Source of the DNA: Candidatus Eiseniibacteriota bacterium
Lineage (GTDB): Bacteria; Desulfobacterota; Binatia; UBA9968
DNA length: 56,561 nucleotides
Assembly (NCBI GenBank): GCA_035559295.1
Contig: DATMBL010000158.1
Span: 1-56,561, forward strand
Direction of reading: 5' to 3'
Shown here: piece after piece, positions 1 through 56,561 of the stretch
Layout of the letters: each line of letters begins with the position of its first letter
Position numbering within the stretch: position 1 is the first letter of the stretch
Program-made: the position numbers and the translations under genes
The notes under the pieces: model-generated
Told to the model about the DNA's origin: nothing
The model's input: only the letters and a program-made list of their open reading frames with translations
Databases searched by the model: none

Positions 1-612
1 CACGAGAGCCGCGTCGGGCGGCGGCATTTCCACGTCATGGTCGAGTTCGGCCTCCTGAAGGCCGGCATCGTAGCACATGTAAACCGGTCCCTGGCGCCCG
101 CTCATCATCACCGAATAGGCGCGGGCGAACGCTCCAGGTACGCCGTCGACCGTCGCGGGTTGGTAATCCCATTTGATGAAGTTGCGGATCGCTTCGCCCT
201 GCACGTTGGCGGTGTGAATCCAGTCGATGAACGGCCGCCGCTTCGGCTCGGCCATCGGCCCGGTCGCGCCGATGATGAAGACCGGGGCGCGATCGAGGTA
301 AGCGTAGTAAATGCCCATCGGGGCATGCAGCAATCCGACGAGATCGTGCACGATCGCAATCATCGGCTTGCCGGTTACGCGCGCGTAACCGTGGGCGATC
401 TGTACCGCGATTTTTTCGTGCTGGCAGAGCAACATCGGCGGATCGTTCTCGCCGTAGTTCACCAGGGAATCGTGCAGCCCGCGGTAGCTCGCGCCGGGAT
501 TGAGCGCGATGTACTCAAACCCGTACCGCTTGATCATGTCCACGATCACATCGGACTGCCAGCGCCGATCGGATTTCTTGATGGTTTGCGGTTTCTCAGC
601 CGGTTTCGCCAT
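1..612 (-). CDS. Thiamine-diphosphate-dependent enzyme, N-terminal 204 codons (3' end runs off the window); paralogue of 730..2514
   Basis: Absent from the ORF track because no stop lies in the window. The reverse complement from the ATG at 612 reads MAKPAEKPQTIKKSDRRWQSDVIVDMIKRYGFEYIALNPGASYRGLHDSLVNYGENDPPMLLCQHEKIAVQIAHGYARVTGKPM... This is colinear with the N-terminus of the neighbouring 594-aa protein. A GGAGGA sequence lies 7 nt upstream of the ATG. Confidence 0.75.
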   Translation of the reverse strand, partial: MAKPAEKPQTIKKSDRRWQSDVIVDMIKRYGFEYIALNPGASYRGLHDSLVNYGENDPPMLLCQHEKIAVQIAHGYARVTGKPMIAIVHDLVGLLHAPMGIYYAYLDRAPVFIIGATGPMAEPKRRPFIDWIHTANVQGEAIRNFIKWDYQPATVDGVPGAFARAYSVMMSGRQGPVYMCYDAGLQEAELDHDVEMPPPDAALV

Positions 613-729
613 TCAATTTTCCTCCATTCGGTTCAACCACAAAGAACACAAAGGTCGCAAAATAGGTCGAAACGCTCAGAGCTTTTTGCATCCTTGTGCG
701 TTCTCTGCGCTTATATTTCTTGCAGTTTC

Positions 730-2514
730 CTATGCGTTTTCGCCGCGGCGCCAGACGACGGTATCGACAAGCGCTGGTTTGCCCGCCTCAACCTGCGCGA
801 TCGCGCGGCGGAGCGCCGGCCCGACCTCGGCCGGGTCTTCGATCGGGCCCTCCGCATACCAGCCGAAGCCCTTGGCGATGTGCGCGAAATCGGGCGGAGG
901 GGCTTCGAGGTCCATGCCGATGTACGCCCGCGCGGGGTCGGTGCCGCGCTGGTGCGCCATGTGGATTTGATGAGCCCAGTCGTTGTAGTAGGCGCGGTTG
1001 TTGTACATGATGACAAGCATCGGGATCTCGTACTTGACCGGCATCCACAGAGCGCCGAGATCGAACATCAGGTCGCCATCGGGTTGGAAATCGACCACGA
1101 GCTTCCCCGAACCCTTGTAAGCAAGCGCGACGCCGATCGAGAGGCCGATCTGTGTCCCGGTGCCGAGCTCCCTGCCGACGTGGCGGTAGGGGCGGTCGAA
1201 ATTCCACACCTTGTGCACCCATTCCTTCAGGGTGTTGGCGGTGAGCACCCAGTCGTGCTCCTGAATCACCTGCCAGGTCTCGTGGGCGAGCCGCGCTTCG
1301 GTCATCGGCCGCTCCTGCCATTGATCTCGGACCTGCTCTTGCCACTTGGCCCACTGGCGCGCGTGTCTCTCCGCGATCGCCTGCTTGCGGCTCTCGATCC
1401 GTGCGCCGAGTCCCTTGTTGCCCTCGATGCGCTTACGGCAGGCGCCGGTCAGGGCCGGAATGGCAAGCGCGCTGTCGCCGAGCACGCGCAGGTCCCAATT
1501 GTGATGCTTGTTGTAGTCGGTCGCCCACTTGCTGATCTCCAGGTCGGCAAAACCGACATCGATCCATCGGCAGTCCGGATCGGTCACGACCGTAATCTCG
1601 CGCGTTTGCGTGTTGAGCTTGTGTGACCCGCGCGTCCAATCGACAACATCGAGGGCGACCACGAGGTCGACGCCTTTGAACGCGTCGGGATGAAAGCTCA
1701 CGCTCAGCGGATGCCGGTTCGGAAAGCCGAGCCGCTTGTTGACGTCAAAGACGGACGCGCCGATCGTCTCGGCCAGCGCGACCGTCGAATCGAATCCGAT
1801 CGGCATACGCGCGGCATATTCGGTGAGCAACAGCGGGCTTTCGGCTGCAAGGATCATGTCCGCCGCCGCTTCGATCGCATCAGCCTCGGGCGCGATCCGC
1901 GAGGGGACCCTGACGGCGTATTTCGGAAGCATGACTTCCTCTTTTAATGGGCTTTCCTGGAGCGCCGAGTCGTAGCAGAGGTAGACCGGCCCCTGCGGTT
2001 CGCTCATCATGATCGAGTAAGCGCGGGCGAACGAATCCGGGACCCCGTGGATCGAACCGGGTTGGTAGTCCCACTTGACGAAATTGCGTATCGGATCGGC
2101 TTGAGCAAAGGCGGTATGGATCCAGTCGATAAACGGCCGCCGCAGCTTTTCGTCCATCGGCCCGGTTGCGCCGACGATAAACACCGGACACCGGTCGATG
2201 TAGGCGTAGTAAATGCCCATGGGCGCGTGGAGCAGCCCGACCACATCGTGCACGATCGCCATCATCGGCTTTCCCGTGGCTTTGGCGTAGCCGTGCGCGA
2301 TTTGCACGGCGATTTTTTCGTGGTTGCAGAGCAGCATCGGGGGTTGGTTCTCACCGTAGTTGACGAGCGAGTCATGAAGCCCCCGAAAGCTCGCGCCGGG
2401 ATTCAAGGCGATATAAGGGAACTCGTACTGTTTGATCAAATCGACGATGATATCCGATTGCCAGCGCTGGCTCGACTTCTTGATGCTCGATTTGCTGCTC
2501 GATGGCTCGCTCAT
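730..2514 (-). CDS. Thiamine-diphosphate-dependent enzyme (acetolactate synthase / benzoylformate decarboxylase superfamily), substrate unknown
   Basis: 594-aa ORF. The N-terminal TPP-enzyme pyrimidine-binding pattern is present (ALNPGASFRGLHDSL...HEKIAVQIAHGYAKATGKP...GATGP). The C-terminal PP-binding region is also present (GTGTQIGLSIG...DGDLMF...NNRAYYN). Confidence 0.85.
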   Translation of the reverse strand: MSEPSSSKSSIKKSSQRWQSDIIVDLIKQYEFPYIALNPGASFRGLHDSLVNYGENQPPMLLCNHEKIAVQIAHGYAKATGKPMMAIVHDVVGLLHAPMGIYYAYIDRCPVFIVGATGPMDEKLRRPFIDWIHTAFAQADPIRNFVKWDYQPGSIHGVPDSFARAYSIMMSEPQGPVYLCYDSALQESPLKEEVMLPKYAVRVPSRIAPEADAIEAAADMILAAESPLLLTEYAARMPIGFDSTVALAETIGASVFDVNKRLGFPNRHPLSVSFHPDAFKGVDLVVALDVVDWTRGSHKLNTQTREITVVTDPDCRWIDVGFADLEISKWATDYNKHHNWDLRVLGDSALAIPALTGACRKRIEGNKGLGARIESRKQAIAERHARQWAKWQEQVRDQWQERPMTEARLAHETWQVIQEHDWVLTANTLKEWVHKVWNFDRPYRHVGRELGTGTQIGLSIGVALAYKGSGKLVVDFQPDGDLMFDLGALWMPVKYEIPMLVIMYNNRAYYNDWAHQIHMAHQRGTDPARAYIGMDLEAPPPDFAHIAKGFGWYAEGPIEDPAEVGPALRRAIAQVEAGKPALVDTVVWRRGENA

Positions 2515-2626
2515 TCAGATCGTCTCCTCGGGAAAGTAGCGATGTTGCCGCCAGGCGCGGCCTGGTGTCGCAGGTTTAGTTATCCGGAAAGCGGACGGCC
2601 CGTCAAGGGCGCGTTTCGCTGGTTTC

Positions 2627-2884
2627 CTATGAGGCGGCGGATCGCGAACGGTCGATGCTCTTTTGAATTGTCGGTAGAGCCTCGGGATAATGGAGGGCGG
2701 CGATGCACAGGAGAGCCTCGATCTCCTTTTCGTCGCAGGAGACTACCATCAGAACGGGTTTCTGGTTTTCGTCAAGGATGAATCCGACTTCTCGCCAAAC
2801 CGAAACGAGAATCGCTTGCTTATGCAAATGATCGCCCAGCATCTTGAAAGCTTCCGGGGTAAGCTCGACCGTGAACTGTTTCAT
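2627..2884 (-). CDS. Hypothetical small protein (85 aa from MKQFTVEL...)
   Basis: Open frame with an internal ATG at 2884. I recognise no motif. The codon usage looks coding, but support is weak. Confidence 0.3.
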   Translation of the reverse strand: MKQFTVELTPEAFKMLGDHLHKQAILVSVWREVGFILDENQKPVLMVVSCDEKEIEALLCIAALHYPEALPTIQKSIDRSRSAAS

Positions 2885-3063
2885 GACGAGGGGACAGCCA
2901 TAGCGCAGGGTTGTAGCAAAGCGCAAGCGGATTTCCGACCGGTTGACGCATCCCTAAAAAAGGGCGGAAAGTGCCAGGGTCGCGGAGCGAAAGTAGAAAC
3001 GGCGAAAAGGAACCGAGCGGAGCTCGTCGAAACGATTGCCGCACCCTTTCTCGGGCGGAACAA

Positions 3064-3138
3064 TGGTGGTCCCAACGGGATTCGAACCCGTGTTACCGAC
3101 GTGAGAGGCCGGTGTCCTAGCCGCTAGACGATGGGACC
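3064..3138 (-). tRNA. tRNA-Glu (anticodon CUC), CCA encoded
   Basis: The reverse complement is GGTCCCATCGTCTAGCGGCTAGGACACCGGCCTCTCACGTCGGTAACACGGGTTCGAATCCCGTTGGGACCACCA. It folds as a cloverleaf with acceptor GGTCCCA/TGGGACC, anticodon loop CTCTCAC and T-loop GGTTCGAATCC. It is colinear with the canonical bacterial tRNA-Glu. Confidence 0.92.
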
Positions 3139-3140
3139 GT

Positions 3141-3216
3141 TGGCTGAGGAGGTAGGACTCGAACCTACAATCGCCTGATCCAGAGTCAGGTGGCTTACCA
3201 GTTAGCCGACTCCTCA
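3141..3216 (-). tRNA. tRNA-Gln (anticodon CUG), CCA encoded
   Basis: The reverse complement is TGAGGAGTCGGCTAACTGGTAAGCCACCTGACTCTGGATCAGGCGATTGTAGGTTCGAGTCCTACCTCCTCAGCCA. The acceptor is TGAGGAG/CTCCTCA (U1-A72), the anticodon stem is CCTGA/TCAGG with loop CTCTGGA, and the T-arm is GTAGG/CCTAC. Confidence 0.92.
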
Positions 3217-3283
3217 ATCGGCGGGCGCAATCAAACTAGAAGAATTGCGCCGCCGAGTCAAGGCAAACGGGCCCGGGGGCGGG

Positions 3284-4708
3284 TTACGATACAGCCGGCG
3301 CGATCCCTCCGGCCGCGCGCCGCAAGCGCATCAACGTGCGCTCTTTTCCCAGGACCGAGATGACATCGTAAATCCCCGGGCTGACGGTCGTCCCGGTAAG
3401 CGCGACGCGCGCCGCTTGAGCCAGGCTTGCAATCGGCAAGCCGAATGCCTGGAGGACTTCGGCGAAGGCCGACTCGATTGCGGGTGGATCAAAAGCCTCC
3501 AGCCGGGCGAGCTTGTCGATTAGCGCGTGTAGCGCCGGCAGGATTTTTGGGGTGAGAAACTTTTTGGCCGCCTTCGAATCGAGCGTGATCTCGTCGGTGA
3601 GGTAGAAACTCGCGGCATCAACCAGCTCGACGAGGGTTTTACACCTCTCCTGGAGCGTGCCAAGCGCTCGTTCAAGCCACGCCCGATCCCGCGGCACGGG
3701 AAATCCTTTGGACTCGATGAACGGGATAACGTCTTCGGCGAGCTGCGGGAGAGGGCGCGATTTGAGGTAGTGAAAATTAACCCAGAGAAACTTTTCCGGA
3801 TTGAACACGCCGGCGGATTTCCCGACCGATTCGAGAGAAAACTTTTCGATCAGCTCGTCCCGGGAAAAGATCTCCTGATCTCCGTGCGACCAGCCGAGCC
3901 GCACCAGATAATTCAGGACCGCTTCCGGAAAATAACCCATGTCGCGATAGGCCAGGACCGATGTCGCTCCATGGCGTTTGCTGAGCCGGGCCTTGTCGAT
4001 GCCCAGGATCAGCGGAACGTGCGCAAACTCGGGCGGCGTGCTCTCGAGAGCGTGATAGAGTTGGATTTGCCGCGGCGTGTTCGCCAGGTGATCATCGCCG
4101 CGGATAATGTGGCTCACGCGCATGTCGATGTCATCGACGACGACGCAGAAATTGTACGTAGGCGTGCCGTCGGAGCGCGCGATGATCAGGTCGTCCAGCT
4201 CCCGATTGTCGAAGACGACTTCGCCCTTGACCGCATCATTGACCACCGTCGATCCCTCGCGCGGCGAGCGGAAGCGGATGCTGTAGGGGACTCCGTGGGG
4301 CAACGCCGGAGCCGTCCCCTCCGGCGGCCGGCACGTGCCGTCGTAGATCGGCTTACGCTTTTCCTTCAACGCCGCCTGTCGCTTGGCTTCCAGTTGCTCC
4401 GGCGTGCATACGCATGGATAGGCTTTGCCCCTTCGGAGCAGCCAATCGATCCGCTCCCGATAAAGCGCCAGGCGCGCGGTTTGAAAAAACGGCCCTTCGT
4501 CATAGTCGAGCCGAAGCCAGCGCATCGCTTCGAGGATCGCATGGATCGCTTCAGGGGTGGAGCGCTCCCGATCGGTGTCTTCGATACGCAGGATAAACTG
4601 CCCGCGATGGTGGCGGGCGAAGAGATAGTTGAAAAGCGCCGTGCGGGCGCCGCCGATATGCAGGTAACCCGTGGGGCTCGGCGCGAAGCGCGTGCGGACC
4701 GGCGACAT
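3284..4708 (-). CDS. gltX: Glutamate--tRNA ligase
   Basis: 474 aa. It has the class I HIGH motif (PSPTGYLHIGGARTA), a KMSKS-type motif (RLSKRHG) and IEDTDRERS. Confidence 0.95.
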   Translation of the reverse strand: MSPVRTRFAPSPTGYLHIGGARTALFNYLFARHHRGQFILRIEDTDRERSTPEAIHAILEAMRWLRLDYDEGPFFQTARLALYRERIDWLLRRGKAYPCVCTPEQLEAKRQAALKEKRKPIYDGTCRPPEGTAPALPHGVPYSIRFRSPREGSTVVNDAVKGEVVFDNRELDDLIIARSDGTPTYNFCVVVDDIDMRVSHIIRGDDHLANTPRQIQLYHALESTPPEFAHVPLILGIDKARLSKRHGATSVLAYRDMGYFPEAVLNYLVRLGWSHGDQEIFSRDELIEKFSLESVGKSAGVFNPEKFLWVNFHYLKSRPLPQLAEDVIPFIESKGFPVPRDRAWLERALGTLQERCKTLVELVDAASFYLTDEITLDSKAAKKFLTPKILPALHALIDKLARLEAFDPPAIESAFAEVLQAFGLPIASLAQAARVALTGTTVSPGIYDVISVLGKERTLMRLRRAAGGIAPAVS

Positions 4709-4857
4709 CGTTTTAAACTAACAGGGGCCTTAAACCCGGTCAACGTCGAGCGGCGTTCTTTCGGATACAGCCGGGCACCGATGATGACGCGATCTTATCG
4801 AAACCGTGTTTGATGTGTTAGTATAACGATAAACGACCAGGAACGTTGGAAACAGGC

Positions 4858-6576
4858 ATGGCGGAACTAAAAAGGACCGTGACGGCACCGGAGAGCCCGC
4901 CGGCGCATTTCATTCGCAACATTGTTGCAGAAGATGTCAGAGCTGGCAAATACGGCGGCCGCGTTCACACTCGTTTTCCGCCCGAACCCAACGGCTTTCT
5001 CCACATCGGCCACGCAAAATCGATTTGCCTCAATTTCGGTCTGGCCGCCGAGTTCGGCGGCCTTTGCAACCTTCGGTTCGACGACACGAATCCGAGCAAA
5101 GAGAGTCTCGCCTATGTTCAGGCGATCAAGGAGGACGTGCGTTGGCTCGGCTTTGATTGGAACGGGCGCGAATTCTACGCCTCCGACTATTTCGATCGGC
5201 TCTATGAGTTTGCGCTTCGATTGATCAAGGCGGGCAAGGCGTATGTCTGCGACTTGACCGCAGATCAGATTCGAGAGTACCGCGGAACACTCACCGAACC
5301 GGGCCGAAACAGCCCGTATCGGAATCGCGCGATCGAGGAAAACCTCGAGCTCTTTGAAAGAATGCGCGCGGGGGAATTTCCCGACGGGGCGCGGACGCTT
5401 CGGGCCAAGATCGACATGGCGTCGCCCAACCTGAACCTGCGCGATCCGGTGATGTACCGTATTCTCCACGCGAACCACCATCGGACGGGAAATCGCTGGT
5501 GCATCTATCCGACGTACGATTTTGCCCACGGGCAGTGCGACTCCCTAGAAGGCATCACGCATTCGATCTGCACGCTCGAATTCGAAGACCACCGCCCGCT
5601 TTATGACTGGTTCCTCGATCAACTCGAGATCCACCACCCGCAGCAGATCGAGTTTGCCCGTTTGAACCTGACGCACACCGCGCTGAGCAAGCGAAAGCTG
5701 TTGCAGTTGGTGGAGCGCGGGCACGTTACCGGGTGGGATGATCCCAGGATGCCGACACTCGCCGGGCTTCGCAGGCGCGGCTATACGCCGGAGGCGATCC
5801 GGCTGTTTTGCGAGCGGATCGGCGTCGCCAAGCGCAACAGCACCGTCGATATTGCGATGCTCGAACATTGCCTGCGCGAGGATCTCAACAAACGGGCGCG
5901 GCGGGCAATGGCGGTTTTGCGACCGTTGAAGGTCGTAATCGAAAATTATCCCGAAGGGCGCGTCGAGGAGTTGGAGGCGGTCAACAACCCGGAAGACCCG
6001 GAAATGGGAACGCGCACGGTCCCGTTCTCGCGGGAGCTTTACATCGAGCGAGACGACTTTCGCGAAGTACCGCCGAAGGGATTTTTTCGTCTGGCCCCAG
6101 GCGGGGAAGTCCGGCTCCGTTACGCGTATATCGTCAAGTGCGTCGGTCTCGTTAAAGATCCCGCTTCCGGCGAGATTCGAGAGTTGATCTGTACCTACGA
6201 TCCGGAAACGAAAAGCGGCAGCTCGCGCAGCGGCCGGAAAGTCAAAGCGACGATCCACTGGGTTTCAGCGACCCATGCGGTTGCCGCGGAGGTGCGGCTC
6301 TACGATCATCTGTTTGCGACCGAGGACCCGGACGAGGTCCCGGACGGCTCCGACTGGCTCGCCAATCTCAATCCGAACTCGCTCGAGCGCTTGACTTCGT
6401 GCCGCGTCGAACCCGGCCTTGCGCGCGCCCTGCCCGGCGAGATCTATCAGTTCGAGCGGCTCGGCTATTTCTGCGTCGATTCGGTGGACTCCCGGCCGGA
6501 GAAGCCGGTTTTCAACCGAGCGGTCGGTCTGCGAGACGCGTGGGTTAAGATCGAGCAAGCGCAGAAGGCTAAATGA
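4858..6576 (+). CDS. glnS: Glutamine--tRNA ligase
   Basis: The ORF runs 4846..6576, and the first ATG is at 4858 (MAELKRTV...). Motifs seen are [25 protein letters not shown], the YDFAH region and LSKRKL. The length is typical of GlnRS. Confidence 0.95.
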
Positions 6577-6584
6577 GCACGCCG

Positions 6585-7907
6585 TCAAAAAGCGTAGCTC
6601 AAGGAAAGCGCGACAAAATTATTGAAGGTGGTAAATTTGTCGCGTCCCGGAACCCCGAGAAAAGGAATGCCCGTCGCCGGAATCCCTTCGAGCTCGACGT
6701 TTCGCGCGCGCCTGGTCTTATAAAGCGCCGCCATATATCCCACATCGACCGAGATCCTTCCAACGTGATAACCCACGCCCGCGTTCAGGGTGAGAATGTC
6801 GGCGCCGGGGATCGCCGGGTTTAGCCTTCGCTCGGGGATCGGCGTCTCATCCAAAGTAATCCCTGCGCGAATTTCCCACGCGGCGGTGAGCTTGTAGAAT
6901 GCTCCGAGCCGAAAAACGCTCGTGCTCTTCCATTCCTGCGGTAGACTGAAGCCCGCGACCGGCGCACCGAGAAAACGCGGTCTGGGCGAGAACGTCGCGC
7001 CAAAGCGGGCAAACTCCTCCCAGCGGACATGCTCGTAAACAAACTCGGCGCCGAGAAACGGCGTGATTTGCCAGAACACGCCGAGATCGATGACGGGGGG
7101 CAGCGGAAGCGGCCGTACCTCGGCACTCGTAGCGGCGATCGAAAAGGCGCCTTCGAGTTTCACGCGCGCCTCTCTAAATCGTAAATCCGTGCGAGACCGG
7201 TAGCTAAAGCCCAGCTTTATCCGATCCACAGGTTTGAACAGGATACCGAGATTGTACGCGAACGCATGCGTCGTATCGGTAATGCGCATTCGTCCTTCGA
7301 GGCCGATCGGAGCGGTGCATCCCGTGATCGGATCGAAGCACAACGCGCGCGAAAATAACCCTGTGGCATGGACGAAACTCGCGCCGGCGCCGATGGACAG
7401 CTGTTTAAAAGGGCTCCAGGAAAAGGCCGGCGTCACGTAGAGCGTTCTCAGCTCCGTGCGCTGCGCCGCGAAGCGCGCAAAGCCCGCTTCGTACGTTGTC
7501 GCCAACCCAAATGGCGTGTATGCGCCGAGGCCGAAAGTGACGTTGCTTCCGGGGAGATGATAATTGACAAACAGCGCCGCGAGAAAGTTGTCGTCGTGGA
7601 GGTTACGGGCCTCGCGCGCTCTATTTTCGACGCTGTTGATGACGTTGATGTAACTTCCGTTGAGCAACAGTACGTTGCCGTCGACCTCGCGCAACGCCGC
7701 CGGGTTGTAATAGACGGCCGACGGGTCGTCTACACCGGCAGTCAAAGCGTTGGCCATACCGAGGCCCTTTGCGGTTTGGTGCGGGATCATAAAGCCGCCG
7801 GCATGACACCGATCATATGCGATGACCGCTCCCAGCAGCACGGCGAGTAGCAATCCGAGCGCAATTTGGCGTCGCGAACGCCAAGGCATGATGTCCAAGT
7901 TGCCCAT
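6585..7907 (-). CDS. Outer-membrane transport protein, OMPP1/FadL/TodX family
   Basis: 440 aa. It has an N-terminal hydrophobic signal region, a YYNPAAL-type motif near the N-terminus, a beta-strand-like alternating pattern and a C-terminal aromatic residue (SLSYAF). Confidence 0.8.
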   Translation of the reverse strand: MGNLDIMPWRSRRQIALGLLLAVLLGAVIAYDRCHAGGFMIPHQTAKGLGMANALTAGVDDPSAVYYNPAALREVDGNVLLLNGSYINVINSVENRAREARNLHDDNFLAALFVNYHLPGSNVTFGLGAYTPFGLATTYEAGFARFAAQRTELRTLYVTPAFSWSPFKQLSIGAGASFVHATGLFSRALCFDPITGCTAPIGLEGRMRITDTTHAFAYNLGILFKPVDRIKLGFSYRSRTDLRFREARVKLEGAFSIAATSAEVRPLPLPPVIDLGVFWQITPFLGAEFVYEHVRWEEFARFGATFSPRPRFLGAPVAGFSLPQEWKSTSVFRLGAFYKLTAAWEIRAGITLDETPIPERRLNPAIPGADILTLNAGVGYHVGRISVDVGYMAALYKTRRARNVELEGIPATGIPFLGVPGRDKFTTFNNFVALSLSYAF

Positions 7908-8066
7908 GTGTTCGGCCCCCGGCGCAAATGTGATTATGAACGCGGGTCTATATCAAAGGATGCAGCCTGTATACAAACGCAGCATTGCCGAGCCCATGGG
8001 GAGCGCACGCCGGATTCCTCACGGGTTATAGATATATATGGATAGAGCCAACAGGTGGAGAGAACC

Positions 8067-8095
8067 TTGACTAACAGTGCCAACTGCTGTATAGG
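8067..8095 (+). promoter_or_regulatory. Sigma70-type promoter candidate (TTGACT-17 nt-TATAGG) upstream of the HTH/VTC/MFS genes
   Basis: The hexamers were read directly from the sequence. The site lies in an AT-rich intergenic region about 40 nt before the ATG at 8137. Confidence 0.35.
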
Positions 8096-8136
8096 AGTGC
8101 GAACTTCTACACAGAATAGCCATATATTGCGTTAAA

Positions 8137-8328
8137 ATGCACGAAACTCTTTTGACCACAGACGAACTCGCCAGCTACTTGAAAGTTGACCGATTTACGA
8201 TATATCGGCTCGTCGCGAGGAAGAAAATTCCAGCCTTCCGCGTCGGCAACCAATGGCGGTTTAAGAAAGCTTTGATCGACGCGTGGCTGCTTGAGAACTC
8301 AACTCTCCGTTCGAAGCGATCGACTTGA
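8137..8328 (+). CDS. Small helix-turn-helix DNA-binding protein (excisionase/MerR-like HTH family)
   Basis: 63 aa. The pattern LLTTDELASYLKVDRFTIYRLVARKKIPAFRVGNQWRFKKALIDAWL is the typical excisionase-family HTH signature. Confidence 0.7.
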   Translation: MHETLLTTDELASYLKVDRFTIYRLVARKKIPAFRVGNQWRFKKALIDAWLLENSTLRSKRST

Positions 8329-8352
8329 GGCGAGGCTTAGGAGTACGGGAAC

Positions 8353-9252
8353 ATGGCCAGTCAATTCAAGACGCCGAACGATATGAGCATTCAATGCCCT
8401 GGATCCGACACATCGGTCTCCGAACCGAATTTCCAGGATCGGATCGAGCGTAATTACTTGATCGGCCTCGTTGAGAGCAGCACGGGTATGCTATGGCGGC
8501 AACTGGGTGAATACCTCACCGGGTATGGGTTTCATCCGATCTACAACATCACATGTGTCGGTAGCGTTTATTTTGATAACCGTGACTTTGATCTAACGCG
8601 TTTCACCATTCTGAATGGCGGTCGTCACATTCTTGTTCGGCTTCGGGCGTATGAGAGCTATGGCGAAGCACCGAAGCCTATATTGCATTATTGGGTTGAA
8701 GTAAAAATCAGAGAAAAAGAACGATGGAGGAAAAAGAGATTTAGACTGGATCGGCGGGATCTTGCTGGTTTATTAACGGGCGGGGATCCTGGTCGAAGCC
8801 TCTTTGAATCGAATGCGGTTTCCTCGGTCGCGGTGAGACAACTGTATCGTGAAACACAGGAGACCATCTTAACGAACGGCCTCAGGCCGATACTTTTACT
8901 AACGTATCGGAGGCTAGCTTTTCAAAACGACACAGAACGAGTTTGTCTCGATTCCGACATAAGATATTACCACGTTGACGAAGACGTCTACACTTACGAT
9001 TCGTGGAAGTATCCTATCCAAGAACCAGCCGGGAAATCACGAAAGGTAATTTTAGAACTTAAGTATCCCGATGGCGCGCTTCCGGTCTGGTTAGAGAGTC
9101 TCGAACAGCGGTACCCAATCACGTTGACGAATTTCTCCAAATACGTGGAGGGAATGGGCGTTTTGTTTCAGGGGCCGCTTAGAAGCCATAGAGAAGCGAC
9201 CTACTTTCTGCCGCGGATCGAGACTTACATGCTCAATTCTGAACGACTCTAG
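8353..9252 (+). CDS. VTC-domain (CYTH-like triphosphate-tunnel / polyphosphate-polymerase-like) protein
   Basis: 299 aa. The hallmarks of bacterial VTC-domain proteins appear in order: E-x-N/K-Y-L, SVYFDNRDFDL, VRLRAY, WVEVKIREK..KKRFRL, LTYRRLAF, VILELKY and the C-terminal FSKYVEGM. Confidence 0.65.
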   Translation: MASQFKTPNDMSIQCPGSDTSVSEPNFQDRIERNYLIGLVESSTGMLWRQLGEYLTGYGFHPIYNITCVGSVYFDNRDFDLTRFTILNGGRHILVRLRAYESYGEAPKPILHYWVEVKIREKERWRKKRFRLDRRDLAGLLTGGDPGRSLFESNAVSSVAVRQLYRETQETILTNGLRPILLLTYRRLAFQNDTERVCLDSDIRYYHVDEDVYTYDSWKYPIQEPAGKSRKVILELKYPDGALPVWLESLEQRYPITLTNFSKYVEGMGVLFQGPLRSHREATYFLPRIETYMLNSERL

Positions 9253-9274
9253 CCGAGCCTCCGAAAAAAACTCC

Positions 9275-10462
9275 GTGAAGACGTATAAACAGACGATGGG
9301 TGTTCTTGCCATCGGATATTGGAGCCAAGCTCTAACCAACGGAGCTCTGAGAGTTGTGGTACCTATTTACTTCGCTGCGACCGGAGTGCCCCTTTCTAAA
9401 ATCGCATTTCTATTCTTTCTGTTTAAATTTGCTGAGATCTTTGCCCCTGCGGGTATAGGTCTGATGCTTAACCGCGTAGGATATAAAGTAACTTTTGTAA
9501 CCGCTTTGGCACTCCACAGTGTAATTTCATTGTTTTATTCGGCTCCCGGGTTTGCACTGGTTTATGTCGAACGGTTTACGCGTGGACTGCTTTACATGGC
9601 GGATATCACGGCAGTCTACGTAAAGCATTTTTCTCCCAAGCATAAACAACGGTTTCTCATTAATGCCATTCTCGGACTAAAGGAGGCGAGCAAAGGAATT
9701 GGAATGATCGCAGGCGGGCTGCTGATTGTCTATCTCACGATCGAGAATACGCTCGCAATCTTTGCGCTCTGTACGGGTTTATCGGCGCTTTTTGCAGCGT
9801 GGTTTCTGCCTGACCTTAAAGAAGAAGCCAGGCTGCCGGTACTGAGAATCTGGGGTGCGGTCGATACGAGGGTAAAAACGCTCGGGTTAGGATTTGGATT
9901 GCTGAACGGTGCTCTCGATGCCTGGGGCGTCGTCGTGCTGCCAATTTACATGACAACGGTGCTCGGAATGACCCCGGGGTTTGTGGGTACAGTCATGATG
10001 GGGGAGTATATTTTCCAGGGGCTCATCGTTGCATGCTTCGCAAGGTGGGTTAATCTATCCTGGGCGCCTAGAAAGTTATTGATCTTAGGAGCCTTTTTGT
10101 TGATTCCGGTCACAATTGCCCTGTCTTTTGCGACCGCTCTTTACCCTTTGCTGCTGGGAATATTCATTTATATGTTTCTCTTCAGCGCGTCAATGGTTTA
10201 CTATAATCATCTTATGCTGGACTTCGCCAGTGAGGAGAAAACATCTCTCGACCTGGCTACGTACACAACCTTGACCAATATATTTAAGCCAATTGGGGTC
10301 TTTATTTCAGGGTTCCTCGCTGAATCGATGGGATACAGTTGGGCTTACTACTTTGCTGCTATAATGACCCTTGCTTCCGCCTTGACATGCATCGCTCTTC
10401 CAAAGTCGGGTCCTCAGGTAGCTGATGCTGGCGCTTCGAAAGTAAACGTTCAAGTGGCTTAG
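9275..10462 (+). CDS. MFS-type transporter
   Basis: 395 aa with about 12 hydrophobic segments throughout. It has a GTG start and lies 22 nt after the VTC gene. Confidence 0.75.
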   Translation: MKTYKQTMGVLAIGYWSQALTNGALRVVVPIYFAATGVPLSKIAFLFFLFKFAEIFAPAGIGLMLNRVGYKVTFVTALALHSVISLFYSAPGFALVYVERFTRGLLYMADITAVYVKHFSPKHKQRFLINAILGLKEASKGIGMIAGGLLIVYLTIENTLAIFALCTGLSALFAAWFLPDLKEEARLPVLRIWGAVDTRVKTLGLGFGLLNGALDAWGVVVLPIYMTTVLGMTPGFVGTVMMGEYIFQGLIVACFARWVNLSWAPRKLLILGAFLLIPVTIALSFATALYPLLLGIFIYMFLFSASMVYYNHLMLDFASEEKTSLDLATYTTLTNIFKPIGVFISGFLAESMGYSWAYYFAAIMTLASALTCIALPKSGPQVADAGASKVNVQVA

Positions 10463-10471
10463 GGAGGGTTT

Positions 10472-11380
10472 ATGGCTCGCGCTGGGGCTTGTTGGCTTGC
10501 GGCTTTGCTTATTGTTGTGCAACTCGATGTGGTCTTTGCGAACGATAAGAAGGTCCTTGTTTTCGGCCGAGTATTCGACGATCCCGTTAGAGCTATACGG
10601 GATCGTCAGGAGTTCGTGGACTATCTGGCAAGACAGCTGGCGCCCTACGGCATCTCGAGCGGGAAGATACTCGTCGTCGAAAAAATACACATGTTGGCCC
10701 AAGCGCTTCGAGAGGGCAAGGTGGACCTCTTTCATGACAGCGTAGTGCCGACATTGGTGCTCTCGAGACGTGCAGGGGCAATTCCGCTTCTAAGGCAATG
10801 GAAATTTGGCACGCCCGATTACCAGGGGCTTATCGTAGTGAGGAAGCACAGTGGTATCAATTCTCTTGCTGATCTAAAAGGCAAAGTAATTGCTTTCGAA
10901 GAAGCGCATTCCACTTCCGCCACCGTGCTTCCGCGGATGCTTCTAGAGCAGCACGGGTTGGATTTGATGGAAATCAAAACCCCCGGCTCGCCTAACCCAA
11001 ACGCAGTCGGTTATTTTTACGGCAGCGACGGCAATTCAATTAATGTTTTGATCACCGGCCGCGCGGATGCGGGCACAACCATTCACCGGGAATTCGACCG
11101 GTTGCGACCAGAAATCCGGGACTCGTTGAAACTGCTAGCCGCGACCGAATCCGTTCCAAGAAACATTGTAGCGGTTCGCAAGGATCTCGATCCGCGGCTA
11201 ATCAACGCAATAAAGGAAGTTTTGGTCAATATGGACAAAACACCGGAAGGTAAACGTGTGCTACAAGCGACACAGAATACAACTAAATTTGATCCTATCC
11301 CTCCAGAATCAGTCGCACAGTTGAATCGAATTGAAAAGTACGTTTTTTCATCGCTGGGTAAAGAGGTAGATTCGTGGTAG
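10472..11380 (+). CDS. Periplasmic substrate-binding protein, PhnD-like (phosphate/phosphite/phosphonate SBP fold)
   Basis: 302 aa with a signal-like N-terminus. It shows the PhnD-type pattern (VLVFGRV...FVDYLARQL...GKVDL...YQGLIVVRKHSGINSLADLKGKVIAFEE..STSATVLP). No ABC permease or ATPase is adjacent, and it sits directly upstream of a sensor kinase. Confidence 0.7.
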   Translation: MARAGACWLAALLIVVQLDVVFANDKKVLVFGRVFDDPVRAIRDRQEFVDYLARQLAPYGISSGKILVVEKIHMLAQALREGKVDLFHDSVVPTLVLSRRAGAIPLLRQWKFGTPDYQGLIVVRKHSGINSLADLKGKVIAFEEAHSTSATVLPRMLLEQHGLDLMEIKTPGSPNPNAVGYFYGSDGNSINVLITGRADAGTTIHREFDRLRPEIRDSLKLLAATESVPRNIVAVRKDLDPRLINAIKEVLVNMDKTPEGKRVLQATQNTTKFDPIPPESVAQLNRIEKYVFSSLGKEVDSW

Positions 11381-11389
11381 CATCGGCGC

Positions 11390-12898
11390 ATGAATCTCCG
11401 GGGACGGTTTAGCCTCAAGTTAAAGATTTTTGTTTTTGCTGGGCTTTTCTTTCTCGCCGCAATCGGCACCCTCACTTTTTTCACCATTCGTTTCCAACGA
11501 GAGCTGCTGTTAAGACAAATGGGCGAACGGGCCAAGGCGGGAATCAGCCTGATGGAGCTGAGCGTCACCGGGGCTCTTTACAGGCTCGATACGTATCGAT
11601 TGGAAACTATTGCTCGGGAGGCCAAAGCTCTACCTAACGTGGATTATGCCTACATTTTTGATGAGAAAGGAAGAATCGTCGGGGACTTTCACGAAAATCA
11701 GAGTCACCTTTTTACGACATTCACTGATGCCCTTGGTAAGCGAATTTTGAATTCCGACAAAATCCTGGTGCAGATCGATCATGAAAAGGAGATCCTGGAT
11801 ATTTCGAAGCCCGTATGGTTGGGCAATCAGAAACTGGGAGGCATTCGTCTAGGCTTCGATTTGAAGCCGATACTTGAGGAAATCAAAAGAGCTTCGCTGA
11901 GGGCATTGGCGATTTCAGCCGCTATTTTGATAAGCGGCTTAATTGTTATCTTCGTCGTCACCACGCGACTGACCAAGCCGATCGAAAGGCTTACTGTGGC
12001 CGCTAAGCGGATCGAAAGCGGCGATCTTCAGTATCGCGTTGGGATCCAAAGAGACGACGAAATCGGTACGCTGGCCGTGGCCTTTGATCAGATGGCCGAG
12101 CGCTTGATGCAGCGGGAGAGAGAGCTCAAGGAATCGCAGGATATCCTGCGACGCGCCGACCGGCTCAGTTCGCTCGGCTTGCTAACCGCCGGGCTGGCGC
12201 ACGAGATTCGCAATCCGTTGGTTGCCATCCGGACCTTTACCCAATTACTCCCCGAGCGCTACCAAGATGCCGAGTTTCGGGAGGGCTTTCAGGGCCTCGC
12301 GCTCAAGGAAGTGGACCGGATATGCGGGCTGATCAACGATCTGCTGAGCTTCGCGCGGCCATCGCGCCCAAACGTAGCGGAAGAAAACCTCAACGACGTC
12401 GTCGATTCGATCGCCCGAATTCTCGAAACCGAAGCAAAAGAAAAAGGCGTCGAGATCGTTCGCAACTACGCCGCGAATCTGCCCAAAGTTTGGATTGACA
12501 GAGAGCAGATGAAGCAGGTATTTATGAATGTCGTTCTGAATGCCATTCAGGCGATGAAAGAGGGAGGTTCGCTTTTCATATCAACCCGCGTGCTCACGAG
12601 AGAAGAGGCCGGCGATGGCGGCCTGTTTCTCCAGGTGGAGATTCGCGATACCGGCGTCGGCATCCCAGAGGAGAATCTCGAGCATATCTTTGATCCGTTC
12701 TTCACCAGCAAGGATGAGGGAAGCGGGCTCGGCTTGTCGATCTCGCATCAAATCGTTCAGGAGCATGGCGGCTATATTGTGGTTGAAAGCAAGGTCGGCA
12801 AAGGAACGACGTTCTTCATCAACCTGCCGGTCGGAAAACAGATTCGCCCTTCAAGCAACGGTCGAGCGATAAATGAAGCGAATCTTAATCATCGATGA
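11390..12898 (+). CDS. Sensor histidine kinase (2 TM + periplasmic domain + HAMP + HisKA + HATPase_c)
   Basis: 502 aa. Motifs seen are the H-box LAHEIRNPL, N-box NVVLNAIQA, G1 DTGVGI, F-box FDPFFT and G2 GSGLGLS. The HAMP-like region is TKPIERLTVAAKRIESGDLQYRV. Confidence 0.9.
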   Translation: MNLRGRFSLKLKIFVFAGLFFLAAIGTLTFFTIRFQRELLLRQMGERAKAGISLMELSVTGALYRLDTYRLETIAREAKALPNVDYAYIFDEKGRIVGDFHENQSHLFTTFTDALGKRILNSDKILVQIDHEKEILDISKPVWLGNQKLGGIRLGFDLKPILEEIKRASLRALAISAAILISGLIVIFVVTTRLTKPIERLTVAAKRIESGDLQYRVGIQRDDEIGTLAVAFDQMAERLMQRERELKESQDILRRADRLSSLGLLTAGLAHEIRNPLVAIRTFTQLLPERYQDAEFREGFQGLALKEVDRICGLINDLLSFARPSRPNVAEENLNDVVDSIARILETEAKEKGVEIVRNYAANLPKVWIDREQMKQVFMNVVLNAIQAMKEGGSLFISTRVLTREEAGDGGLFLQVEIRDTGVGIPEENLEHIFDPFFTSKDEGSGLGLSISHQIVQEHGGYIVVESKVGKGTTFFINLPVGKQIRPSSNGRAINEANLNHR

Positions 12899-14720
12899 GT
12901 CGCCTGCCGTTCGCGAAACCATTGCCCTGATTTTGGGCCGAGAATTCACCGTCATCCAACGATCTCCAGAAAAAGGAGTGGAATTCAGCGACAACGCCGA
13001 AGAAGCGGAATTGATGATCATCGGCGTTGCCCCGGTCATGGGCGGCGTATCGTCCCACTTGGCTCATCTGGCGGCGCGCGCGCCCGTTGCGATTTTGTTC
13101 CTGGTCGATTCCAAAGCCGCCCTGCGTCAGTTTCAACCCGCGGGCAACATCGGTTGTCTCGCGAAGCCGTTCAATCCCTACGAACTGCGCGAAAAGGTCG
13201 GCGAGCTTCTCGCCCGCCGGTCGATCCGGCCGCCGGCGCGCCGGAGCCAGGCCGAAAAACCCAACCCGGATCTAACCCGCTTCATCGAGTATCCCTTTGT
13301 CACCCGAGCGAGTGCGTCTTTGGTTCGAAGGTTCGCGGCAACGCGGCTCCCGCTGCTGATCATGGGCGAAGTCGGCTCCGGTCAGGACCGCGTGGCGCGC
13401 GCGGTGTTCAGCCTCGACCCCCGCGGCGGTACCTGGGTATCGATCAGCGGCGCTGAAGTGACCGCCGCCTCACTTTCCGACCTGAGTCGCGAAATGGCGT
13501 CCTTACCCCTCGATCTGGCCGTGACGATCGCCGTGGAGAGTCTCGACAGCGTGCCGGCGCCGGCCTTTTCACCCCTTGCGAACTTTATCGAGCAGGAACA
13601 AAATAGGCGGGTTTATTGCCGGCTGCTCGCAACCTCCAGGGGCGACCTGTTGGAGCGCGTGTATCGCGGCGAGTTTCCGGATTTCCTTTACTACAGGTTT
13701 GCGACGCTGAAGATCGCATTGGCGCCGCTTCGTGAACGGCAGGACGACCTCGCCGACCTTGCCGCCTGGTTTGCGCGACTGTATGCCGAGCGCCTGGGGT
13801 TGGGTGAGGTCGTATTGTTGCCCGCGGCGGTGGCGCGATTACGCAATTACCTGTGGTTCGGCAACGCGGCTGAAATGGAAACGGTGATTGCGCGAACCCT
13901 GGCAGCGCGACGAAAGCGTGAAATCGACGAAGGCGATCTGATCTTCGACTTTTCCGAAGAGCCGCTCGTCTCGGAACCGGCGGATACTCTCGGCCGCCAG
14001 ATTGCGCCCGAAGGCAACGAGGCGATCCGGACGGTTTCGAGCGCCCCTGCCGCTAGCGGGCTGCGCAACGGCAGATCCGTGGAGTTGCGGGTTTTGATCC
14101 ACGAACTGGCGCACGAGCTTAAAAATCCCATGGTGACGATAAAGACGTTTGCGCAGCTTTTGGGGGAGCGTTACCAGGACGAGACCTTTCGCGCGCGCTT
14201 CCAGGACGTCGTCGACGGCGACATCGAACGCATGGACGATCTCCTCGAGGTCATGATCGAGTTCGCGGATTTCTCCCCTCCGCGTCTCGGACGGCTGCTG
14301 CTCGAAGATCGGCTGCGCTCGACCGTCGAGGAGCTCGGGCAAGAGTTTTCGCGCAAGCAGGTGACGGTCCGCTGGAGCGGCAACGGCAACAAGCGAGAGA
14401 TCCTCGCCGACGCGGCGCATTTAAAATACATTTTCAAAAACGCCCTGTTGGCGATGCTCGCTCAGGCGAAGGCGGGAAGCGATTTCGATATTAGACTCGA
14501 GCGACCCGGCAGCGCTGAGATCGCATACGTGCGCGAAGGCGCGCGTATCATGCCGATCACGCACTATCTCGCCGCCGCGCCCGGAGAAGCCCCCCTCGAG
14601 GTTCTGCCGCTCCGTTTGCTCCTCGCCAAGCAGTTGTTGGAGAGAAACGGCGCGCGAATGACCACCGAGCATTTAGGCGACGAACGCGATCTCATCAAGA
14701 TGGAGTTTACACTTGCTTAG
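12873..14720 (+). CDS. Degenerate chimera: pseudo-receiver + inactive sigma54-type AAA+ domain + HisKA-like DHp + degenerate HATPase-like domain
   Basis: 615 aa, overlapping the kinase gene by 26 nt. The REC-like N-terminus (ILIIDES...KPF) has Gly where the phospho-Asp is expected (LMIIGVAP). The AAA+ core has Walker A GEVGSGQD instead of GESGTGKE, lacks an LDE Walker B (IAVESLD) and has no GAFTGA loop, yet it keeps YYRF..L.PLRERQDD and WFGN..E. The C-terminus has LAHELKNPMVTIKTFAQLLGERYQD, but the G1/G2 ATP-lid motifs are absent. Confidence 0.8.
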   Translation: MKRILIIDESPAVRETIALILGREFTVIQRSPEKGVEFSDNAEEAELMIIGVAPVMGGVSSHLAHLAARAPVAILFLVDSKAALRQFQPAGNIGCLAKPFNPYELREKVGELLARRSIRPPARRSQAEKPNPDLTRFIEYPFVTRASASLVRRFAATRLPLLIMGEVGSGQDRVARAVFSLDPRGGTWVSISGAEVTAASLSDLSREMASLPLDLAVTIAVESLDSVPAPAFSPLANFIEQEQNRRVYCRLLATSRGDLLERVYRGEFPDFLYYRFATLKIALAPLRERQDDLADLAAWFARLYAERLGLGEVVLLPAAVARLRNYLWFGNAAEMETVIARTLAARRKREIDEGDLIFDFSEEPLVSEPADTLGRQIAPEGNEAIRTVSSAPAASGLRNGRSVELRVLIHELAHELKNPMVTIKTFAQLLGERYQDETFRARFQDVVDGDIERMDDLLEVMIEFADFSPPRLGRLLLEDRLRSTVEELGQEFSRKQVTVRWSGNGNKREILADAAHLKYIFKNALLAMLAQAKAGSDFDIRLERPGSAEIAYVREGARIMPITHYLAAAPGEAPLEVLPLRLLLAKQLLERNGARMTTEHLGDERDLIKMEFTLA

Positions 14721-14757
14721 CACGGAAAAGAAACCGGCCCCAGAGAAAAAGAGAGAC

Positions 14758-16152
14758 ATGAGCCAGCCGCTGTTGCTGGTCGTCGATGACGAACTCGGAG
14801 TGCGACAGTCCCTCCAGATGATCTTCAGCAAGTCGTTTCGCGTCGTCGAAGCGAGTTCGGCCGAGGAAGCGCTCCAGAGAGCCAGCGAAGACAGGCCCGA
14901 TATCGTGCTGCTCGACATCGTCATGCCGGGGACGGACGGGCTCGCCGTTCTCAAGCAGCTGAAATCGATGCATCCGGATTGTCAGGTGATCATGTTGACC
15001 GCGCTGAACACAGCGCGTACGGGTTTCACGGCGAAGAGCACAGGAGCGTTCGACTACGTGACCAAGCCTTTCGATGTCGACGAGCTGCGCCTGCGCGTGG
15101 AGCGCGCGATGGAAAAGATTCAACTCTCCAGGGAACTCGAGCGGCTGAAGGAAGAAGTCGGGCGCAAATACGGCGTTGACAACGTTATCGGCAAGTCGAA
15201 GCAGATCGTCGACGTCTTCAAAGCCGTCAGTATGGTGGCCGCCAAAAAGAGCACGGTTTTGATCCACGGCGAGAGCGGCACGGGAAAAGAACTGATCGCG
15301 CGCGCGATTCACTATAACAGCGATCGTCGGGCGAAGCCGTTTGTGGTCGTCAATTGCGCCGCGCTACCCGATACACTCATCGAAAGCGAGCTTTTCGGCT
15401 ACGAAAAGGGCGCGTTTACCAACGCGTCGCAGAAGAAAGTGGGCCGGTTCGAGCTGGCGCACGGCGGCACGTTGTTTCTCGATGAAATCGGCGAATTGAA
15501 TCTGGGAACGCAGGCGAAGTTCCTGAGAGCCGTCGAGCAGGAAACCTTTACCCGTTTGGGCGGCACCGATGAAATCAAGGTGGATGTCCGCGTCATTGCG
15601 GCGAGCAACCGGGATCTGGAGGTCATGGCGAAAGCCGGCGATTTTCGGCCGGACCTCTTTTACCGCCTCAATGTCGTCTCGCTTTATCTGCCGCCGCTCA
15701 GGGAGCGGCGCGACGATATCCCGCTGCTTTTGGATCATTTCCTGCGCCTGAAAGCCAAAGAGCACTCGGTTCCGCCGAAGTCGCTTTCGCCCGAGGTGGT
15801 CGATTTTTTTACCGCGTACTATTGGCCCGGCAACATCCGCGAGCTCGAGAATCTGATCGAGCGGCTGACGATTTTAACGCCTCATGACACGATCATGCTG
15901 CGCGACCTTCCCGAGAGCATGCGCGCGACGGATCAAACCGCGACACTCAAAGAAGACGTTCTGAGCGGCGCCCGGCCATTGAGCGATGCGGTCGATGAGT
16001 TCGAGCGTGAGCTGATCGTCAAAGCCCTGCAGAGGACCGGGTTTAACCAAACCAAAGCGGCTTCATTGCTTGGCACGAGCCGCCGCATCTTGAAGTACCG
16101 GATCGAGAAGCTGAAAATCCACGAGTCCAGCGTCGACGAGGCGAAGTTGTAG
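14758..16152 (+). CDS. Sigma54-dependent response regulator (NtrC family: REC + AAA+ + Fis-type HTH)
   Basis: Motifs seen are LLVVDDE, IVLLDIVMPG and KPF in the receiver. The AAA+ domain has GESGTGKE, GAFTNA (a GAFTGA variant), LFLDEIGEL, FRPDLFYRLNV..LPPLRERRDDI and WPGNIRELEN. The C-terminus has QTKAASLLGTSRRILKYRI. The track ORF begins at a TTG at 14713. I prefer the ATG at 14758, which lies downstream of the preceding stop at 14720. Confidence 0.92.
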   Translation: MSQPLLLVVDDELGVRQSLQMIFSKSFRVVEASSAEEALQRASEDRPDIVLLDIVMPGTDGLAVLKQLKSMHPDCQVIMLTALNTARTGFTAKSTGAFDYVTKPFDVDELRLRVERAMEKIQLSRELERLKEEVGRKYGVDNVIGKSKQIVDVFKAVSMVAAKKSTVLIHGESGTGKELIARAIHYNSDRRAKPFVVVNCAALPDTLIESELFGYEKGAFTNASQKKVGRFELAHGGTLFLDEIGELNLGTQAKFLRAVEQETFTRLGGTDEIKVDVRVIAASNRDLEVMAKAGDFRPDLFYRLNVVSLYLPPLRERRDDIPLLLDHFLRLKAKEHSVPPKSLSPEVVDFFTAYYWPGNIRELENLIERLTILTPHDTIMLRDLPESMRATDQTATLKEDVLSGARPLSDAVDEFERELIVKALQRTGFNQTKAASLLGTSRRILKYRIEKLKIHESSVDEAKL

Positions 16153-16160
16153 ACACAGCT

Positions 16161-16174
16161 GGACAAAATTGTCC
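16161..16174. promoter_or_regulatory. Palindrome GGACAA-AA-TTGTCC, candidate enhancer-binding (UAS) site
   Basis: A perfect 6-2-6 inverted repeat, read directly from the sequence. It lies about 75 nt upstream of the sigma54 promoter match, which is the usual distance range for a bEBP UAS. Confidence 0.35.
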
Positions 16175-16247
16175 CCTCGACTCTCGCCCCTTACCCTTCG
16201 CGGCCAAGATTCCGGTTGTAAATTAACCTCTTAAGTCCGCCCTCTGC

Positions 16248-16263
16248 TGGCATGCCGGTTGCT
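16248..16263 (+). promoter_or_regulatory. Sigma54 (-24/-12) promoter candidate TGGCATG-N4-TTGCT
   Basis: The sequence cTGGCATGccggTTGCT matches the consensus YTGGCACG-N4-TTGCW in all invariant positions (GG and GC 10 nt apart). It sits immediately upstream of the ATG at 16278, which has no Shine-Dalgarno sequence. Confidence 0.55.
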
Positions 16264-16277
16264 TCGCTTTCTCCGGC

Positions 16278-17399
16278 ATGGATGCGCATAAGGCCAATAT
16301 CCTGATTGTCGATGACGAAATGGGGCCGCGGGAATCGCTTAAAATGATCCTGCACCCGTATTATAACGTCCACGTAGCCGACCGCGGTGCGCGCGCCTTC
16401 GAGATTCTCAAACAATACCCCATCGATCTCGTCACGTTGGATCTCAAGATGCCCGGCCTGACCGGCATCAATGTGCTCGAGAAGGTGAAGCAGCACGATC
16501 CCGATATCGAGGCGATCATCATCACCGGATACGGCTCCCTCGATACCGCCATTGAAGGGCTCCGGCTCGGCGCGTTCGATTACATCTCCAAGCCTTTCGA
16601 CGTCAATCACGTGCTGGCGCTGGTCCGCCGGGGCTTGGAGCGCCGGCGCGCCAAGGCGCGGTTGCGCGAAGTCAAGGCGGATTTTCTCTCCAACGTCTCG
16701 CACGAGCTCCGCACCCCCCTCAGCGTCGTCGTTGGCTTCGTTTATCTGCTGTTGAACCAGGTGATCGGCAAGCTCACCGACGAGCAGCAGAAGGTGCTCG
16801 AGACGGTTTATCGGAATTCAGAAGAGCTGCTCGAGTTGATCGATAACGTGTTGTGGATGACGTCGCTCAATGCGGGCGATAACGATGCCTTCGTCGCTCC
16901 GTTCGACGTGCGCGATGTGATCGAGCAAACCGCCAAACGCTACGAGCGCATTCTGCGAGAGAAGGGCTTGACCCTCAGCATCGAGGGTTGTTCGTCGGCG
17001 CTGCGCATCGTCAATGACCGGTCGAAAATCGAGCGCATCGTTCAGAACATCTTCAGTAACGCCGTGAAGTTTACCGCGCGCGGCGGCATCCGCGTGATCG
17101 CGCGTCCGAGCGCGGCCGGCGGCGTCGAGCTGGAAATCGGCGATACCGGGATTGGTATCGAGCGGGCCAAGTTGGATTCGATTTTTGAGCCGTTTCACCA
17201 GATCGATAGCTCGATCCACCGATCGTTTTCCGGTCTTGGGCTTGGCCTCACGGTGGCGCGCCGGATGGCGGAGCTGATCGGCGGCAGCATCGAGCTCAGC
17301 AGCGAGCCCGGCGTGGGGACGCGCGTAACGGTTAGAGTTCCCTCCAAAGCCGAAGCCGGCACGGCAGCGCTGGCGATCGAGCAGCGGCGCTACGGCTAA
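16278..17399 (+). CDS. Hybrid response regulator / histidine kinase (REC + HisKA + HATPase_c)
   Basis: 373 aa. Motifs seen are ILIVDDE, LVTLDLKMPG, KPF, the H-box SHELRTPL, N-box NIFSNAVKF, G1 DTGIGI and G2 GLGLGLT. Confidence 0.9.
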   Translation: MDAHKANILIVDDEMGPRESLKMILHPYYNVHVADRGARAFEILKQYPIDLVTLDLKMPGLTGINVLEKVKQHDPDIEAIIITGYGSLDTAIEGLRLGAFDYISKPFDVNHVLALVRRGLERRRAKARLREVKADFLSNVSHELRTPLSVVVGFVYLLLNQVIGKLTDEQQKVLETVYRNSEELLELIDNVLWMTSLNAGDNDAFVAPFDVRDVIEQTAKRYERILREKGLTLSIEGCSSALRIVNDRSKIERIVQNIFSNAVKFTARGGIRVIARPSAAGGVELEIGDTGIGIERAKLDSIFEPFHQIDSSIHRSFSGLGLGLTVARRMAELIGGSIELSSEPGVGTRVTVRVPSKAEAGTAALAIEQRRYG

Positions 17400-17434
17400 G
17401 CTGTCGCTCGGGAGGCGCGCTCGCCCGTCGCGCT

Positions 17435-17980
17435 TTAACCCTCGACCACGACCTCGTCCATCCTGTCCACTTCCCTGAGTTTCACTTGCACGTCCGCGCT
17501 CGACGAAAGGCTGAGCTTCTTGCCGACGTAATTGGCCGCGATCGGCAGTTCCCGGCCGCCCCGGTCGATCAGCACCGCGAGGTGGATCATCCGCGGGCGG
17601 CCAAAATCGATCAGGTGGTCGACGGCGGCCCGGACCGAACGCCCGGTGTGGAGGACGTCATCAAACAAAACGACAATCTTGTTGCTGATGTCGACCGGAA
17701 TCTGGGTGTGATCGATCGTTCTTCGCGGGAGGAGCGCGTTCAAATCATCGCGGTAGAGCGCGATATCCATCTCGCCCACCGGGATGTGCTTGCCGGCGCG
17801 TTTTTCGATCAGCTGCGATAGCCGTTTTGCGAGATACGGGCCGCGCGTGCGAACGCCGATGAACACGACTTGGTCGAGAGTGCCGTAGGCGCGGAGGATC
17901 TCCCGGCTGAAGCGCTCGAGAATCGCCTTGATTTGAGCGGCGTTCAAAATCCGCTTTTTTTTTCGGCTAGAGCCTTTCAT
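17435..17980 (-). CDS. pyrR: Bifunctional pyrimidine operon regulator / uracil phosphoribosyltransferase PyrR
   Basis: 181 aa. It has the PRPP-binding loop VVLFDDVLHTGRS and the typical PyrR N-terminus (ILNAAQIKAILERFSREI...FIGVRTRG). It overlaps the upstream gene by 14 nt. Confidence 0.9.
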   Translation of the reverse strand: MKGSSRKKKRILNAAQIKAILERFSREILRAYGTLDQVVFIGVRTRGPYLAKRLSQLIEKRAGKHIPVGEMDIALYRDDLNALLPRRTIDHTQIPVDISNKIVVLFDDVLHTGRSVRAAVDHLIDFGRPRMIHLAVLIDRGGRELPIAANYVGKKLSLSSSADVQVKLREVDRMDEVVVEG

Positions 17981-19265
17981 TGGCGACTCGGACGATCGCT
18001 TCCGTGAGCAGCTGGGTCCCGAGGCAGATGTCGTCGGGGTCGGTCCACTCCAACGGATTGTGGCTGATACCGCGCCTGCTCGGAATGAAGATCATCGCGG
18101 CGCGCGTGATCTTGGCCATTTGCATGGCGTCGTGGCCGGCTCCCGAAGGCATGATCTCGTAGTCGATGCCCTTCTCGTCGCAGATCTCGCGGGTGAGCCG
18201 GAGCAAGCGCTTGTCGAGCGGCACGGGATCCTCGTCACGGATGCGCAGGATACGCGCGCCGAGGCCGCGCTCGGCGGCGATGCGCCGCGCCTCGTTCATG
18301 ACGCGCCGCGCAACGTGCTCCTTAGCGCGGGCGCTGACGCTTCGGATATCAACCGAGAGCTCGGCGCTTCCCGGAACCGCATTGATCACGCCCGGCTCGA
18401 CCTTGAGCGCCCCGACCGTGCCGACGACGCGGTTTTTTCCCGCTGCCGAGAATCGCTTGCAGACTCTCTCGACGTACTCGATCAGCAACGCCGCGGCGAC
18501 CAACGCGTCCTTGCGCATCTCCATCGGTGTCGTTCCTGAATGATCGGCCCGGCCGGTAAAGATCACCTTGAAGCGACTCGGGGCCGCTATCGCGGTGACC
18601 AGCCCGATGCGCTTTCGCCTCGCTTCGAGCACCGGACCCTGCTCGATGTGGAGCTCGAGGTAGGCCTTGACCGTCTTGGGGTCTCGCTTCAACGACGGCA
18701 GCGTGCGCGCGGAAATGCCGAGATCCGAAAGGACGTCCTGCAGCTTCGTGCCGTAGGCGTCCACGGCGTTGGCCAAGGCTTCGAGCTTCACCTCGCCGGC
18801 CACGAGGCTGCTCCCCAACGTTGAAAACCCGAAGCGGCTGGACTCCTCGCCCACGAAGCACACCACCTCGAGCGGCGAACGGAGCGCGATGCGGTTTTCA
18901 CGGATCGTACGCGCCGCCTCCAGGGCGCCGATCACGCCCACGGGGCCGTCGTACTTGCCGCCCTGAATGACGGTGTCCAAATGAGAGCCCGAAAGCACCG
19001 CGGGCGCGCGCGCGTGCGTGCCGGCGAGCCGCCCGAAGATGTTGCCGACGGCATCCAAGTGAATATCGAGCCCCGCCTGGCGCATCAGATGAATCAGGAG
19101 CTGCCGGCCGCGCAGCTCGTGCACGGAGAAAACCAGGCGGGTGACACCCCCGTGGCGGCCGATGCCGATGCGCGAAACGGCGTTGAGATCGCGCATGAGC
19201 CGGCGCTTGTTGATCGTGATGCTCGAGCGAATCTGCGAACCGGCGGCGGCGAAAGGAGGCGTCAC
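17967..19265 (-). CDS. M20-family Zn amidohydrolase of the allantoate amidohydrolase / N-carbamoyl-amino-acid (beta-ureidopropionase-type) hydrolase group
   Basis: 432 aa with a GTG start. Motifs seen are GGVTRLVFS, DAVGNIFGR, SGSHLDTV..GGKYDGPVGV, EVVCFVGEE and RADHSGTTPM, the signature of this subfamily. Confidence 0.8.
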   Translation of the reverse strand: MTPPFAAAGSQIRSSITINKRRLMRDLNAVSRIGIGRHGGVTRLVFSVHELRGRQLLIHLMRQAGLDIHLDAVGNIFGRLAGTHARAPAVLSGSHLDTVIQGGKYDGPVGVIGALEAARTIRENRIALRSPLEVVCFVGEESSRFGFSTLGSSLVAGEVKLEALANAVDAYGTKLQDVLSDLGISARTLPSLKRDPKTVKAYLELHIEQGPVLEARRKRIGLVTAIAAPSRFKVIFTGRADHSGTTPMEMRKDALVAAALLIEYVERVCKRFSAAGKNRVVGTVGALKVEPGVINAVPGSAELSVDIRSVSARAKEHVARRVMNEARRIAAERGLGARILRIRDEDPVPLDKRLLRLTREICDEKGIDYEIMPSGAGHDAMQMAKITRAAMIFIPSRRGISHNPLEWTDPDDICLGTQLLTEAIVRVANERL

Positions 19266-19383
19266 GCCCGGATTCTACCAGCTTCGAGAACGAGTGAAAA
19301 ACGGGACGAGAGGCCGGTTCTACACGGAACGCTCGTCGATGCGCCTCGTTGGCATCGCCGCCACGCTGTGTTATATGCGAGCC

Positions 19384-19404
19384 AGTCCACGGGAGAAAGG
19401 CCGG
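19384..19404 (+). promoter_or_regulatory. Possible PyrR-binding RNA element overlapping the pyrE ribosome-binding site
   Basis: The sequence AGTCCACGGGAGAAAGGCCGG resembles the PyrR box core ARUCCAGAGAGGYU. It is flanked by GCC/GGC pairing and covers the GGGAGAAAGG SD of pyrE. This is resemblance only. Confidence 0.25.
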
Positions 19405-19406
19405 TC

Positions 19407-20075
19407 ATGAGCGAAGTTGCCCAAAAAGTGGCAGAGGCGCTGCTCCGCACCGAAGCGATTCAAGTTTACCGCGACAAGCCCTTTGTGTTCGTCTCGGGCC
19501 GAATTTCACCGGTTTATATCGATTGCCGGAAGCTGCTCTCGTTTCCCGCAGAGCGCGATTACATTGTCACGCAACTCGCCAAGCGGGCCGAAGAAGCGAT
19601 CGGCCTCAGCCGCATCGACGTCGTTGCCGGAGGAGAGACGGCCGGCATTCCCTACGCGTCGTTTGTTGCGCATCTGCTGAGAAAGCCGCTGATCTATATC
19701 CGCAAGCAGCCCAAAGGCTACGGCGGAACCCGCCAGATCGAAGGCATTCTCGAAGCAGGGCAAAGGGTGCTCCTGGTCGAGGATCTCATCACCGACGGCC
19801 TGAGCAAGCTGCGTTTTAACATCGGCATCCGGGCGGCGGGAGCGAAGATGACCGACTGCCTGTGCGTTTTCGACTATGCCTCCGACCGATTGGCCCAGCA
19901 TGAAGGACGGGAGAACCTGGCGAAAAACGACATTGCGCTTCATGTCCTGGCGAACTGGGACGACGTTCTCGACACCGGTCTGGCGAAAAATTACTTCACC
20001 GAAGACGCCAACCGGCAGATCACCGATTTCTTGAGAGATCCCGAAAACTGGGGTCGCAAGATGGGGTTTGTGTAG
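19407..20075 (+). CDS. pyrE: Orotate phosphoribosyltransferase
   Basis: The internal ATG at 19407 gives 222 aa (MSEVAQKVAEALLRTEAIQV...FVFVSGRISPVYIDCR...). The PRPP loop is VLLVEDLITDGLS. The 5' part of track ORF 18981..20075 is antisense to the M20 gene. Confidence 0.9.
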   Translation: MSEVAQKVAEALLRTEAIQVYRDKPFVFVSGRISPVYIDCRKLLSFPAERDYIVTQLAKRAEEAIGLSRIDVVAGGETAGIPYASFVAHLLRKPLIYIRKQPKGYGGTRQIEGILEAGQRVLLVEDLITDGLSKLRFNIGIRAAGAKMTDCLCVFDYASDRLAQHEGRENLAKNDIALHVLANWDDVLDTGLAKNYFTEDANRQITDFLRDPENWGRKMGFV

Positions 20076-20087
20076 CCGCCCCGGCCG

Positions 20088-21488
20088 TCAAAGAGGCGGT
20101 TGCTCGCGATCCCAGCCCGCGGCTCGTTCGTAAGCGTACGCAACGCGGAGGGCGAGTCCCTCCTCAAACGCCGGCGCGGCAATTTGAAGCCCTACGGGAA
20201 GTTTGCCCGAAGTAAAGCCGCACGGCACCGAAACGGCGGGGAGCCCGCTCAAATTGAACGCGTTGGTGAAGCTCGGGCGGAGGTTTTGTTCGTTCGGGTC
20301 GAGCCGCTCGAACGCTTCGGGGGGCCGCGGTGTCGTCGGCGTCGCGAAGACATCGACGGTGGCGAAGTTGGAACGCATGCGTTCGGTCAAAACCACGCGC
20401 GCGCGTTGCGCGGTAATGTAATCGGCGGCGCTCAGAAAAGCACCCTCGAGAAGCCTCCGGCGCACGCTCGTGCCGAACTTCTCCGGCGCTCGGCGCAACG
20501 CGTTCTCGTGGTAGGCGTAGGCCTCCGCGAGCAGCAATGTTTGATTCGCTTTGCGCGCCGCCGAGAAGGGCTCGCCGTCGATTTCGATCAGCTTCGCGCC
20601 GAGCGTCTCGAGCTTCGCTAAAGCCCGATCAAAAACCGCTTCGGTTTCCGCATCCGTTCCCTTTTGTTCGTCAAACCAACCGCGCCTGGGGACGCCGATA
20701 CGGATGCCTGCGATTCCGGATCCGAGCGCGGCGCCGAAATCCGGCACGGCGACGGTCGCGGAAGCGGGGTCGCGGGGGTCTGGGCCGGCGATCGCTTGCA
20801 GTAGCAGCGCGCAATCCTCGACCGTGCGCGCCATGGGCCCGGCGTGATCGAGGGACCAGCTGAGCGGGACCAAGCCGAAACGGCTGACGCGCCCGTAGGT
20901 CGGCTTTAGCCCGACGACACCGCAGTGGGATGCGGGAGTGCGGATCGATCCGCCGGTGTCCGAACCGAGCGAGCCGAGACAAAACGCGGCTGCGAGAGCC
21001 GCCCCTGACCCACTGCTCGATCCGCCCGGAACGTGACCCGGATTCCAAGGATTGCGCACGGCGGGAAAGGGGGCGTCGATCGATGGTCCGCCAAAAGCAA
21101 ACTCGTGCATTCCGAGCTTGCCGAGTAGAACAGTCCCCGCCGCCGCCAGCCTGACAACGGCCGTCGCATCCTCAGCGGGGATCCAGTTCTCGCGTACCGC
21201 GGAGTGGCACGTCGTGCGGATTCCTCTGGTCATGTAGAGGTCTTTGAGAGCCACGGGAATTCCGTGCAGCGGCCCGCGATCGACTCCGGCGCGCAACTCT
21301 TGATCGAGCTTGCGGGCTTGTTTCAGCGCCAACTCGGCAGTGACGGTGATGAACGCGTGGAGTTTCTCGTCGTGCGCCGCGATTCTGTCGAGGCAGGCTT
21401 GCGTGAGTTCGGGAACCGAAAAATCGCCGCGCCGCAGGCACCGGCCGGCTTCGCCGATCGAAAGGGCGGGCAAGTCCAGAGACGCCAT
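20088..21488 (-). CDS. Amidase-signature (AS) family amidase, GatA/AtzE-like
   Basis: 466 aa. It has the catalytic Lys context GIPVALKDLY and the AS Gly/Ser-rich motif GGSSSGSGAALAA..GSDTGGSIRTPA. Confidence 0.88.
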   Translation of the reverse strand: MASLDLPALSIGEAGRCLRRGDFSVPELTQACLDRIAAHDEKLHAFITVTAELALKQARKLDQELRAGVDRGPLHGIPVALKDLYMTRGIRTTCHSAVRENWIPAEDATAVVRLAAAGTVLLGKLGMHEFAFGGPSIDAPFPAVRNPWNPGHVPGGSSSGSGAALAAAFCLGSLGSDTGGSIRTPASHCGVVGLKPTYGRVSRFGLVPLSWSLDHAGPMARTVEDCALLLQAIAGPDPRDPASATVAVPDFGAALGSGIAGIRIGVPRRGWFDEQKGTDAETEAVFDRALAKLETLGAKLIEIDGEPFSAARKANQTLLLAEAYAYHENALRRAPEKFGTSVRRRLLEGAFLSAADYITAQRARVVLTERMRSNFATVDVFATPTTPRPPEAFERLDPNEQNLRPSFTNAFNLSGLPAVSVPCGFTSGKLPVGLQIAAPAFEEGLALRVAYAYERAAGWDREQPPL

Positions 21489-21494
21489 GGACGT

Positions 21495-21692
21495 TCAGCC
21501 GCCGTACGCGCGCGCCGCCGAAAACACCGAAGCCGGCTCAATGCCCTCGGTAACCCAGGAGCGAAGCTCCTCGGCTTGCCGCCACGCGCGGTTCACTCCG
21601 GGAAGCAGCCGCTCGATCTCGGCAGCCGGCAGCCGAAGTCCAGCGCGTCGGGCGCGGTCCTCGAGATCAGCTTTTGTAAGTTCGTACGCCAT
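21495..21692 (-). CDS. Small GatC/AtzG-like subunit candidate (65 aa)
   Basis: The ATG at 21692 gives MAYELTKADLEDRARRAGLRLPAAEIERLLPGVNRAWRQAEELRSWVTEGIEPASVFSAARAYGG. The stop lies 6 nt before the amidase ATG. The pattern (helical, L.L...E.E.L ... EP) resembles GatC-type subunits. The longer 193-aa track ORF has a junk-like Arg/Gly-rich 5' part. Confidence 0.5.
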   Translation of the reverse strand: MAYELTKADLEDRARRAGLRLPAAEIERLLPGVNRAWRQAEELRSWVTEGIEPASVFSAARAYGG

Positions 21693-21742
21693 GGGTGAAT
21701 CGTGTGGCTGTGCCAATAGGCGCAGTTCGATGGATCGGCAGC

Positions 21743-21772
21743 ACAGTAGCGAAGCGTTGAGTGACTTGTCAA
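21743..21772 (-). promoter_or_regulatory. Sigma70-type promoter candidate (TTGACA-18 nt-TACTGT) for the small-ORF/amidase pair
   Basis: The hexamers were read on the minus strand. The predicted TSS lies about 45 nt upstream of the ATG at 21692. Confidence 0.3.
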
Positions 21773-22231
21773 ACAGTGGACGGTCGCAAAACCGGTGGCC
21801 TCGCCGGACGTTTTCGCGCCGCGAGTGCCATCCGGGCCGAATTGGCGAAACCGGCTCGGCTCTTTTGATTTTCTTGGCTCTCCTCGAAACCTTCGCCCCG
21901 CCGGTTCGTGGCACGCCCGTCACCTCCCCAAGGCTCCGGTCGAGAGAAAATCCATGGTTCGCGCTCGCGCCGCCACGTGCTCGTTGACGCTGCCGGCGTT
22001 GCATGGGCGCGGCGGTGCCGAGCCCTACGATGACGAGCCGGGGTCCGGCATGATCCGCGGAGCCTGAAAACGGCAAATCCCGTCCCCGTGGGTTGATTGC
22101 CCGACGCGCGCCGGCAGGCGCTCACCGCCGATCGGCCGGCGAGCTATGGACAGACAACGATTCCCACGTGCTTCGAGTCATCCACTGAAGGAGGCGACGC
22201 CCGTGCCGCCCGAGCCGGGCCTGAAACGCGC

Positions 22232-23263
22232 CTACTTCTTCGGCAGCAAAATCTCCCGGAGCTTGCCGACCATGGCCGCGTCCACCTGGTAGAGCTTGCG
22301 CGCGATACTCTCCACCTGGCTTCCGCTCAAGGGATTGAGGTCCAAGTTCGCTTTGGCGAGTTCGGCTGCGAAGTCCTTGTCCTTCATGGTCAGCATGAAG
22401 GCCTCGCGCAGGATCGCGAGTCTTCCCGGGGGTGTCCCGGGCGGCAGCGCATAGGCGCGCAGAATCGCCGATGGCGCATGAATTCCCGCTTCGATCAACT
22501 CTTTGGCTTCGGCGGTTTTCGCGTAGTCGATCGCGTTTGGCACATGGGGGATATCCGGAGCCTTCTTGGCGTTGACCTGCAAGACCACGTTCACCTGGCC
22601 GGATTCAATTCCCTTTTTCCAGGTCGATCGGATCGACGCCCAGGTCCAACAGCCGCCATCGACCTCTCCCGCCTCGGCGGCGATGCGGATGAACGACGTC
22701 CCTTTGTAGCCTTCGATCAACTGGATAGGCAGGTTTAGCGCTGCTCGCAAAATTCTCGGAACGTCGGAGTCGTTCGCTCCGGGAGCTTCGCCGCCGAGCT
22801 TGATCGGCCTCTTGGACGCGAACCACTGATCGAGCGCGGTTATCCCGCTCGCCTTCGTAAGCGCGCACGCCGTGTCGTCCATGACCGGCGCGCCGAGCCA
22901 TTCGAACTTCCGGCCGTCGAACTCGATGCCTTGATCGCCCAAGATCTGCTGCAGGAGCAGAGAGCCGATGAAATTACCGATCGTCAAACCATCTGGAGCG
23001 CTCGCCTTGTAGAGATAATTGGCCGCAAGCCGGCTCCCGGCTCCGGCCATGTTGTCGACGATCATCGCCGGCTGTCCGGGAATGTATTTCGGCATATGCC
23101 GCGCGATGGCGCGCGCATAGGCATCGAAGCCCCCGCCCGCGGCAAAGCCGACGATGACCCTTATGGTTTTACCCTTGTAAAAATCCTGATCCGCTCCGGC
23201 TCCGGCGGCGGGCCGGGGAAAAAGCGCGGCGCAGACGGTCAGAAGCAGGAGAGTCCTTCCCAT
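22232..23263 (-). CDS. Bug-family (TctC-like) periplasmic carboxylate-binding protein
   Basis: The ATG at 23263 follows GGAGGAGG. The signal peptide is MGRTLLLLTVCAALFPRPAAGAGA. The Bug pattern is present (FYKGKTIRVIVGFAAGGGFDAYAR...PGQPAMIVDNMAGAGS). No tctA/tctB genes are nearby. Confidence 0.85.
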   Translation of the reverse strand: MGRTLLLLTVCAALFPRPAAGAGADQDFYKGKTIRVIVGFAAGGGFDAYARAIARHMPKYIPGQPAMIVDNMAGAGSRLAANYLYKASAPDGLTIGNFIGSLLLQQILGDQGIEFDGRKFEWLGAPVMDDTACALTKASGITALDQWFASKRPIKLGGEAPGANDSDVPRILRAALNLPIQLIEGYKGTSFIRIAAEAGEVDGGCWTWASIRSTWKKGIESGQVNVVLQVNAKKAPDIPHVPNAIDYAKTAEAKELIEAGIHAPSAILRAYALPPGTPPGRLAILREAFMLTMKDKDFAAELAKANLDLNPLSGSQVESIARKLYQVDAAMVGKLREILLPKK

Positions 23264-23316
23264 CGTTCCTCCTCCGTGCACGAGAGATGGCCCGTCTTTT
23301 ACTGGAACGGAGCCAG

Positions 23317-24513
23317 CTAGCGCAAGTTGCCGGTATGACCGAGGGAGTAGCGGCCCGGTTGCGGCCAAAGGGTGAGCCCGTGGGGTTCGCTCTTTACCGG
23401 AATACTTTTCACGGCGCCGCTCGCCGTGTCGATCGCATAGACGACATCGTCGTAGCGCCCTGAGAGCCACAGAGTCTTGCCGTCGATGCTGAAATTCCCC
23501 ATATCCGGGCTGCCGCCTCCGGGAATGAGCCAGTCCGCGACCACTCTTCGGGTGGCGAAGTCGATCACGGAGACGCTGCCCTTGCCGCGCGGCGGTCCAT
23601 AGACTCTAGCCACGCCGCGGTTGGCGACGTAGAGTCGGGTTGCGTCCCGGCTCGGATAGAGACCATGCGCTCCAAGCCCGGTCTTGATATAGCCGACTTC
23701 GACCAGCCGATCGCCGTCGACGAGAAAAACCCCTTCGGCTTTCATGTCGGCAACGTAGAACACCTTGCCGTCGGGCGCGATGCGCACGTCCTGGGGCATG
23801 CCCCCTCGCGAGAGTTTCAGATAGCCGACGACCCGGTTTTCGATCAGATCGATTTTGGCGATGCTGCCCGCGTACTCGCAGGTGAAGAGCGCATAGCGGC
23901 CGTCGATCGAGAAATCAGCGTGGTTGATCCCCGCGCAATGCGGCGTTTCAATCGAGTACTTGAGCGCCATCGTTTGCGGGTTGCGGAAGTCGAGCCGCTT
24001 GCGCGCTTCCGCGACGATGATGGTCGCGGAGCCGTCAGGCGTGAAGTACATGTTATAGGGATCATCGACCGGGATGGTTCTCACCGGCTTGGCGGTCAGG
24101 GGATCGATCGCCGTAACGCTGCCATCGTTACGGCCCTCCGCATTGTTGTTGACCCAGAGGGTTTTTAAGTCCCACGAGGGCACCACGTGCTGCGGGTGAA
24201 CGCCGACGCGGAACCTGTCCACGACTTTGAACGTGGCCGGATCGATCACCCAAACGTCGTTCGAGCTGCGGTTGGGGACGTAGACGCGCGATAGATGCTT
24301 GGCAACGACCGAGCTGAGTTTTCCGGCGCCGATTTCGCTGTAGAGATTTTTGGGATCGATGACCGGCGGCATGCCGGGGACGGTCTGGACTACGGGGACG
24401 GAAGGGCTCGCTCGGGCTTCGCTTGCAGCCGCGCCCGCCCATGCCCAGGCGAGGTGTAAAACGCTTCCGAATAGAAAACTTGAAACGAAGCTGGCGCGGA
24501 TCTTTACGCGCAT
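23317..24513 (-). CDS. Secreted beta-propeller repeat protein (YVTN/YncE-like)
   Basis: The ATG at 24513 is followed by a signal-like N-terminus (MRVKIRASFVSSFLFGSVLHLAWAWAGAAA). Repeated strand-rich units carry V.VID / YVAN / P.G..F.PDG motifs. Confidence 0.7.
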   Translation of the reverse strand: MRVKIRASFVSSFLFGSVLHLAWAWAGAAASEARASPSVPVVQTVPGMPPVIDPKNLYSEIGAGKLSSVVAKHLSRVYVPNRSSNDVWVIDPATFKVVDRFRVGVHPQHVVPSWDLKTLWVNNNAEGRNDGSVTAIDPLTAKPVRTIPVDDPYNMYFTPDGSATIIVAEARKRLDFRNPQTMALKYSIETPHCAGINHADFSIDGRYALFTCEYAGSIAKIDLIENRVVGYLKLSRGGMPQDVRIAPDGKVFYVADMKAEGVFLVDGDRLVEVGYIKTGLGAHGLYPSRDATRLYVANRGVARVYGPPRGKGSVSVIDFATRRVVADWLIPGGGSPDMGNFSIDGKTLWLSGRYDDVVYAIDTASGAVKSIPVKSEPHGLTLWPQPGRYSLGHTGNLR

Positions 24514-24547
24514 GGCACCCGTTTGTTGAATCGGCTCTTCAGTCGGA

Positions 24548-26860
24548 TCACGCAGCCTCTTTTTTCGTCTTCCTCTGAATTGCCCGGTAAACATTTTCGG
24601 GCTTGAGCGGCAGATCGTAAATCCGAACGCCGATCGCGTCCGCCACGGCATTGCCGATCGCCGCAGGCGTGGGCGCAAGCCCCGGCTCGCCGAGACCTTT
24701 GGCGCCATAGGGTCCCTCCGGCTCGGGGCACTCGACCAGGATGGGAACCATTTTCGGCACGTCGAGCGAAGTGACCAGGTGGTAGTCCAGAAACGATGGA
24801 TTGCGCACTTTACCCGTGCTATCGACCACCATTTCTTCGTGGAGGGCCGAGCCGATTCCCATCGCCAGTCCGCCTTCGATCTGCGCCACGCAGTTCAGCG
24901 GATTGATCGCTTTACCGACGTCGTGAGCCGCCGACATCCGCAGCAGCCGAACCCTGCCGGTTTCTTCATCGACCATGACCTCGGCCGCTTGCGTGGCATA
25001 CATATAAAACGCGGAGGCGTGATCGCTGTGACCCGTTTCCAGATCGAGGTCCTTGCCGATCTCGTAGGTGTACGAGCCGTCGCCCCGCACGACGCCCTCC
25101 GGTCCGAACTTGCGCCGCACCACCTCGGCGATCGAGAGGGCGATCTGCGGTTGATCTTTCAGAAAAACCTTCCCGTCCCGGAAGTCCAGGTCCTGAACGC
25201 CGGCTTCGAGCATCGGGCTTGCCGCCGCGGCGATCTGTTCGCGCGCGTGAATCGAAGCTTTCCGGACGGCGTTCCCCATATGATACGTGCTCCGGCTCGA
25301 AGTCGTCGAAGCATCATACGGGATCACGTCGGTATCGAGCGGGTGCATCAACACGCTTTCAATCGGCACCTTTAATTCTTCGGCCGCGATCTGCGAAAGA
25401 ATCGTATTGCAGCCCTGCCCGATCTCCACCGTGCCGGCAAGCACGGTCACGTCGCCTCGGCTGTTGACGAGGACGGCGGCGTTCGATGTCGTGGGAGTCC
25501 GTGTCGGCTTCTGAATGCAGGCGAAGCCTTTGCCGAATTTGACGCCCGGCCGCTCCGGAGGCTTCTTCCCCCATTCGATCGCCTGGGTCGCCTTGAGCAG
25601 TGTTTCTTTGAGCCCGACGCTGTGCAGCTGCTCGCCCCAGTAGGCGATGTCGCCATCGACGAAAATGTTTTTCATCCGAAACGCGACCCGGTCCATCCCC
25701 AGCCGGTTGGCGATCTCGTCCATCTGTTGCTCCACCGCCCAAGCACCCTGCGGTATGCCGTATCCCCTGTAGGAGCCGGCGACCGGTTTGTTCGTATAAA
25801 CGGCGTAGCCATCAACCTTCACATGCGGAATCCGATAAGGGCCGGGAGCGGGAAGGCTGCCGCGGATGCAAACCGTCGGACTCTTTTCCGCGTACGCTCC
25901 CGCGCCCCAGTAGATCGTCATCTCGCGCGCCATCAACGTGCCGTCTTTTTTCACGCCGCTCTTACAGTAAACCACCGCTTCGTGGCGCGTTAACGTCGAG
26001 ATAAAGGTCTCTTCGCGATTGAACTTCACGCGTACCGGACGCCCGCCGGTATGGAAGGCCAGCGCGACCGCGATCGGTTCCACCTTGAGCCCGCCTTTGG
26101 AGCCGAAGCCGCCGCCCTGCAGGGGATTGATGAAGCGGATTTTTTCTCGCGGCATGTTGAGCGCTTCGCTGATCTCGTGGAGCGCCCGGAACGGGGCGTC
26201 GTTGGCGACCCAGATCGTGAGCCGGCCGCTTTCCCGATCGAATTGCGCGTGCGCCGAGTGCGGCTCCATCGCCGCATGCTGGATCGTCGGGACGAAATAA
26301 CGCTCCTTGATGATCAGATCGGAGTCGCGAAAGCCGGCGGCGACATCACCGGTGCGGAGCTTAAAGTGTTCGGCGATATTGGGTCGATCGGAGCCGACGA
26401 TAAAATCGGCCTTGCGGTAGCTGGCGAAATCCTCGTGAATCGCAACGGCGCCGGGCTTGCAGGCCTCTTCCGGGTCGGTGTAAACCGGCAAGTCCTCGTA
26501 TTCGACTTCGATGAGCTGCACCGCGGCCTGCGCCGTATCTTCGTCTTCCGCGGCCACCGCGGCGACCGGCTCGCCGATGTAGCGGACCTTACCCTGCGCC
26601 AGAAACGGCTTGTCTTTGATCGATTCGCCGTGCGTCCACGGCGCATCCGCGCCGGTGACCACCGCGGCCACCCCGGGGTACGCGCGCGCTCTTTCGGTGT
26701 TGATGCGTTTGATCTTCGCGTGCGCCCGGGTGCTGAACAGCACCTTGCCGTAAAGCATATCGGGGAGCACGAGATCGTAACCGTAGACCGCTTCGCCCGT
26801 GACTTTTTCGAGGGCATCGACCCTCGTTACCGGCTTTCCTACGACCGTGAGTTCCGGCAT
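24548..26860 (-). CDS. Molybdopterin-binding large subunit of an xanthine dehydrogenase / aldehyde oxidase / CO-dehydrogenase family hydroxylase
   Basis: The start is MPELTVVGKPVTRVDALEKVTGEAVYGYDL at 26860. Family blocks seen are GGGFGSK, SYRGYG and GLGEPG. The start overlaps the stop of the Fe-S subunit gene (TGATG). Confidence 0.9.
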   Translation of the reverse strand: MPELTVVGKPVTRVDALEKVTGEAVYGYDLVLPDMLYGKVLFSTRAHAKIKRINTERARAYPGVAAVVTGADAPWTHGESIKDKPFLAQGKVRYIGEPVAAVAAEDEDTAQAAVQLIEVEYEDLPVYTDPEEACKPGAVAIHEDFASYRKADFIVGSDRPNIAEHFKLRTGDVAAGFRDSDLIIKERYFVPTIQHAAMEPHSAHAQFDRESGRLTIWVANDAPFRALHEISEALNMPREKIRFINPLQGGGFGSKGGLKVEPIAVALAFHTGGRPVRVKFNREETFISTLTRHEAVVYCKSGVKKDGTLMAREMTIYWGAGAYAEKSPTVCIRGSLPAPGPYRIPHVKVDGYAVYTNKPVAGSYRGYGIPQGAWAVEQQMDEIANRLGMDRVAFRMKNIFVDGDIAYWGEQLHSVGLKETLLKATQAIEWGKKPPERPGVKFGKGFACIQKPTRTPTTSNAAVLVNSRGDVTVLAGTVEIGQGCNTILSQIAAEELKVPIESVLMHPLDTDVIPYDASTTSSRSTYHMGNAVRKASIHAREQIAAAASPMLEAGVQDLDFRDGKVFLKDQPQIALSIAEVVRRKFGPEGVVRGDGSYTYEIGKDLDLETGHSDHASAFYMYATQAAEVMVDEETGRVRLLRMSAAHDVGKAINPLNCVAQIEGGLAMGIGSALHEEMVVDSTGKVRNPSFLDYHLVTSLDVPKMVPILVECPEPEGPYGAKGLGEPGLAPTPAAIGNAVADAIGVRIYDLPLKPENVYRAIQRKTKKEAA

Positions 26861-27360
26861 CACTTTTCTCCCGCAGCGCCCGCGGCATTGCGCTGCCGCA
26901 GTTGAGCGGCGGCATCCTGGACGGCTTGAACGATCTTCGCGTACCCGGTGCAGCGGCAGAGATTGCCCGAAAGCGCAAATCGGATCTCCTCCTCGGTGGG
27001 ATTCGGATTCTCGTCGAGCAACGCCTTGGACATCATCAGCATGCCGGGAGTGCAGTAGCCGCACTGGGCGCCGCCATCCTCGATGAACGCCCGCTGGATC
27101 GGGTGCAGCTCGGGCCCGATGCGCAATCCCTCGATCGTGACGAGCTCCGCCCCGTCAAGCTCACCGGAGAACACCAGACACGAGTTGACCGGTCTGCCGT
27201 CGAGATAGACCGTGCACGCGCCGCAATCTCCCGTGCCGCAACCCTCCTTGGTGCCGGTGAGCCCGAGTTCGTCGCGCAAGAGATCGAGCAGGAGGCGGTG
27301 GTTTGGAACTTCCCGGGCGATGCTCTTGCCGTTCAAAGTGAAACGGATTGTTTTCTTCAT
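26860..27360 (-). CDS. [2Fe-2S]-binding small subunit of the molybdenum hydroxylase
   Basis: Motifs seen are MKKTIRFTLNGK..., the plant-type cluster CGTGDCGACTV and the second cluster QCGYCTPG...LCRCTGY. Confidence 0.9.
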   Translation of the reverse strand: MKKTIRFTLNGKSIAREVPNHRLLLDLLRDELGLTGTKEGCGTGDCGACTVYLDGRPVNSCLVFSGELDGAELVTIEGLRIGPELHPIQRAFIEDGGAQCGYCTPGMLMMSKALLDENPNPTEEEIRFALSGNLCRCTGYAKIVQAVQDAAAQLRQRNAAGAAGEK

Positions 27361-27425
27361 AAGGTTAAGTTTACTACGCTTTTCCAAGACTCCAACACTC
27401 GGTGACTCCCGCCGTCAGGAACGTA

Positions 27426-28364
27426 TCAATACCGCCGCTCGCGTCGCTCGCACCACGCGATCCTTTCGGCGCGCGGCGCGGCTGCGTTCAGCAAAGCGCG
27501 CTTCGTCATCGCCTCGACCATGGCGCGGCGGTACTCCGCCGAAGAGCGCACGTCGCTGATCGGGCGGCTTTCCCGGGCGGCTTCCGCGGCCGCTCTGGCC
27601 GCAAGCCCCTCGGTCAAGCCCTGGCCTTCGAGCACGGCTTCTGCCGCGCGCGCGCGCATCGGCGTCGGCGCCACCGCTCCGAGCACGATCCGGACCCGTT
27701 CGCAGCGCCGCTCCGGCTCGAGCAGAAGGTAAGCGACCGCAACCCCTACGTAGGCGAGGTCCATCATGTCGCGCGGCGAAAACTTTATGTACTCGCCCAC
27801 CAGCCGCTTGCGCCCGCGATCCTCGGAGCGGACGGGGCTCGGAATCGTGATTTGCGTGAGGATTTCTTCGGCCGACAGCACGGTCTGTCCGGGGCCGCGG
27901 AAAAACTCTTCCAGGGGAACGGTGCGCTCGTGCTCGCCGTTTTCGATCAGAACCGTGGCGTCGAGGGCGATCAGCGCGGGCGCGACGTCGGCCGAAGGCG
28001 TGGCGTTCGCCATATTACCGCCGACGGTGGCCCGATTGCGGATTTGAATCGAGCCGACCTCGGCCGCGCTCTGGGCGAGGAAGGGGAACCGCTCGACGAT
28101 CAGCGCCGAAGTCTCGAGCGCGCGCATGGTGGTCAACGCGCCGATCGTGATGCTGCCGTCTTCGTTTTCTCGTATACCCGAGAGCCCGGGAATCCGCTTC
28201 AGGTCGACGACGTACTTCGGCGCCAGTCCCTTTTCTTTGACCGCGATGACGAGATCGGTGCCGCCGGCAAGAAACCGTCCGCCGGGGCCGCGGTTTCGGA
28301 GCAGCGCGCTCGCCTCGGCAATCGAGGTCGGTTGGTACATTTCAAAGGGTTCGGGGCGCTTCAT
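27426..28364 (-). CDS. FAD-binding medium subunit (CoxM/XdhB-like) of the molybdenum hydroxylase
   Basis: Motifs seen are FLAGGTDL and ATVGGN, plus the C-terminal CO-dehydrogenase flavoprotein-like region (SDVRSSAEYRR). The start is taken at MKRPEPFEMY. Confidence 0.85.
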   Translation of the reverse strand: MKRPEPFEMYQPTSIAEASALLRNRGPGGRFLAGGTDLVIAVKEKGLAPKYVVDLKRIPGLSGIRENEDGSITIGALTTMRALETSALIVERFPFLAQSAAEVGSIQIRNRATVGGNMANATPSADVAPALIALDATVLIENGEHERTVPLEEFFRGPGQTVLSAEEILTQITIPSPVRSEDRGRKRLVGEYIKFSPRDMMDLAYVGVAVAYLLLEPERRCERVRIVLGAVAPTPMRARAAEAVLEGQGLTEGLAARAAAEAARESRPISDVRSSAEYRRAMVEAMTKRALLNAAAPRAERIAWCERRERRY

Positions 28365-28477
28365 TGCCGAAAAGGGATTCAATTCGTTCGACCGCGTTCG
28401 CTCGGTTCAACCGCTCCGCTCCCTTCAAACGGCTTGAACCCCGTTTGGCCTTTTGAACGGATTGATCGTCTCGCATA

Positions 28478-29848
28478 CTACACCAGCGGGCGGACCATGC
28501 GGCCAATCGCTTTGCCGCAAGGTTCGCCGTCGCGCATCTGCACGTGACCGCGCACCACCGTGCACACCGGCATTCCTTTGACTTTCCAACCGTGCCACGG
28601 CGACGGCTTGTTCTTGCTGTGCAGTTTGTTGACGTCGATGACGGCTTCCTTATCCATGTCGACGATCGTGACATCGCCGTCCGAACCGAGGCGGATCGCG
28701 CCTTTTTTGGGATAGATCTGCCAGACGCGCGCGGGGTTTTCGCAGGCGACCTTCACATAGTGATTGAGGGTCATTCTTCCCTTGTTCACTTCGGTTAAGA
28801 TCAGCGGCACGCCGGTTTCAACGCCGCAGAACCCGGAGATGCAGTCCCAGATCGCGCCCTTGGTGAGTTTGCCGTAGAGATCGGAGCCCTTCTCTTCGAG
28901 CGTATGAGGAGAGTGATCGGTTGCGATCATATCGACGTAGCCGTTGATCAAGCCGTCCCAGAGCACCTCGGCGTGATCCCGGGTGCGCACCGGAGGATTC
29001 ATCTTCAGTAGCGACCCCACGTTTTCCATATCCTTCGGCTCGCGCAACAGGTAATGAGGTCCGGTCTCGGCCGTGACCCGCAAGCCGCGGGCTTTAGCGT
29101 CGCGAACCATGTAGGCGGCCTGCTTCGAGCTCATGTGAAAAACGTGCAGCTTGGTGCCGAAGGTCTCGGCGAAGAAAAGCGCATGGTGCACCGATTCCGC
29201 TTCGCAGATATCGGGCCGTGAAGCTTCCCAGTACACGGGGCTGTTCTTACCCTCCGATTTCAGCTTGTTGGTGCAGTAAGCCATGATCTGGCGGTTCTCG
29301 GCGTGAATGCCGAGGGGCAGTTTCGACTGCGCGATGTAATCGAAAGCCTCCATGCACATGCCGTCGTCGGGAAACGGGAGATTGCCGATCGTCTCCCCGA
29401 AAAAGATCTTGAACCCGATCGCTCCGGCAGCGGCCATGGGAAGGATCTCTTTCGTGTTGGTCTGGACCACGACGCCCGTGACACCGAAGTCGACGAGCGA
29501 TTTCTGCTCGCCGAGCTGCTGCTTGATCCTTACCTGTTCCGCATCGGCCGTCGGCGGGACCGTATTCGGCATATCGACGACGAAAGTTACACCGCCGCAC
29601 ACCGCCGCGGTCGAGCCGGTGGCGAAGTCTTCTTTGTGGGTCATGCCGGGTTCACGGAAGTGCACGTGCCCATCGATCACCCCGGGCAGGATGTGCCGCC
29701 CCTTGGCGTCGATTTCCTCTTTACCCTGAGGCAACTGATCGTCGGTGCCGATCGCGACGAATTTTTCGCCGGTAATCGCCACGCCTCCTTTGAACGTGTC
29801 GGTCGGGGTTACCACCCAGCCGTTTTTGATAACGAGATCTGCTGCCAT
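28478..29848 (-). CDS. Cyclic amidohydrolase (dihydroorotase / allantoinase / hydantoinase superfamily)
   Basis: 456 aa. The complete binuclear-metal ligand set appears in order: HVHFREPG (HxH), GFKIFF (carbamylated Lys), GIHAEN, HVFHMSS and ATDHSPH. Confidence 0.88.
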   Translation of the reverse strand: MAADLVIKNGWVVTPTDTFKGGVAITGEKFVAIGTDDQLPQGKEEIDAKGRHILPGVIDGHVHFREPGMTHKEDFATGSTAAVCGGVTFVVDMPNTVPPTADAEQVRIKQQLGEQKSLVDFGVTGVVVQTNTKEILPMAAAGAIGFKIFFGETIGNLPFPDDGMCMEAFDYIAQSKLPLGIHAENRQIMAYCTNKLKSEGKNSPVYWEASRPDICEAESVHHALFFAETFGTKLHVFHMSSKQAAYMVRDAKARGLRVTAETGPHYLLREPKDMENVGSLLKMNPPVRTRDHAEVLWDGLINGYVDMIATDHSPHTLEEKGSDLYGKLTKGAIWDCISGFCGVETGVPLILTEVNKGRMTLNHYVKVACENPARVWQIYPKKGAIRLGSDGDVTIVDMDKEAVIDVNKLHSKNKPSPWHGWKVKGMPVCTVVRGHVQMRDGEPCGKAIGRMVRPLV

Positions 29849-29862
29849 GTGCGTTCCTTTCT

Positions 29863-30603
29863 TCAGCGTAGTGATCTTTGCTTTTGGTCGGGTCCGGCCG
29901 GGCGGAGCTCGCGGATCGCCAGCCGGCGCTCGAGATCCGACAGGACGTTTTTCTTGCCTTCCTGGATATGCGCGCGGATCAGATCAACGGCCCGGCCGGC
30001 GTCGCGCTGCTCGATTGCGAGCAACAGCCGCACATGCTCCTCATGAGCGATCAAGCCGCGCGCGGGGTCGTACAGGCCATCGGTGCGCCGCTTCAACACG
30101 ATCCGCTCGAAAACGCGTTCCAGCATCTGGGCGAGCGTTTCGTTTCCCGCGAGTCGCGCGATTTCCAGATGGATCCCCTGATCGACCCTGAGGCGCTCGC
30201 GCGTGAACGGCCTTTGCAAATCGGCGCCGTACTGTTCGATCCTCCGCCGCAGGCTATCAAGCGCGGGCTGCGTGAGGCGCTCGACCGCTTTTTCGACCGC
30301 GAACGCCTCCAACGCCTCGCGCAGCTCATAAAGCTCGATGGCTTCCGCCAGGCCGATTTCCCTACACGTGAATCCCCGGTTCGGTAGAAACGAAACGTAT
30401 CCTTCTTCCACGAGACGCGTCAGCGCCTCCCGGACCGGCGTGCGGCTCACACCCAGCCGGTCACTGAGTTCCTGGTGGTAGAGCTTCTGCCCGGGCATGA
30501 TTTGATTGCTGAGGATCAGCGTCTTGATCTGCTGATACACGCGGCTCGAGAGATTTTCGATGACCCGCGATTTGCTCCGAGGTGAATCGAGCGAGTAGGC
30601 CAT
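29863..30603 (-). CDS. GntR-family transcriptional regulator (FadR/FCD subfamily)
   Basis: The winged-HTH region is LYHQELSDRLGVSRTPVREAL.RL..EG, followed by a C-terminal all-helical FCD-like domain. The start is taken at MAYSLDS (30603), so the palindrome at 30613..30634 is upstream rather than inside the gene. Confidence 0.85.
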   Translation of the reverse strand: MAYSLDSPRSKSRVIENLSSRVYQQIKTLILSNQIMPGQKLYHQELSDRLGVSRTPVREALTRLVEEGYVSFLPNRGFTCREIGLAEAIELYELREALEAFAVEKAVERLTQPALDSLRRRIEQYGADLQRPFTRERLRVDQGIHLEIARLAGNETLAQMLERVFERIVLKRRTDGLYDPARGLIAHEEHVRLLLAIEQRDAGRAVDLIRAHIQEGKKNVLSDLERRLAIRELRPAGPDQKQRSLR

Positions 30604-30612
30604 GGGTAAACT

Positions 30613-30634
30613 TTGCATAAAAAACTTTATGCAA
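30613..30634. promoter_or_regulatory. Perfect 9-4-9 inverted repeat TTGCATAAA-AAAC-TTTATGCAA, candidate GntR operator
   Basis: Read directly from the sequence. It lies 10 nt upstream of the preferred GntR start, in the divergent intergenic region shared with the ABC ATPase/UbiD genes. Confidence 0.45.
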
Positions 30635-30793
30635 TTTAGCGGAACCTATCCGATCGCCGGCTCGATGTCAACGAACCTCGCCAAGCCTTGAAAAAAGAAT
30701 TAAAAATGATAATAGCTGCCACGATTCGGTTGCGCGGCGAACGCTCCTGAAGATCCCGGCCGAGCGCGACCGGCGCATTCAAAAGGAGGGACT

Positions 30794-31609
30794 GTGGCAC
30801 AGACTAAATTGCAGGCGATCGGATTGCGCCATGAGTATTACCAGCCGCGCACCGGCGGGCGGCTCTTGGCGCTCGATAACGTCAATCTAGCAGTCGAGGA
30901 GGGTGAGTTCGTTACGATCGTCGGCCCGAGCGGTTGCGGCAAGACCACCTTCATCAACTTGTGCGACGGCTTGCTCACGCCCACCGCGGGCCAGATCCTG
31001 ATCGACGGCAAGAAGGTCACCGGGCCCGGGACGGACCGCGGCATGGTCTTTCAGGACTCGTGCCTGATGCCGTGGAGGACCGTTTTGAAAAACGTCATCT
31101 TCGGGCTGGAATGTCAGGGCCTGGATAACGGCGAGGGTCACGCGCGCGCCCGCAAGTTCATCAAACTCGTCGGGTTGGAGGGCTTCGAAGACCACTATCC
31201 GCACGAGCTGTCGGGCGGTATGCAGCAGCGCTGCAACTTGGCTCGAGCGCTCACCGTCGATCCGAAGATTCTCATCATGGACGAGCCGTTTGCCGCGCTC
31301 GACGCGCAAACGCGCGAGATCATGCAGCTCGAGCTGCTCCGGATCTGGCGCGAGGCGAACAAGACCGTGCTTTTCATCACCCACCAGATCAGCGAAGCGA
31401 TCTATCTCGCGGACCGCGTGATCGTGTTCGGCGCCCGCCCCGGCCGAGTGAAAGAGACGATCAAGATCGACATTCCCCGGCCGCGTCCTCTTTCGGTCAA
31501 ACGGGAACGGAAATTTCTCGAGTACGAGGATCATCTCTGGAACCTGATCGAAGAAGAGGTGAAAAAGACGATGCTCGCGGATCAGGTCGTGCACAATATC
31601 AACGCGTAA
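30794..31609 (+). CDS. ABC transporter ATP-binding protein (nitrate/sulfonate/taurine NitT/TauT-type)
   Basis: The GTG start follows AAAGGAGGG. Motifs seen are Walker A GPSGCGKTT, signature LSGGMQQR, Walker B ILIMDEPF and the H-loop ITHQ. Confidence 0.9.
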   Translation: MAQTKLQAIGLRHEYYQPRTGGRLLALDNVNLAVEEGEFVTIVGPSGCGKTTFINLCDGLLTPTAGQILIDGKKVTGPGTDRGMVFQDSCLMPWRTVLKNVIFGLECQGLDNGEGHARARKFIKLVGLEGFEDHYPHELSGGMQQRCNLARALTVDPKILIMDEPFAALDAQTREIMQLELLRIWREANKTVLFITHQISEAIYLADRVIVFGARPGRVKETIKIDIPRPRPLSVKRERKFLEYEDHLWNLIEEEVKKTMLADQVVHNINA

Positions 31610-31814
31610 CTCAGGCGTTAGCCGGTCCGATCGGGAGGCGCGGGTGCGGCGGCTCGATTTCCCAACGCATGTTGTTCTAGCGGCGACTCACTTTATTCTC
31701 TCTCCGGCCGGCATTCCGGTTGCGTTGGTTGCGCCGCGCGGGTTCGGAGCACGGTTCGGCGGCATCGCCGGTTGAGGGTACGTGCGGCGGCTTTAACTTC
31801 GCTGGAGGAAACCG

Positions 31815-32963
31815 ATGGCGGAGAAGAGAGACATGGTGCAAATCGAGTCGCTCGAGAAATACTTCGGCGAAGGGAAGGAGCGGGTGCACGTCTTGAAGGG
31901 CATCTCGCTCAACATCCCCGAGGGCTCGCTCTACACTTTCCTCGGCCCGAGCGGCTGCGGCAAGACCACGACGCTTCGCTGCGTGGCCGGGCTGGAACGT
32001 CCCGACGGCGGCAGGATCAGCATCGGCGGGCAGACGGTGTTCGCTTCGGGCGAGCGGGTCTACGTGCCCACCAATAAACGTCCCATCGGCATGGTGTTTC
32101 AGTCCTACGCGATCTGGCCGCACATGACGGTTTTCGAAAACGTGGCTTACCCGCTGACGATCCACCGTCGCCCGAAGGACGAAATCAAGCGGCGCGTGCG
32201 CGACGTGTTGCGGATTGTCGGACTCGACGGGTTGGAGGATCGCCCGGCGCCGAAACTCTCCGGCGGCCAGCAACAGCGCGTTGCATTTGCGCGAGCGCTG
32301 GTGAACGAGCCGAAGGTGATGCTGCTCGACGAACCGCTGAGCAACCTCGACGCCAAGTTGCGGGTGCAGATGCGCTCGGAGATCAAGGCGCTCCAGCGGC
32401 GGACCAATATTACGACGATCTTTGTCACGCATGATCAGTCGGAAGCGCTGGCGATCTCGGACCAGATCGCCGTCATGCACGCCGGAAAACTCATCGAAGT
32501 CGGCTCGCCCCATCAGCTCTATACCCGGCCCAAGAGGAAGTTTACCGCCACCTTTTTGGGCCTGACCAATCTGATCGAAGGCAAAGTGCTCGAGGTCAAC
32601 GGCGACGGCCGCCCCGCGAAAATGGAGACGAAAAAAGGCGTCTTGACGTTCACGCCGACGGCGCCGTTGAAGCGCGATCAAGCCGCGGTGATTTCGATTC
32701 GCCCGGAAAACATCCCGCTTCACAAGGAAAAACCGCAGGGCGTCGAAAACGTGCTCGACGGCACGGTGACCGAGGCGGTGTTCATGGGGGACGCGTATCA
32801 CTGCAAGGTGGCGGTCGGCGACGACGTGCTGGCGGTGCACACGCATCCGTTCAATTCGGTGAACCCGGGAGACAAGGTCTACCTCCATTTGGATCCGAGA
32901 AGCTGCAATGGACTTCCGGCCGACGATGTCGAAGGTGTTGATGAAACGATGATGGGGCACTAA
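31815..32963 (+). CDS. ABC transporter ATP-binding protein (PotA/CysA/MalK-type with C-terminal TOBE-like domain)
   Basis: Motifs seen are Walker A GPSGCGKTT, LSGGQQQR, MLLDEPLS and VTHDQ. A C-terminal beta-rich regulatory extension of about 130 aa follows. Confidence 0.9.
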   Translation: MAEKRDMVQIESLEKYFGEGKERVHVLKGISLNIPEGSLYTFLGPSGCGKTTTLRCVAGLERPDGGRISIGGQTVFASGERVYVPTNKRPIGMVFQSYAIWPHMTVFENVAYPLTIHRRPKDEIKRRVRDVLRIVGLDGLEDRPAPKLSGGQQQRVAFARALVNEPKVMLLDEPLSNLDAKLRVQMRSEIKALQRRTNITTIFVTHDQSEALAISDQIAVMHAGKLIEVGSPHQLYTRPKRKFTATFLGLTNLIEGKVLEVNGDGRPAKMETKKGVLTFTPTAPLKRDQAAVISIRPENIPLHKEKPQGVENVLDGTVTEAVFMGDAYHCKVAVGDDVLAVHTHPFNSVNPGDKVYLHLDPRSCNGLPADDVEGVDETMMGH

Positions 32964-32993
32964 ACTGGCGCTATCGCGAAAGGAGACCGTCTC

Positions 32994-34481
32994 ATGACTG
33001 CATTGGAAGCGAGGAAACTGGCCGAAACGGAGATCAAGGCCGGCAAGACGCCCAGCTACACCGACCTGCGGGAATGGCTCGAGATCGTCGATAGCTTCGG
33101 CGAGCTGAAAAAGATCGATAACTGCGACTGGAACCTGGAAATGGGAACGCTCTCGGAGCTGATTGCGCGCGAGAGCAAGGGACCGGTGCCCGCATGTTTG
33201 TTCGATAACATCAAAGATTACCCGAAGGGGTATCGGGTTCTGTTCGCGCAAAACGCGTCGTTCAAGCGGATGGCTCTCAATCTGGGATTGCCCCTCGAGC
33301 TCGCCAATCTCGATCTGGTGCGCGCGTTGCGTCAGAAACTCGCTTCCCACAAACCGATCCCGCCCAAGGTGGTGAGCAAGGGGCCGATTCTCGAGAACGT
33401 GATGTCCGGAAACGACGTGAACCTTTTGAAGTTCCCCGTGCCGCTGATTCACGAGCACGACGGCGGCCGATTCATCGGTACCGGATGTCTGGTGATCACG
33501 CGCGATCCGGACGAGGGGTGGGTGAACTTCGGCGCGTACCGGGGAATGGTTCATGACGAGAAGAGCATGGGCCTCTACATCTCGCCGGGCAAGCACGGCA
33601 GCATTCAAAGGGCCAAGTGGTTTGAAAGAGGCAAGACCTGTCCCGTGGTGATCTGTGTCGGGCAGGATCCGGTCCTGTTTATGGTTTCGGGCAACGAGAT
33701 CGATTACGGTCTGTCGGAGTTCGATTATGCCGGCGGACTCAAAGGCGCACCCATCGAAGTCATTGAAGGGCGCGCAACCGGGCTACCCTTTCCCGCGCAC
33801 GCCGAGATCGTGATCGAAGGTTTCATGGATCCAAACGACCGCAAGACCGAGGGGCCGTTTGGCGAGTGGACCGGTTACTATGCGAGCTCGAGCCGGCCCG
33901 AACCGGTCGTGCGCGTGCAAAACATCTATTACCGCAACGACCCGATCCTCACCTGCGCGCGCCCGGGCCGACCCCCCTCCGATTACTCGTTGGCCAAATG
34001 CATGGTCAAATCCGCGCTCATCTGGGAGCAGGTCGAAAAGGCAGGCGTGCCCGACGTGCGCGGCGTGTGGTGTCACGAAGCCGGCGGCGGGCGCCTGCTC
34101 AACATCATTTCGATCAAGCAGCGCTACCCCGGGCACGCGCGCCAGGCGATGCTCGCGGCCTCTCAGGTCCACGCCGGCGCTTATCTGGGCCGCTATGTCA
34201 TCGTGGTCGATGAGGACATCGATCCGACCAACACGTTCGATGTGCTTTGGGCTTTGGCGAGTCGCTCCGATCCCGTCGAATCGATCGAAATTTTGCGACG
34301 CTGCTGGAGCGGGCCGCTCGATCCGCGGATTCATCCGAGCAAGAAGGGCTTCAACTCCCGCGCGGTCATCGATGCCTGCCGTCCATTCGAGTGGCTCAAA
34401 GACTTCCCGCCCGTCGCCGAGTCGAGTCCGGAACTCAAGGAGAAGGTCCGGAACAAATGGAGGCACGTGATTGAAAGTTAA
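32994..34481 (+). CDS. UbiD-family (prenylated-FMN dependent) decarboxylase
   Basis: 495 aa. The UbiD blocks are present (FDNIKDYPKGYRVL..., GRFIGTG, PDEGWVNFGAYR, GPFGEWTGYY, VVVDEDIDP). No ubiX lies in the window. Confidence 0.88.
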   Translation: MTALEARKLAETEIKAGKTPSYTDLREWLEIVDSFGELKKIDNCDWNLEMGTLSELIARESKGPVPACLFDNIKDYPKGYRVLFAQNASFKRMALNLGLPLELANLDLVRALRQKLASHKPIPPKVVSKGPILENVMSGNDVNLLKFPVPLIHEHDGGRFIGTGCLVITRDPDEGWVNFGAYRGMVHDEKSMGLYISPGKHGSIQRAKWFERGKTCPVVICVGQDPVLFMVSGNEIDYGLSEFDYAGGLKGAPIEVIEGRATGLPFPAHAEIVIEGFMDPNDRKTEGPFGEWTGYYASSSRPEPVVRVQNIYYRNDPILTCARPGRPPSDYSLAKCMVKSALIWEQVEKAGVPDVRGVWCHEAGGGRLLNIISIKQRYPGHARQAMLAASQVHAGAYLGRYVIVVDEDIDPTNTFDVLWALASRSDPVESIEILRRCWSGPLDPRIHPSKKGFNSRAVIDACRPFEWLKDFPPVAESSPELKEKVRNKWRHVIES

Positions 34482-34505
34482 ACAGGCGTGCTCCGTGAGT
34501 CATAG

Positions 34506-34542
34506 AAAGGGCAACGGCGAATAGCCGTTGCCCTTTGTTTTT
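34506..34542 (+). terminator. Rho-independent terminator after the UbiD gene
   Basis: A perfect 13-bp stem AAAGGGCAACGGC / GCCGTTGCCCTTT with loop GAATA is followed by GTTTTT. Confidence 0.85.
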
Positions 34543-34787
34543 GTATTCCTGTGGCGGCTATCTTTATCCGTGCGGTCTGATATAGTCAGTTCTCCGCTTG
34601 GCCATGCCGAAACGGTCTAATATTGAGCAGAAAGCCTGCGAGGCTCGGACAGCGGAAAATGATCATACGTTATGAAGGTGGTCACATACTGCACCGATGG
34701 GTGAAGTGAGCCATCGCGAGTGGCCCCGAAGGCTGAGGCGTCTTCATGAGATTGTGATCATCCAGGGCGGCGAAAGGAGACACGACC

Positions 34788-35467
34788 ATGATTCAGCAGA
34801 CTCCTCAGGCAGAAAAGTTCAAGGCAGCAACTGCGAGAGTCGTTGCGGCTGGAAACTCTCAACTCTCGCGCGGCGACAATCTCGAGACACGCCGACGTTT
34901 ACACGTGCGGCGATCAAGACGAGATGGTGTACTTCATTGAAAGTGGCCAGATCAAACTGCTGATGCTTTCATCCGAAGGTAAAGAGTGCATCCTTGCCAT
35001 CTAGTGCGGGAGATATCTTCGGTGAATTATGCTTGGCCGGTTTGGGTTCGCGTCTGGAAACCGCTACGGCGATGAAACCGGCGGTCTTAAAACAGATACC
35101 GTGCAATCAGTTCTTCACGCGGTTGAGCCGCGACTCGCTGTTTGCGGGTTTCGTGCAATACCTCGCCGTGCGCATCGCCGATCAGCAGCAGGTTATCGCG
35201 AATCTCGTGACCGCGGACAGCGAGCAATGCTTGGGCAAGACACTCTTGCGGCTGGCGCAAACGCTGGGCAAGAAAGACCCGCGCAGTATCCGCATTGAAC
35301 TCAAGATCTCACACGAAGAGCTGTCCGAAATGGTGGGGACGACTCGGCCTCGCATCAGCATGTTCATGCAACGATTTCGCAACCTTGGGCTCGTTGAAAC
35401 GAGCTCGGAACACTTTCTCATCATCAAAGAGACCAAACTAACCGACTATCTTGAGCAAATCGCTTAA
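34788..35467 (+). pseudogene. Crp/Fnr-family regulator, disrupted by at least one and probably two frameshifts
   Basis: AAGGAG plus an ATG at 34788 gives a plausible start in frame 0. The cNMP-domain core ...VYTCGDQDEMVYFIESGQIKLLMLSSEGKECILAI is in a second frame and ends at the TAG at 35002. The continuation SAGDIFGELCLAG...HTH (ISHEELSEMVGTTRPRISMFMQRF) is in a third frame (track ORF 34994..35467). Confidence 0.6.
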
Positions 35468-35640
35468 AGCTGTCGCAGGGGCAGCACCGGGGTATTATCG
35501 GAAGTTGTTCACTATGAGACAGCATGCCCTTCCGGTTGGGGCTAGTTTGGCCACTAACCGCCGATGCCCGAAGAGTGGAGCGGTGGATTGACCGGCTGCG
35601 GATCGGTCGCATCGACTCGCGCGCAAGGGAATAGTGAAAC

Positions 35641-35937
35641 GTGACTATGAGTACGATCGTTCAGATCGTCTTAGGGGCATTTACCGGTTGGCTGGCCGGA
35701 AAAGCTTTTGGCCAAGAAGGCTACCGACCGGTTAGACGAGAGACCCACGTCAAACTACTCGATGCGATCTACGGAATCATTGGAGCCATGATTGGGGAGT
35801 ATCTATTTTTTTGGGTCGTCATCGGAGACGGTGATGCCTTCAGCGACTATGGAACCGTGATCTTGGGTTCCGTGACGGTCGTCGGAGCCGCCCGGCTGAT
35901 CGCGGGAAAGATCCGTGCTCACGGATTTTTACAGTGA
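35641..35937 (+). CDS. GlsB/YeaQ/YmgE-family (transglycosylase-associated) small membrane protein
   Basis: 98 aa. It has three Gly-rich hydrophobic segments (IVLGAFTGWLAGK..., GIIGAMIGEY, ILGSVTVVGAA), as is typical for this family. Confidence 0.55.
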   Translation: MTMSTIVQIVLGAFTGWLAGKAFGQEGYRPVRRETHVKLLDAIYGIIGAMIGEYLFFWVVIGDGDAFSDYGTVILGSVTVVGAARLIAGKIRAHGFLQ

Positions 35938-36267
35938 AAAGATCAGCAGCGAGGCGAGCTCATTCGAAGTTGCGGTGCAGCGTATTACCAAGCCGAGGCA
36001 GTGCCGGTTGAATCGGCCCGGCAAAGAAATCTCGACAGAAAAGGTATCATCCTGGGAGTTGGAAAGATTAGGGACCGCTTTGACTATCGGCGATAATTCA
36101 ATGCCTCTGGGAATCGTACTGAAAATTGGAAACTGAGCCTGGCTGATGTTGCGGCAAAATAAACGGACACATTGTGAGCCCGGCCAATTGGTCAGGATGC
36201 ACTTAGGGCGAACGATCGCAGGCAAAGATCGTCTGAACTGACGCTAAATCTTTAGAGGAAAAGCGGC

Positions 36268-37047
36268 TTGGTTGTTGCGATTGCCATTGTTCTAATTGTT
36301 GTTGGGGCAGCCGGCCTGGCCGGGATCAAAGTGTTCAAAGAGTACGAGAGGGGAGTCGTCTTCCGTTTGGGGCGGCTCGTCTCATTTCGAGGGCCCGGGC
36401 TGAGCTTTGTCATCCCATTCGTCGAAAGAATGGTCAGGGTCGATTTGCGGACACTAACCTTGACCGTATCTCCTCAAGACGTGATCACGCGCGATAACGT
36501 GTCGGTCAAGGTGGCTGCCGTTGTGTACTTTCGCGTGCTGGATCCTAATAGCGCACTCACACAAGTTGAGAATTATTTTCTCGCCACGTCGCAACTCGCT
36601 CAGACAACGCTACGCAGCGTGTGCGGCCAAGCGGAGCTGGACCACATTTTAAGCCAAAGAGAGAGGATCAACACTCAAATTCAAGAGATTGTAGATGCGC
36701 AAGCGGACCCGTGGGGGATCAAATTGAGTCTGGTCGCCGTCAAGGACATAGATCTGCCGCAGGAGATGCAAAGGGCGATGGCGAAGCAGGCCGAAGCGGA
36801 ACGGGAGCGGCGCGCCAAAGTGATTCACGCCGAGGGAGAACTGCAAGCGGCGCAGAGACTCGCGGACGCGGCTGAAATTATGGCCAAACAACCTGCAACC
36901 ATTCACCTCCGCTTCTTGCAGGCTCTCACGCAGATTGCCATGGAAAACAGCGAAACCATTGTTGTTCCACTTCCCATCGATTTGCTCACAGCAATAATGA
37001 ACAATCGTGCGACTGTTGGTGCGTGGGCGCGCCCCAATTCTCTTTAG
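36268..37047 (+). CDS. SPFH/Band-7 (stomatin-like) protein
   Basis: 259 aa with a TTG start and an N-terminal TM segment. Motifs seen are [16 protein letters not shown]...[20 protein letters not shown] and the coiled-coil [17 protein letters not shown]. Confidence 0.85.
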
Positions 37048-37261
37048 GATTGTCCGCCATCGGACAGCAACTCCTGGCGAGCTGGAGCAGTTTGATGATC
37101 AACGTGAGGGTAAAGTTTGCTTAAAGAAAATTTGGAGGTGATCTTGTTATGGCCATCGATCGCCGATGAGGTAAGCATCGGGACGCTGGCTGAGTAGTTG
37201 AAACATCGGAATACCTTCCGGCTGACGCTGTTCGGGCTGCAACTTCCACGGGCAATTATTC

Positions 37262-37303
37262 AGGCCCGACTGGTTTCTTACCGGTCGGGCCTTTGTTTTT
37301 TAC
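37262..37303 (+). terminator. Rho-independent terminator-like hairpin
   Basis: The stem GGCCCGACTGG / CCGGTCGGGCC (one G-U pair) has loop TTTCTTA and is followed by TTTGTTTTTT. It lies about 215 nt after the SPFH stop, with no intact gene in between. Confidence 0.55.
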
Positions 37304-37346
37304 ACAAGTTTCAAACACGCCAAAGTCTGGCGATTGCCAGTTGAGC

Positions 37347-37415
37347 AGGCAAGGTCGGGTTGACCTGACGATTCCGCCCAACGCGCTGGCGCGGGCGGAT
37401 AAGGTGGTCAAGTGA
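37347..37415 (+). pseudogene. 3'-terminal remnant (about 22 codons) of an ABC_sub_bind-type substrate-binding protein gene
   Basis: The translation ...RQGRVDLTIPPNALARADKVVK* matches the characteristic C-terminal ...GLTIPPSLLARADEVIE of this SBP family. Its stop overlaps the GTG of the next paralogue (GTGA). No upstream body exists. Confidence 0.4.
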
Positions 37416-37746
37416 AAGTGATACAGGCAATGTATGGTCTCGCTGTAGCCACTGTGCTTTTGGCCGTTTACTTTCCCGTTCAGGGACAAAAGACGAAGAC
37501 CTTGCCCGTGATCGGTTTTCTGTCTCCTTTTTCACCGGCATCGGAAGCAGTAAAACCAACCTTCGAAAGCTTTCCCCGCGGTCTGAGCGATTTGGGCTGG
37601 GTTCCAGGTAAGAACGTCACCGTCGAATATCGGCGGGCGAACAAAATGGTCGATTGTCTGAACTCGCGACCGAGCTGGTAAGTCTAAAGGTAAGCGTGAT
37701 CTATGCAACCTCCTTCCAGCTCGGACTAGCGGCAGCGGGCCGTTGA
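37412..37746 (+). pseudogene. Frameshifted and truncated ABC_sub_bind-type substrate-binding protein gene
   Basis: The signal peptide plus LPVIGFLSP...FPRGLSDLGWVPGKNVTVEYRRA is followed by a frame break. The family-typical continuation (E)QNGRLSELATELVSLKVSVIYATSFQLGLAAAGR* is in another frame and ends at 37746. About two thirds of the gene is missing. Confidence 0.55.
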
Positions 37747-37889
37747 GAGCAGTTTTTGTCGATCCGGATCTGAATAACTTGCTTCCCTGATCTTCCCGCG
37801 ACGCGTGACCGGACACGCTCTGTCCCGCGTTTGTTGCGCGAGCGCAAGAGCTTTGTTACTTTCCGTTTTAACTTCCAGACGGAGCCACG

Positions 37890-40106
37890 ATGGGCAAGCG
37901 AACGTTTCAGTACGTCGGCAAGAGCGTGCCGCGGGTCGATGGTTGGGACAAAGTGACCGGCAGGGCGAAGTTTCTGAGCGATCTCAGATTGCCGGGCATG
38001 CTCTATGGCAAAATCCTCCGTAGCCCGTACCCGCACGCGCGCATCGTCTCGCTCGACGCCTCCAGAGCCGAGGCGCTGGCGGGCGTGGCCGCGGTCGTAA
38101 CCGCCGCCGACCTCCACGATGTGAATCCGATCTACAACGGACGGCCGGTTGTCGCGATGGAAAAAGTCCGTTACGTGGGCGAGCCGGTCGCTGCGGTGGC
38201 GGCAACGGACCCGACGGTTGCCGAAGAAGCGGCGACGTTGATCGAGGTTCACTATGACGAACTCCCCGCCGTGATCGGCATCGACGCGGCACGCGCGCCG
38301 GGCGCGCCGCTGGTCCACGAAAACAAGGTCGACAACATCTGTGCGCATGAAAACGTCGTCCGGGGCGATATCAGGGAGGGTTTCAGCCAGTCGGACCTCG
38401 TGCTTGAGGATCATTTCACCTTTCCCATGGTCTATCACTACGCGATGGAGCCGCACGCCGTCGCGGCCGATTGGAGCGACGATGGCGTAATGGTCTGGTC
38501 GTCGGCGCAGCATCCGTTCCAGGTGCGAAACGACATCGCCAGAGTGTTTCGTTTGCCGCTCTCGCAGGTGCGCATGATGATCACCTATTTGGGCGGCGGC
38601 TACGGGAGCAAGTCGTACACGAAATTCGAGCCGCTGGCCGTGGCGTTGGCGCGCAAGGCGAAAGCGCCGGTGCGGCTCTGCAATTCCGTTGCGGACTCGA
38701 TGATGACGGTGCGCAGGCATGCGGCCAAGGTGAGAATCAAAACGGGCTTCCGAAAAGACGGGACGATCATGGCGCGCGAGGCCGAGATCTTCCTCGATAC
38801 CGGCGCCTACGACGACAACGGGCCGCAGGTGACGGCGCGCGCGGCCACGAGAGTTCTGGGGCCGTACCGCATTCCCAACATTCGCACCGACGCCTATGCC
38901 GTGTACACCAATTCGGCGTCGGCCGGTTCGTTTCGGGCGATCGGCGCACCTCAGGTGATTTTTGCGGGAGAATCGCAAATCGATGCCGCTGCGATCCGGC
39001 TCGGGCTCGATCCGGCCGAACTCCGTTTGAAAAACCTGCTCGGCAAGGGCGAGGAACTGCGGCCGGGGCTCAAAGGGATGGATGCCAACCTGCGCTACAG
39101 TTTGAAAAAGCTCGTAAGCGCAAGCCAGTGGAAGAAAACGAGATCGAAACACGGAAAACCGGCGGGGCTGGCTTGCGCCGTTACCAACGCTGGAGCCACC
39201 CCGGTATCGGTCGCGCTCGCGCGGCTCCAGGCCGACGGCAACGTGGTGGTTCTCGCCGGGAGCACCGAAATGGGTCAGGGCGTACGTACCGTGTTGGCGC
39301 AAATCGCCGGCGAAGAGCTCGGTCTACCGCTGGAGCGCATCCGCATTCCCGGGGCCGACACGAAAACAACACCGTACGATAGCTCCACAGGTTCGAGTCG
39401 ATCCACAACCTGTATGGGGCACGCAGTGCAGCTGGCGGCGCGCGATCTCAAGCGGCAATTGATTAAAATCGCCGCCGACGCTTTTCGGGTAAAGCCGGCC
39501 GAGGTGCAGGTGCAGGACGGCTTTTTGATGAGCGGCGAGGCGCGCTTGAGTTTCAAAGAAGCGCTCGAACGCCGATTTGGCAAAGGCGCCGGTGGCGAGT
39601 TGATCGGCCGCGGCGATACCGGCCCCGACCTCACCAATCACCAGCTACCGGTTTTTTGGGAAGTCGGAATGGCCATGGTCGAGCTTGATGTGGACCGCGA
39701 GACGGGCGAGATCGAGATCAAGCGGCTGGTCTCTTTAGCCGACGTCGGTAAGGCGATCCATCCGGACGGGTGCGTCGGCCAGGAGGAGGGTGCCGCCATG
39801 ATGGGAATCGGACACACCCTCTTTGAAGAGATGCTTTACGATCAGAACGGCGCGTTGTTGAACCCCAATCTGATCGATTATCGCGTGCCCCGGTTCGGCG
39901 ATCTGCCCGATGAGTTTCACACCGTGCTGGTAGAGAATGAAGATGGTCCGGGCCCGTTCGGCGTGCGCGGCATGGGTGAGGGCGGGCTTCTTTCGATTGC
40001 GCCTTCCGTAACCAACGCGCTCGAGCGCGGCACGGGCGTGCGTCTCAGGGATCTTCCTCTCACGCCCGAGCGCGTGTGGCGCGCGCTACGCGAAACGAAG
40101 GGCTAA
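37890..40106 (+). CDS. Molybdopterin-binding large subunit, xanthine dehydrogenase family (second, stand-alone copy)
   Basis: 738 aa. The N-terminus is VGKSVPRVDGWDKVTGRAKFLSD. Family blocks seen are GGGYGSK, SFRAIG and GMGEGG. No Fe-S or FAD subunit gene is adjacent. Confidence 0.9.
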   Translation: MGKRTFQYVGKSVPRVDGWDKVTGRAKFLSDLRLPGMLYGKILRSPYPHARIVSLDASRAEALAGVAAVVTAADLHDVNPIYNGRPVVAMEKVRYVGEPVAAVAATDPTVAEEAATLIEVHYDELPAVIGIDAARAPGAPLVHENKVDNICAHENVVRGDIREGFSQSDLVLEDHFTFPMVYHYAMEPHAVAADWSDDGVMVWSSAQHPFQVRNDIARVFRLPLSQVRMMITYLGGGYGSKSYTKFEPLAVALARKAKAPVRLCNSVADSMMTVRRHAAKVRIKTGFRKDGTIMAREAEIFLDTGAYDDNGPQVTARAATRVLGPYRIPNIRTDAYAVYTNSASAGSFRAIGAPQVIFAGESQIDAAAIRLGLDPAELRLKNLLGKGEELRPGLKGMDANLRYSLKKLVSASQWKKTRSKHGKPAGLACAVTNAGATPVSVALARLQADGNVVVLAGSTEMGQGVRTVLAQIAGEELGLPLERIRIPGADTKTTPYDSSTGSSRSTTCMGHAVQLAARDLKRQLIKIAADAFRVKPAEVQVQDGFLMSGEARLSFKEALERRFGKGAGGELIGRGDTGPDLTNHQLPVFWEVGMAMVELDVDRETGEIEIKRLVSLADVGKAIHPDGCVGQEEGAAMMGIGHTLFEEMLYDQNGALLNPNLIDYRVPRFGDLPDEFHTVLVENEDGPGPFGVRGMGEGGLLSIAPSVTNALERGTGVRLRDLPLTPERVWRALRETKG

Positions 40107-40132
40107 ATGGGCCCGCCAAGCGCTGCACGCCT

Positions 40133-40825
40133 TTAGCCGTTCAAGCGCAGCGGTTGCTTTCTTGGAAGCGGGATGTCGATTGCGATTTCCGTGCCTTTAC
40201 CCGGGGCGGTCTTGATCGTCAGCTGCCCGCCGACCTTGTTGATTCTGGCCTTCATTCCCTTGAGACCGTAGTGGAAATCACCCTCGACCGAGGAGAGGTC
40301 GAACCCCACGCCGTTGTCGCGCAGGTTGGCTTCGATTCCCGAGGGGCCGTGTTGGAGCGACAGGGTTAACTCGGTTGCCCGCGAGTGCCGCACCGCGTTG
40401 AGGACCGCTTCCCGCAGCGTAAAGTAGAGTTCCCTCTCGATCTCGTAGGGCAAGTCGCGCGTGGTGATTTTACATTGGAAAGTGAGATTAAAACCGGTTC
40501 GCGCTCGAAAGATGTCGAGCTCGGCTTTGAGCCGCCGCTCCAGCGTGCCGGCCTTTAGGGTCGTCTGCCCTTGACTTTCGGCGATCAAGTTGCGGATTTC
40601 GGTGATCGCTTTTTCGATTTCATTTTCGATCGTGTGGAGCTCGCGCTGAAGCGAAAAGGTTTGGTTGAGAAGTTCACTGCGACACATTTCGGCGCGGAGC
40701 TTTACGCTCGATAAGAGCTGTAGGACGCGATCGTGGAGCTCGCGCGAGATGCGTTGCCGCTCTTGCCGGGCCGCCACGCTCGGTTTGCTTTCGGCGCCGA
40801 AACTTTTTCGCGATCTTCTTTTCAT
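40133..40825 (-). CDS. Soluble histidine kinase core (HisKA_3 + HATPase_c), no sensor domain
   Basis: 230 aa. Motifs seen are the H-box ISRELHDRVLQ, N-box LREAVLNAVRHS, G1 DNGVGF and G2 GLKGMKARI. There is no TM segment, and only about 20 residues precede the DHp domain. Confidence 0.8.
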   Translation of the reverse strand: MKRRSRKSFGAESKPSVAARQERQRISRELHDRVLQLLSSVKLRAEMCRSELLNQTFSLQRELHTIENEIEKAITEIRNLIAESQGQTTLKAGTLERRLKAELDIFRARTGFNLTFQCKITTRDLPYEIERELYFTLREAVLNAVRHSRATELTLSLQHGPSGIEANLRDNGVGFDLSSVEGDFHYGLKGMKARINKVGGQLTIKTAPGKGTEIAIDIPLPRKQPLRLNG

Positions 40826-41086
40826 GCACTGGGCACCCGGCGCCGTAGGGCCATGACGCGCCTTGGGCTTCCTGCCTCTGTTCTCACGTATCCTTTAAAT
40901 TATGCCTGAGGGGGCCGGCTCCGCAACCGCCCCGGCCGGGCCGGTGCCGCGCGCCGCCCGCTCGAAAACCGCCTCACCCGGGTAAACCCGCCGCAGGGCC
41001 GTCCTCAGGAACGCGGCATTGTCGCCGGCGTCGGCGGAAAACGCCCGTTTGTGCCGTGGTTAAAAGAGCTTCGAACGAAACCCGTG

Positions 41087-41815
41087 TCAAGGGGTGCTCT
41101 GCCTCGCGAGTCGATCGATGATCGATAAAACGCCGCGCAGATCACGGATACGAAAGGGAGCCGCGGTATGATTTTCGGATGACCGTTCGCGATCGACCAG
41201 CGCGGCCACGAGGCCGGCATCGGTGGCTCCTTGCACGTCGTTGGTTTCGCTGTCGCCGACGTGGAGAACGTCTTCGGGACGGAGGCGGTAGCGCTCGAGC
41301 GCCGCGTGAAAAATCTCGCGCTCCGGTTTGGCGTGTCCAATCTCGCTCGAAACGATGACCTCGCCGAAACAGCGGCCGATCCCGAGCCCGTCGAGCACGG
41401 CGAGCAATCGGGAGTCGAAGTTCGATACCACGGCCAATTTGAGGCCCCTTTGGGCCAACCCGGCGAGGGTCGCTTCGGTTTCGGGATAGATCCTCCACGA
41501 TTCGGCCTTGGCAAAGTGGCTGAAGAGTTCGTCAAAACAGGCTTCGAATCGTTCGAAGCTTCCCCACGGCTGGAAGACGCTCCGGAGCAGCCGTTTCCAC
41601 CACTCCCGCTCGCATGCTTTTATCTCCTCGGGACGCGCTCCGGGAAAGGCCAGCGGCGGAGCCGAGGCAAAGCAGAGGCGGAACCGCTTCGATAGCTCCG
41701 ACGCCGAGGCTTGGATGCCGTAGCGCGCCGCCAACGACGCATAGATCTCTCCGACCGGACGAGCGGGTTTGATCAAAGTTCCCGCCGCATCGAAAAACAC
41801 CGCCTTTATCGACAT
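41087..41815 (-). CDS. HAD-superfamily hydrolase, subfamily IA (REG-2/haloacid-dehalogenase-like motif I DAAGT)
   Basis: Motif I is VFFDAAGTL, motif II is VVSN and motifs III/IV are KPEREIF...VGDSETNDVQGA. Confidence 0.8.
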   Translation of the reverse strand: MSIKAVFFDAAGTLIKPARPVGEIYASLAARYGIQASASELSKRFRLCFASAPPLAFPGARPEEIKACEREWWKRLLRSVFQPWGSFERFEACFDELFSHFAKAESWRIYPETEATLAGLAQRGLKLAVVSNFDSRLLAVLDGLGIGRCFGEVIVSSEIGHAKPEREIFHAALERYRLRPEDVLHVGDSETNDVQGATDAGLVAALVDRERSSENHTAAPFRIRDLRGVLSIIDRLARQSTP

Positions 41816-41868
41816 ACGCTCGCCGCCGGACGTTGCAACGAGCGTACCACCGCCTATAATGGAAATCG

Positions 41869-42441
41869 ATGGCGGACGCGTTGATCATCGTGGACGTGCA
41901 AAATGACTTTTGCCCCGGCGGAGCGCTTCCCGTCGCCGACGGCGATCGCGTGGTGCCCGTTCTCAATCGGTACATCGAAAAGTTCCGAGCCGAAAAGCTC
42001 CCGGTGATCGCAACACGCGATTGGCACCCGGAAAAGACTACGCACTTCAACACGTTCGGAGGGCCGTGGCCGCCTCACTGTATCCAGGGGACGCGCGGGG
42101 CGGCGTTCCACCCGGATCTCAATCTCGGTCCCGATGTCCTGATCGTCTCGAAGGGGATGGGTGAAGCCGAGGACAGCTATTCCGGGTTTCAGGCGGTTGA
42201 CGCGGCCGGTGTGCCACTGGCCAGGTTGTTGCGCGAAAGAGGCGTGGAGCGGATCTTTGTCGGCGGACTCGCCACCGACTATTGCGTCAAGCACACGGTA
42301 CTCGACGGAATCAAGGAAGGATTTCGGGTAACGCTTCTCAGGGACGCCGTCCGGGGAGTGAATTTGAAGCCGGGCGATGCCGAAGAAGCGATTGCGACCA
42401 TGACCCGCGCCGGCGCGTCTGTGGAAGCGCGGTTCGCTTGA
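41869..42441 (+). CDS. pncA: Nicotinamidase / pyrazinamidase (isochorismatase family)
   Basis: 190 aa. Motifs seen are IIVDVQNDFCPGGAL, ATRDWHP, HCIQGT and the catalytic Cys context GLATDYCV. Confidence 0.85.
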   Translation: MADALIIVDVQNDFCPGGALPVADGDRVVPVLNRYIEKFRAEKLPVIATRDWHPEKTTHFNTFGGPWPPHCIQGTRGAAFHPDLNLGPDVLIVSKGMGEAEDSYSGFQAVDAAGVPLARLLRERGVERIFVGGLATDYCVKHTVLDGIKEGFRVTLLRDAVRGVNLKPGDAEEAIATMTRAGASVEARFA

Positions 42442-42602
42442 CCCCGGGCGCACGGCAAGTACGGCCCCTTCGGGCCGCCAAATCGTTTACCCTCTAGCCC
42501 TGCGAACGCAAGCGCTCTCGCGCGGCATGCGCCCCCGCTCTCGCCGTTGTCGATCGCAGTGATCTGGTGTTTAATGGCGCAAACTTTGGAGGCGAGCCAA
42601 CC

Positions 42603-43418
42603 GTGACCTTAGCGATTCCTGATTTCGAATATGCCAAAGAGTTGGAGACCGCGGCGCGGGCCGGGCGGGAGGCGGGCGCGATCATCATGGGTCTGTTTAA
42701 AGGCCGGTTCGATATCCATGAAAAGAGCAAGAATAACCCGGTCACGACCGCCGATCTGGAGGCGAACACGCGCATTCGAGAGATCGTCCGCAGCACCTTT
42801 CCGCGCGATGCGTGGCTCTCGGAAGAAGATCGGGACAACGTTGCCAGACTTGGCTCCTCGCGCGTTTGGGTGATCGATCCGATCGACGGAACCAAAGAAT
42901 TCATTGAAGGCGTGCCGCAGTTTGCTGTATCGATCGGATTTGTCGTTAACGGCAGCGCCAGGGTGGCGGTGGTTTACAATCCGGCCAAAGAGCGTTTCTA
43001 CAGCGCGGCCGAAGGGCAGGGCGCTTATCTTAACGGTAAAGCCATTCGAGTAACCCCGCGGCAAGAGGTGCGGGGAGCCCTTCTGTTGGTCAGCCGTTCT
43101 GAGCCGCAGCGCAAGTTCCGCGTGTTTGTCGACCTCTGCGAGATCAAGCGCATCGGCAGCATCGCTTACCGCCTGGCCAAAGTGGCGGGAGCCGACGGCG
43201 ACGGGACCCTCACGTTTCGCTCCATCCACGAGTGGGACATCTGCGCCGGAGCGCTGTTGATTCAAGAGGCGGGCGGCGCCGTGGTCGACGGGAGCGGTAA
43301 CCCGGTGAGCTTCAATCAACCGGACGCGCGCCATCGCGGGATCGTCGCAGCGAATGCCACGCTCGCCTCGGGGCTCCAGGGCCTGTGGGCGGCGGCGATG
43401 GCGGAAAACGCGCAATGA
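42603..43418 (+). CDS. Inositol monophosphatase family protein (IMPase/CysQ-like)
   Basis: Motifs seen are WLSEE, WVIDPIDGTKEF and the WDICAG block. I prefer the GTG at 42603, 9 nt after GGAGG. The track ORF starts at 42567. Confidence 0.8.
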   Translation: MTLAIPDFEYAKELETAARAGREAGAIIMGLFKGRFDIHEKSKNNPVTTADLEANTRIREIVRSTFPRDAWLSEEDRDNVARLGSSRVWVIDPIDGTKEFIEGVPQFAVSIGFVVNGSARVAVVYNPAKERFYSAAEGQGAYLNGKAIRVTPRQEVRGALLLVSRSEPQRKFRVFVDLCEIKRIGSIAYRLAKVAGADGDGTLTFRSIHEWDICAGALLIQEAGGAVVDGSGNPVSFNQPDARHRGIVAANATLASGLQGLWAAAMAENAQ

Positions 43419-43753
43419 GCGAGGCCGCGATGCGCCGCTGCATTTACTGTGGCGATCGGAGACCCACATGGTCGCGGAGGTGCGGCGACTGCAAGAAACT
43501 CCTTGCTCGAGTGGACGCGCTGCGCGGCCGGGTGGGTTATGGCGAGTTTCTCGACGGCCTCGAGCAGACGGGTGTGGCGCGAGAGAAAATCATGCGGTTT
43601 CTCACCGCCGACCCTGAAGGAAAGGGGAGCATCCAGGATCAGGTGACGGCGGAAATGACGAGCGAGTTGATGAGGGTCATGGGCATTCCGGGGCGGCAAA
43701 CGCCGGAAGCGGTGAGGCGGATTCGCCAGCAGCTCGCCAAGACGGACAAGTAA
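43415..43753 (+). CDS. Hypothetical protein with N-terminal CxxC...CxxC zinc-ribbon-like motif
   Basis: The ATG at 43415 overlaps the IMPase stop (ATGA). The sequence is MSEAAMRRCIYCGDRRPTWSRRCGDCKK... followed by a helical rest. I recognise no family. Confidence 0.45.
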   Translation: MSEAAMRRCIYCGDRRPTWSRRCGDCKKLLARVDALRGRVGYGEFLDGLEQTGVAREKIMRFLTADPEGKGSIQDQVTAEMTSELMRVMGIPGRQTPEAVRRIRQQLAKTDK

Positions 43754-43769
43754 CGGGGCCTTCAGCGCC

Positions 43770-44249
43770 GTGGAGTTGACGGTTGCCGTCTCGCTACTCT
43801 TTCTCGTTCTCTATGCCGTCGGGCTCGGCATCCGTAAACTGTTGTTCGTGCGCGACCGCCGTCGTATGCGCGCGGAGACCCGGGCGGGCGGGCGGCGGAT
43901 TGCACGCGCCGGCGAACTCGGGCCGGGGGAGGTCAAGAAGTTCTGGATCATCTGCCGGAAGTACAAGGTGGACGCTTTTCTCGTGAACGACCGCGGGCGC
44001 TACTACGCGTACGTCAATCGCTGCCGGCACATGCCCACGCCGCTCGACTTCGTGCGCGATCAATTCTGGAGCGAGGACGGGCGCTATCTCATGTGTTACA
44101 CGCATGGCGCGCTCTACGAGCCCAGCACGGGGCGTTGCGTCTCCGGGCCGTGCAAAGACCAACGGCTCTATCGCCTGCCGGTCAGAATCGAGAACGGCGA
44201 AATCCTGGTCGGCTGTCCCGAGGGCGACATTTCGTATCTGGCGGATTGA
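43770..44249 (+). CDS. Membrane-anchored Rieske [2Fe-2S] domain protein
   Basis: 159 aa with a GTG start and an N-terminal TM segment (VAVSLLFLVLYAVGLGI). The Rieske ligands are CRH (NRCRHMP) and CxxH (MCYTHG). Confidence 0.7.
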   Translation: MELTVAVSLLFLVLYAVGLGIRKLLFVRDRRRMRAETRAGGRRIARAGELGPGEVKKFWIICRKYKVDAFLVNDRGRYYAYVNRCRHMPTPLDFVRDQFWSEDGRYLMCYTHGALYEPSTGRCVSGPCKDQRLYRLPVRIENGEILVGCPEGDISYLAD

Positions 44250-44417
44250 AGCCACGGCGGCGTTGCGCCGAGTTTGCGAGCTGAGAATCGGCGATTGCGG
44301 GAAATGTGTTTCGGCGAGCGGCCGCCGCTTGCCCCTGCTGTGGGAGAGGTCAACGATCATGCGAGCACGCGATCGCTTGGCGCGCCAGGACCGGCGCTTT
44401 ACGGAAGGAGCAAGACG

Positions 44418-44765
44418 ATGAAAGGCGATTGTTTGTTTTGCGGCATTGTCGAAGGGAAGACCGCAGCCGCGATCGTTTATCGGGACGATTCGGTGGTCGC
44501 TTTCAAGGACATCAACCCCAAGGCTCCCGTGCACATTCTCATCATCCCGTCCGAGCACATCGCCACGGTGCTCGAGCTCGAAGAGGGTCACGGGGCGCTT
44601 CTGGCAAACGTCTTTCGCGTTGCCAATAGGCTCGCCCGGGAGCATGGCATCGCGCAAACCGGGTTCCGGATGGTGGTAAACTGCGGCCAGGCTGCGGGAC
44701 AGACCGTTTTTCATCTCCACTATCATCTCTTGGGTGGCCGGCACCTGGGTTGGCCTCCGGGTTGA
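44418..44765 (+). CDS. HIT-family (histidine triad) nucleotide-binding protein
   Basis: The ATG at 44418 follows GGAAGGAG. Motifs seen are CLFCGIV, AFKDINPKAPVH.LIIP and the triad HLHYHLLGG. Confidence 0.88.
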   Translation: MKGDCLFCGIVEGKTAAAIVYRDDSVVAFKDINPKAPVHILIIPSEHIATVLELEEGHGALLANVFRVANRLAREHGIAQTGFRMVVNCGQAAGQTVFHLHYHLLGGRHLGWPPG

Positions 44766-44806
44766 TCGGAAGCACGCGCTCGACCAGGCGCTGGGGAAAG
44801 GGGCTC

Positions 44807-46066
44807 ATGGGCAACGTGGAATGGAGCAATCCCGCGTACGACCTTGCGGTGCAGCAGTTTGACATCGCTGCTGAAAAGCTCAACCTCGACCGCAACGTGG
44901 CGAACCGGTTACGCCGGCCGGACCGCGCTCTCATCGTGAGCGTTCCGACCCGCATGGATGACGGCCGGGTCCATGTATTCACCGGGTATCGCGTCCAGCA
45001 CAACGACGTACTCGGTCCGTTCAAGGGAGGGATTCGTTACAACCCGCATGTGAATCTCGGCGAAGTTTCGGCGCTGGCCATGTGGATGACCTGGAAGTGC
45101 TCGCTCGTCGGTCTACCGCTCGGCGGCGCAAAAGGCGGCATCGCATGCGATCCGGCCGAGCTTTCGCGCGCCGAGTTGCAGAGCATGACGCGCCGTTATA
45201 CGGCCGAGATTCTCAACTTCATCGGTCCGGAAATCGACGTTCCGGCGCCGGATATGGGCACCAACGAGCAGGTGATGGCATGGATCATGGACACCTACAG
45301 CCAGCACAAAGGCCACGCCGTGCCCGAGGTGGTGACAGGCAAGCCGATCGCCATCGGCGGCACGCTCGGGCGCAAGGAAGCCACCGGGCGCGGCGTGAGT
45401 TACATGATCATGCAGACGGCGAAATACCTTGGCATCGACCTCTTGAAATGCTCCGCGGTCATTCAGGGCTTCGGCAACGTCGGCGCCGTGGTCGTCCGGG
45501 AGCTGGCCAACATCGGCGTCAAAGTCGTCGGAGTTTCCGATCGAACGGGAGCTTTTTACGATCCGAAGGGTCTCCCGGTCGCCGGCTTGCTCGAGCTGGC
45601 GGAGAAAAATCACAGCTTGGAAGGTTGCGCCTATGGGGATAAAATAACCAACGCGGAGTTGCTCGAGCTCGACTGCGATATCTTGGTTCCGGCAGCGCTC
45701 GAGATGCAGATTACCAAGGAAAACGCGGGCCGGATCCGGTGCCGTATTCTGGCCGAGGGCGCAAACGGTCCAACGACCGTGGAAGCCGACGCGATCCTGC
45801 GCGAGAAGGGGGTTTTTGTCATTCCCGACATCCTGGCGAATGCCGGGGGTGTGGTGGTTTCTTATTTCGAGTGGGTTCAGGACCTGCAAAATTTTTTTTG
45901 GACCGAAGAAGAGGTCAACAGCAAACTCAAAGACATTTTGACGCGGGCGTTTAACGAGGTCGTCGCCACTGCCGAGCGACACGACGTCGATATGCGGCTC
46001 GCGGCGCTCATGATCGGCATCAATCGCGTCGCCCAGGCGATGTTATGGCGCGGGCTTTACGCATGA
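44807..46066 (+). CDS. gdhA: Glutamate dehydrogenase (Glu/Leu/Phe/Val dehydrogenase family)
   Basis: The internal ATG at 44807 is used. The catalytic block is KGGIRY...MTWKCSLVGLPLGGAKGG and the Rossmann motif is GFGNVG. Confidence 0.9.
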   Translation: MGNVEWSNPAYDLAVQQFDIAAEKLNLDRNVANRLRRPDRALIVSVPTRMDDGRVHVFTGYRVQHNDVLGPFKGGIRYNPHVNLGEVSALAMWMTWKCSLVGLPLGGAKGGIACDPAELSRAELQSMTRRYTAEILNFIGPEIDVPAPDMGTNEQVMAWIMDTYSQHKGHAVPEVVTGKPIAIGGTLGRKEATGRGVSYMIMQTAKYLGIDLLKCSAVIQGFGNVGAVVVRELANIGVKVVGVSDRTGAFYDPKGLPVAGLLELAEKNHSLEGCAYGDKITNAELLELDCDILVPAALEMQITKENAGRIRCRILAEGANGPTTVEADAILREKGVFVIPDILANAGGVVVSYFEWVQDLQNFFWTEEEVNSKLKDILTRAFNEVVATAERHDVDMRLAALMIGINRVAQAMLWRGLYA

Positions 46067-46140
46067 CGGCCGCCGCTGAGCGCTCGAGAGCAGCGGAGCG
46101 GACCGCCCGCTAAATACACACGCACGAAGGACGTTTCAGC

Positions 46141-46701
46141 ATGATTCAGGCGACACAACTCAGACCCGGGATGATCATTTTACACGACGGCGATCTCTAT
46201 CGCGTGACCGCAGTGAGGCATTTAACGCCGGGAAACAAACGCGGCTTCATGCAAACCAAGTTAAAGAATCTGAGGACCGGCGTTGGCACCGAGTACAAAT
46301 TCCGCTCCGAGGACCGGGTGGATCAGGCGACCTTGCAAACGCGCCAGATGCAGTACCTCTACGCCGAGGGCGATCTGCACACATTTATGGACACGGAAAA
46401 CTACGAGCAAATCACCCTGAGCGCGGAAGAGATCGGCGATTTGCTTGCGTTTCTCTTGCCGAACCAGATCGTTGAGGTGGAGCTGCATGACGGCAAGCCG
46501 GTCGGCGTGAGCCCGCCTCCGACCGTGGATCTGACCGTGATCGATACCGAGCCCTCGATGAAGGGGGCTACGGCCAGCGCGTCGTACAAACCGGCGAAGC
46601 TCGAAACCGGCGTGACCATCCAGGTGCCGCCGTTCATCCAGGTCGGCGACAAGGTACGCGTCGATCCGTCGGAGGGAAGCTACCTCGAGCGCGTCAAGTA
46701 G
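46141..46701 (+). CDS. efp: Elongation factor P
   Basis: 186 aa. The sequence is MIQATQLRPGMIILHDGDLYRV....TPGNKRGFMQTKLKNLRTG, with a typical three-domain length. Confidence 0.95.
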   Translation: MIQATQLRPGMIILHDGDLYRVTAVRHLTPGNKRGFMQTKLKNLRTGVGTEYKFRSEDRVDQATLQTRQMQYLYAEGDLHTFMDTENYEQITLSAEEIGDLLAFLLPNQIVEVELHDGKPVGVSPPPTVDLTVIDTEPSMKGATASASYKPAKLETGVTIQVPPFIQVGDKVRVDPSEGSYLERVK

Positions 46702-47292
46702 ACCGGATCCGATGGACCAGCTCAGCGACTTGGCGCTCAAGATCCTGCAGGCTGCCGGTGTTCTCGATGATATAGTCTGCAAGCCGCCGTTTCTCATCGA
46801 GGCTCATCTGGGCTTCGAGATGGCGGTCGATTTCCTCCTCGGTCAAGCGGTCGCGCTGGCGAAGCCGTTGTCGTTGCGTCTCGCGATCGCACGCGACGAG
46901 AACCACCGGGCGAAGCCAGGCGTCGATTTGGGTCTCGAACAAGAGGGGAGCCATATAGACGATAAGCGGCGCGCCGGCTTCGGCGAGCTCGTCAATCCGC
47001 TTTCGCGCCAAGCGCCGAATCTCGGGATGCGTGATCGCCTCGAGCTGCTTGCGTGCCTGCGGATCGTTGAAAATAATCGCGCGCAGTTTCTGCCGATCGA
47101 TGGTCTGATCCGGTCGAAGAACCTCGGCGCCGAAAGCTTCGCGGATCGCGCGCCACGCCGGTTGTCCGGGACGCACGACCTCGCGCGCCAAGACATCGGC
47201 GTCGATCACGCGCGCGCCGAGCCGTTCGAGCATCGCGGCCACGGTACTCTTACCGCACGCGATTCCTCCGGTAAGACCCACGAGTTTCACTT
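46694..47292 (-). CDS. coaE: Dephospho-CoA kinase
   Basis: The P-loop is at the N-terminus: VKLVGLTGGIACGKST (GTG at 47292). The 3' end overlaps the efp 3' end by 8 nt (convergent). Confidence 0.85.
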
Positions 47293-47361
47293 TTTTCTCA
47301 TCGCAGAATCCAGCGCCGCTTGCAACCTGAGTTGCCGGCACGGGGGGGCGATATAGAACCA

Positions 47362-47622
47362 ATGCCGCGCGTGGTTATTTACACCACCTTTTACTGTCCT
47401 TACTGCCTTGGGGCCAAGGCGTTGCTGCGGGCAAAAAAAATCGAATTCGAAGAGATCGATGTCGGCCGAGATCCGGAACGCCGCAGCGACATGGAACGGC
47501 TCTCGGGAGCGAAGACGGTGCCGCAGATTTTGATCGACGGGCGGCCGATCGGCGGGTACGATGATGCCTGCCGGCTGGATGCCACGGGCGAGCTCGACCG
47601 GCTCCTCGGACTCAAGCGCTGA
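47362..47622 (+). CDS. grxC: Glutaredoxin 3
   Basis: MPRVVIYTTFYCPYCLGAKALL... contains the CPYC active site, TVPQI.I.G and GGYDD. Confidence 0.88.
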   Translation: MPRVVIYTTFYCPYCLGAKALLRAKKIEFEEIDVGRDPERRSDMERLSGAKTVPQILIDGRPIGGYDDACRLDATGELDRLLGLKR

Positions 47623-47651
47623 AGGGACGGGCAGCCGGTTCGGCAGGAATT

Positions 47652-47727
47652 TGGAGGCGGCGAGCGGATTCGAACCGCTGCATCGAGGTTTTGCAGACCT
47701 CTCCCTTTACCACTTGGGTACGCCGCC
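47652..47727 (-). tRNA. tRNA-Cys (anticodon GCA), CCA encoded
   Basis: The reverse complement is GGCGGCGTACCCAAGTGGTAAAGGGAGAGGTCTGCAAAACCTCGATGCAGCGGTTCGAATCCGCTCGCCGCCTCCA. The acceptor is GGCGGCG/CGCCGCC, the anticodon stem is GAGGT/ACCTC with loop CTGCAAA, and the discriminator is U. Confidence 0.92.
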
Positions 47728-47806
47728 ATGCAAAAAAGCTAGCATGTTCTTCCCGCCGGTTGCAACGTTAAGACACGAGAAAGCCTTCCCGTGGCGCCTC
47801 CAAACG

Positions 47807-47835
47807 TTGACAACCCGGGGCTAAACGGCTAATTA
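47807..47835 (+). promoter_or_regulatory. Sigma70-type promoter candidate (TTGACA-17 nt-TAATTA) for the ferredoxin-fusion gene
   Basis: The hexamers were read directly from the sequence, about 25 nt upstream of the ATG at 47860. Confidence 0.4.
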
Positions 47836-47859
47836 AAACACCACCTTCCGAAGAGCCCG

Positions 47860-49287
47860 ATGGCGACAACGATCACCAGCGAATGCATCAACTGCGGCGC
47901 CTGCGAGCCCGAGTGCCCCAATAATGCGATCAGCCAGGGGGAAACGATTTACGTCATTGATCCGCTGCTCTGCACGGAATGCGTCGGGTTCCACGACTAC
48001 GAGGCTTGTGCCGCCGTTTGCCCGGTCGATTGCTGTGTGACCGATCCCAACAACATCGAAACCGAAGAGGTCTTGATCGCACGAGCCCGCGCGCTCCACA
48101 AGGAGATCGACTTTGGCGAAAATTTCCCCTCCCGCTTTCGCAAGGCCGCCGGTACCGAGTCCCAAGCCCCGGCAAGGACGGCTGAGCCCACGCGAGCCGC
48201 GATGCCGATGGCGGAAACCAAGCTAGCCCCCGCTCCCTCGGCGGAGGCGACCGTTGCGCCGGTGGAAACCAAATCGCCCTCGCGCGAAGCGGTTGTGACG
48301 GCGCCGCCCGCAAGTACTCCGGCGGCAAAGCCTGCGCCGGCGGTCACGCCGCCGCCGCGCCAAAAAGAAGTTAAACCTAAAAAGACTTTTCCGCAGGAAC
48401 TCCCGCTGAGCTTTGAAGAAATCTCGAACAAGTTCAGGGGGTGCGGGGCTTTGTCGCAAACCTCGACACGGCTTCTGATCGCGCTTTTGCAACCGTTACT
48501 CGGAGCCCTCCCCCACCGCGCCAAGAAGAACCTGGAAGACGCGGTGCAAAATCCGGTGATTTTTTCGGCGGCCGGCAGTACGGCTCTCAACGTGCTCCAT
48601 AATATCGTGCTTTACCCTCTGGTTGCGATTGCGGCAGCGGTCGCGTTGAATGGAACCGGAATTATTTTCAGTCGGGAGATCAATATTTACGTCATTTGCG
48701 GGATTCTTGTGGGAGTGGTCGAAGGGGCGCTGCGCTTGCGGGATGGGATCTTTCGAGCCAAACCGGCCAGCGAAATGGCCTTTCCGGCGGCCTTTTACGG
48801 CGTGCCCCTCGCGCTGTTGCTGGCACCAGTTCTCGGTAGGCGGTCAGGCGTGGTCCGCGATGTTCCAATTCCGGTAGACGGCTTTTACGCCAAGGGGTTC
48901 GTCGAAAAATTAGAACGCGAACGACGCTACGGCAATGTCTACACGCTCGAGGACCGCGGCGGCGCGTTGCTCTTGCGCTTGGAATTCCCGCGCCGCGTTC
49001 CCGATCTCGGCATACCTGAGCGCGCGCGCGTTCCCGACGAGATGCCGGATTACGATTATGACCTGATTCTAAAAGACGGCCACTTCATCGTGAAGGGACG
49101 ATGCACCGAAGAACTGGTGCGTAAGATTTCTTCGAGTGTCGGCGCTTTTCCACCGGAGTTCACCACTGTGATTCCTCTACCGGCCAAGATCTCCGGCTTT
49201 GTTCACCGCTACGATAACAAACTCCTGGAAGTCTTTCTCGTGAAAGACAGCGGCTCTAACGGCGCAGCCGCATATCCGACGACGTAA
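47860..49287 (+). CDS. Fusion protein: YfhL-type 2x[4Fe-4S] ferredoxin + Pro/Ala/Thr-rich linker + polytopic membrane region + C-terminal Hsp20/alpha-crystallin-like beta domain
   Basis: 475 aa. The N-terminus has CINCGACEPECP and CTECVGFHDYEACAAVCP, colinear with 86-aa YfhL ferredoxins. Residues about 90-185 are low-complexity (APAPSAEATVAPV...PAAKPAPAVTPPP). About four hydrophobic helices span residues about 200-335. The C-terminus is YTLEDRGGALLLRLEFPRRVP...DYDLILKDGHFIVKG...FTTVIPLPAKISGFVHRYDNKLLEVFLVK. Confidence 0.8.
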   Translation: MATTITSECINCGACEPECPNNAISQGETIYVIDPLLCTECVGFHDYEACAAVCPVDCCVTDPNNIETEEVLIARARALHKEIDFGENFPSRFRKAAGTESQAPARTAEPTRAAMPMAETKLAPAPSAEATVAPVETKSPSREAVVTAPPASTPAAKPAPAVTPPPRQKEVKPKKTFPQELPLSFEEISNKFRGCGALSQTSTRLLIALLQPLLGALPHRAKKNLEDAVQNPVIFSAAGSTALNVLHNIVLYPLVAIAAAVALNGTGIIFSREINIYVICGILVGVVEGALRLRDGIFRAKPASEMAFPAAFYGVPLALLLAPVLGRRSGVVRDVPIPVDGFYAKGFVEKLERERRYGNVYTLEDRGGALLLRLEFPRRVPDLGIPERARVPDEMPDYDYDLILKDGHFIVKGRCTEELVRKISSSVGAFPPEFTTVIPLPAKISGFVHRYDNKLLEVFLVKDSGSNGAAAYPTT

Positions 49288-49293
49288 TTTCGC

Positions 49294-49821
49294 ATGGAGC
49301 GAAGCGCCTCTCAGAGAACACGGGAGCGCGATTTGCGCGGTTTTTTCGCGGCGAACGCGCCCGTTACGTTCCGCGCGATGACGCTCGGCGATATCGATTC
49401 AGTGATGGCGATCGAGCGGTCTTCTTTTGCTTACCCTTGGAGCCTGCGCTTCTTTCTCCAGGAGTTTCAGACTCAGTGCTCGCGCGCGCTCGTTGCCGAG
49501 AGCGAAGGAAAGGTCGCAGGCTATGTCTTGTTCTGGCTGCTTCCCGATTCGATCGACGTGCACAATATCGCGGTTCATACCGCGTTTCGCCGCCGCGGCA
49601 TCGGACGCGCGCTCCTGCAGCAGGTCGTACGCCATGCGCAAGAGCGGGGGGTAGCTCGAGTCACACTTGAGGTTCGGCGTTCCAACTTCCCGGCACAGAA
49701 ACTTTATCAATCTTTGGGTTTTCTCATGACCGGTATCCGCAAGGGGTACTACTCCGACGACGGCGAGGATGCTTTTGCGATGGCTCTAGAGCTGGGCGAG
49801 GAGCGATCAAAACTCGGCTAA
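49294..49821 (+). CDS. rimI: GNAT acetyltransferase, ribosomal-protein-alanine N-acetyltransferase-like
   Basis: Motifs seen are the IERSSFAYPWS start motif, NIAVHTAFRRRGIGRALL (acetyl-CoA binding R/Q-x-x-G-x-G/A), LEVRRSN..A..LY..LGF and YY. Confidence 0.75.
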   Translation: MERSASQRTRERDLRGFFAANAPVTFRAMTLGDIDSVMAIERSSFAYPWSLRFFLQEFQTQCSRALVAESEGKVAGYVLFWLLPDSIDVHNIAVHTAFRRRGIGRALLQQVVRHAQERGVARVTLEVRRSNFPAQKLYQSLGFLMTGIRKGYYSDDGEDAFAMALELGEERSKLG

Positions 49822-49905
49822 TGCTTTAACTTCCTCTCGTTTCGAACATCACTGGACGTTTTAAATTTAAAGTATTGAAAAGTTTCGACTTTGACGGGAT
49901 CGGGC

Positions 49906-49935
49906 TTGACGCGCCATTTTTGTCTGGTGTATAGT
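49906..49935 (+). promoter_or_regulatory. Sigma70-type promoter candidate (TTGACG-18 nt-TATAGT), about 220 nt upstream of carD
   Basis: Near-consensus hexamers, read directly from an AT-rich intergenic stretch. Confidence 0.4.
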
Positions 49936-50154
49936 CAATCTTGACCGTCGAGCGCACGCATTTTTCTTCTCGCCAGGTCTTTCCGGCGAAGGGGAGCTGG
50001 ACGTTGAACGATACCGCAGTCCAAACGCTACGAAGCACTCCGTCGCCAAGGCAATCTCCCCTCGAGCCGGTGTTCAAGTCCCGCGCTTTTTCAGTTGCAG
50101 TTCCGATCGACAGGCTGCCGAACGGTTTTGGTCAACGTTTACCAGGAGGTCACC

Positions 50155-50637
50155 ATGTTTAAAGTCGGCGAGAAGGTGGTTTACCCTGCTCACGGCGTGG
50201 GGCAAATCGAAGCGATTCGCACGCACGTGATTTCGGGTACAGAAAAAAAGTTTTACATGCTGCGCATCCTGGAAACCGGCATGAAGATCATGATCCCGAT
50301 CGACAACGTGGAATCGGTGGGCCTCCGCAAGGTGATCGATCGCGCCATGGTGTCGAAAGTTTACAAGGTACTCCGGCAGAAAAAAGTTCAAACGGATCAA
50401 CAAACCTGGAACCGCCGTTATCGGGAATACACGGAAAAAATCAAGACGGGATCGATCCTGGAGATCGCCAAGGTGCTTCGTGACCTTTTCGTGCTCAAGG
50501 CCGATAAGGAGTTGTCGTTCGGCGAAAGAAAGATGCTCGATACGGCGCGCAACCTCCTGGTCAAAGAACTCTCGATCGCCCGCTCGCACTCCGAGGAGAA
50601 GATTATGGAGGAGTTGCGCCACATCTTCACCCACTGA
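50155..50637 (+). CDS. carD: CarD/CdnL-family RNA-polymerase-binding transcription regulator
   Basis: The ATG at 50155 follows AGGAGG. The sequence is MFKVGEKVVYPAHGVGQIEAI......FYML......MKIMIP, with a C-terminal helical domain containing W (TWNRRYREY). Confidence 0.9.
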   Translation: MFKVGEKVVYPAHGVGQIEAIRTHVISGTEKKFYMLRILETGMKIMIPIDNVESVGLRKVIDRAMVSKVYKVLRQKKVQTDQQTWNRRYREYTEKIKTGSILEIAKVLRDLFVLKADKELSFGERKMLDTARNLLVKELSIARSHSEEKIMEELRHIFTH

Positions 50638-50664
50638 GCATTCGCTCCCGCCAATCGACCGCGC

Positions 50665-50695
50665 GAGCCGAGAGACTTCTCTCGGCTCTTTTTTT
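50665..50695 (+). terminator. Rho-independent terminator between carD and ispD
   Basis: A 10-bp perfect stem GAGCCGAGAG / CTCTCGGCTC with loop ACTT is followed by seven T. The T-run ends 10 nt before the ispD ATG. Confidence 0.85.
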
Positions 50696-50705
50696 GACCG
50701 ACATC

Positions 50706-51428
50706 ATGCGCGCCACCGCCGTGATCGCCGCCGCCGGCAGAGGAAACCGCATGGGCGGCGCCGGATCCAAAGTCTATTTGCCGCTGCACGGCCGCGCCAT
50801 GCTTCTCCATACCCTGGATCGCTTCGCGGCCGCGCGGCGCATTGCCGACGTCATCGTGGTTGTCGCCGCGGCGGATCTCGACGGTTGCCGGGCGCTGATC
50901 CAGGCCGATCCCCAACTCCGGACCTCGGAATATCGGCTCCAAGCGGGCGGCGCGAGCCGGCAGGAGTCCGTCCGTCTCGGCTTGCAGAGGCTTCCCGCCG
51001 AATGCGACATCGTTGTCATCCATGACGGCGCCCGGCCGCTCGTTTCGCCGGCGCTGATCGATCGCTGCGTCGATGAGGCGTGGCAGAAGGAGGCGGTCGC
51101 AGCCGGAGTGCCCGTGCGGGACACAATCAAACAAGTGTCACCCGCCGGTACGGTTCGATCGACGCTGGATCGAAGCGCGCTGTGGGAAATCCAAACACCG
51201 CAGGCATTCCGCCGCCAGATCATCGTCGAGGCGCACGAGGCGGCTCGCAGAGATCACGCGGTTGCAACCGACGATGCTGGGCTCGTCGAGCGGTTGGGAA
51301 AGCCGGTTTACGTGCTCGACGGGGAACGGTGGAACATCAAAATGACGGTAGCGGAAGATCTGCTCCTGGCCGAAGCGTTGATGCGGGCGGGACGCCTTCC
51401 ATGGCTATCCGAGCAGGGTTCAAGCTGA
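50706..51428 (+). CDS. ispD: 2-C-methyl-D-erythritol 4-phosphate cytidylyltransferase
   Basis: The sequence is MRATAVIAAAGRGNRMG..KVYLPL (P-loop-like AAGxGxRM), followed by VHDGARP, DTIK and QTPQ.F. Confidence 0.9.
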   Translation: MRATAVIAAAGRGNRMGGAGSKVYLPLHGRAMLLHTLDRFAAARRIADVIVVVAAADLDGCRALIQADPQLRTSEYRLQAGGASRQESVRLGLQRLPAECDIVVIHDGARPLVSPALIDRCVDEAWQKEAVAAGVPVRDTIKQVSPAGTVRSTLDRSALWEIQTPQAFRRQIIVEAHEAARRDHAVATDDAGLVERLGKPVYVLDGERWNIKMTVAEDLLLAEALMRAGRLPWLSEQGSS

Positions 51429-52238
51429 AACGGGGCCCGAGTGTATCGCCTCGTTCATGCTGCCGCTACGGTAGCCCTGAAGATCGATGCTCACATATTT
51501 GAAACCCGTAGCCTTGAACTGTCGCACCACGGCGTCGCGAACGGCGCGGTCGAAAAACCGGTCGAATTCCGCTTGCGCAACTTCGATCCGCGCGAGATCG
51601 CCATGGTAGCGGACGCGAAACTCCCGAAACCCGAGCTGTTTCAAAAAAACTTCGCAGGCGCCGACTTGCTTCAAGCGATCCAGATTGATGGCCGTGCCGT
51701 AGGGGAACCTCGACGACAGGCAAGGACTCGAAGGCTTGTCCCAGGTCGGCAGTCCCAACTCCCGGCTGTAGCGCCGAATCGCATCCTTGGTGAGACCGGC
51801 TTCGACCAGCGGATGACGAATACCCCACTGGCGGGCCGCTTCAAGCCCCGGCCGGTGATCGTTGAGATCGTCGAGATTCGTGCCGTCGGCAATCGTGGAA
51901 ATGCCCAAGTCCCGCGCTTGCGCGCGGCAGATCCGGTAGAGCTCGTCTTTACAAAAAAAGCAGCGATTAACGGGATTGCGCGCAAACGAGGGATTGTCCA
52001 GCTCGTTGCTCGATACGATAACGTGGCGGCAGCCGAGCGATCGCGCGAAAGCCGTGGCCGCTTCGAGCTCGCCGGGCGGCGCGGTCGGCGAAGCAGCGGT
52101 CAACGCCACCGCGCGATCGCCGAGCACCATATAGGCGGCCTTGAGCAGAAACGTCGAATCCACGCCCGCGGAAAAAGCCACCAGGAGCCCGTCGAGCCGC
52201 CGAAGAATGTCTGTCAGCTGGTCGAACTTTGCGTCCAT
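51420..52238 (-). CDS. larE: PP-loop ATP pyrophosphatase of the LarE / TIGR00268 type (sulfur transferase)
   Basis: 272 aa. The PP-loop is [10 protein letters not shown]. Also seen are RCFFCK (CxxC) and [13 protein letters not shown] (the LarE-type Cys). The start overlaps the cysK 3' end by 25 nt. Confidence 0.75.
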
Positions 52239-53177
52239 CGCTTATCGCCGAAGAGATCCGTACTGAGGTAGTGCTCGCCTTTGTCGGCGAAAATCGTCAC
52301 CACGACGTGTCCCTTGCCGAGATCCCTCGCGACCTTCAAAGCTGCGCAACAAGCGGCGCCCGAGGAGATCCCCACGAGAAGCCCCTCTTCGGAGGCGAGG
52401 CGGCGCGTCCAAGAAACCGCCTCCTCGTCGCTGACGGTAAGCACCCGATCCAAGATCTGGCGGTTCAAAACCGCCGGAATAAAGCCCGCGCCGATCCCCT
52501 GGATCTTGTGGTAGCCCGGCTCGCCTCCGGAAATCACCGGTGAGGAGCTGGGCTCCACGGCGCACACCTTCACGTGCTTCATTTTTTCTTTGAGAACTTC
52601 TCCCACTCCCGTGATCGTGCCGCCGGTGCCGACTCCGGCGACAAACGCGTCGATACGCTTGAATTGCTTCAGCAGTTCGACCGCCGTGGTCTTGCGATGC
52701 ATCTCGGGATTCGCCGGATTGTTGAACTGTTGCGGCATGAAGTACTCGGGATGCGCTTGCAACAGCTCTTCGGCCTTGTGGATGGCGCCGCCCATGCCCT
52801 TTGTATCCGGGGTGAGAACCAGGCGCGCGCCGTACGCCGCCAACAGGCTCCGGCGCTCCTCGCTCATCGTGTCGGGCATCGTGAGGATCAACCGATAGCC
52901 TTTGACGGCAGCGATCAACGCGAGACCCACGCCGGTGTTGCCGCTCGTGGGCTCGATGATGGTTGCTCCCGGCTTGAGCTTTCCTTCCCGTTCGGCGGCT
53001 TCGATCATATTGAGGCAGATCCGATCTTTGACCGAACCGCCGGGATTGAACGACTCCATCTTCGCCCAGACCTCGGCGTCGTTTTTACCCGGGAGCTTTC
53101 TCAATCGAACAACGGGTGTGGAACCGATCAGGTCGAGGATCGATCGGGCACCGTTCAAATTGCCCACGCTGGTCGTC
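52214..53177 (-). CDS. cysK: Cysteine synthase A (O-acetylserine sulfhydrylase)
   Basis: The PLP-Lys block is NPGGSVKDR. Also seen are TSGNTG and GTGGT.TG. The start is uncertain. The track ORF begins at a TTG at 53248. I prefer the GTG at 53177 because a TTGACT/TATAGC promoter-like pair lies at 53207..53233. Confidence 0.85.
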
Positions 53178-53206
53178 TTTCGCGAATGAAGTCGAACGGA
53201 GCTTAT

Positions 53207-53233
53207 GCTATATACTGGGAGTCTTGAAGTCAA
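53207..53233 (-). promoter_or_regulatory. Sigma70-type promoter candidate (TTGACT-15 nt-TATAGC) for cysK-larE
   Basis: The hexamers were read on the minus strand. The spacer is short at 15 nt, so confidence is low. Confidence 0.25.
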
Positions 53234-53409
53234 CGAAATGAAATCCAAACGCGCTCGAGCGACGGTTCATGCGCGCAGGGAGTCCATGAAAACCCAGGGT
53301 TTCGGTTCCTCCGGGAAGACGCTTCCCGGCCGCAAAGCAACCGGCTGCGCCTTGGTGCTCATGGTGCCCGCGGCTTTCGGCCTCGGCGGTCAAAACAGCG
53401 GGATGGCGC

Positions 53410-54432
53410 ATGCGTAGCCCTCGGAAACCGGCTAAGCGGGCGCTGATCCTTTTTCCCGGCGCGCTGGGTGACTTTGTTTGTTTCTTGCCGGCTCTCCGTA
53501 CGATCGCGCGGGGCGCGCGCGTGGACCTGCTTGCCAAGAGCGAATTCGCCGACCTCGTGCCGCCGGCGGTTACGGTCTATTCGCTGAATGCCGGCCTCGT
53601 CGGGCGGCTATTCATGCCGCGCGGGGGCGAAAGGCCGGATGTCCAGCGGTTTTTTGCGCCCTACGATGTGGTCTATTCCTGGTTTGGCGCGGCCGAGTCG
53701 GTTTTCGCCCGAGAACTGAAGCGGGCAACGCAAGGCAAAGGCCTCCTCTTCCCTTTCCGGCCGACCGACGGAACCGTGCACCAGTCCGATCACTATCTGT
53801 CGTGCCTCGGGGAGACGGGCTCTTCTCTGCCGATCGTTACAATCAATGGCGCCGCGCGCGCCTGGTGCGATCGATACTGGCTCCGCCATGAACTTCAGGA
53901 AAAGCCGGTCCTGGCGCTCGCGCCCGGAAGCGGCGCGCGCGAGAAGAATTGGCCGGTGGCTTTCTTCCGAGTGATCGCAGACTGGTGGCGGCGCGAATCG
54001 GGCGGCGCCGTGATCGTTGTCCTGGGACCGGTGGAGGAGGAGCGGGGAGGCTTCGAAGCGCTGCAGGATGTCGGGCCGGTGAGTGGCGCGCTCAGGCTCG
54101 GTCAGCTGGCGGCGCTGCTGTCGCGTTCTGCCGCTTATGTCGGCAATGACAGCGGCACGACGCATTTGGCGGCCGCCGTGGGCGTTTCGACCGTCGCGCT
54201 GTTTGGTCCCACGGATCCCGACCGCTGGGAGCCGCGCGGCCGCCGCGTTGCCATCGTGAGGAGAAGGCTTTCATGCTCGCCGTGCGCCGGCGAGACGATG
54301 AAGCACTGTGATCACCGGAGTTGTCTCGCAGCTTTGGACGCCGCCGATGTCATGATCGCCTTGGGTTCGGCGGCCGGGATCGGAAGCGGATCGCGCTCGA
54401 ACCGAGCGATGCAACCGCACGTGGCGGCTTGA
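53410..54432 (+). CDS. Glycosyltransferase family 9 (heptosyltransferase-like)
   Basis: Motifs seen are ILFPGALGDFV...PAL, the LAPGSGAREKNWP block and YVGNDSGTTHLAAAVG..TVALFGPTDP. Confidence 0.8.
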   Translation: MRSPRKPAKRALILFPGALGDFVCFLPALRTIARGARVDLLAKSEFADLVPPAVTVYSLNAGLVGRLFMPRGGERPDVQRFFAPYDVVYSWFGAAESVFARELKRATQGKGLLFPFRPTDGTVHQSDHYLSCLGETGSSLPIVTINGAARAWCDRYWLRHELQEKPVLALAPGSGAREKNWPVAFFRVIADWWRRESGGAVIVVLGPVEEERGGFEALQDVGPVSGALRLGQLAALLSRSAAYVGNDSGTTHLAAAVGVSTVALFGPTDPDRWEPRGRRVAIVRRRLSCSPCAGETMKHCDHRSCLAALDAADVMIALGSAAGIGSGSRSNRAMQPHVAA

Positions 54433-55619
54433 TGACCGGCACGATGGAAACCGTGGGCGTCGTCGGCCTCGGCCGCATGGGGTTCGATATCGCCTTTCTC
54501 TACGCGCGCAGCGGCTATCGCACGCTGATCTACGATGTCGCGGAACAAGCGATGCGGCACATCGAGGAGCGCTCGAATCGAGCGATCGCGAGGCTGGAGA
54601 GAAGAAACCGAATCTCCAAGGCGGAGGCGGCGCGCGTCAAAAACGGGCTCGTTCGCGTATCCGGTCCGGCGGCGATGGCACGCGCGCAGTTGGTGACCGA
54701 AGCGGTGGCGGAATCTTTGACGACTAAAAAAGCGGTTTACCGGGCGCTGCGCGACGGCGGTTTCAGCGGCATTCTCACGACCAACACATCGTCCCTGCCG
54801 CGGGCGAGTCTCATCGCCGACGGCGACTATCCGAGCGAGAAATTCGCCGCCGCGCATTTCTTCAACCCGGTGCTCTACACGCAGATGGTCGAGGTGGTGC
54901 GCGGCGATATGAGCGAGCCGAATTACGCCGCGCTAACCGCGTTTCTTTCAACGGTCGGGCGGAAACCGGTCTTGACGCGCGACATCTCGGGCTTTGTGTC
55001 CAACAGCGTGTTGATGTTTTATGCGGTGACGGCGCTCCGCCTGCTCGAGTGCGGCGCGGGGATCGAATCGATCGATGGCACGGCCAAGGGGCTCGGCGCA
55101 TTGCCGCCGCTCTTCAGCCTGGACAGCTGGAAGCCGTCGATCGTCGAGCACGTAACCCGCGCGATGTGTGAGTTTCGCGGCGATGATTTCTTGCGATCTG
55201 CGAAATTGCTCTCTGCGCTCGCGCGGAGAAACCCGCTGTTCTACGTGGGAGAGAAACCCAATCCCGCGATCTACGACCTCGTAGACAATCGTCGGGCGGC
55301 GCCGGCTCCGGCCGAAGTCGAGCTGGCGCTGCTAACCTCGGTGCGCGTTGCGGCGGCGAGAACCGTGGAGTTGGGCGAGTCGCCGGCAACGGTGGACTTA
55401 ATCGCAGTCGAAGGGCTCAAGTTTGCCGAACCGCCGTTGGCGACAATCGATGCGCTTGGTGCCGCGCGCGTTTTGCAAGATCTCCAAAGACTGAATGATG
55501 CGCTGTCGCTCGGCATGCCCGCGCCGCTGCTCCTCCGCGCCATGTCCGAGGAGAAGGAGTCCTTTTACAAAAACGGGCACGCCAATCCCTGGCTCTCCGC
55601 TCGGTGCCCTTCGGGATAG
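54432..55619 (+). CDS. 3-hydroxyacyl-CoA dehydrogenase family protein
   Basis: The ATG at 54432 overlaps the GT9 stop (TGATG). The Rossmann motif is VGVVGLGRMG. Also seen are TNTSSL, HFFNP and the C-terminal 3HCDH helical domain. Confidence 0.8.
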   Translation: MTGTMETVGVVGLGRMGFDIAFLYARSGYRTLIYDVAEQAMRHIEERSNRAIARLERRNRISKAEAARVKNGLVRVSGPAAMARAQLVTEAVAESLTTKKAVYRALRDGGFSGILTTNTSSLPRASLIADGDYPSEKFAAAHFFNPVLYTQMVEVVRGDMSEPNYAALTAFLSTVGRKPVLTRDISGFVSNSVLMFYAVTALRLLECGAGIESIDGTAKGLGALPPLFSLDSWKPSIVEHVTRAMCEFRGDDFLRSAKLLSALARRNPLFYVGEKPNPAIYDLVDNRRAAPAPAEVELALLTSVRVAAARTVELGESPATVDLIAVEGLKFAEPPLATIDALGAARVLQDLQRLNDALSLGMPAPLLLRAMSEEKESFYKNGHANPWLSARCPSG

Positions 55620-55696
55620 CAACTTGCAAATCTCAAAGTTCAAAATGGCCACTCCGAGATGGTGTGATGAGACCTTCCGGGCGCAGCGAGGAAGCG

Positions 55697-56530
55697 ATGC
55701 GCGCGATTGACGTTCACGTTCACCCGAGCACGCGCGGCGTTGACGCGCACGCCTGCGCCTATTTCCGGCGCGATGCGCGCGAGGTGCCGCAAACGGCGGA
55801 GGCGTTCTCGGCATTATATTCGCGGCACGACGTCCAAGCCCTTTTGATCGGCTGGCACCCGTCGACCGTGCGTGAGGGGTCACGTAATTCGAACGAGCAT
55901 GTCATCGAACTCTCGACGAAACATCCGGACTGTTTTCCGGGCGTGCTCGCTTCCCTGGATATGGCCGCGCATGATTTGCGCGCGGTGGCGCGCGACGCCG
56001 AAGCGCTGGCGCGCCATGCGAAAGTCGTCGGCTTCAAATTTCACCCTCCCGACCAGGCGTTTTATCCGAGCGACAAAAAGTACTACGAGATCTGGGAGGT
56101 CCTCGAGGCCGCGGGGAAACCGGTGATGTTTCACATCGGCTTTACCGTGCTCGGCGCCGGAACCGCGGGCGGCAGCGGCATCGGCCTCGACTACGGGCGT
56201 CCCGTTCATCTCGATACGCTTGCCAGGGATTTCCCGCGGATGACCGTTGTCGCGGCGCACCCGGGCTGGCCCTGGGTCGACGAGGCGATCGCGGTGTTGA
56301 CGCACAAGCGCAACGTGTACGTGGACACCTCGGGCTATTTGGCGGAGCAGTTGCCCCGGGTTTTTCAAAAAGCGATCGGCGGCCGGCTCCAAGACAAGGC
56401 GCTGTTCGGCACCGACTATCCCTATGTCGACTTGGCCGAAGCCCTCGCCAGCTTCGACCACATGGATTTCAGCGATCGGGTTAAAGACAAGCTGCTCGTG
56501 GAAAACGCGAAAAGAGTCTTTCGGCTTTGA
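55697..56530 (+). CDS. Amidohydrolase-2 (TIM-barrel metal-dependent hydrolase/decarboxylase) family protein
   Basis: The ATG at 55697 follows GAGGAAG. The sequence is MRAIDVHVHP (HxH). Also seen are FKFHP, MFHIG, AHPGWPW and FGTDYP (terminal Asp). Confidence 0.75.
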   Translation: MRAIDVHVHPSTRGVDAHACAYFRRDAREVPQTAEAFSALYSRHDVQALLIGWHPSTVREGSRNSNEHVIELSTKHPDCFPGVLASLDMAAHDLRAVARDAEALARHAKVVGFKFHPPDQAFYPSDKKYYEIWEVLEAAGKPVMFHIGFTVLGAGTAGGSGIGLDYGRPVHLDTLARDFPRMTVVAAHPGWPWVDEAIAVLTHKRNVYVDTSGYLAEQLPRVFQKAIGGRLQDKALFGTDYPYVDLAEALASFDHMDFSDRVKDKLLVENAKRVFRL

Positions 56531-56561
56531 AGGGAACATCCCGATGGCGGACACCGAAGCG

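Follow-up and report, generated by a model that had tools for sequence, protein, structure and literature searches.

The window analysed here, a 56,561-nt stretch of the genome of an uncultured Binatia bacterium (contig DATMBL010000158.1 of assembly GCA_035559295.1), carries between 8.04 and 17.4 kb one allele, referred to below as type II, of a polymorphic Binatia signalling locus (Table 1). At this locus, which belongs to uncultured soil Binatia, two unrelated and interchangeable enzyme-plus-sensor cassettes occur ahead of one conserved cascade. The conserved frame begins with glnS, a divergently oriented FadL gene, a sigma70 promoter with TGCCAA repeats and the gene for a small helix-turn-helix (HTH) protein, which are followed by a variable slot; after the slot come the DHp/CA core of a kinase, a protein combining a pseudo-receiver, a pseudo-AAA domain and an H-box (here called the chimera), an NtrC-type activator, an upstream activating sequence (UAS) with a sigma54 promoter, and a REC-kinase. 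The slot itself starts where the HTH gene ends and runs to a point just past the HAMP domain of the kinase. In the window it is occupied by the type II cassette, composed of a Vtc4-like tunnel enzyme (VTC), a major facilitator superfamily (MFS) transporter, an XAC2383-like periplasmic binding protein (SBP) and a Cache/HAMP sensor, whereas in most relatives the same slot holds the type I cassette, composed of a FabF-like ketoacyl synthase (KAS) and a 7TM-GAF kinase sensor. The two cassettes are non-homologous and their flanks, including the FadL gene on the left, are common to both.

Thirteen genomes carry type I and 8-9 carry type II; both types were found together only in G001, a metagenome-assembled genome with 6% contamination. 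All calls of a sequence-only reading for the gene train (HTH, VTC, MFS, PhnD-like SBP and HAMP kinase) are upheld by Pfam domain matches. That reading had regarded the VTC-MFS-SBP-kinase linkage as unusual, but the neighbourhoods show that it is not a one-off: the train adjoins glnS/FadL in more than 25 independent contigs and is present in every locus that is long enough, with the same order and tight spacing in every type II locus and protein identities of 45-70%. Likewise, KAS lies directly 5' of the kinase in every type I locus, and it is an extra paralogue, distinct from the housekeeping FabF. Two type II loci are without the chimera, and some type II loci are without the HTH gene.

Table 1. 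Features of the type II allele and its left flank, with positions in the window.
Feature	Position	Strand	Basis
FadL/TodX-family outer-membrane channel	6585..7907	-	Pfam Toluene_X, E 4.5e-55; syntenic in type I and type II loci
Sigma70-type promoter: TTGACT (8067-8072), 17-nt spacer, TATAGG (8090-8095)	8067..8095	+	read from sequence
Putative operator: TGCCAA-like direct repeats, 10-nt period	8078..8133	+	alignment of loci
HTH_17 (excisionase/MerR-like) DNA-binding protein, 63 aa, operon gene 1	8137..8328	+	Pfam HTH_17, E 2e-17; TIGR01764, E 1.4e-17
Cytoplasmic Vtc4-like triphosphate-tunnel enzyme (predicted), type II cassette gene 1	8353..9252	+	Pfam VTC PF09359, E 7e-30
MFS transporter, distantly ArsJ-like, type II cassette gene 2	9275..10462	+	Pfam MFS_1, E 1.3e-20
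Secreted XAC2383-type periplasmic binding protein, putative kinase co-receptor, type II cassette gene 3	10472..11380	+	Phosphonate-bd, E 2e-49
Kinase sensor half: TM1, ~130-aa periplasmic Cache-like domain, TM2, HAMP; end of type II cassette	11390..12124	+	sCache_3_2 (weak), HAMP
Right recombination junction of cassette	12020..12125		start of homology to type I; GC step
Kinase DHp and CA catalytic core, conserved	12125..12898	+	HisKA, HATPase_c; homologous in type I loci
Conserved pseudo-enzyme (chimera), 615 aa	12873..14720	+	weak REC, degenerate sigma54-AAA, HisKA; alignment of 13 orthologues
NtrC-type sigma54 enhancer-binding response regulator (REC, AAA+, HTH_8)	14713..16152	+	Sigma54_activat, E 9e-70
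Inverted repeat GGACAAAATTGTCC, putative enhancer (UAS), 87 nt upstream of -24 element	16161..16174	+	conservation
Sigma54 -24/-12 promoter TGGCATGCCGGTTGCT	16248..16263	+	one mismatch to consensus
REC-HisKA-HATPase hybrid kinase	16278..17399	+	Pfam REC, HisKA, HATPase_c

Promoters and the conserved cascade

The promoter of the operon is shared across cassette types, with TTGACT-N16-18-TATAnn occupying an equivalent position in 19 loci of the two types. It is accompanied by TGCCAA-like repeats, present in the window as degenerate copies (TGCCAA at 8078, TGCGAA at 8098, TACACA at 8108, AGCCAT at 8118 and TGCGTT at 8128), that extend across the -10 element, the start of transcription and the ribosome-binding site. 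With at most one mismatch, TGCCAA occurs 41 times in the 19 loci, as against 8.2 +/- 2.7 (maximum 22) in 1000 shuffles, and the HTH_17 protein is a candidate binder of these repeats. Its gene, like the promoter, is part of the flank conserved with either cassette type. The HTH gene has been lost in several lineages, and the six loci without it still keep the promoter. Upstream of the operon, neither a sigma54 promoter nor a UAS element was found.

Downstream of the slot, the chimera retains the outlines of several signalling domains in degenerate form: the phospho-acceptor Asp of its pseudo-receiver is replaced by Gly, its sigma54-type AAA+ domain has Gln in place of the Walker A Lys and is without the GAFTGA loop, and its H-box is intact (HELKNPM), followed by a CA domain without G-boxes. 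It is present in 23 of the 25 genomes of the family, and within the class 75 of 301 genomes encode a full-length homologue. The activator encoded next has intact Walker A (GESGTGK) and Walker B (LFLDEI) motifs and, in all orthologues, the contact-loop variant GAFTNA, in which the F and T are kept. Its cognate control region consists of an inverted repeat, conserved as GGACAA-N2-TTGTYC in closer loci, and a sigma54 promoter of the form TGGCAY-N5-TTGC at the same place in all 13 loci compared; this pairing of UAS and promoter is the sole perfect combination in the genome, which also contains rpoN. Domains, Walker motifs, contact loop, cognate promoter with UAS and the presence of rpoN together identify the activator as NtrC-type.

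The REC-kinase gene is the only visible sigma54-dependent target. Its start codon, 14 nt past the -12 element, can be fixed because the N-terminus MDAxKxxILIVDDEMGPRE is conserved. Since the enzyme-carrying operon is driven from a conserved sigma70-type promoter and the lone sigma54 promoter precedes the terminal REC-kinase gene, the module is an input to the cascade and not an output of it, contrary to the sigma54 control that the sequence-only reading had proposed; and because the operon lacks a sigma54 promoter, the locus does not form a classical autoinduction loop.

Among described systems, PrsK/PrsR (PEP-CTERM/exosortase; TIGR02916/TIGR02915) resembles the type I allele in that PrsK and the type I kinase can be aligned over their full length (7TM, GAF and kinase), and the activator matches the PrsR model. 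However, scores lie under the curated cutoffs (165 versus 300 for the type I kinase and 399 versus 502 bits for the activator on the PrsR model), no exosortase genes were seen, and the window's allele has another sensor entirely.

The type II cassette: enzyme, transporter and receptor

The first protein of the cassette had been called a VTC-domain protein from its sequence, and this call stands: it scores 104.7 bits against the Pfam VTC model (cutoff 23), a profile search against the PDB retrieves Vtc4 at E 4e-13, ahead of Vtc2/3, and Foldseek matches its AlphaFold2 (AF2) model (pLDDT 83) to Vtc4 (3g3r/3g3q; E ~1e-15, TM 0.63-0.67 over ~287 columns). It consists of a single domain of ~280 aa, with zero predicted TM segments and neither an SPX nor a VTC-type transmembrane domain. 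Residues 1-25 are unconserved, with pLDDT below 50, and the true start probably lies ~20 codons downstream of 8353. The residues critical in Vtc4, among them K458, which distinguishes active Vtc4 from inactive Vtc2/3, have been listed (bioRxiv 10.1101/2023.01.27.525886). In the HMM alignment to 3g3q, Vtc4 R264, R266, K281, Y359, R361, E426, S457 and K458 correspond to R96, R98, K118, Y185, R187, E235, S262 and K263, and these eight tunnel positions are invariant or nearly so in 26 homologues, except that of S457, which is Leu in many. Strand beta1 reads DRIERNY in the window's class and DRIEKKY in a sister class, and by strand register alone Vtc4 K200 is probably opposite N34 in the former or K34 in the latter; a profile built from the VTC N-terminus alone did not retrieve Vtc4.

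The enzyme thus shares with the yeast VTC complex the fold of the Vtc4 tunnel domain and eight of the nine critical residues, including the K458 equivalent, and the transporter gene directly 3' of the enzyme gene is reminiscent of the way in which yeast VTC couples synthesis to translocation. It differs in having neither SPX nor a VTC transmembrane domain, its membrane partner being a separate MFS protein, and in an identity of only ~20% and a probable Asn at the K200 position; its activity is predicted.

The MFS protein has invariant residues R26, E99, R100, R103, D215 and D326 and a variant of motif A. ArsJ is linked to a GAPDH/ars context. The NCBIfam ArsJ alignment to the MFS protein runs end to end, but assignment as an ArsJ-type organoarsenical efflux protein was rejected, as the NF033734 score is 84.8 bits against a cutoff of 400 and the cluster holds no ars or gap genes.

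The SBP has a signal peptide, GRxxDDP and HSTSA motifs and a conserved oxyanion-binding STS motif. Best matched in both sequence and fold is XAC2383 of Xanthomonas citri, part of the bipartite periplasmic receptor XAC2383-XAC2382 (PDB 5UB3-5UB7; Teixeira et al. 2018, J Biol Chem, cited in PMC12271599): the match to 5ub3 has an E of 1e-28 with phmmer and 3e-31 with a profile, and Foldseek aligns the AF2 model (pLDDT 89.5) to XAC2383 at TM 0.81-0.87 and rmsd 2.1-2.6 A. One of the matched entries, 5UB7, is an ATP complex, and XAC2383 reportedly also binds pterins. Assignment as a PhnD-type ABC binding protein was rejected (TIGR03431, 65.9 bits against a cutoff of 261; TIGR01098, 78 against 112); the absence of an ABC permease and ATPase from the cluster, already remarked on in the sequence-only reading, extends to every syntenic locus, none of which has ABC genes. 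In both XAC2383-XAC2382 and the window, the gene for a PhnD-fold protein without an ABC transporter adjoins that for a membrane signalling protein that has HAMP and a periplasmic domain. The two binding proteins also share the GRxxDDP and STS motifs. In Xanthomonas the partner is a diguanylate cyclase, whereas here it is a histidine kinase feeding a sigma54 activator; identity is ~27%, and here the pair is co-inherited with the tunnel enzyme and the MFS transporter. By these matches, the SBP belongs to the XAC2383 co-receptor subfamily, with a putative co-receptor role.

PhnD-like periplasmic binding proteins are likewise co-sensors of histidine kinases in the oxyanion-sensing AioX/AioS/AioR and ArrX/ArrS/ArrR systems, and AioR is a sigma54-dependent activator. 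ArrX and AioX are among the fold and sequence matches of the SBP, weaker than XAC2383; arsenic oxidoreductase genes are absent nearby, in contrast to the Aio and Arr systems, and the cascade here additionally includes the pseudo-enzyme and the REC-kinase. Ligands of the PF12974 family include phosphonate, phosphite, arsenic oxyanions and even sterols, so that membership does not fix the ligand. Two TM segments (residues 7-35 and 168-198) lie in the sensor half of the kinase, which shows no homology to its type I counterparts.

Composition and exchange of the cassettes

The sequence-only reading described this DNA as AT-richer than its surroundings and as ramping back up within the kinase gene, and both observations are confirmed. 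In 500-nt windows, GC is 0.46-0.52 from ~7.75 to 12.0 kb and 0.58-0.65 in the flanks, and GC3 is ~0.52 in the module as against 0.73-0.79 in flanking genes. The cassette (8353-12124; 3,772 nt) has a GC of 0.491 (z -4.67 versus a genome mean of 0.598, sd 0.023), the minimum among 4,753 same-size windows of the 3.8-Mb assembly. By gene, GC is 0.50 for HTH, 0.483 for VTC, 0.479 for MFS, 0.507 for SBP, 0.492 and 0.550 for the N- and C-terminal halves of the kinase, 0.610 for the chimera and 0.597 for glnS. The step within the kinase gene, from 0.484 (11.5-12.0 kb) to 0.580 (12.0-12.5 kb), coincides with the start of homology to type I kinases, which align to the window's kinase only from residue 210-245 on, so that shared sequence begins just past HAMP at ~12.02-12.12 kb. 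Low GC typifies the variable region whichever cassette it holds, and the window is only the extreme case: relative to the core, cassette GC differs on average by -0.044 in type I and by -0.051 in type II, compared with -0.099 at the window's locus, and across loci cassette GC follows host GC.

The cassettes have been swapped repeatedly by recombination via the conserved flanks. In a same-genus pair of loci, the left flank is alignable, no alignment is obtained between it and kinase residue ~245, and blastn identity is 89% from about that residue onward. Both cassette types are found inside single genera. On the chimera and NtrC tree of 28 loci, 9-10 changes of cassette type are needed, as against 9.5 with shuffled labels, and well-supported branches require at least seven of them; in its distribution, cassette type resembles an allele that recombines freely. 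The type II cassette is itself recombinant, to judge from its gene trees: those of VTC, MFS and SBP conflict with core clades X/Y at 94-100% support, and VTC allele classes reassort freely against MFS/SBP classes. The mosaic origin proposed earlier holds in that a separable unit sits on a conserved cascade with a junction within the kinase gene, but not as a recent or unique graft. In one genome (L054), an IS element lies inside the variable segment.

Proposed signalling route and competing explanations

Because each cassette moves its enzyme and sensor together, the two may be functionally matched. In the model we propose for the type II allele, the cytoplasmic Vtc4-like enzyme would convert nucleoside triphosphate into a phosphoanhydride product, for example short polyphosphate or a related polyanion, which the MFS protein would export. 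In the periplasm, this product or a phosphorylated ligand related to it would be bound by the SBP, which would dock on the Cache domain of the kinase; the kinase would phosphorylate the activator, with the pseudo-enzyme modulating this step, and the activator and sigma54 would turn on the REC-kinase as a second signalling tier. The MFS protein could be an importer instead of an exporter, and the reassortment of VTC classes relative to MFS/SBP classes argues against tight enzyme-receptor co-specificity. We give the exchangeable-cassette locus and the phosphoanhydride-signal mechanism, taken jointly, about an even chance of being correct. The interchangeability of the cassettes suggests that strains differ in the chemical signal that they pass to a single shared regulatory circuit.

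The sequence-only reading had instead seen a system for phosphorus compounds, and its interpretation is partly supported. In its fuller form, the SBP is the sensor for phosphate, phosphonate, phosphite or polyphosphate outside the cell, uptake is by the MFS protein, the tunnel enzyme either hydrolyses the imported compound or stores it as polyphosphate, and the sigma54 cascade adjusts metabolism. The retained STS motif, SBP relatives that bind phosphorus or arsenic oxyanions and ATP, and the conserved polymerase residues of Vtc4 agree with such a role, and since PPK1 and PPK2 are both absent from this genome and from a 97%-complete congener, VTC could be the sole polyphosphate synthase. Across the family, however, the occurrence of VTC is not complementary to that of PPK, the surroundings of the locus hold no pho, pst or phn genes, and VTC and MFS are not a regulated output, being co-transcribed with the sensor. 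As most relatives have a lipid-type enzyme, the ketoacyl synthase, and a 7TM-GAF sensor in the slot, the locus is not dedicated to phosphorus, and handling of phosphorus compounds as its overall purpose is contradicted. We consider this explanation unlikely, while a phosphorylated ligand is a plausible candidate for the type II cassette.

Alternatively, the enzymes and transporter (VTC-MFS, KAS) may be passengers, only the SBP with Cache/HAMP or the 7TM-GAF sensors taking part in signalling. Such loose association would fit the independent reassortment of VTC classes and a variable segment that is a recombination hot spot, with an IS element in that of L054. Against it stands the invariant arrangement of both cassettes described above: linkage that persists over deep divergence in a freely recombining region points to selection for linkage, and we regard the passenger explanation as distinctly unlikely. 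Very improbable is a recent horizontal gain from outside the lineage, for example of a genomic or defence island, as the cause of the low GC, for although the segment is the lowest in GC of the assembly, with a dip twice the norm, and opens with an excisionase-type HTH gene weakly matching MADS1, integrase, junction tRNA and direct repeats are all absent, HTH and promoter belong to the flank shared by both cassette types, all homologues found have the same Binatia synteny, PADLOC finds no further defence matches, and cassette GC tracks that of the host.

The exchangeable-cassette arrangement has a counterpart in the pherotype polymorphism known at quorum-sensing loci, such as Staphylococcus agrBDCA and Bacillus comQXPA. 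The alleles of those loci have diverged from a common system, whereas the two described here share no homology, differing in their enzymes, their folds and the architecture of their sensors; an autoinduction promoter was not seen, and the signal is hypothetical. In common with the pherotype loci, the variable block takes in signal-making or enzyme genes together with the sensor-bearing half of the kinase and ends at the sensor/kinase junction, the kinase core and response regulator are conserved, and the alleles are scattered relative to phylogeny.

Two alternative cassettes in a conserved frame

Comparison of related loci establishes the anatomy, polymorphism, breakpoints and promoters of the locus. 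In the window, the genes for a VTC protein, an MFS transporter and a substrate-binding protein (SBP), together with the Cache/HAMP sensor half of a histidine kinase, form what we term the type II cassette, and profile searches bore out every domain call that the sequence-only reading had made for this module. All four metagenomic contigs with VTC homologues (52-69% identity) carry the order VTC-MFS-SBP-kinase-chimera-activator-REC-kinase, in which the chimera is a degenerate REC/AAA+/H-box protein, and the order is identical wherever a contig is long enough (17 genome contigs, the loci of relatives and 2 further contigs), the train usually being preceded by gltX, glnS, FadL (minus strand) and a small HTH gene. 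By this conservation across metagenomic and genome contigs, the module is not a one-off graft. Most of the related contigs bear the name Candidatus Binatia or 'Deltaproteobacteria bacterium'; three loci are labelled Anaerolineales, Verrucomicrobiia and Pyrinomonadaceae (L019, L028 and L029) yet carry Binatia synteny and are probably mis-binned, since their glnS shows the degree of similarity found inside Binatia.

The chimera is found in 23 of the 25 genomes of the family, VTC in only eight. VTC-less loci keep the frame, with glnS, FadL and the HTH gene on the left and chimera, activator and REC-kinase on the right, and hold in the slot a 420-450-aa gene and a ~718-aa kinase, here called type I. 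The first encodes a FabF-like beta-ketoacyl synthase (461-478 bits, slightly short of the fabF cutoff), which is an extra paralogue, the housekeeping FabF (~640 bits) lying elsewhere in each genome; the second is composed of 7TM (HisKA_7TM), GAF, HisKA and HATPase_c domains and aligns end to end with PrsK, below the cutoff. A genome has either the type I sensor (13 genomes) or the type II sensor (8-9 genomes), with one exception, a MAG with 6% contamination (G001), and two genera each contain both. The type I locus L048 carries a second FabF-like synthase (518 bits; G024:C25:205588-206796) between the HTH gene and FadL and in FadL orientation, and in a locus of a sister family (L054, 7343-8529) an IS element (HTH_Tnp_1 and rve) sits in the variable slot, where the GAF kinase is truncated and split.

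Homology of type I kinases to the window kinase sets in only at residue 210-245, directly after HAMP; this point corresponds to ~12.02-12.12 kb, where GC climbs from 0.48 to 0.58. Two loci of one genus, L018 (type II) and L048 (type I), share 89% nucleotide identity from kinase residue ~245 through chimera, activator and REC-kinase and align again on the left in glnS, FadL and the HTH gene, with nothing aligning in between. The mosaic, recombinant origin of the kinase previously suspected from its GC ramp is thus correct. Exchange has been recurrent: the cassette label needs 9-10 changes on the chimera-plus-activator tree of 28 loci (9.5 with shuffled labels), at least 7 of them forced by well-supported branches, and the type II loci L015 and L018 are almost identical in their core to the type I locus L048. 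The core genes of type II loci fall into two clades with 100% support; the alleles of VTC, MFS and SBP each divide deeply into two classes, and these cut across the two core clades (94-100% support), so that the type II cassette is, as judged from these trees, itself mosaic.

The compositional step, at first seen only by eye, is real and strong. In 500-nt windows, GC is 0.46-0.52 at ~7.75-12.0 kb and 0.58-0.65 on both sides, and GC3 is ~0.52 in the VTC, MFS and SBP genes versus 0.73-0.79 in glnS, chimera, activator and REC-kinase. The segment between the VTC start and the kinase junction (3,772 nt) has a GC of 0.491 (genome mean 0.598, sd 0.023, z = -4.7) and is the lowest of 4,753 same-size windows across the whole assembly, a MAG of 432 contigs and 81% completeness. 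The idea that type II alone is AT-rich, with a constant GC independent of the host, was refuted: both types lie 4-5 points below the core (mean difference -0.044 in type I, -0.051 in type II), and cassette GC tracks host GC across loci. The window copy, at -0.099, is extreme among the loci compared. This composition is in keeping with a variable segment passed around between relatives of GC 0.49-0.63, and the window genome may have acquired its copy rather recently from a relative with lower GC; the search for a close donor of this copy returned none.

Features of the signalling locus in the window
Feature	Position	Strand	Sequence	Placement and conservation
sigma70 promoter	8067-8095		near-consensus TTGACT-N17-TATAGG	~65 nt before HTH start; conserved in every locus, type I or type II
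Start of VTC ORF	8353-8420
Chimera	12873-14720	+
Activator, NtrC-type	14713-16152	+
Inverted repeat, candidate activator site (UAS)			GGACAAAATTGTCC (GGACAA-N2-TTGTYC)	87 nt upstream of sigma54 promoter; conserved in closer loci
sigma54 promoter	16248-16263		TGGCATGCCGGTTGCT	before REC-kinase gene; 13/13 loci
-12 element to REC-kinase ATG	16263-16280
REC-kinase	16278-17399	+

Promoters and wiring

The operon is headed by a sigma70 promoter, and no sigma54 element was found upstream of it; the only sigma54 promoter of the locus precedes the REC-kinase gene. The AT-rich module is therefore the input of the cascade rather than a sigma54-regulated output, and the earlier placement of the module under sigma54 control does not hold. 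After the sigma70 promoter, TGCCAA-like direct repeats recur every 10 nt. They are enriched 5-fold (41 versus 8.2 +/- 2.7 in shuffles), and the small HTH_17 protein is a candidate binder for them; in several lineages the HTH_17 gene is lost and the repeats are retained.

The rpoN gene is present in the genome. In the activator, the Walker motifs are intact, and the sigma54-contact loop (residues ~232-237) reads GAFTNA, not GAFTGA, in all family orthologues. Nowhere else in the genome does a UAS combine with a sigma54 promoter as perfectly as before the REC-kinase gene; a genome-wide search for further targets (GGACA-N4-TGTCC with a sigma54 promoter) gave 2-mismatch candidates on contigs C219, C318, C341 and C386 that are unconvincing. 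The REC-kinase ATG lies 14 nt past the -12 element, which would leave the transcript almost without a leader; most close loci share this spacing, and in four more distant ones the leader is ~40 nt long. Elsewhere in the genome (C219:1329, plus strand), a sigma54-like promoter precedes a small HTH_17-type gene and a gene for an 880-aa membrane sensor protein, a second operon in this genome headed by a small HTH.

Proteins of the window cassette and their possible signal

In profile searches with the VTC protein, the tunnel domain of catalytic Vtc4 (E 4e-13) ranks above the inactive Vtc2/3, and the top nine Foldseek matches of its AlphaFold model (pLDDT 83) are Vtc4 structures (E ~1e-15, TM ~0.65, full length), other tunnel enzymes following far below. 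By cryo-EM, Vtc4 binds triphosphate through K200, R264, R266, K281, Y359, R361, S457 and K458 and chelates Mn2+ through E426, K458 being the sole listed residue that differs in the inactive Vtc2/3 (bioRxiv 10.1101/2023.01.27.525886). In the HMM alignment, R264, R266, K281, Y359, R361, E426, S457 and K458 correspond to R96, R98, K118, Y185, R187, E235, S262 and K263 of the window protein, and the tunnel residues are mostly invariant among 26 homologues. For K200, we infer the register of strand beta1, which reads DRIERNY in the window and DRIEKKY in the sister allele class; a VTC profile of the N-terminus only gave no Vtc4 match. The annotated start is probably ~20 codons too early, residues 1-25 being unconserved and of pLDDT <50 and homologues beginning near residues 22-24. 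Some loci (L024, 6334-8125 = G015:C79; also L004 and L009) carry two tandem VTC paralogues, 33% identical in L024, before the MFS gene, which recall the Vtc4/Vtc2-3 tunnel-domain heterodimer. PPK1 and PPK2 are absent from the window genome, its 97%-complete congener and most of the family, and a complementary distribution of these enzymes and VTC was discarded because no clear pattern emerged.

The MFS protein is distantly ArsJ-like (85 bits, cutoff 400), with invariant Arg residues in TM1 and TM4. The binding protein has a signal peptide and an HSTSA oxyanion motif and is closest to XAC2383 in sequence (E 3e-31) and in fold (TM 0.81-0.87, rmsd 2.1-2.6 A, model pLDDT 89.5), followed by ArrX, PtxB, PhnD and AioX. 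XAC2383 is the periplasmic partner of a membrane diguanylate cyclase and works without a transporter. One matched XAC2383 entry is, by its PDB title, an ATP complex; PF12974 also takes in a sterol binder, so that membership in this family does not by itself identify the ligand. The kinase consists of TM1, a ~130-aa periplasmic Cache-like domain, TM2, HAMP, DHp and CA.

In each cassette an enzyme travels with a sensor domain, and the two have stayed linked in a region of free recombination, which suggests that they are probably functionally matched. In the simplest scheme for the window allele, the Vtc4-like enzyme would make a product, the MFS protein would export it, the binding protein and Cache kinase would sense it, and phosphotransfer from the kinase to the activator would lead to sigma54-dependent induction of the REC-kinase. 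A bolder version, which we regard as improbable, holds that this Binatia locus encodes two mutually exclusive 'chemical dialects' swapped by recombination, as at pherotype loci: a self-made extracellular signal of the polyphosphate type, perhaps a phosphoanhydride such as short polyphosphate or a nucleotide polyphosphate, sent out by a dedicated MFS protein and read by the XAC2383-type receptor-kinase, and a lipid-type signal that would be made by the FabF-like synthase and read by the 7TM-GAF kinase. At the agr and comQXP pherotype loci, too, the enzyme and the sensor half vary and the kinase core and the regulator are conserved; unlike theirs, the two Binatia alleles are non-homologous.

Two findings count against a make-export-sense scheme: the operon is without an autoinduction promoter, and VTC classes reassort against SBP classes. 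Three rival explanations are weighed beside it. The module may serve phosphorus nutrition, as the sequence-only reading had proposed; the Vtc4-like tunnel residues and the oxyanion motif of the binding protein speak for this, and the ketoacyl synthase that most relatives hold in the slot speaks against it. Enzyme and transporter may be passenger genes, a view favoured by the reassortment of VTC and SBP classes and opposed by the linkage of enzyme and sensor. Least probably, the segment is a foreign island, for which the low GC of the window copy speaks and against which stand the conserved train and the tracking of host GC. A defence island was rejected, PADLOC giving only a weak mad1 match, for the HTH protein.

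A DUF4956/VTC literature search for bacteria found nothing functional, and we know of no established function for bacterial VTC-domain proteins; a Vtc4-like enzyme locked to a transporter and a receptor-kinase across deep divergence offers a concrete, testable role for one. Nor, to our knowledge, has a two-component/sigma54 locus been described in which enzyme, transporter, co-receptor and sensor domain, the input side in its entirety, come as two recombining alleles that are non-homologous and break at the HAMP/DHp boundary, an arrangement that illustrates the natural rewiring of modular signalling circuits. The allele pattern hints at diversifying selection, and hence at a function in social behaviour or recognition within a soil lineage that is abundant and uncultured.

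The chimera and its triad

The receiver of the chimera has Gly at the phospho-acceptor position, its AAA+ domain has Gln for the Walker A Lys and lacks the GAFTGA loop, and its CA domain is without G-boxes; the H-box (HELKNPM) is intact and highly conserved. By these motifs, the chimera is a conserved pseudo-enzyme. Full-length homologues occur in 75 of the 301 genomes of the class, and all 13 distant loci examined (L091-L104) hold the triad of chimera, activator and REC-kinase without the upstream kinase or a cassette. The core of the cascade is therefore ancient, and the family of the window genome put a kinase with exchangeable inputs ahead of it. Together with its class-wide association with activator and REC-kinase, the REC/AAA+/H-box protein represents an uncharacterised signalling module in its own right. 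In the distant triads, the activator loop reads GAFTDA or GSFTDA, and a second, divergently transcribed activator often lies upstream. Most of the chimera gene is lost from two type II loci (L031, 14535-15134; L064, 11458-12324), both in long-read assemblies, which keep kinase, activator and REC-kinase.

Follow-up and report, generated by a model that had tools for sequence, protein, structure and literature searches.

The window, the whole 56,561-nucleotide stretch of DNA that was analysed, encodes on its forward strand (12873..14720) a protein of 615 amino acids (GenBank HWO41541.1), here called X. This conserved, uncharacterised signalling protein combines copies, both catalytically dead, of the two proteins encoded next to it, a sensor kinase and a sigma-54 activator. 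X consists, in order, of a pseudo-receiver, a pseudo-sigma54-AAA+ domain with its lid, a DHp domain and a pseudo-CA domain. Judged by its motifs, the H-box is the only one of its catalytic-type sites that is intact. Because only this phospho-histidine helix is intact, X probably acts on the phosphate of the neighbouring activator, by moving it or taking it off, and we tentatively regard it as an ATP-independent, DHp-based phosphatase or His-phosphotransfer partner of that activator. It is probably not itself an enzyme or a transcription factor.

A fusion of regulator and kinase copies

Upstream of X lies HK1 (11390..12898, forward strand), an intact AtoS/NtrB-type sensor kinase with sCache-like, HAMP, HisKA and HATPase_c domains, and downstream an intact NtrC/AtoC-type sigma-54 activator with REC, AAA+ and HTH_8 domains (14758..16152, forward strand). 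Domains and motifs show both neighbours to be catalytically intact, as a sequence-only reading of the window had supposed, and the G1 and G2 boxes are intact in HK1 orthologs. Residues 1-360 of X are homologous to the REC, AAA+ and lid of NtrC1-type proteins (E 1e-34 to NtrC1); the nearest relative of this half is the adjoining activator, with an AAA+ identity of about 30%, while the C-terminal half resembles HK1. The homology of both halves bears out the sequence-only reading, which had found the 615-residue frame, present as claimed, and described it as an activator without its DNA-binding domain joined to an NtrB-like kinase core. X arose by fusion of two copied parts: the REC and AAA+ of the regulator, without its HTH, and the DHp and CA that make up the kinase core. 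Alignments to NtrC1 and ZraS likewise agree with its view that three catalytic modules are disabled and the DHp is intact, and the substitutions are real and beyond chance, as the same ones are invariant in more than 100 homologs.

The regulator-like half

The pseudo-receiver (residues 1-116; 12873..13220, forward strand) was delimited by Pfam Response_reg, a structure model and conservation, the Pfam match on residues 4-109 being sub-threshold (19.3 bits against a cut-off of 30.2). Glycine stands in place of the phospho-Asp, as had been noticed: Gly51 (13023-13025) lies at the C-terminal end of strand beta3 in the model, is invariant in A1 and is at least 90% conserved in A2. The acidic pocket (D8-E9) and the lysine of K98-P99-F100 are retained as described, S80 is also kept, and helix alpha1 is similar to that of the activator. 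The domain has a dN/dS of 0.18. It is followed by a variable, disordered linker (residues 117-131; 13221..13265, forward strand; pLDDT <50) with a pairwise identity of 0.29 and a dN/dS of 0.52.

The pseudo-AAA+ core (residues 132-286; 13266..13730, forward strand; dN/dS 0.16) was defined by alignment to NtrC1, the model and Foldseek, and Pfam places Sigma54_activat/Sigma54_activ_2 at 148-286. In a profile alignment to NtrC1 (1NY5), every loss reported for this domain could be located. Walker A is degenerate (GEVGSGQ), with Gln171 (13383-13385) for lysine; Walker B has hhhhE-S (E222-S223) for D-E, the family having E-N; and the GAFTGA/L1 segment is 11 residues shorter than in NtrC1, with GAFTGA itself absent. 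The pre-sensor-I/L2 hairpin is also 8 residues shorter than that of NtrC1, and a GAFTGA-like motif occurs in only 1 of 284 retrieved proteins. In the Arg-finger region the first arginine is lost (FPDF) and the second retained (R275). The sensor II motif PLRER (residues 285-289) is retained at the border with the lid, and its arginines R287 and R289 are invariant in homologs, as are the P-loop glycines (GExGxG). The AAA+ lid (residues 287-360; 13731..13952, forward strand; Pfam AAA_lid_14 at 287-364, 40 bits) has a dN/dS of 0.10 and is, like the core (pLDDT ~90), well folded. Foldseek matches of the pseudo-AAA+ are NtrC1, NtrC4, NtrX, VpsR and FleQ. A second variable, disordered linker (residues 361-402; 13953..14078, forward strand; pLDDT ~27; pairwise identity 0.30, dN/dS 0.39) leads to the kinase-like half.

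These features would suit a modulator of the activator's AAA+ ring. The pseudo-AAA+ and lid might co-assemble with, or cap, the ring or inactive dimer of the activator, with X as a non-hydrolysing subunit that has no sigma-54-contacting loop and limits or gates open-complex formation, the DHp being mainly a dimerisation handle. Speaking for this are the conserved, well-folded core and lid, the retained glycines and arginines including the one Arg-finger equivalent, the loss of the Walker A lysine, the catalytic glutamate, both sigma-54-contact loops and the HTH, and the position of the adjacent activator as closest relative; degenerate EBP AAA+ domains with regulatory roles are also known, and NtrX, VpsR and FleQ are among the fold matches. 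Such a role is nevertheless improbable, since it leaves the most conserved features of X, the DHp His/ExxN and the receiver-specificity surface, unexplained, and since an AAA+ identity of about 30% makes interface compatibility uncertain. The analysis spoke neither for nor against the suggested poisoning of the ring by X.

The kinase-like half

The DHp helical hairpin (residues 403-466; 14079..14270, forward strand) was identified by Pfam HisKA (408-466) and the model, which places the helices at 402-433 and 437-465. Its H-box consists of His414 (14112-14114) followed by E415-x-x-N418, and is found in nearly all of 86 representatives, even those of only 25% identity, with the Glu at H+1 and the Asn at H+4 invariant in homologs. 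An E-x-x-N following the phospho-His is the HisKA phosphatase motif. The DHp is the most conserved part of X, with a pairwise identity of 0.87 and the lowest dN/dS (0.047). Across the DHp, its resemblance to the upstream kinase, which had been remarked on, amounts to 45% identity (E 1e-16). Helix 1 differs very little (HELKNPMVTIKTFAQLL in X, HEIRNPLVAIRTFTQLL in HK1), and the match is even closer in distant lineages, implying the same receiver partner as for HK1; helix 2, which in DHp domains makes up a large share of the dimer interface, is far less alike. Helix 1 and REC alpha1 vary too little for covariation between them to be seen. The DHp of X gave no match to that of the REC-HK encoded by the fourth gene of the locus.

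The pseudo-CA domain (residues 467-615; 14271..14717, forward strand) was recognised from the ZraS alignment, the model and Foldseek; Pfam gave no HATPase_c match in X. Its motifs were read from a profile alignment to ZraS (9JFJ). The claim that the N-box Asn is retained holds for the first Asn, N523, but not for the second, Mg-coordinating one, which is Ala527. The G1 and G2 boxes are indeed lost, DxGxG being R554-E-G-A-R558 and GxGLGL being VLPLRL, which includes P579 and R581. The ATP lid is of normal length with altered motifs, and its loop 557-575 is modelled with low confidence. The CA fold is kept in the model of the C-terminal half (pTM 0.73), whose Foldseek matches are ZraS, CusS, HK853, DivL and RetS. 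The dN/dS of the pseudo-CA is 0.14.

Conservation and selection

X had been presented as a single oddity, and this did not hold up: it belongs to a deeply conserved family under purifying selection. In Binatia, Thermodesulfobacteriota and a small number of candidate phyla, the architecture recurs in about 85 near-full-length clusters at 50% identity; at 90% identity, full-length homologs form more than 119 clusters. All members come from MAGs of uncultured organisms and carry automatic names only, which vary between 'sigma 54-interacting transcriptional regulator' and 'histidine kinase dimerization domain protein'; no characterised member of the family was found.

The destruction of three catalytic sites and the inconsistent annotation could point to a fused relic in decay that has no function itself and is on its way to becoming a pseudogene. 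This is extremely improbable. Full-length frames persist throughout these clusters, synteny and gene overlaps are conserved, and purifying selection acts on all folded domains, whose dN/dS is 0.05-0.18 compared with 0.4-0.5 for the linkers. The replacement residues G51, Q171, R558 and P579-L-R581 are themselves invariant. The selection analysis effectively refutes the pseudogene reading. The pseudo-domains are included in this pattern (dN/dS 0.10-0.18), which argues that the N-terminal half has a function.

Genomic context

The genes for HK1 and X overlap by 26 nt, as first reported, and X ends just before the activator, as also described, with a gap of 37 nt to its ATG at 14758. Among 56 loci, most show an overlap of 23-26 nt (median 23), and this supports the suggestion that X is produced jointly with its neighbours. 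An NtrC-type gene follows X in 65 of the 65 close loci whose contig reaches that far and in all five distant subfamilies sampled; a second scan found it in 27 loci and not in 2, with 4 at a contig edge (27/29 assessable). In the distant branch, 25 of 31 assessable loci have an NtrB-type kinase upstream. Four loci (L069, L080, L083, L084) keep X and the NtrC-type gene where the adjacent kinase is absent. Further upstream in the window, Pfam identifies on the forward strand a VTC-domain protein (8353-9252), an MFS transporter (9275-10462) and a PhnD-type periplasmic binding protein (10472-11380), an order also seen in L003, L009, L018, L027-L029, L047, L049, L057 and L060.

This arrangement bears on whether the target of X is HK1 and not the regulator, with X as a kinase-directed pseudokinase of the RetS or DivL kind. 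It might form a DHp heterodimer with HK1, or its Asp-less pseudo-receiver might sit on the HK1 DHp as a non-phosphorylatable decoy; either could shift the kinase/phosphatase balance of HK1 or block the activator's access. The overlap suggests co-translation with the kinase, which is usually present upstream; helix 1 of the DHp is shared with HK1; the acidic pocket, Ser, Lys and activator-like alpha1 would be expected of a decoy receiver; and DivL and RetS are among the fold matches. However, a heterodimerising pseudokinase is weakened by the lineages that have X and a regulator with no adjacent kinase, helix 2 and the overall DHp identity are less HK1-like, and the His, Glu and Asn that are invariant in the H-box are needed neither by a heterodimer nor by a decoy. 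We consider a kinase-directed role unlikely.

Downstream of the activator, a fourth gene (16278..17399, forward strand), syntenic in most loci, encodes by Pfam a REC-HisKA-HATPase_c protein of NmpS-like architecture. It is preceded by a sigma-54 (-24/-12) promoter, TGGCATGCCGGTTGCT (16248..16263, forward strand), which is predicted to drive it. The position of this promoter is the same in 52 of 63 loci, and 7 of 8 distant loci also have it, the shuffled expectation being 0.055. A perfect palindrome, GGACAAAATTGTCC (16161..16174, forward strand), lies about 90 nt before the promoter and is the sole perfect match in the window and a candidate enhancer (UAS) for the activator; the close clade has a GGACAA-N2-3-TTGTYC element at the same position. 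The REC of the fourth gene keeps the alpha1 signature 'DDE.GPRESL' even where the output is an HD domain, and the module has two receivers, those of the activator and the fourth gene, with similar alpha1 helices.

Proposed role of X

We favour DHp-based phosphatase or phosphotransfer activity, given that His and ExxN are near-universal and the invariant neighbour is a regulator and not a kinase. X would join an NtrB/NtrC-type two-component system as its third, stoichiometric member, and all of its own ATP-dependent chemistry, AAA+ ATPase and kinase autophosphorylation, would be gone. What remains would be a homodimeric DHp four-helix bundle presenting His414 with its E-x-x-N and the receiver-recognition surface of the cognate kinase. 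This DHp is predicted, from shared specificity residues and synteny, to dock the receiver of the adjacent activator, and may dock the REC of the sigma-54-induced fourth gene too; two receivers with similar alpha1 helices fit a branched relay or phosphate sink. X could then either hydrolyse the acyl-phosphate as a dedicated phosphatase, or accept the phosphate on His414 and pass it on by reverse phosphotransfer or relay, as RedE, ChpT and Spo0B do. In this way it would set the level and duration of activator phosphorylation and, with it, sigma-54-dependent expression of the REC-HK. The regulator-mimicking half would most likely be a docking or regulatory module that might bind a nucleotide-like ligand, the DHp of the kinase or the REC/AAA+ of the activator itself.

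Several points count against this proposal. HK1 has its own H-E-x-x-N motif, so that a separate phosphatase is not obviously needed, and a relay needs a phosphodonor receiver. A phosphatase or relay alone also leaves the conserved pseudo-AAA+ and lid unexplained, together with the invariant P-loop glycines and sensor II arginines.

Comparison with known systems

Like X, NtrX and VpsR are without a functional GAFTGA loop. Compared with NtrC1, NtrC4, NtrX, VpsR and FleQ, X has no DNA-binding domain, phospho-Asp, Walker A Lys or catalytic Glu, both of its sigma-54-contact loops are deleted and a DHp-CA is fused to it, a combination found in none of them. DivL and RetS share with X a kinase-core fold that has lost catalytic capacity. 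They regulate a true kinase pathway by protein-protein contact and act mainly on partner kinases, whereas the invariant genomic partner of X is a regulator; DivL also has Tyr for the phospho-His, while X keeps the His and the phosphatase motif.

RedE, part of the 'four-component' system RedCDEF of Myxococcus xanthus, resembles a histidine kinase, and its gene is found together with those of a true kinase and of response regulators. It is incapable of autophosphorylation; it takes up a phosphoryl group from a receiver and dephosphorylates RedF~P (PMC2755868), the same behaviour as we propose for the C-terminal half of X. Unlike X, RedE has no pseudo-receiver/pseudo-AAA+ half and does not have an NtrC-type activator as its partner, and the comparison with X covers the general kinase fold. 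ChpT of Caulobacter and Spo0B of Bacillus are dimeric histidine phosphotransferases that move phosphate between receivers, ChpT binding no ATP (PMC3433190). They resemble X in having a DHp-type four-helix bundle with a phospho-His and a flanking Bergerat-like domain that has lost ATP binding, and the state of the X CA domain (fold kept; Mg-binding Asn, G1 and G2 lost) is that described for ChpT and RedE. However, in ChpT extra helical turns take the place of the ATP lid (PMC3433190), unlike the normal-length lid of X, and X has an additional 400-residue regulator-like half and a bona fide HisKA/NtrB-type H-box closest to ZraS; neither ChpT nor Spo0B appeared among its PDB sequence or fold matches, so that X is not detectably homologous to either.

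The NmpRSTU system of M. xanthus combines a sensor kinase, a REC-HisKA-CA protein and an NtrC-like regulator with sigma-54-dependent autoregulation (PMC11841059). Its accessory protein NmpT is a dual receiver (phosphate sink) and not a pseudo-EBP/DHp chimera, and its gene order differs too (PMC11841059), but the fourth gene of our window has the NmpS architecture and likewise stands behind a sigma-54 promoter.

Gene order and domain architecture

The gene under study occupies positions 12873..14720 of the forward strand and encodes a protein of 615 aa (GenBank HWO41541.1), here called X. It lies between two genes that are complete in their domains by Pfam. The upstream gene, HK1 (11390..12898, +), encodes a sensor kinase with sCache-like, HAMP, HisKA and HATPase_c domains whose top NCBIfam match is AtoS, and the downstream gene (from the ATG at 14758, +) encodes an activator with a complete REC/sigma54-AAA+/HTH_8 architecture and AtoC and NtrC as its top matches. 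A fourth gene, REC-HK (16278..17399, +), has the Pfam architecture REC-HisKA-HATPase_c. X overlaps HK1 by 26 nt and ends 37 nt before the ATG of the activator, which confirms the ORF, its position and the tight spacing described in an earlier sequence-only reading.

The Pfam search fixes the borders of three domains in X: Sigma54_activat/Sigma54_activ_2 at residues 148-286 and AAA_lid_14 at residues 287-364, both above their cut-offs, and HisKA at residues 408-466 (33.4 bits against a cut-off of 26.9). Response_reg at residues 4-109 is sub-threshold (19.3 bits against 30.2), and no HATPase_c is found in the ORF. HTH_8 is likewise absent by Pfam, the C-terminus consisting instead of HisKA and a CA-like fold. 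None of the NCBIfam equivalogs covers X.

The two halves of X match its two neighbours separately. Within the window, the N-terminal 360 residues match the activator only (26% over 374 aa, E 1e-20) and the C-terminal part matches HK1 only (35% over 142 aa, E 1e-19; 45% for the DHp alone), while the DHp has no significant match to that of REC-HK. In distant lineages, helix 1 of X is nearly identical to that of a true NtrB-type kinase (LAHEIKNPLVAIKTFTQLLPERF in X of the distant locus L083, LAHEIRNPLVAIRTFTQLLPERY in HK1 of the window), and the receiver alpha1 of X mirrors the activator alpha1. These matches and the mirroring of helices indicate that X is a chimera of its own system, a regulator minus its HTH joined to a kinase core, much as the sequence-only reading had proposed. 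Covariation between DHp helix 1 of X and activator alpha1 was uninformative across lineages because both are too conserved.

The regulator-like half

In the AlphaFold model, the place of the phospho-accepting Asp in the receiver is taken by G51, which stands at the end of strand beta3 (residues 47-51); in the branch this position is always or almost always Gly. The other active site positions (D8-E9, D79-S80 and K98-P99-F100) are kept, so that the acidic pocket and the KPF Lys noted earlier beside the missing Asp are upheld. The AAA+ motifs were read from a family profile alignment rather than by eye. The family profile aligns with Aquifex NtrC1 (1NY5/4L4U) over REC, AAA+ and lid with an E of about 1e-34. 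Walker A reads GEVGSGQ and places Q171 opposite the catalytic Lys of NtrC1, a Gln at least 90% conserved in the Binatia branch. Walker B is AVES (E-S; IEN, E-N, in the family) opposite the LDEI (D-E) of NtrC1, and its second acidic residue is missing in almost all family representatives. Relative to NtrC1, 11 residues are deleted at the site of the L1 (GAFTGA) loop and eight at the pre-sensor-I (L2) hairpin. The loss of the Walker A Lys, LDE and GAFTGA, first read by eye, is thus borne out. The FRxDLxYRL segment has lost its first Arg and keeps the second as R275 (K or R in the family), and sensor II (PLRER) is intact in X and invariant in homologues.

The AAA+ core and lid are nonetheless predicted to fold with a pLDDT of about 90, and Foldseek matches them to NtrC1 and PspF with probability 1.00. 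The N-terminal part as a whole matches NtrC1, NtrC4, NtrX, VpsR, FleQ and LuxO. FleQ and VpsR raised the idea of c-di-GMP binding, which was set aside when by eye the region of the FleQ Arg motif had no counterpart. The invariant P-loop glycines and sensor II arginines hint at a retained phosphate- or nucleotide-binding pocket. This half could present the kinase with a decoy receiver, offer the activator a docking body, supply an AAA+ subunit that does not hydrolyse or sense a ligand. That X acts as a modulator of the AAA+ ring is a reading that the preserved fold, the two deleted loops and the altered Walker A and B would accommodate; we hold it to be improbable.

The kinase-like half

The DHp hairpin of X is formed by helices 402-433 and 437-465. 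Its phospho-accepting candidate H414 is invariant and begins an H-[ED]-x-x-[TN] motif (H414-E-L-K-N418) in which E415 and N418 are invariant too; in HisKA DHp domains this motif confers phosphatase activity. With HisKA above its cut-off and 45% identity to the DHp of HK1, the DHp is intact and resembles that of the upstream kinase, as had been noticed by eye. A profile built on residues 398-615 matches ZraS over the full length of its DHp and CA (9JFJ, E 1e-14). In this alignment G1 (DxGxG) is R554-E-G-A-R558 and G2 (GxGLGL) is V-L-P-L-R-L, in agreement with the losses previously reported. The accompanying claim that the N-box Asn is retained holds for the first Asn (N523) and not for the Mg-binding second one, which is A527. 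None of the substitutions in X turned out to be a misplacement of motifs in the by-eye alignment, since the NtrC1 and ZraS profile alignments uphold them.

The C-terminal part is modelled with a pTM of 0.73 as a normal kinase-core fold and matches ZraS, CusS, HprS and HK853 together with the pseudokinases DivL and RetS. The loss of motifs predicts that X is incapable of ATP-dependent autophosphorylation. Judged by its residues, X is homologous to sigma-54 activators, response regulators and histidine kinases and appears to lack what defines each of them. In structural terms it has the make-up of a DHp-plus-degenerate-CA phosphotransfer/phosphatase protein. The nearest match in the PDB profile and fold comparison is a true kinase, ZraS, and ChpT and Spo0B appear neither among the profile matches to the PDB nor among the top 50 fold matches, so the likeness of X to these two proteins is convergent or functional rather than a matter of family membership.

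Conservation and distribution

At least 119 further full-length homologues, 48-66% identical to X and all with the same Pfam set, were found among 5.8 billion clustered proteins. Searched exhaustively, 1.84 billion 50%-identity representatives yielded 119 proteins with E <= 1e-30, about 85 of which are near full length and span the whole query, the lowest identities being about 25%. The members that have names are all from MAGs, assigned to Candidatus Binatia, "Deltaproteobacteria", Thermodesulfobacteriota, Syntrophaceae, Schekmanbacteria, Ratteibacteria and unclassified bins, and their automatic names include "sigma 54-interacting transcriptional regulator" and "DNA-binding NtrC family response regulator". 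Apparent members in Nitrospinota, Omnitrophota, Planctomycetota, Verrucomicrobiota and other groups were rejected, being a true kinase with intact G1 and G2 and an adjacent NtrC gene stitched together by tblastn. In the literature searched, which takes in few subscription-journal papers, no REC/sigma54-AAA+/HisKA protein is described.

Conservation extends to the residues that replace the catalytic ones (G51, the GExGCGQ P-loop, R558 and P579-L-R581). The DHp has the highest mean pairwise identity and, over 12 locus pairs with dS of 0.15-1.2, the lowest dN/dS (0.87 and 0.047), with 0.73 and 0.18 for the pseudo-REC, 0.71 and 0.10 for the lid, 0.66 and 0.14 for the pseudo-CA and 0.60 and 0.16 for the pseudo-AAA+; the two disordered linkers have an identity of about 0.30 and a dN/dS of 0.39-0.52. 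Selection therefore keeps the "dead" domains in place. That X is a relic, for which its erased motifs might speak, is very improbable beside these values.

In the wider family the H-box ELAHE[LIF][KR]NP[ML] is near-universal, its His missing in only one or two representatives, and the G1 and G2 boxes are missing in every one. No member has GAFTGA; a similar motif occurs in one of the 284 retrieved proteins, which is probably a true EBP. At the position of the Walker A Lys, many distant subfamilies do have K and others have R, H or Q, and the receiver phospho-site is usually Gly, with Asp in a few distant representatives only. The X of the window belongs to the most degenerate (Binatia) branch, and the common denominator of the family is a DHp with His and E-x-x-N, not any ATP-dependent activity. 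At two loci, L103 (about 1956-4345) and L104 (about 2217-4606), an X-like H-box lies in a 1015-codon open frame without an upstream stop, which may be a kinase-X fusion or merely a long stop-free stretch.

Genomic neighbourhood

The order HK1, X, NtrC-type gene, REC-HK is kept across the 77 loci of the first genome scan, often with genes for a VTC-domain protein, an MFS transporter and a PhnD-type binding protein 5' of it. The partner proteins are 56-88% identical across these loci and X only 42-52%. In most of 56 loci HK1 and X share 23-26 nt (median 23). The NtrC-type gene comes next after X in all 65 loci whose contig reaches far enough (median gap 17 nt), and in the 30%-identity clade the gap gives way to an overlap of 29-32 nt. 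Each of five individually sampled distant subfamilies has an NtrC-type gene directly after X, two have an overlapping 7TM-GAF kinase upstream and three have no adjacent kinase; the fourth gene encodes REC-HisKA-HATPase_c in two distant loci (L080 and L083) and REC-HD in one (L078). Among 33 genuine members from a second scan, the regulator is downstream in 27 (contig edge in 4, absent in 2) and a kinase is upstream in 25 (contig edge in 2, absent in 6). From these counts the invariant partner of X is the regulator. This bears on the reading of X as a kinase-directed pseudokinase or decoy, with which the HK1-like DHp and the fold matches to DivL and RetS are compatible; we rate it as rather unlikely.

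Several loci depart from the common pattern. L078 belongs to a subfamily represented by P0222, whose 90%-identity cluster holds a Schekmanbacteria MAG protein; the REC-HD gene of L078 (9544-10641; HD_5) keeps the receiver alpha1 signature DDEIGPRESL and a sigma-54 promoter. What is conserved in the fourth gene is its receiver, not its output. In L082 the NtrC-type gene is split into a REC-only ORF (6817-7335, 172 aa) and an AAA+-HTH ORF (7402-8235, 277 aa), which could be natural or could come from a frameshift or an error of assembly. Radical-SAM genes follow the module in L080 (10410-13686), L082 (8306-11848) and L069 (12442-14488); the regions in L080 and L082 also have CofH_C and CofD matches, and L082 adds an F420 ligase. 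These genes look like F420/FO biosynthesis and suggest that in these lineages the synthesis of cofactor F420 might be under the control of the module. The window has no F420-type genes near the module.

In the window, G+C is about 0.49 at 8001-12000 and about 0.60 elsewhere. This segment covers a 63-aa HTH_17 (excisionase/MerR-type) ORF just 5' of the VTC-domain gene (8137-8328, +; 63.6 bits), the VTC-domain, MFS transporter and PhnD-type binding protein genes and the part of HK1 that encodes its sensor; it could have been acquired horizontally, or its G+C could reflect the membrane proteins encoded there. The activator of the window has GAFTNA rather than the canonical GAFTGA, and so do most of its orthologues in L001-L077. 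Counting the window and the 77 loci (78 sequences), the variants are GAFTNA 59, GAFTDA 9, GSFTDA 3, GAFTHA 3 and GAFTGA 2, with 2 unmatched. GAFTNA is a lineage-specific variant of the sigma-54 contact loop.

Promoter and candidate enhancer

A near-consensus sigma-54 promoter, TGGCATGCCGGTTGCT, lies at 16248-16263 between the activator and REC-HK genes. A consensus scan of the whole window gave 23 matches against 19.4 expected, which is insufficient by itself; the site is credible because its position is conserved in related loci. A sigma-54 element is found about 30 nt 5' of the REC-HK start in 52 of 63 loci, and such a promoter precedes the fourth gene in seven of eight distant loci, where shuffling predicts 0.055. 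About 90 nt upstream of the promoter, at 16161-16174, is a perfect palindrome, GGACAAAATTGTCC, conserved in the close clade as GGACAA-N2-3-TTGTYC and without further copies in the window, including 5' of the VTC-MFS-SBP-HK1 operon. Its placement and conservation make it a plausible enhancer, and together with the conserved promoter it suggests that the fourth gene is most probably under the control of the activator. Transcription of the fourth gene is predicted to begin only about 4-5 nt 5' of its ATG (16278) in the window and the close clade, which would leave the mRNA with almost no leader; loci further removed have the promoter about 50-75 nt 5' of the start.

The receiver alpha1 of the fourth gene (DDE.GPRESL) resembles that of the activator, whatever the output domain. 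The module thus contains a single true NtrB-type kinase, a single DHp-only protein (X) and a pair of receivers, both of which look as if the same DHp surface could recognise them.

Proposed function and comparison with known systems

We class X as an accessory pseudo-enzyme of two-component systems, distinguished by its dual-partner chimeric origin and its strict NtrC-type pairing. We propose that its DHp acts on the receiver of the activator, and possibly on that of the fourth gene, as a phosphatase or a His-phosphotransfer intermediate that would not need ATP. The intact E-x-x-N motif speaks for the phosphatase option and the invariant His for phosphotransfer. This reading is the most economical one, and we prefer it tentatively, with a confidence just short of even. 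The similar alpha1 helices of the two receivers offer circumstantial support for X taking phosphate from one receiver and giving it to, or removing it from, another. Action of the DHp on receivers, action on the kinase and modulation of the AAA+ ring are not mutually exclusive. They would come together if X stood for a new class of two-component "connector" that mimics both partners covalently in one chain, with an Asp-less receiver that docks the phospho-kinase, a DHp that docks the activator receiver and a hydrolysis-dead AAA+ that inserts into or caps the ring. This we regard as doubtful; if true, a single stoichiometric complex would physically link the flow of phosphoryl groups to the assembly of the AAA+ ring at a sigma-54 promoter, and X would provide enhancer-dependent transcription with a built-in threshold or timer.

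The usual picture of two-component signalling has a kinase acting on a regulator. To our knowledge, the extra players ChpT, Spo0B, RedE, DivL and RetS each derive from one partner only. X is a third component built from copies of both, with every ATP-using site erased and all folds kept under selection. If the DHp works as proposed, a sigma-54 activator would be served by its own dedicated phosphatase or relay protein, which would work without ATP and bear in addition a copy of the activator's REC-AAA+ body, a new way of tuning enhancer-dependent transcription. Hundreds of MAG records misannotate the family as "sigma-54-interacting transcriptional regulator" or "NtrC family response regulator", and counts of sigma-54 activators in Binatia and Thermodesulfobacteriota are therefore inflated. 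The finding is real, conserved and unannotated; the family is confined to uncultured lineages and its function is one that we infer. It is also experimentally tractable, as the compact module, with its four genes, single promoter and single candidate enhancer, should be easy to reconstitute.

The proposed mechanism has direct precedents. RedE cannot autophosphorylate, takes phosphate from RedD and dephosphorylates RedF~P (PMC2755868), and ChpT has a kinase-like fold that binds no ATP (PMC3433190). The NmpRSTU relay, which includes NmpS, feeds an NtrC-like regulator (PMC11841059), and the fourth gene of the window resembles NmpS. With a DHp-type bundle that carries a conserved His, and a Bergerat-like domain without ATP-binding motifs, X is like the ChpT/Spo0B/RedE class. 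Unlike RedE, ChpT and NmpS, however, it also has a conserved regulator-like half.

Follow-up and report, generated by a model that had tools for sequence, protein, structure and literature searches.

A conserved gene module in Binatia, best read as a molybdenum-hydroxylase-based route for N-heterocycle degradation

In the oxidative pyrimidine pathway of Rhodococcus the ureidomalonase is an amidase-signature enzyme, and the ring of barbiturate carries no carboxylate. A purine pathway of the clostridial 'xanthinase' type also exists; a gene cluster for it was reported in 2023 from Clostridia and Bacilli (PMC12507026).

We have analysed a stretch of 56,561 nt (the window) from Candidatus Eiseniibacteriota bacterium (GTDB Binatia; UBA9968; assembly GCA_035559295.1, contig DATMBL010000158.1), assigning domains by Pfam and NCBIfam profile searches with further comparison to solved structures, and have followed its genes through 80 species-representative genomes that hold an orthologue of its cyclic amidohydrolase. 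All genes listed in a preliminary description of this DNA were found where it had placed them and with the Pfam and NCBIfam domains that it had named, Table 1. To these the present analysis adds a second Mo subunit (Mo2), a lost permease, a probable palindromic operator, a dihydroorotase (DHOase) substrate triad, the kinship of the UbiD enzyme and a xanthinase-type purine alternative.

Table 1. Features of the locus, in order of position. Locus counts are loci with the gene/loci with enough flank.
Feature	Position	Strand	Loci	Domains and remarks
pyrR, pyrimidine operon regulator and uracil phosphoribosyltransferase	17435..17980	-		NF003549 equivalog, 196 vs 138 bits
M20 N-carbamoyl-L-amino-acid-type amidohydrolase	17967..19265	-		Peptidase_M20; neighbouring unit with pyrR
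pyrE, orotate phosphoribosyltransferase	19407..20075	+		between M20 and amidase genes; convergent with the latter
Amidase-signature hydrolase	20088..21488	-	15/48	PF01425, 392 bits
65-aa helical mini-protein	21495..21692	-		always adjoins amidase; 6 nt upstream of amidase gene
Exported solute-binding protein, distant TctC/Bug relative	22232..23263	-	21/54	PF03401
Exported YncE-like beta-propeller	23317..24513	-	30/55	PF21783, 72.8 bits; hydrophobic N-terminus
Mo subunit, molybdopterin-binding, catalytic	24548..26860	-	55/62	Ald_Xan_dh_C, MoCoBD_1, MoCoBD_2
2x[2Fe-2S] (FeS) subunit	26860..27387	-	60/68	Fer2, Fer2_2
FAD-binding subunit, XDH-family molybdenum hydroxylase	27426..28382	-	63/71	FAD_binding_5, CO_deh_flav_C
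Cyclic amidohydrolase, dihydroorotase type	28478..29848	-		Amidohydro_1
GntR/FCD-family regulator	29863..30603	-	45/73	GntR, FCD
Perfect palindrome	30613..30634	.		between divergent operons
ABC ATPase, taurine/nitrate/sulfonate (NitT/TauT) type	30794..31609	+	54/69	ABC_tran
ABC ATPase with C-terminal TOBE domain (PotA/FbpC-like)	31815..32963	+	51/57	ABC_tran, TOBE_2
UbiD-family prFMN-dependent decarboxylase	32994..34481	+	45/49	UbiD_N, UbiD, UbiD_C
Intrinsic terminator ending the ABC-UbiD operon	34506..34536	+		13-bp stem, 8 G-C pairs, then T run
Second, lone Mo-binding subunit (Mo2)	37890..40106	+		Ald_Xan_dh_C, MoCoBD_1, MoCoBD_2

Of the proposed island only a core is co-conserved, consisting of UbiD, an ABC ATPase, the cyclic amidohydrolase and all three hydroxylase subunits (FAD, 2Fe-2S and Mo): in 38 of the 44 loci with both flanks the FAD, FeS, Mo, TOBE-ATPase and UbiD genes are all present at ≥60% identity alongside the amidohydrolase. 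Co-conservation does not extend to the propeller, the binding protein or the amidase and its mini-protein partner, each found in 15-30 of ∼50 eligible loci and, with the GntR regulator, accessory to the core. Nor does it extend to pyrE and the M20-pyrR pair, lineage-specific neighbours that form a separate conserved unit adjoining the cluster only in this sub-lineage (M20-pyrR with divergent pyrE is conserved in loci L094-L099). Orthologues across Binatia are 72-93% identical to the window, and the data support a functional co-conserved unit, not chance juxtaposition. The regulator, amidohydrolase, FAD and FeS genes follow one another in a single operon, headed by the regulator, with gaps of 14, 95 and 38 nt; the stop of the FeS gene then overlaps the start of the Mo gene as TGATG, so that the coupling previously read there corresponds to a real overlap. 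The pyrE gene, said to bound the gene train, lies at the cluster end in ∼16 related loci, whichever accessory genes are present; here it sits on the plus strand between the M20 and amidase genes. It scores just under its cut-offs (NF001729, 234 vs 245 bits; TIGR00336, 106.4 vs 106.8). The pyrR and M20 genes overlap by 14 nt, and the M20 protein exceeds the NF006771 subfamily cut-off (458 vs 399), scores 436 against ErtE, under the cut-off of 520, and finds its best solved-structure match in an L-N-carbamoylase (3n5f, 299 bits).

The module centres on the cyclic amidohydrolase, which is probably the enzyme that opens the ring hydrolytically. Its orthologues in the 80 species genomes are 76-93% identical, at least 200 matching stretches occur among GTDB species-representative genomes, and across lineages it is linked to varied XDH and UbiD arrangements: with UbiD-ABC and without XDH (L068-L073), with XDH and without UbiD (L074, L075), alongside another XDH paralogue that is 55% identical to Mo2 (L066, L067) and, in Terriglobia, where the amidohydrolase is 80% identical, next to UbiD, CoxG, an MFS transporter and a third XDH paralogue (44%). 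Only the subfamily cut-off of TIGR00857 pyrC_multi is passed (343 vs 279); the score against allantoinase TIGR03178 is 345, under the cut-off of 357.85. The full metal-ligand set earlier ascribed to the enzyme is confirmed, with H61, H63, K147, H182, H238 and D311 all invariant in alignment A2. It also holds the complete DHOase substrate-carboxylate triad, Arg65 after HxH, Asn95 of MPNT and His315 of DHxPH, a triad that B. anthracis DHOase shares and that, in full, is missing from allantoinase and three hydantoinases. A haloarchaeal homologue adjoining pyrD retains the triad, and the closest homologue in a cultured organism, in Haloterrigena, lies beside a gene for quinone-dependent dihydroorotate dehydrogenase. 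A carboxylate triad in a ring-opening enzyme points to a carboxylated ring akin to orotate or dihydroorotate rather than to barbiturate, and weakens the earlier suggestion that this DHOase-type enzyme acts as a barbiturase.

The molybdenum enzyme is neither a CO dehydrogenase nor an aldehyde oxidoreductase. Its Mo subunit scores 265 bits against CoxL and 405 bits against the alpha subunit of 4-hydroxybenzoyl-CoA reductase (4-HBCR; 1rm6_A, the best solved-structure match); the CoxL score, together with a SYRGYG stretch where CODH has its Cys loop, rules out a CO dehydrogenase, and the curated-model and solved-structure scores rule out an aldehyde oxidoreductase. The best curated models, XdhA (574 bits) and 4-HBCR alpha (573 bits), are both under cut-off. 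The subunit carries QHAAMEPH and GLGEPG motifs and has Gly at what we take to be the position of the purine-binding Glu of bovine XDH, where E. coli XdhA has Gln. For the FAD subunit the nearest curated model is XdhB (243 bits vs a cut-off of 310) and, as the protein has only two Cys, the [4Fe-4S] insert of 4-HBCR is absent; models of XdhABC type are among the closest for all three subunits. Mo2, which is 40% identical to Mo and lacks accompanying FeS and FAD genes, belongs to the module neighbourhood, with orthologues (62-77% identity) on the UbiD side in ∼25 related loci. Its best curated model is 4-HBCR alpha (560 bits, under cut-off). In deep-branching relatives it is paired with a gene of the Amidohydro_2 family, to which several non-oxidative decarboxylases of hydroxy-aromatic acids belong.

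The UbiD protein exceeds the TIGR00148 subfamily cut-off (299 vs 245) and shows the N-x-G-x-Y-R and E-G-P-F-G-E motifs (catalytic Arg, Glu, Glu). Its nearest solved relative is the phenazine-1-carboxylate decarboxylase PhdA (7pda, 385 bits), and the substrates of its closest relatives are aromatic or heteroaromatic acids such as phenazine-1-carboxylate, not pyrimidines, which counts against the place given to it previously in a pyrimidine route. Orthologues (45-48%) in the Betaproteobacteria Paraburkholderia, Hydrogenophaga, Massilia and Ottowia lie beside UbiX, an XDH-like FAD-Mo-FeS enzyme, CoxG, an alpha/beta-hydrolase, RidA and TctC or MFS carriers, while in Aromatoleum EbN1 the orthologue comes after a homologous ABC system within a phthalate cluster. 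The ATPase upstream of the EbN1 gene is 43% identical to the NitT/TauT-type ATPase, for which the closest curated model is a taurine ABC ATPase (251 bits, under cut-off). The two ABC ATPases said to face the regulator are indeed present and divergent, but the 563-aa fused permease that most relatives carry between them is absent from this window. The TOBE ATPase always adjoins UbiD.

The divergent operons are separated by the palindrome TTGCATAAA-N4-TTTATGCAA, unique in the window even at 3 mismatches (0 expected by chance); 18 related loci have an exact copy in the corresponding place, and it is probably the GntR operator. The start of the GntR gene was moved to the second ATG, as relatives begin at the MAYS... 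methionine. The stem that ends the ABC-UbiD operon is by far the longest of 21 terminator-like sites, although shuffled sequence would give nearly as many such sites (18.7). Neither a riboswitch nor a PyrR RNA site hinting at a ligand was found at the locus.

Of the accessory proteins, the amidase is of the GatA/AtzE type with a GatC-like partner, scoring 363 against the GatA model (cut-off 481) and 329-335 against AtzE (cut-offs 426-461), with solved-structure matches to GatA (335 bits) and AtzE (6c62, 232 bits). The mini-protein, 42-56% identical across 18 sequences (alignment A3), had been called GatC/AtzG-like. A resemblance in position and fold is indeed suggested, but Pfam, NCBIfam and the structure sequences gave no family or solved-structure sequence match, GatC/AtzG included. 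In a Foldseek search with its AF2 model (pLDDT 86) GatC structures were the top four hits, and four of the best five, with probability 0.75-0.92 and TM 0.57-0.63; at E 0.65-1.9 these matches are not significant. The binding protein assigned to the Bug family does match PF03401, but weakly (32.8 vs a cut-off of 27 bits), as it does BugE-like and terephthalate-binding structures (up to 37.5 bits).

None of the module genes reaches the NCBIfam cut-off of a curated equivalog for a characterised enzyme, so every statement about substrates is one that we infer. Gene content, co-conservation, operon layout, operator and active-site signatures are observed; the substrate class, the order of the steps, the use of common FeS and FAD subunits and the tasks of the accessory hydrolases are deduced from them. 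It is in our view an even call that the locus encodes a catabolic module, controlled by GntR and working without oxygenases, that breaks down an N-heteroaromatic carboxylic acid taken up from outside, for which the most likely candidate substrates are pyrimidine carboxylates (orotate-related) or pyridine isosteres (of the isonicotinate, citrazinate or pyridine-dicarboxylate type). The acid would be imported by a binding-protein-dependent ABC system, its permease lost in this genome, and prFMN-dependent UbiD would take a carboxyl group off the ring (or one of acrylic type). Oxo groups from water would then be added beside the ring nitrogen by either one or two molybdenum hydroxylases of the XDH family, the Mo-FeS-FAD enzyme and Mo2, the latter probably using the same FeS and FAD subunits. 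The product would be a cyclic amide or ureide that retains a carboxylate and so has a 2,6-dioxo-4-carboxy ring similar to that of orotate or dihydroorotate. That ring would be opened by the dihydroorotase-type amidohydrolase, and the resulting N-carbamoyl or amide acid may be cut by one of two hydrolases, the M20 carbamoylase nearby or the amidase together with its GatC-like partner. Against this reading count the very high conservation (UbiD 80-93%, amidohydrolase 76-93%, vs pyrE 67-89%), which is unusual for a peripheral pathway, and the lack of a UbiX gene or XdhC-type Moco chaperone among the ORFs scanned in the window; so do the missing permease, the TOBE ATPase of deep-branching relatives, which occurs without any permease, and the place of the amidase, M20 and binding protein outside the conserved core.

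An oxidative pyrimidine pathway like that of Rhodococcus, but with another enzyme opening the ring, would run from orotate uptake through UbiD to uracil, through the Mo enzyme to barbiturate and through the DHOase-type enzyme to ureidomalonate, which the amidase would split into urea and malonate; pyrE and pyrR would salvage some of the orotate and uracil. It would account for the adjoining pyrimidine genes, with pyrE at the cluster end and the conserved M20-pyrR pair, and for the presence of an amidase-signature enzyme; an amidohydrolase of dihydroorotase type would be built for a pyrimidine-dione ring, and the acrylic-type carboxyl of orotate suits UbiD chemistry (PMC8379154). The earlier pyrimidine assignment thus finds partial support, but the barbiturate step fits poorly with three retained carboxylate ligands and the closest UbiD relatives use polycyclic or aromatic acids. 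In addition, the amidase is missing from two thirds of eligible loci, deep-branching relatives keep the core without pyrE, pyrR or M20, an AtzD-type barbiturase is not present and Mo2 is left unexplained, so that we consider this route unlikely. A pyridine dicarboxylate or isonicotinate-type acid could instead be decarboxylated first by UbiD and hydroxylated twice, by Mo and Mo2, to citrazinate, the carbon isostere of orotate, which the DHOase-type enzyme would open to an aconitamide-like amide for conversion by the amidase to a tricarboxylic acid. Here both Mo catalytic subunits are used, the triad fits the 2,6-dioxo-4-carboxy ring, the amidase would take off a simple amide, and the pairing of Mo2 with Amidohydro_2 and the benzene-dicarboxylate (phthalate) setting of the EbN1 UbiD and ABC homologues are in keeping. 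However, the proposal is one of chemical analogy, with no sequence pointer to pyridines, it leaves the pyrimidine neighbours unexplained and the M20 carbamoylase without a role, and it is uncertain how abundant such acids are in the environment; we regard it as quite improbable.

It is also conceivable, if rather improbable, that the amidohydrolase is the housekeeping pyrC, and that XDH and UbiD genes of an unrelated module for catabolism or detoxification merely happen to lie among those of a pyrC/pyrE/pyrR neighbourhood. The DHOase signature, the TIGR00857 score, the dihydroorotate dehydrogenase neighbour in haloarchaea and the proximity of pyrE and pyrR fit a biosynthetic enzyme equally well, the very high conservation and wide occurrence speak for one too, and no other pyrC lies within the 56-kb window. 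Yet the gene is the second in a GntR/FCD-headed operon with XDH genes beginning within 95 nt, depending on the lineage it accompanies one of three XDH paralogues or, independently of these, UbiD-ABC, and in no locus do pyrB, pyrD or pyrF lie beside it; 80% identity between Binatia and Terriglobia suggests lateral transfer, atypical for pyrC. A purine route of the xanthinase type would call for precisely four activities, namely Mo hydroxylation, ring amidohydrolysis, decarbamoylation and decarboxylation of a heteroaromatic acid: an XDH-like enzyme giving xanthine, the amidohydrolase opening its pyrimidine ring to 4-ureido-5-imidazolecarboxylate, M20 or the amidase removing the carbamoyl group and UbiD decarboxylating 4-amino-5-imidazolecarboxylate. 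Despite the XdhABC kinship of all three hydroxylase subunits we judge it very unlikely, since no NCBIfam or solved-structure entry named for its enzymes was matched, M20 lies outside the conserved core and the window has no imidazolone hydrolase or formiminotransferase gene for the later steps.

N-heterocycle catabolism, the role put forward in the preliminary description, is the best reading of the co-conserved unit in these uncultured soil bacteria. The cluster is a real, conserved and uncharacterised catabolic module, and would represent a new type of molybdenum-hydroxylase-based N-heterocycle degradation.

The genes of the module and its flanks, compiled from an ORF listing of the window and from family scans, are collected in the table; every gene named in the preliminary description was found. 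The stop codon of the FeS subunit and the start codon of the Mo subunit share TGATG, the overlap noted there, and a gap of 539 nt separates the binding-protein gene from the 65-aa ORF. Among the genes tested pyrR alone reaches the equivalog cut-off of a curated model, with the amidohydrolase, M20 and UbiD proteins passing at subfamily-level models only. Neither UbiX (PF02441) nor an XdhC-type gene was seen among the scanned window ORFs.

Features of the module and its flanks, in order along the window
Feature	Position	Strand	Remarks
pyrR	17435-17980	-	14-nt overlap with the M20 gene
M20 carbamoylase-type hydrolase	17967-19265	-	beyond pyrE
pyrE	19407-20075	+	convergent with the amidase gene
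Amidase-signature enzyme	20088-21488	-	
65-aa ORF (mini-protein)	21495-21692	-	
Weak TctC/Bug-type binding protein	22232-23263	-	PF03401, 32.8 bits (cut-off 27)
YncE-like beta-propeller	23317-24513	-	hydrophobic N-terminus
Molybdopterin subunit (Mo)	24548-26860	-	Ald_Xan_dh_C, MoCoBD_1, MoCoBD_2
2x[2Fe-2S] subunit (FeS)	26860-27387	-	Fer2, Fer2_2
FAD subunit, XDH-family enzyme	27426-28382	-	FAD_binding_5, CO_deh_flav_C
Cyclic amidohydrolase	28478-29848	-	found by family scans
GntR/FCD regulator	29863-30603	-	start corrected
NitT/TauT-type ABC ATPase	30794-31609	+	175-nt intergenic region from GntR
TOBE-domain ABC ATPase	31815-32963	+	
UbiD decarboxylase	32994-34481	+	
Terminator	34506-34536		13-bp stem; closes the ABC-UbiD operon
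Second, lone Mo subunit (Mo2)	37890-40106	+	40% identical to Mo; 3.4 kb beyond UbiD

Between the divergent operons, at 30613-30634, lies a perfect 9+9 palindrome, TTGCATAAA-N4-TTTATGCAA, which is unique in the window (chance expectation 0) and recurs exactly, at the same position, in 18 loci. The palindrome and the first ATG of the GntR ORF overlap, and we therefore place the true start at the second ATG, at 30603. A promoter-like element, TTGACA...GATAGGT, is conserved just upstream in relatives. Rfam scans of the whole window at the gathering threshold, and of 17-38 kb at E values up to 1, returned only three tRNAs and no purine, xanthine, Moco or PyrR element.

Relatives of the amidohydrolase were sought in one genome per GTDB species, giving at least 200, of which the best 80 were used; apart from a few Acidobacteriota, nearly all of these are Binatia or 'Deltaproteobacteria' MAGs. 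Every window protein was run by tblastn against these loci, and counts were restricted to loci with enough flank. The FAD subunit is kept in 63 of 71 loci, FeS in 60 of 68, Mo in 55 of 62, the TOBE ATPase in 51 of 57 and UbiD in 45 of 49, and all five occur together in 38 of the 44 loci having both flanks; the NitT-type ATPase (54/69) and GntR (45/73) were counted likewise. The module is a real, strongly conserved unit. The amidohydrolase itself has very close relatives, at 75-92% identity among the best 120 clusters. While the co-conservation expected from the preliminary description holds for this core, the accessory genes are less frequent (propeller 30/55, binding protein 21/54, mini-ORF 18/53, amidase 15/48). 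At the cluster end, which varies, pyrE is found in about 16 loci, and a metagenome scan with the M20 protein shows that M20-pyrR with divergent pyrE is a separate conserved unit of this sub-lineage (contigs L094-L099). With M20, pyrR has an unusual partner, its normal place being ahead of pyrB and pyrC, and the overlapping pair is conserved in the same contigs. Deep-branching complete Binatia chromosomes are without the M20-pyrR/pyrE unit, Mo being followed there by a CobW-type gene and recR/dnaX.

The arrangement varies informatively around the amidohydrolase as its hub. In loci L068-L073 this gene faces the UbiD-ABC operon with no XDH genes behind it, in the Acidobacteria loci L074 and L075 it accompanies XDH without UbiD, and in L066 and L067 it is partnered by another XDH paralogue. 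Long contigs of Terriglobia carry an amidohydrolase of 80% identity opposite a third XDH paralogue (44%), which is accompanied by CoxG, an MFS carrier and a distant UbiD. Such recurrent, independent linkage to Mo hydroxylases and UbiD points to function rather than inherited synteny. In Terriglobia (L063, L070, L004-L006; contigs of up to 2.2 Mb) the adjacent Mo enzyme is only 44% identical to that of Binatia, against 80-82% for the amidohydrolase, a disparity suggesting that the amidohydrolase gene was transferred laterally by itself or is constrained with unusual strength.

Scores against solved structures (L-hydantoinase 272, allantoinase 251, dihydroorotases about 215 bits) leave the amidohydrolase overall equidistant from these enzymes. 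The ligands of its binuclear metal site, H61 and H63 (HxH), K147 (the carbamylated Lys), H182, H238 and the catalytic D311, are invariant in alignment A2 and align with those of the solved enzymes. Type I dihydroorotases (DHOases) carry their three carboxylate ligands in the motifs HxHxR, MPNT and DHxPH; the E. coli equivalents, Arg20, Asn44 and His254, were reportedly described by Thoden and colleagues in 2001 as holding the substrate alpha-carboxylate. This triad is present here as R65, N95 and H315 (HVHFR65, MPN95T, D311HSPH315). In the alignments with solved enzymes B. anthracis DHOase 3mpg has all three residues; the full set is absent from allantoinase 3hm7, with Asn, an inserted MPLN and Ser at these positions, and from hydantoinases 1gkr, 1gkp and 1nfg. 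The triad is kept across the family and in two 44%-identical homologues, of which that of Haloterrigena adjoins a gene for a quinone-dependent dihydroorotate dehydrogenase and that of Azospirillum belongs to a cluster of catabolic appearance; plasmid searches gave homologues at 44% only, in other contexts. Judged from these motifs the active site is of the dihydroorotase type, and with the triad retained the ring-opening substrate should bear a carboxylate placed as in (dihydro)orotate. A route through allantoin or purine ureides (XDH, allantoinase, allantoate amidohydrolase) was rejected. The score against the AllB model TIGR03178, 345.1, is below the cut-off of 357.85, and the motifs are those of a DHOase, not an allantoinase, with Arg after HxH and His after DHSP (HxHxN and DHSPS in AllB) and without the MPLN insertion; uricase, HIU hydrolase and OHCU decarboxylase are all absent.

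The domain set of the three-subunit XDH-family enzyme is complete, and the motifs for the catalytic Glu and the Mo-site Gln are present (QHAAMEPH and GLGEPG). Mo scores 574 against XdhA (cut-off 780), 573 against 4-hydroxybenzoyl-CoA reductase (4-HBCR) alpha (995) and 303-344 against CO dehydrogenase (CODH) models (950 or more). Both Mo and Mo2 are nearest to the 4-HBCR alpha and XdhA-type models, far under their cut-offs, and both lie well away from CO dehydrogenase and the aldehyde oxidoreductases, an assignment that would have told against the preliminary description. The loop of Mo reads SYRGYG, with no Cys where the active-site Cys loop of CODH is expected. For purine-specific residues the comparison was with E. 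coli XdhA, itself without the canonical Glu. We also considered and rejected 4-HBCR together with a phenylphosphate carboxylase: scores are far below cut-offs, the FAD subunit has two Cys only and is without the [4Fe-4S] insert of 4-HBCR, and there is no CoA ligase.

Mo2 stands without accompanying FeS or FAD genes; in about 25 related loci an orthologue (62-77% identity) is found on the UbiD side, and in deep-branching genomes an Amidohydro_2 gene precedes it and an MTHFR-like gene follows. The spacer between UbiD and Mo2 (34540-37890) is lower in G+C (53-56%) and holds a truncated Crp-type HTH ORF (34994-35467), small unassigned ORFs and an SPFH/Band 7 gene (36268-37047), where relatives carry SfsA- or MTHFR-like genes instead. 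Further along, 41087-43418 encodes a HAD hydrolase, an isochorismatase-family hydrolase (41869-42441) and an inositol monophosphatase-family protein, and in deep-branching relatives the first and last share synteny with the Mo2 region. Nicotinamidase and the maleamate and ureidoacrylate amidohydrolases belong to the isochorismatase family.

UbiD contains three UbiD domains by Pfam, scores 299 against a TIGR00148 cut-off of 245, and is closest among solved structures to phenazine-1-carboxylate decarboxylase PhdA (7pda, 385 bits), with only about 150 bits to 6h6x and 6h6v, which we take to be HmfF. Its NFGAYR and EGPFGEWTGYY segments supply the Arg, Glu, Glu catalytic motifs, whose roles are established for Fdc1 and UbiD (PMC5818171). 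Orthologues in Burkholderiales are 45-48% identical to the window protein and 76-98% conserved among themselves. In Paraburkholderia caribensis (L087), Hydrogenophaga (L174), Massilia (L175, L176) and Ottowia (L177) their clusters contain some or all of UbiX, an XDH-like FAD-Mo-FeS enzyme, CoxG, an alpha/beta-hydrolase, RidA and TctC/MFS carriers, with a CoA ligase and a thioesterase in addition in Massilia. UbiX adjoins UbiD in betaproteobacterial and Streptomyces relatives, the Streptomyces pairs, which came from plasmid searches, being uninformative. In Aromatoleum aromaticum EbN1 the UbiD orthologue is preceded by a homologous ABC system, within the anaerobic phthalate cluster. The Burkholderiales and EbN1 contexts together identify this UbiD clade, a Mo hydroxylase and carboxylate carriers as a recurrent design for (hetero)aromatic acids, in which the DHOase-type ring opener is confined to the Binatia version. 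The betaproteobacterial UbiD-XDH cluster appears to be uncharacterised and occurs in culturable strains.

In most relatives the two ATPase genes flank one for a 563-aa fused permease with two BPD_transp_1 halves. The window and its closest relative (L008) lack this permease gene; about 200 nt separate the ATPase genes (31610-31814 in the window), and tblastn gave no remnant. The importer here is probably non-functional or served by a permease encoded elsewhere. The binding protein is a candidate member of the TctC/Bug family, its PF03401 score lying just above the cut-off; TctA and TctB are absent from the window, and the protein may serve the ABC system instead.

Comparison with solved structures places M20 nearest to L-N-carbamoylase. 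The amidase is closer to GatA (363, cut-off 481) than to AtzE (335 and 329, cut-offs 461 and 426), below the cut-offs of both. As in AtzE-AtzG (1-carboxybiuret hydrolase) and GatCAB, a gene for a putative helical partner of roughly 65 aa precedes the amidase-signature enzyme; unlike those systems, GatB, AtzD, AtzH and AtzF are absent and the mini-protein is without detectable sequence similarity to GatC or AtzG. The ORF, called a GatC/AtzG-like mini-subunit in the preliminary description, always accompanies the amidase but has no family or solved-structure sequence match, a profile search of solved structures giving chance matches only. When its confident single-sequence model (pLDDT 86) was compared by Foldseek, GatC chains took the first four of the five best places, at non-significant E values of 0.65-1.9. 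Divergent GluRS-type (3284-4708) and GlnRS-type (4846-6576) genes lie elsewhere in the window, near two tRNA genes (3067-3216); if the GlnRS is functional, Gln-tRNA formation probably does not depend on the GatA-like amidase of the cluster. The stretch 8001-12000, with a VTC-domain protein, an MFS carrier, a phosphonate-type binding protein and a HAMP histidine kinase, is about 49% G+C against about 60% elsewhere and may have been acquired laterally.

The reading that we favor, and to which we give roughly an even chance, is that of an oxygenase-free catabolic module for an N-heteroaromatic carboxylic acid, with a putative substrate and order of steps. The acid would be imported and decarboxylated by UbiD; one or two Mo-dependent hydroxylations would give a cyclic amide or ureide with a carboxylate retained; the DHOase-type enzyme would open the ring hydrolytically; and either M20 or the amidase, together with its mini-subunit, would cleave the resulting N-carbamoyl or amide acid. 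The DHOase signature and the neighboring pyrE, pyrR and M20 genes suit orotate-related pyrimidines, and the presence of two hydroxylases and the amidase suits pyridine isosteres (isonicotinate to citrazinate). Of the N-heterocycle pathway first proposed, the gene unit is real and strongly conserved, while the pathway assignment finds only partial support. Heteroaromatic carboxylic acids are likewise handled in the hmf, pic and nic clusters by a UbiD-type or other non-oxidative decarboxylase and a three-subunit XDH-family hydroxylase, with TctC-type carriers; in Cupriavidus basilensis HmfABCDE/FG these are a UbiD/UbiX decarboxylase and an XDH-family furoyl-CoA dehydrogenase. Unlike in those clusters, CoA ligase and thioesterase are absent here, UbiX is absent from the window, and the ring would be opened by a cyclic amidohydrolase rather than by a CoA-ester hydrolase or dioxygenase.

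In the scheme of the preliminary description the DHOase-type enzyme acts as a barbiturase, after the oxidative pyrimidine pathway of Rhodococcus and Mycobacterium (uracil/thymine dehydrogenase, barbiturase, ureidomalonase). The two would share ring hydroxylation by a Mo hydroxylase followed by hydrolytic opening without an oxygenase, and hydrolysis of the ureido or amide acid by an amidase-signature enzyme. However, the putative opener here is a metal-dependent DHOase-type TIM barrel with the carboxylate triad, not an AtzD/TrzD-fold barbiturase (no Pfam match to that family among the scanned window ORFs), and the Binatia module adds UbiD, an ABC importer and a second Mo subunit while the amidase is accessory; the retained triad and this accessory status make the scheme unlikely. 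A literature search on barbiturase and uracil dehydrogenase genes gave no gene identification. That the amidohydrolase is simply a housekeeping pyrC is distinctly unlikely. Among known systems it comes close to type I/archaeal-like PyrC and to Clostridium oroticum, which ferments orotate reductively through orotate reductase, DHOase and ureidosuccinase: its metal and Arg, Asn, His carboxylate ligands are those of DHOases, and an N-carbamoyl-L-amino-acid-type M20 hydrolase is nearby. The sole DHOase-type model passed, however, is the subfamily_domain model TIGR00857 (343 against 279); every DHOase equivalog cut-off is missed (PRK02382 355, cut-off 452; PRK09060 342, 482; PRK07575 340, 529). The gene sits in a GntR-headed operon with an XDH-family enzyme, facing the UbiD operon, is linked to several XDH paralogues and is 80% identical across phyla; the neighborhood has no dihydroorotate dehydrogenase or orotate reductase gene, and none of pyrB, pyrD or pyrF lies beside it in 86 loci (10 kb on each side in relatives).

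A purine route of the xanthinase type is highly improbable. The clostridial xanthinase pathway of anaerobic purine degradation is reported from Clostridia and Bacilli (Tong et al. 2023, cited in PMC12507026). In its types of reaction it resembles the module, with a Mo hydroxylase, a uracil-like ring that is opened hydrolytically, a decarbamoylation and the decarboxylation of a heteroaromatic acid; its later genes are absent from the window, no named curated model or solved structure of xanthinase-pathway enzymes was matched, and papers citing that work name no protein families. There is, finally, a very slight chance that the genes serve not catabolism but a non-canonical pyrimidine synthesis at the level of the base: the DHOase-type enzyme would form dihydroorotate, the XDH-family enzyme, abstracting a hydride at C6 as a Mo-dependent dihydroorotate dehydrogenase, would give orotate, UbiD would decarboxylate free orotate to uracil, and PyrR, through its phosphoribosyltransferase activity, UMP. 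Such a synthesis would account for the housekeeping-level conservation and for the pyrE/pyrR neighborhood.

Among the curated models and structures searched the module is without a characterized counterpart, and the literature on clusters of UbiD, Mo hydroxylase and cyclic amidohydrolase gave no match. Read as the catabolic module that we favor, it would be a new variant of Mo-hydroxylase-based N-heterocycle catabolism, which would include a dihydroorotase-derived ring opener for an oxidized heterocycle, a new substrate class for prFMN/UbiD enzymes and two uncharacterized XDH-family hydroxylases. Binatia are widespread uncultured bacteria of soil and sediment with few experimentally anchored functions, and identities of 75-93% across at least 80 species make it likely that the module matters for their ecology. 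It may open access to N-rich rings such as nucleobase derivatives and pyridine acids without oxygenases, which would bear on heterocyclic nitrogen turnover in low-oxygen soils, and it provides a well-defined lead in an uncultured phylum.
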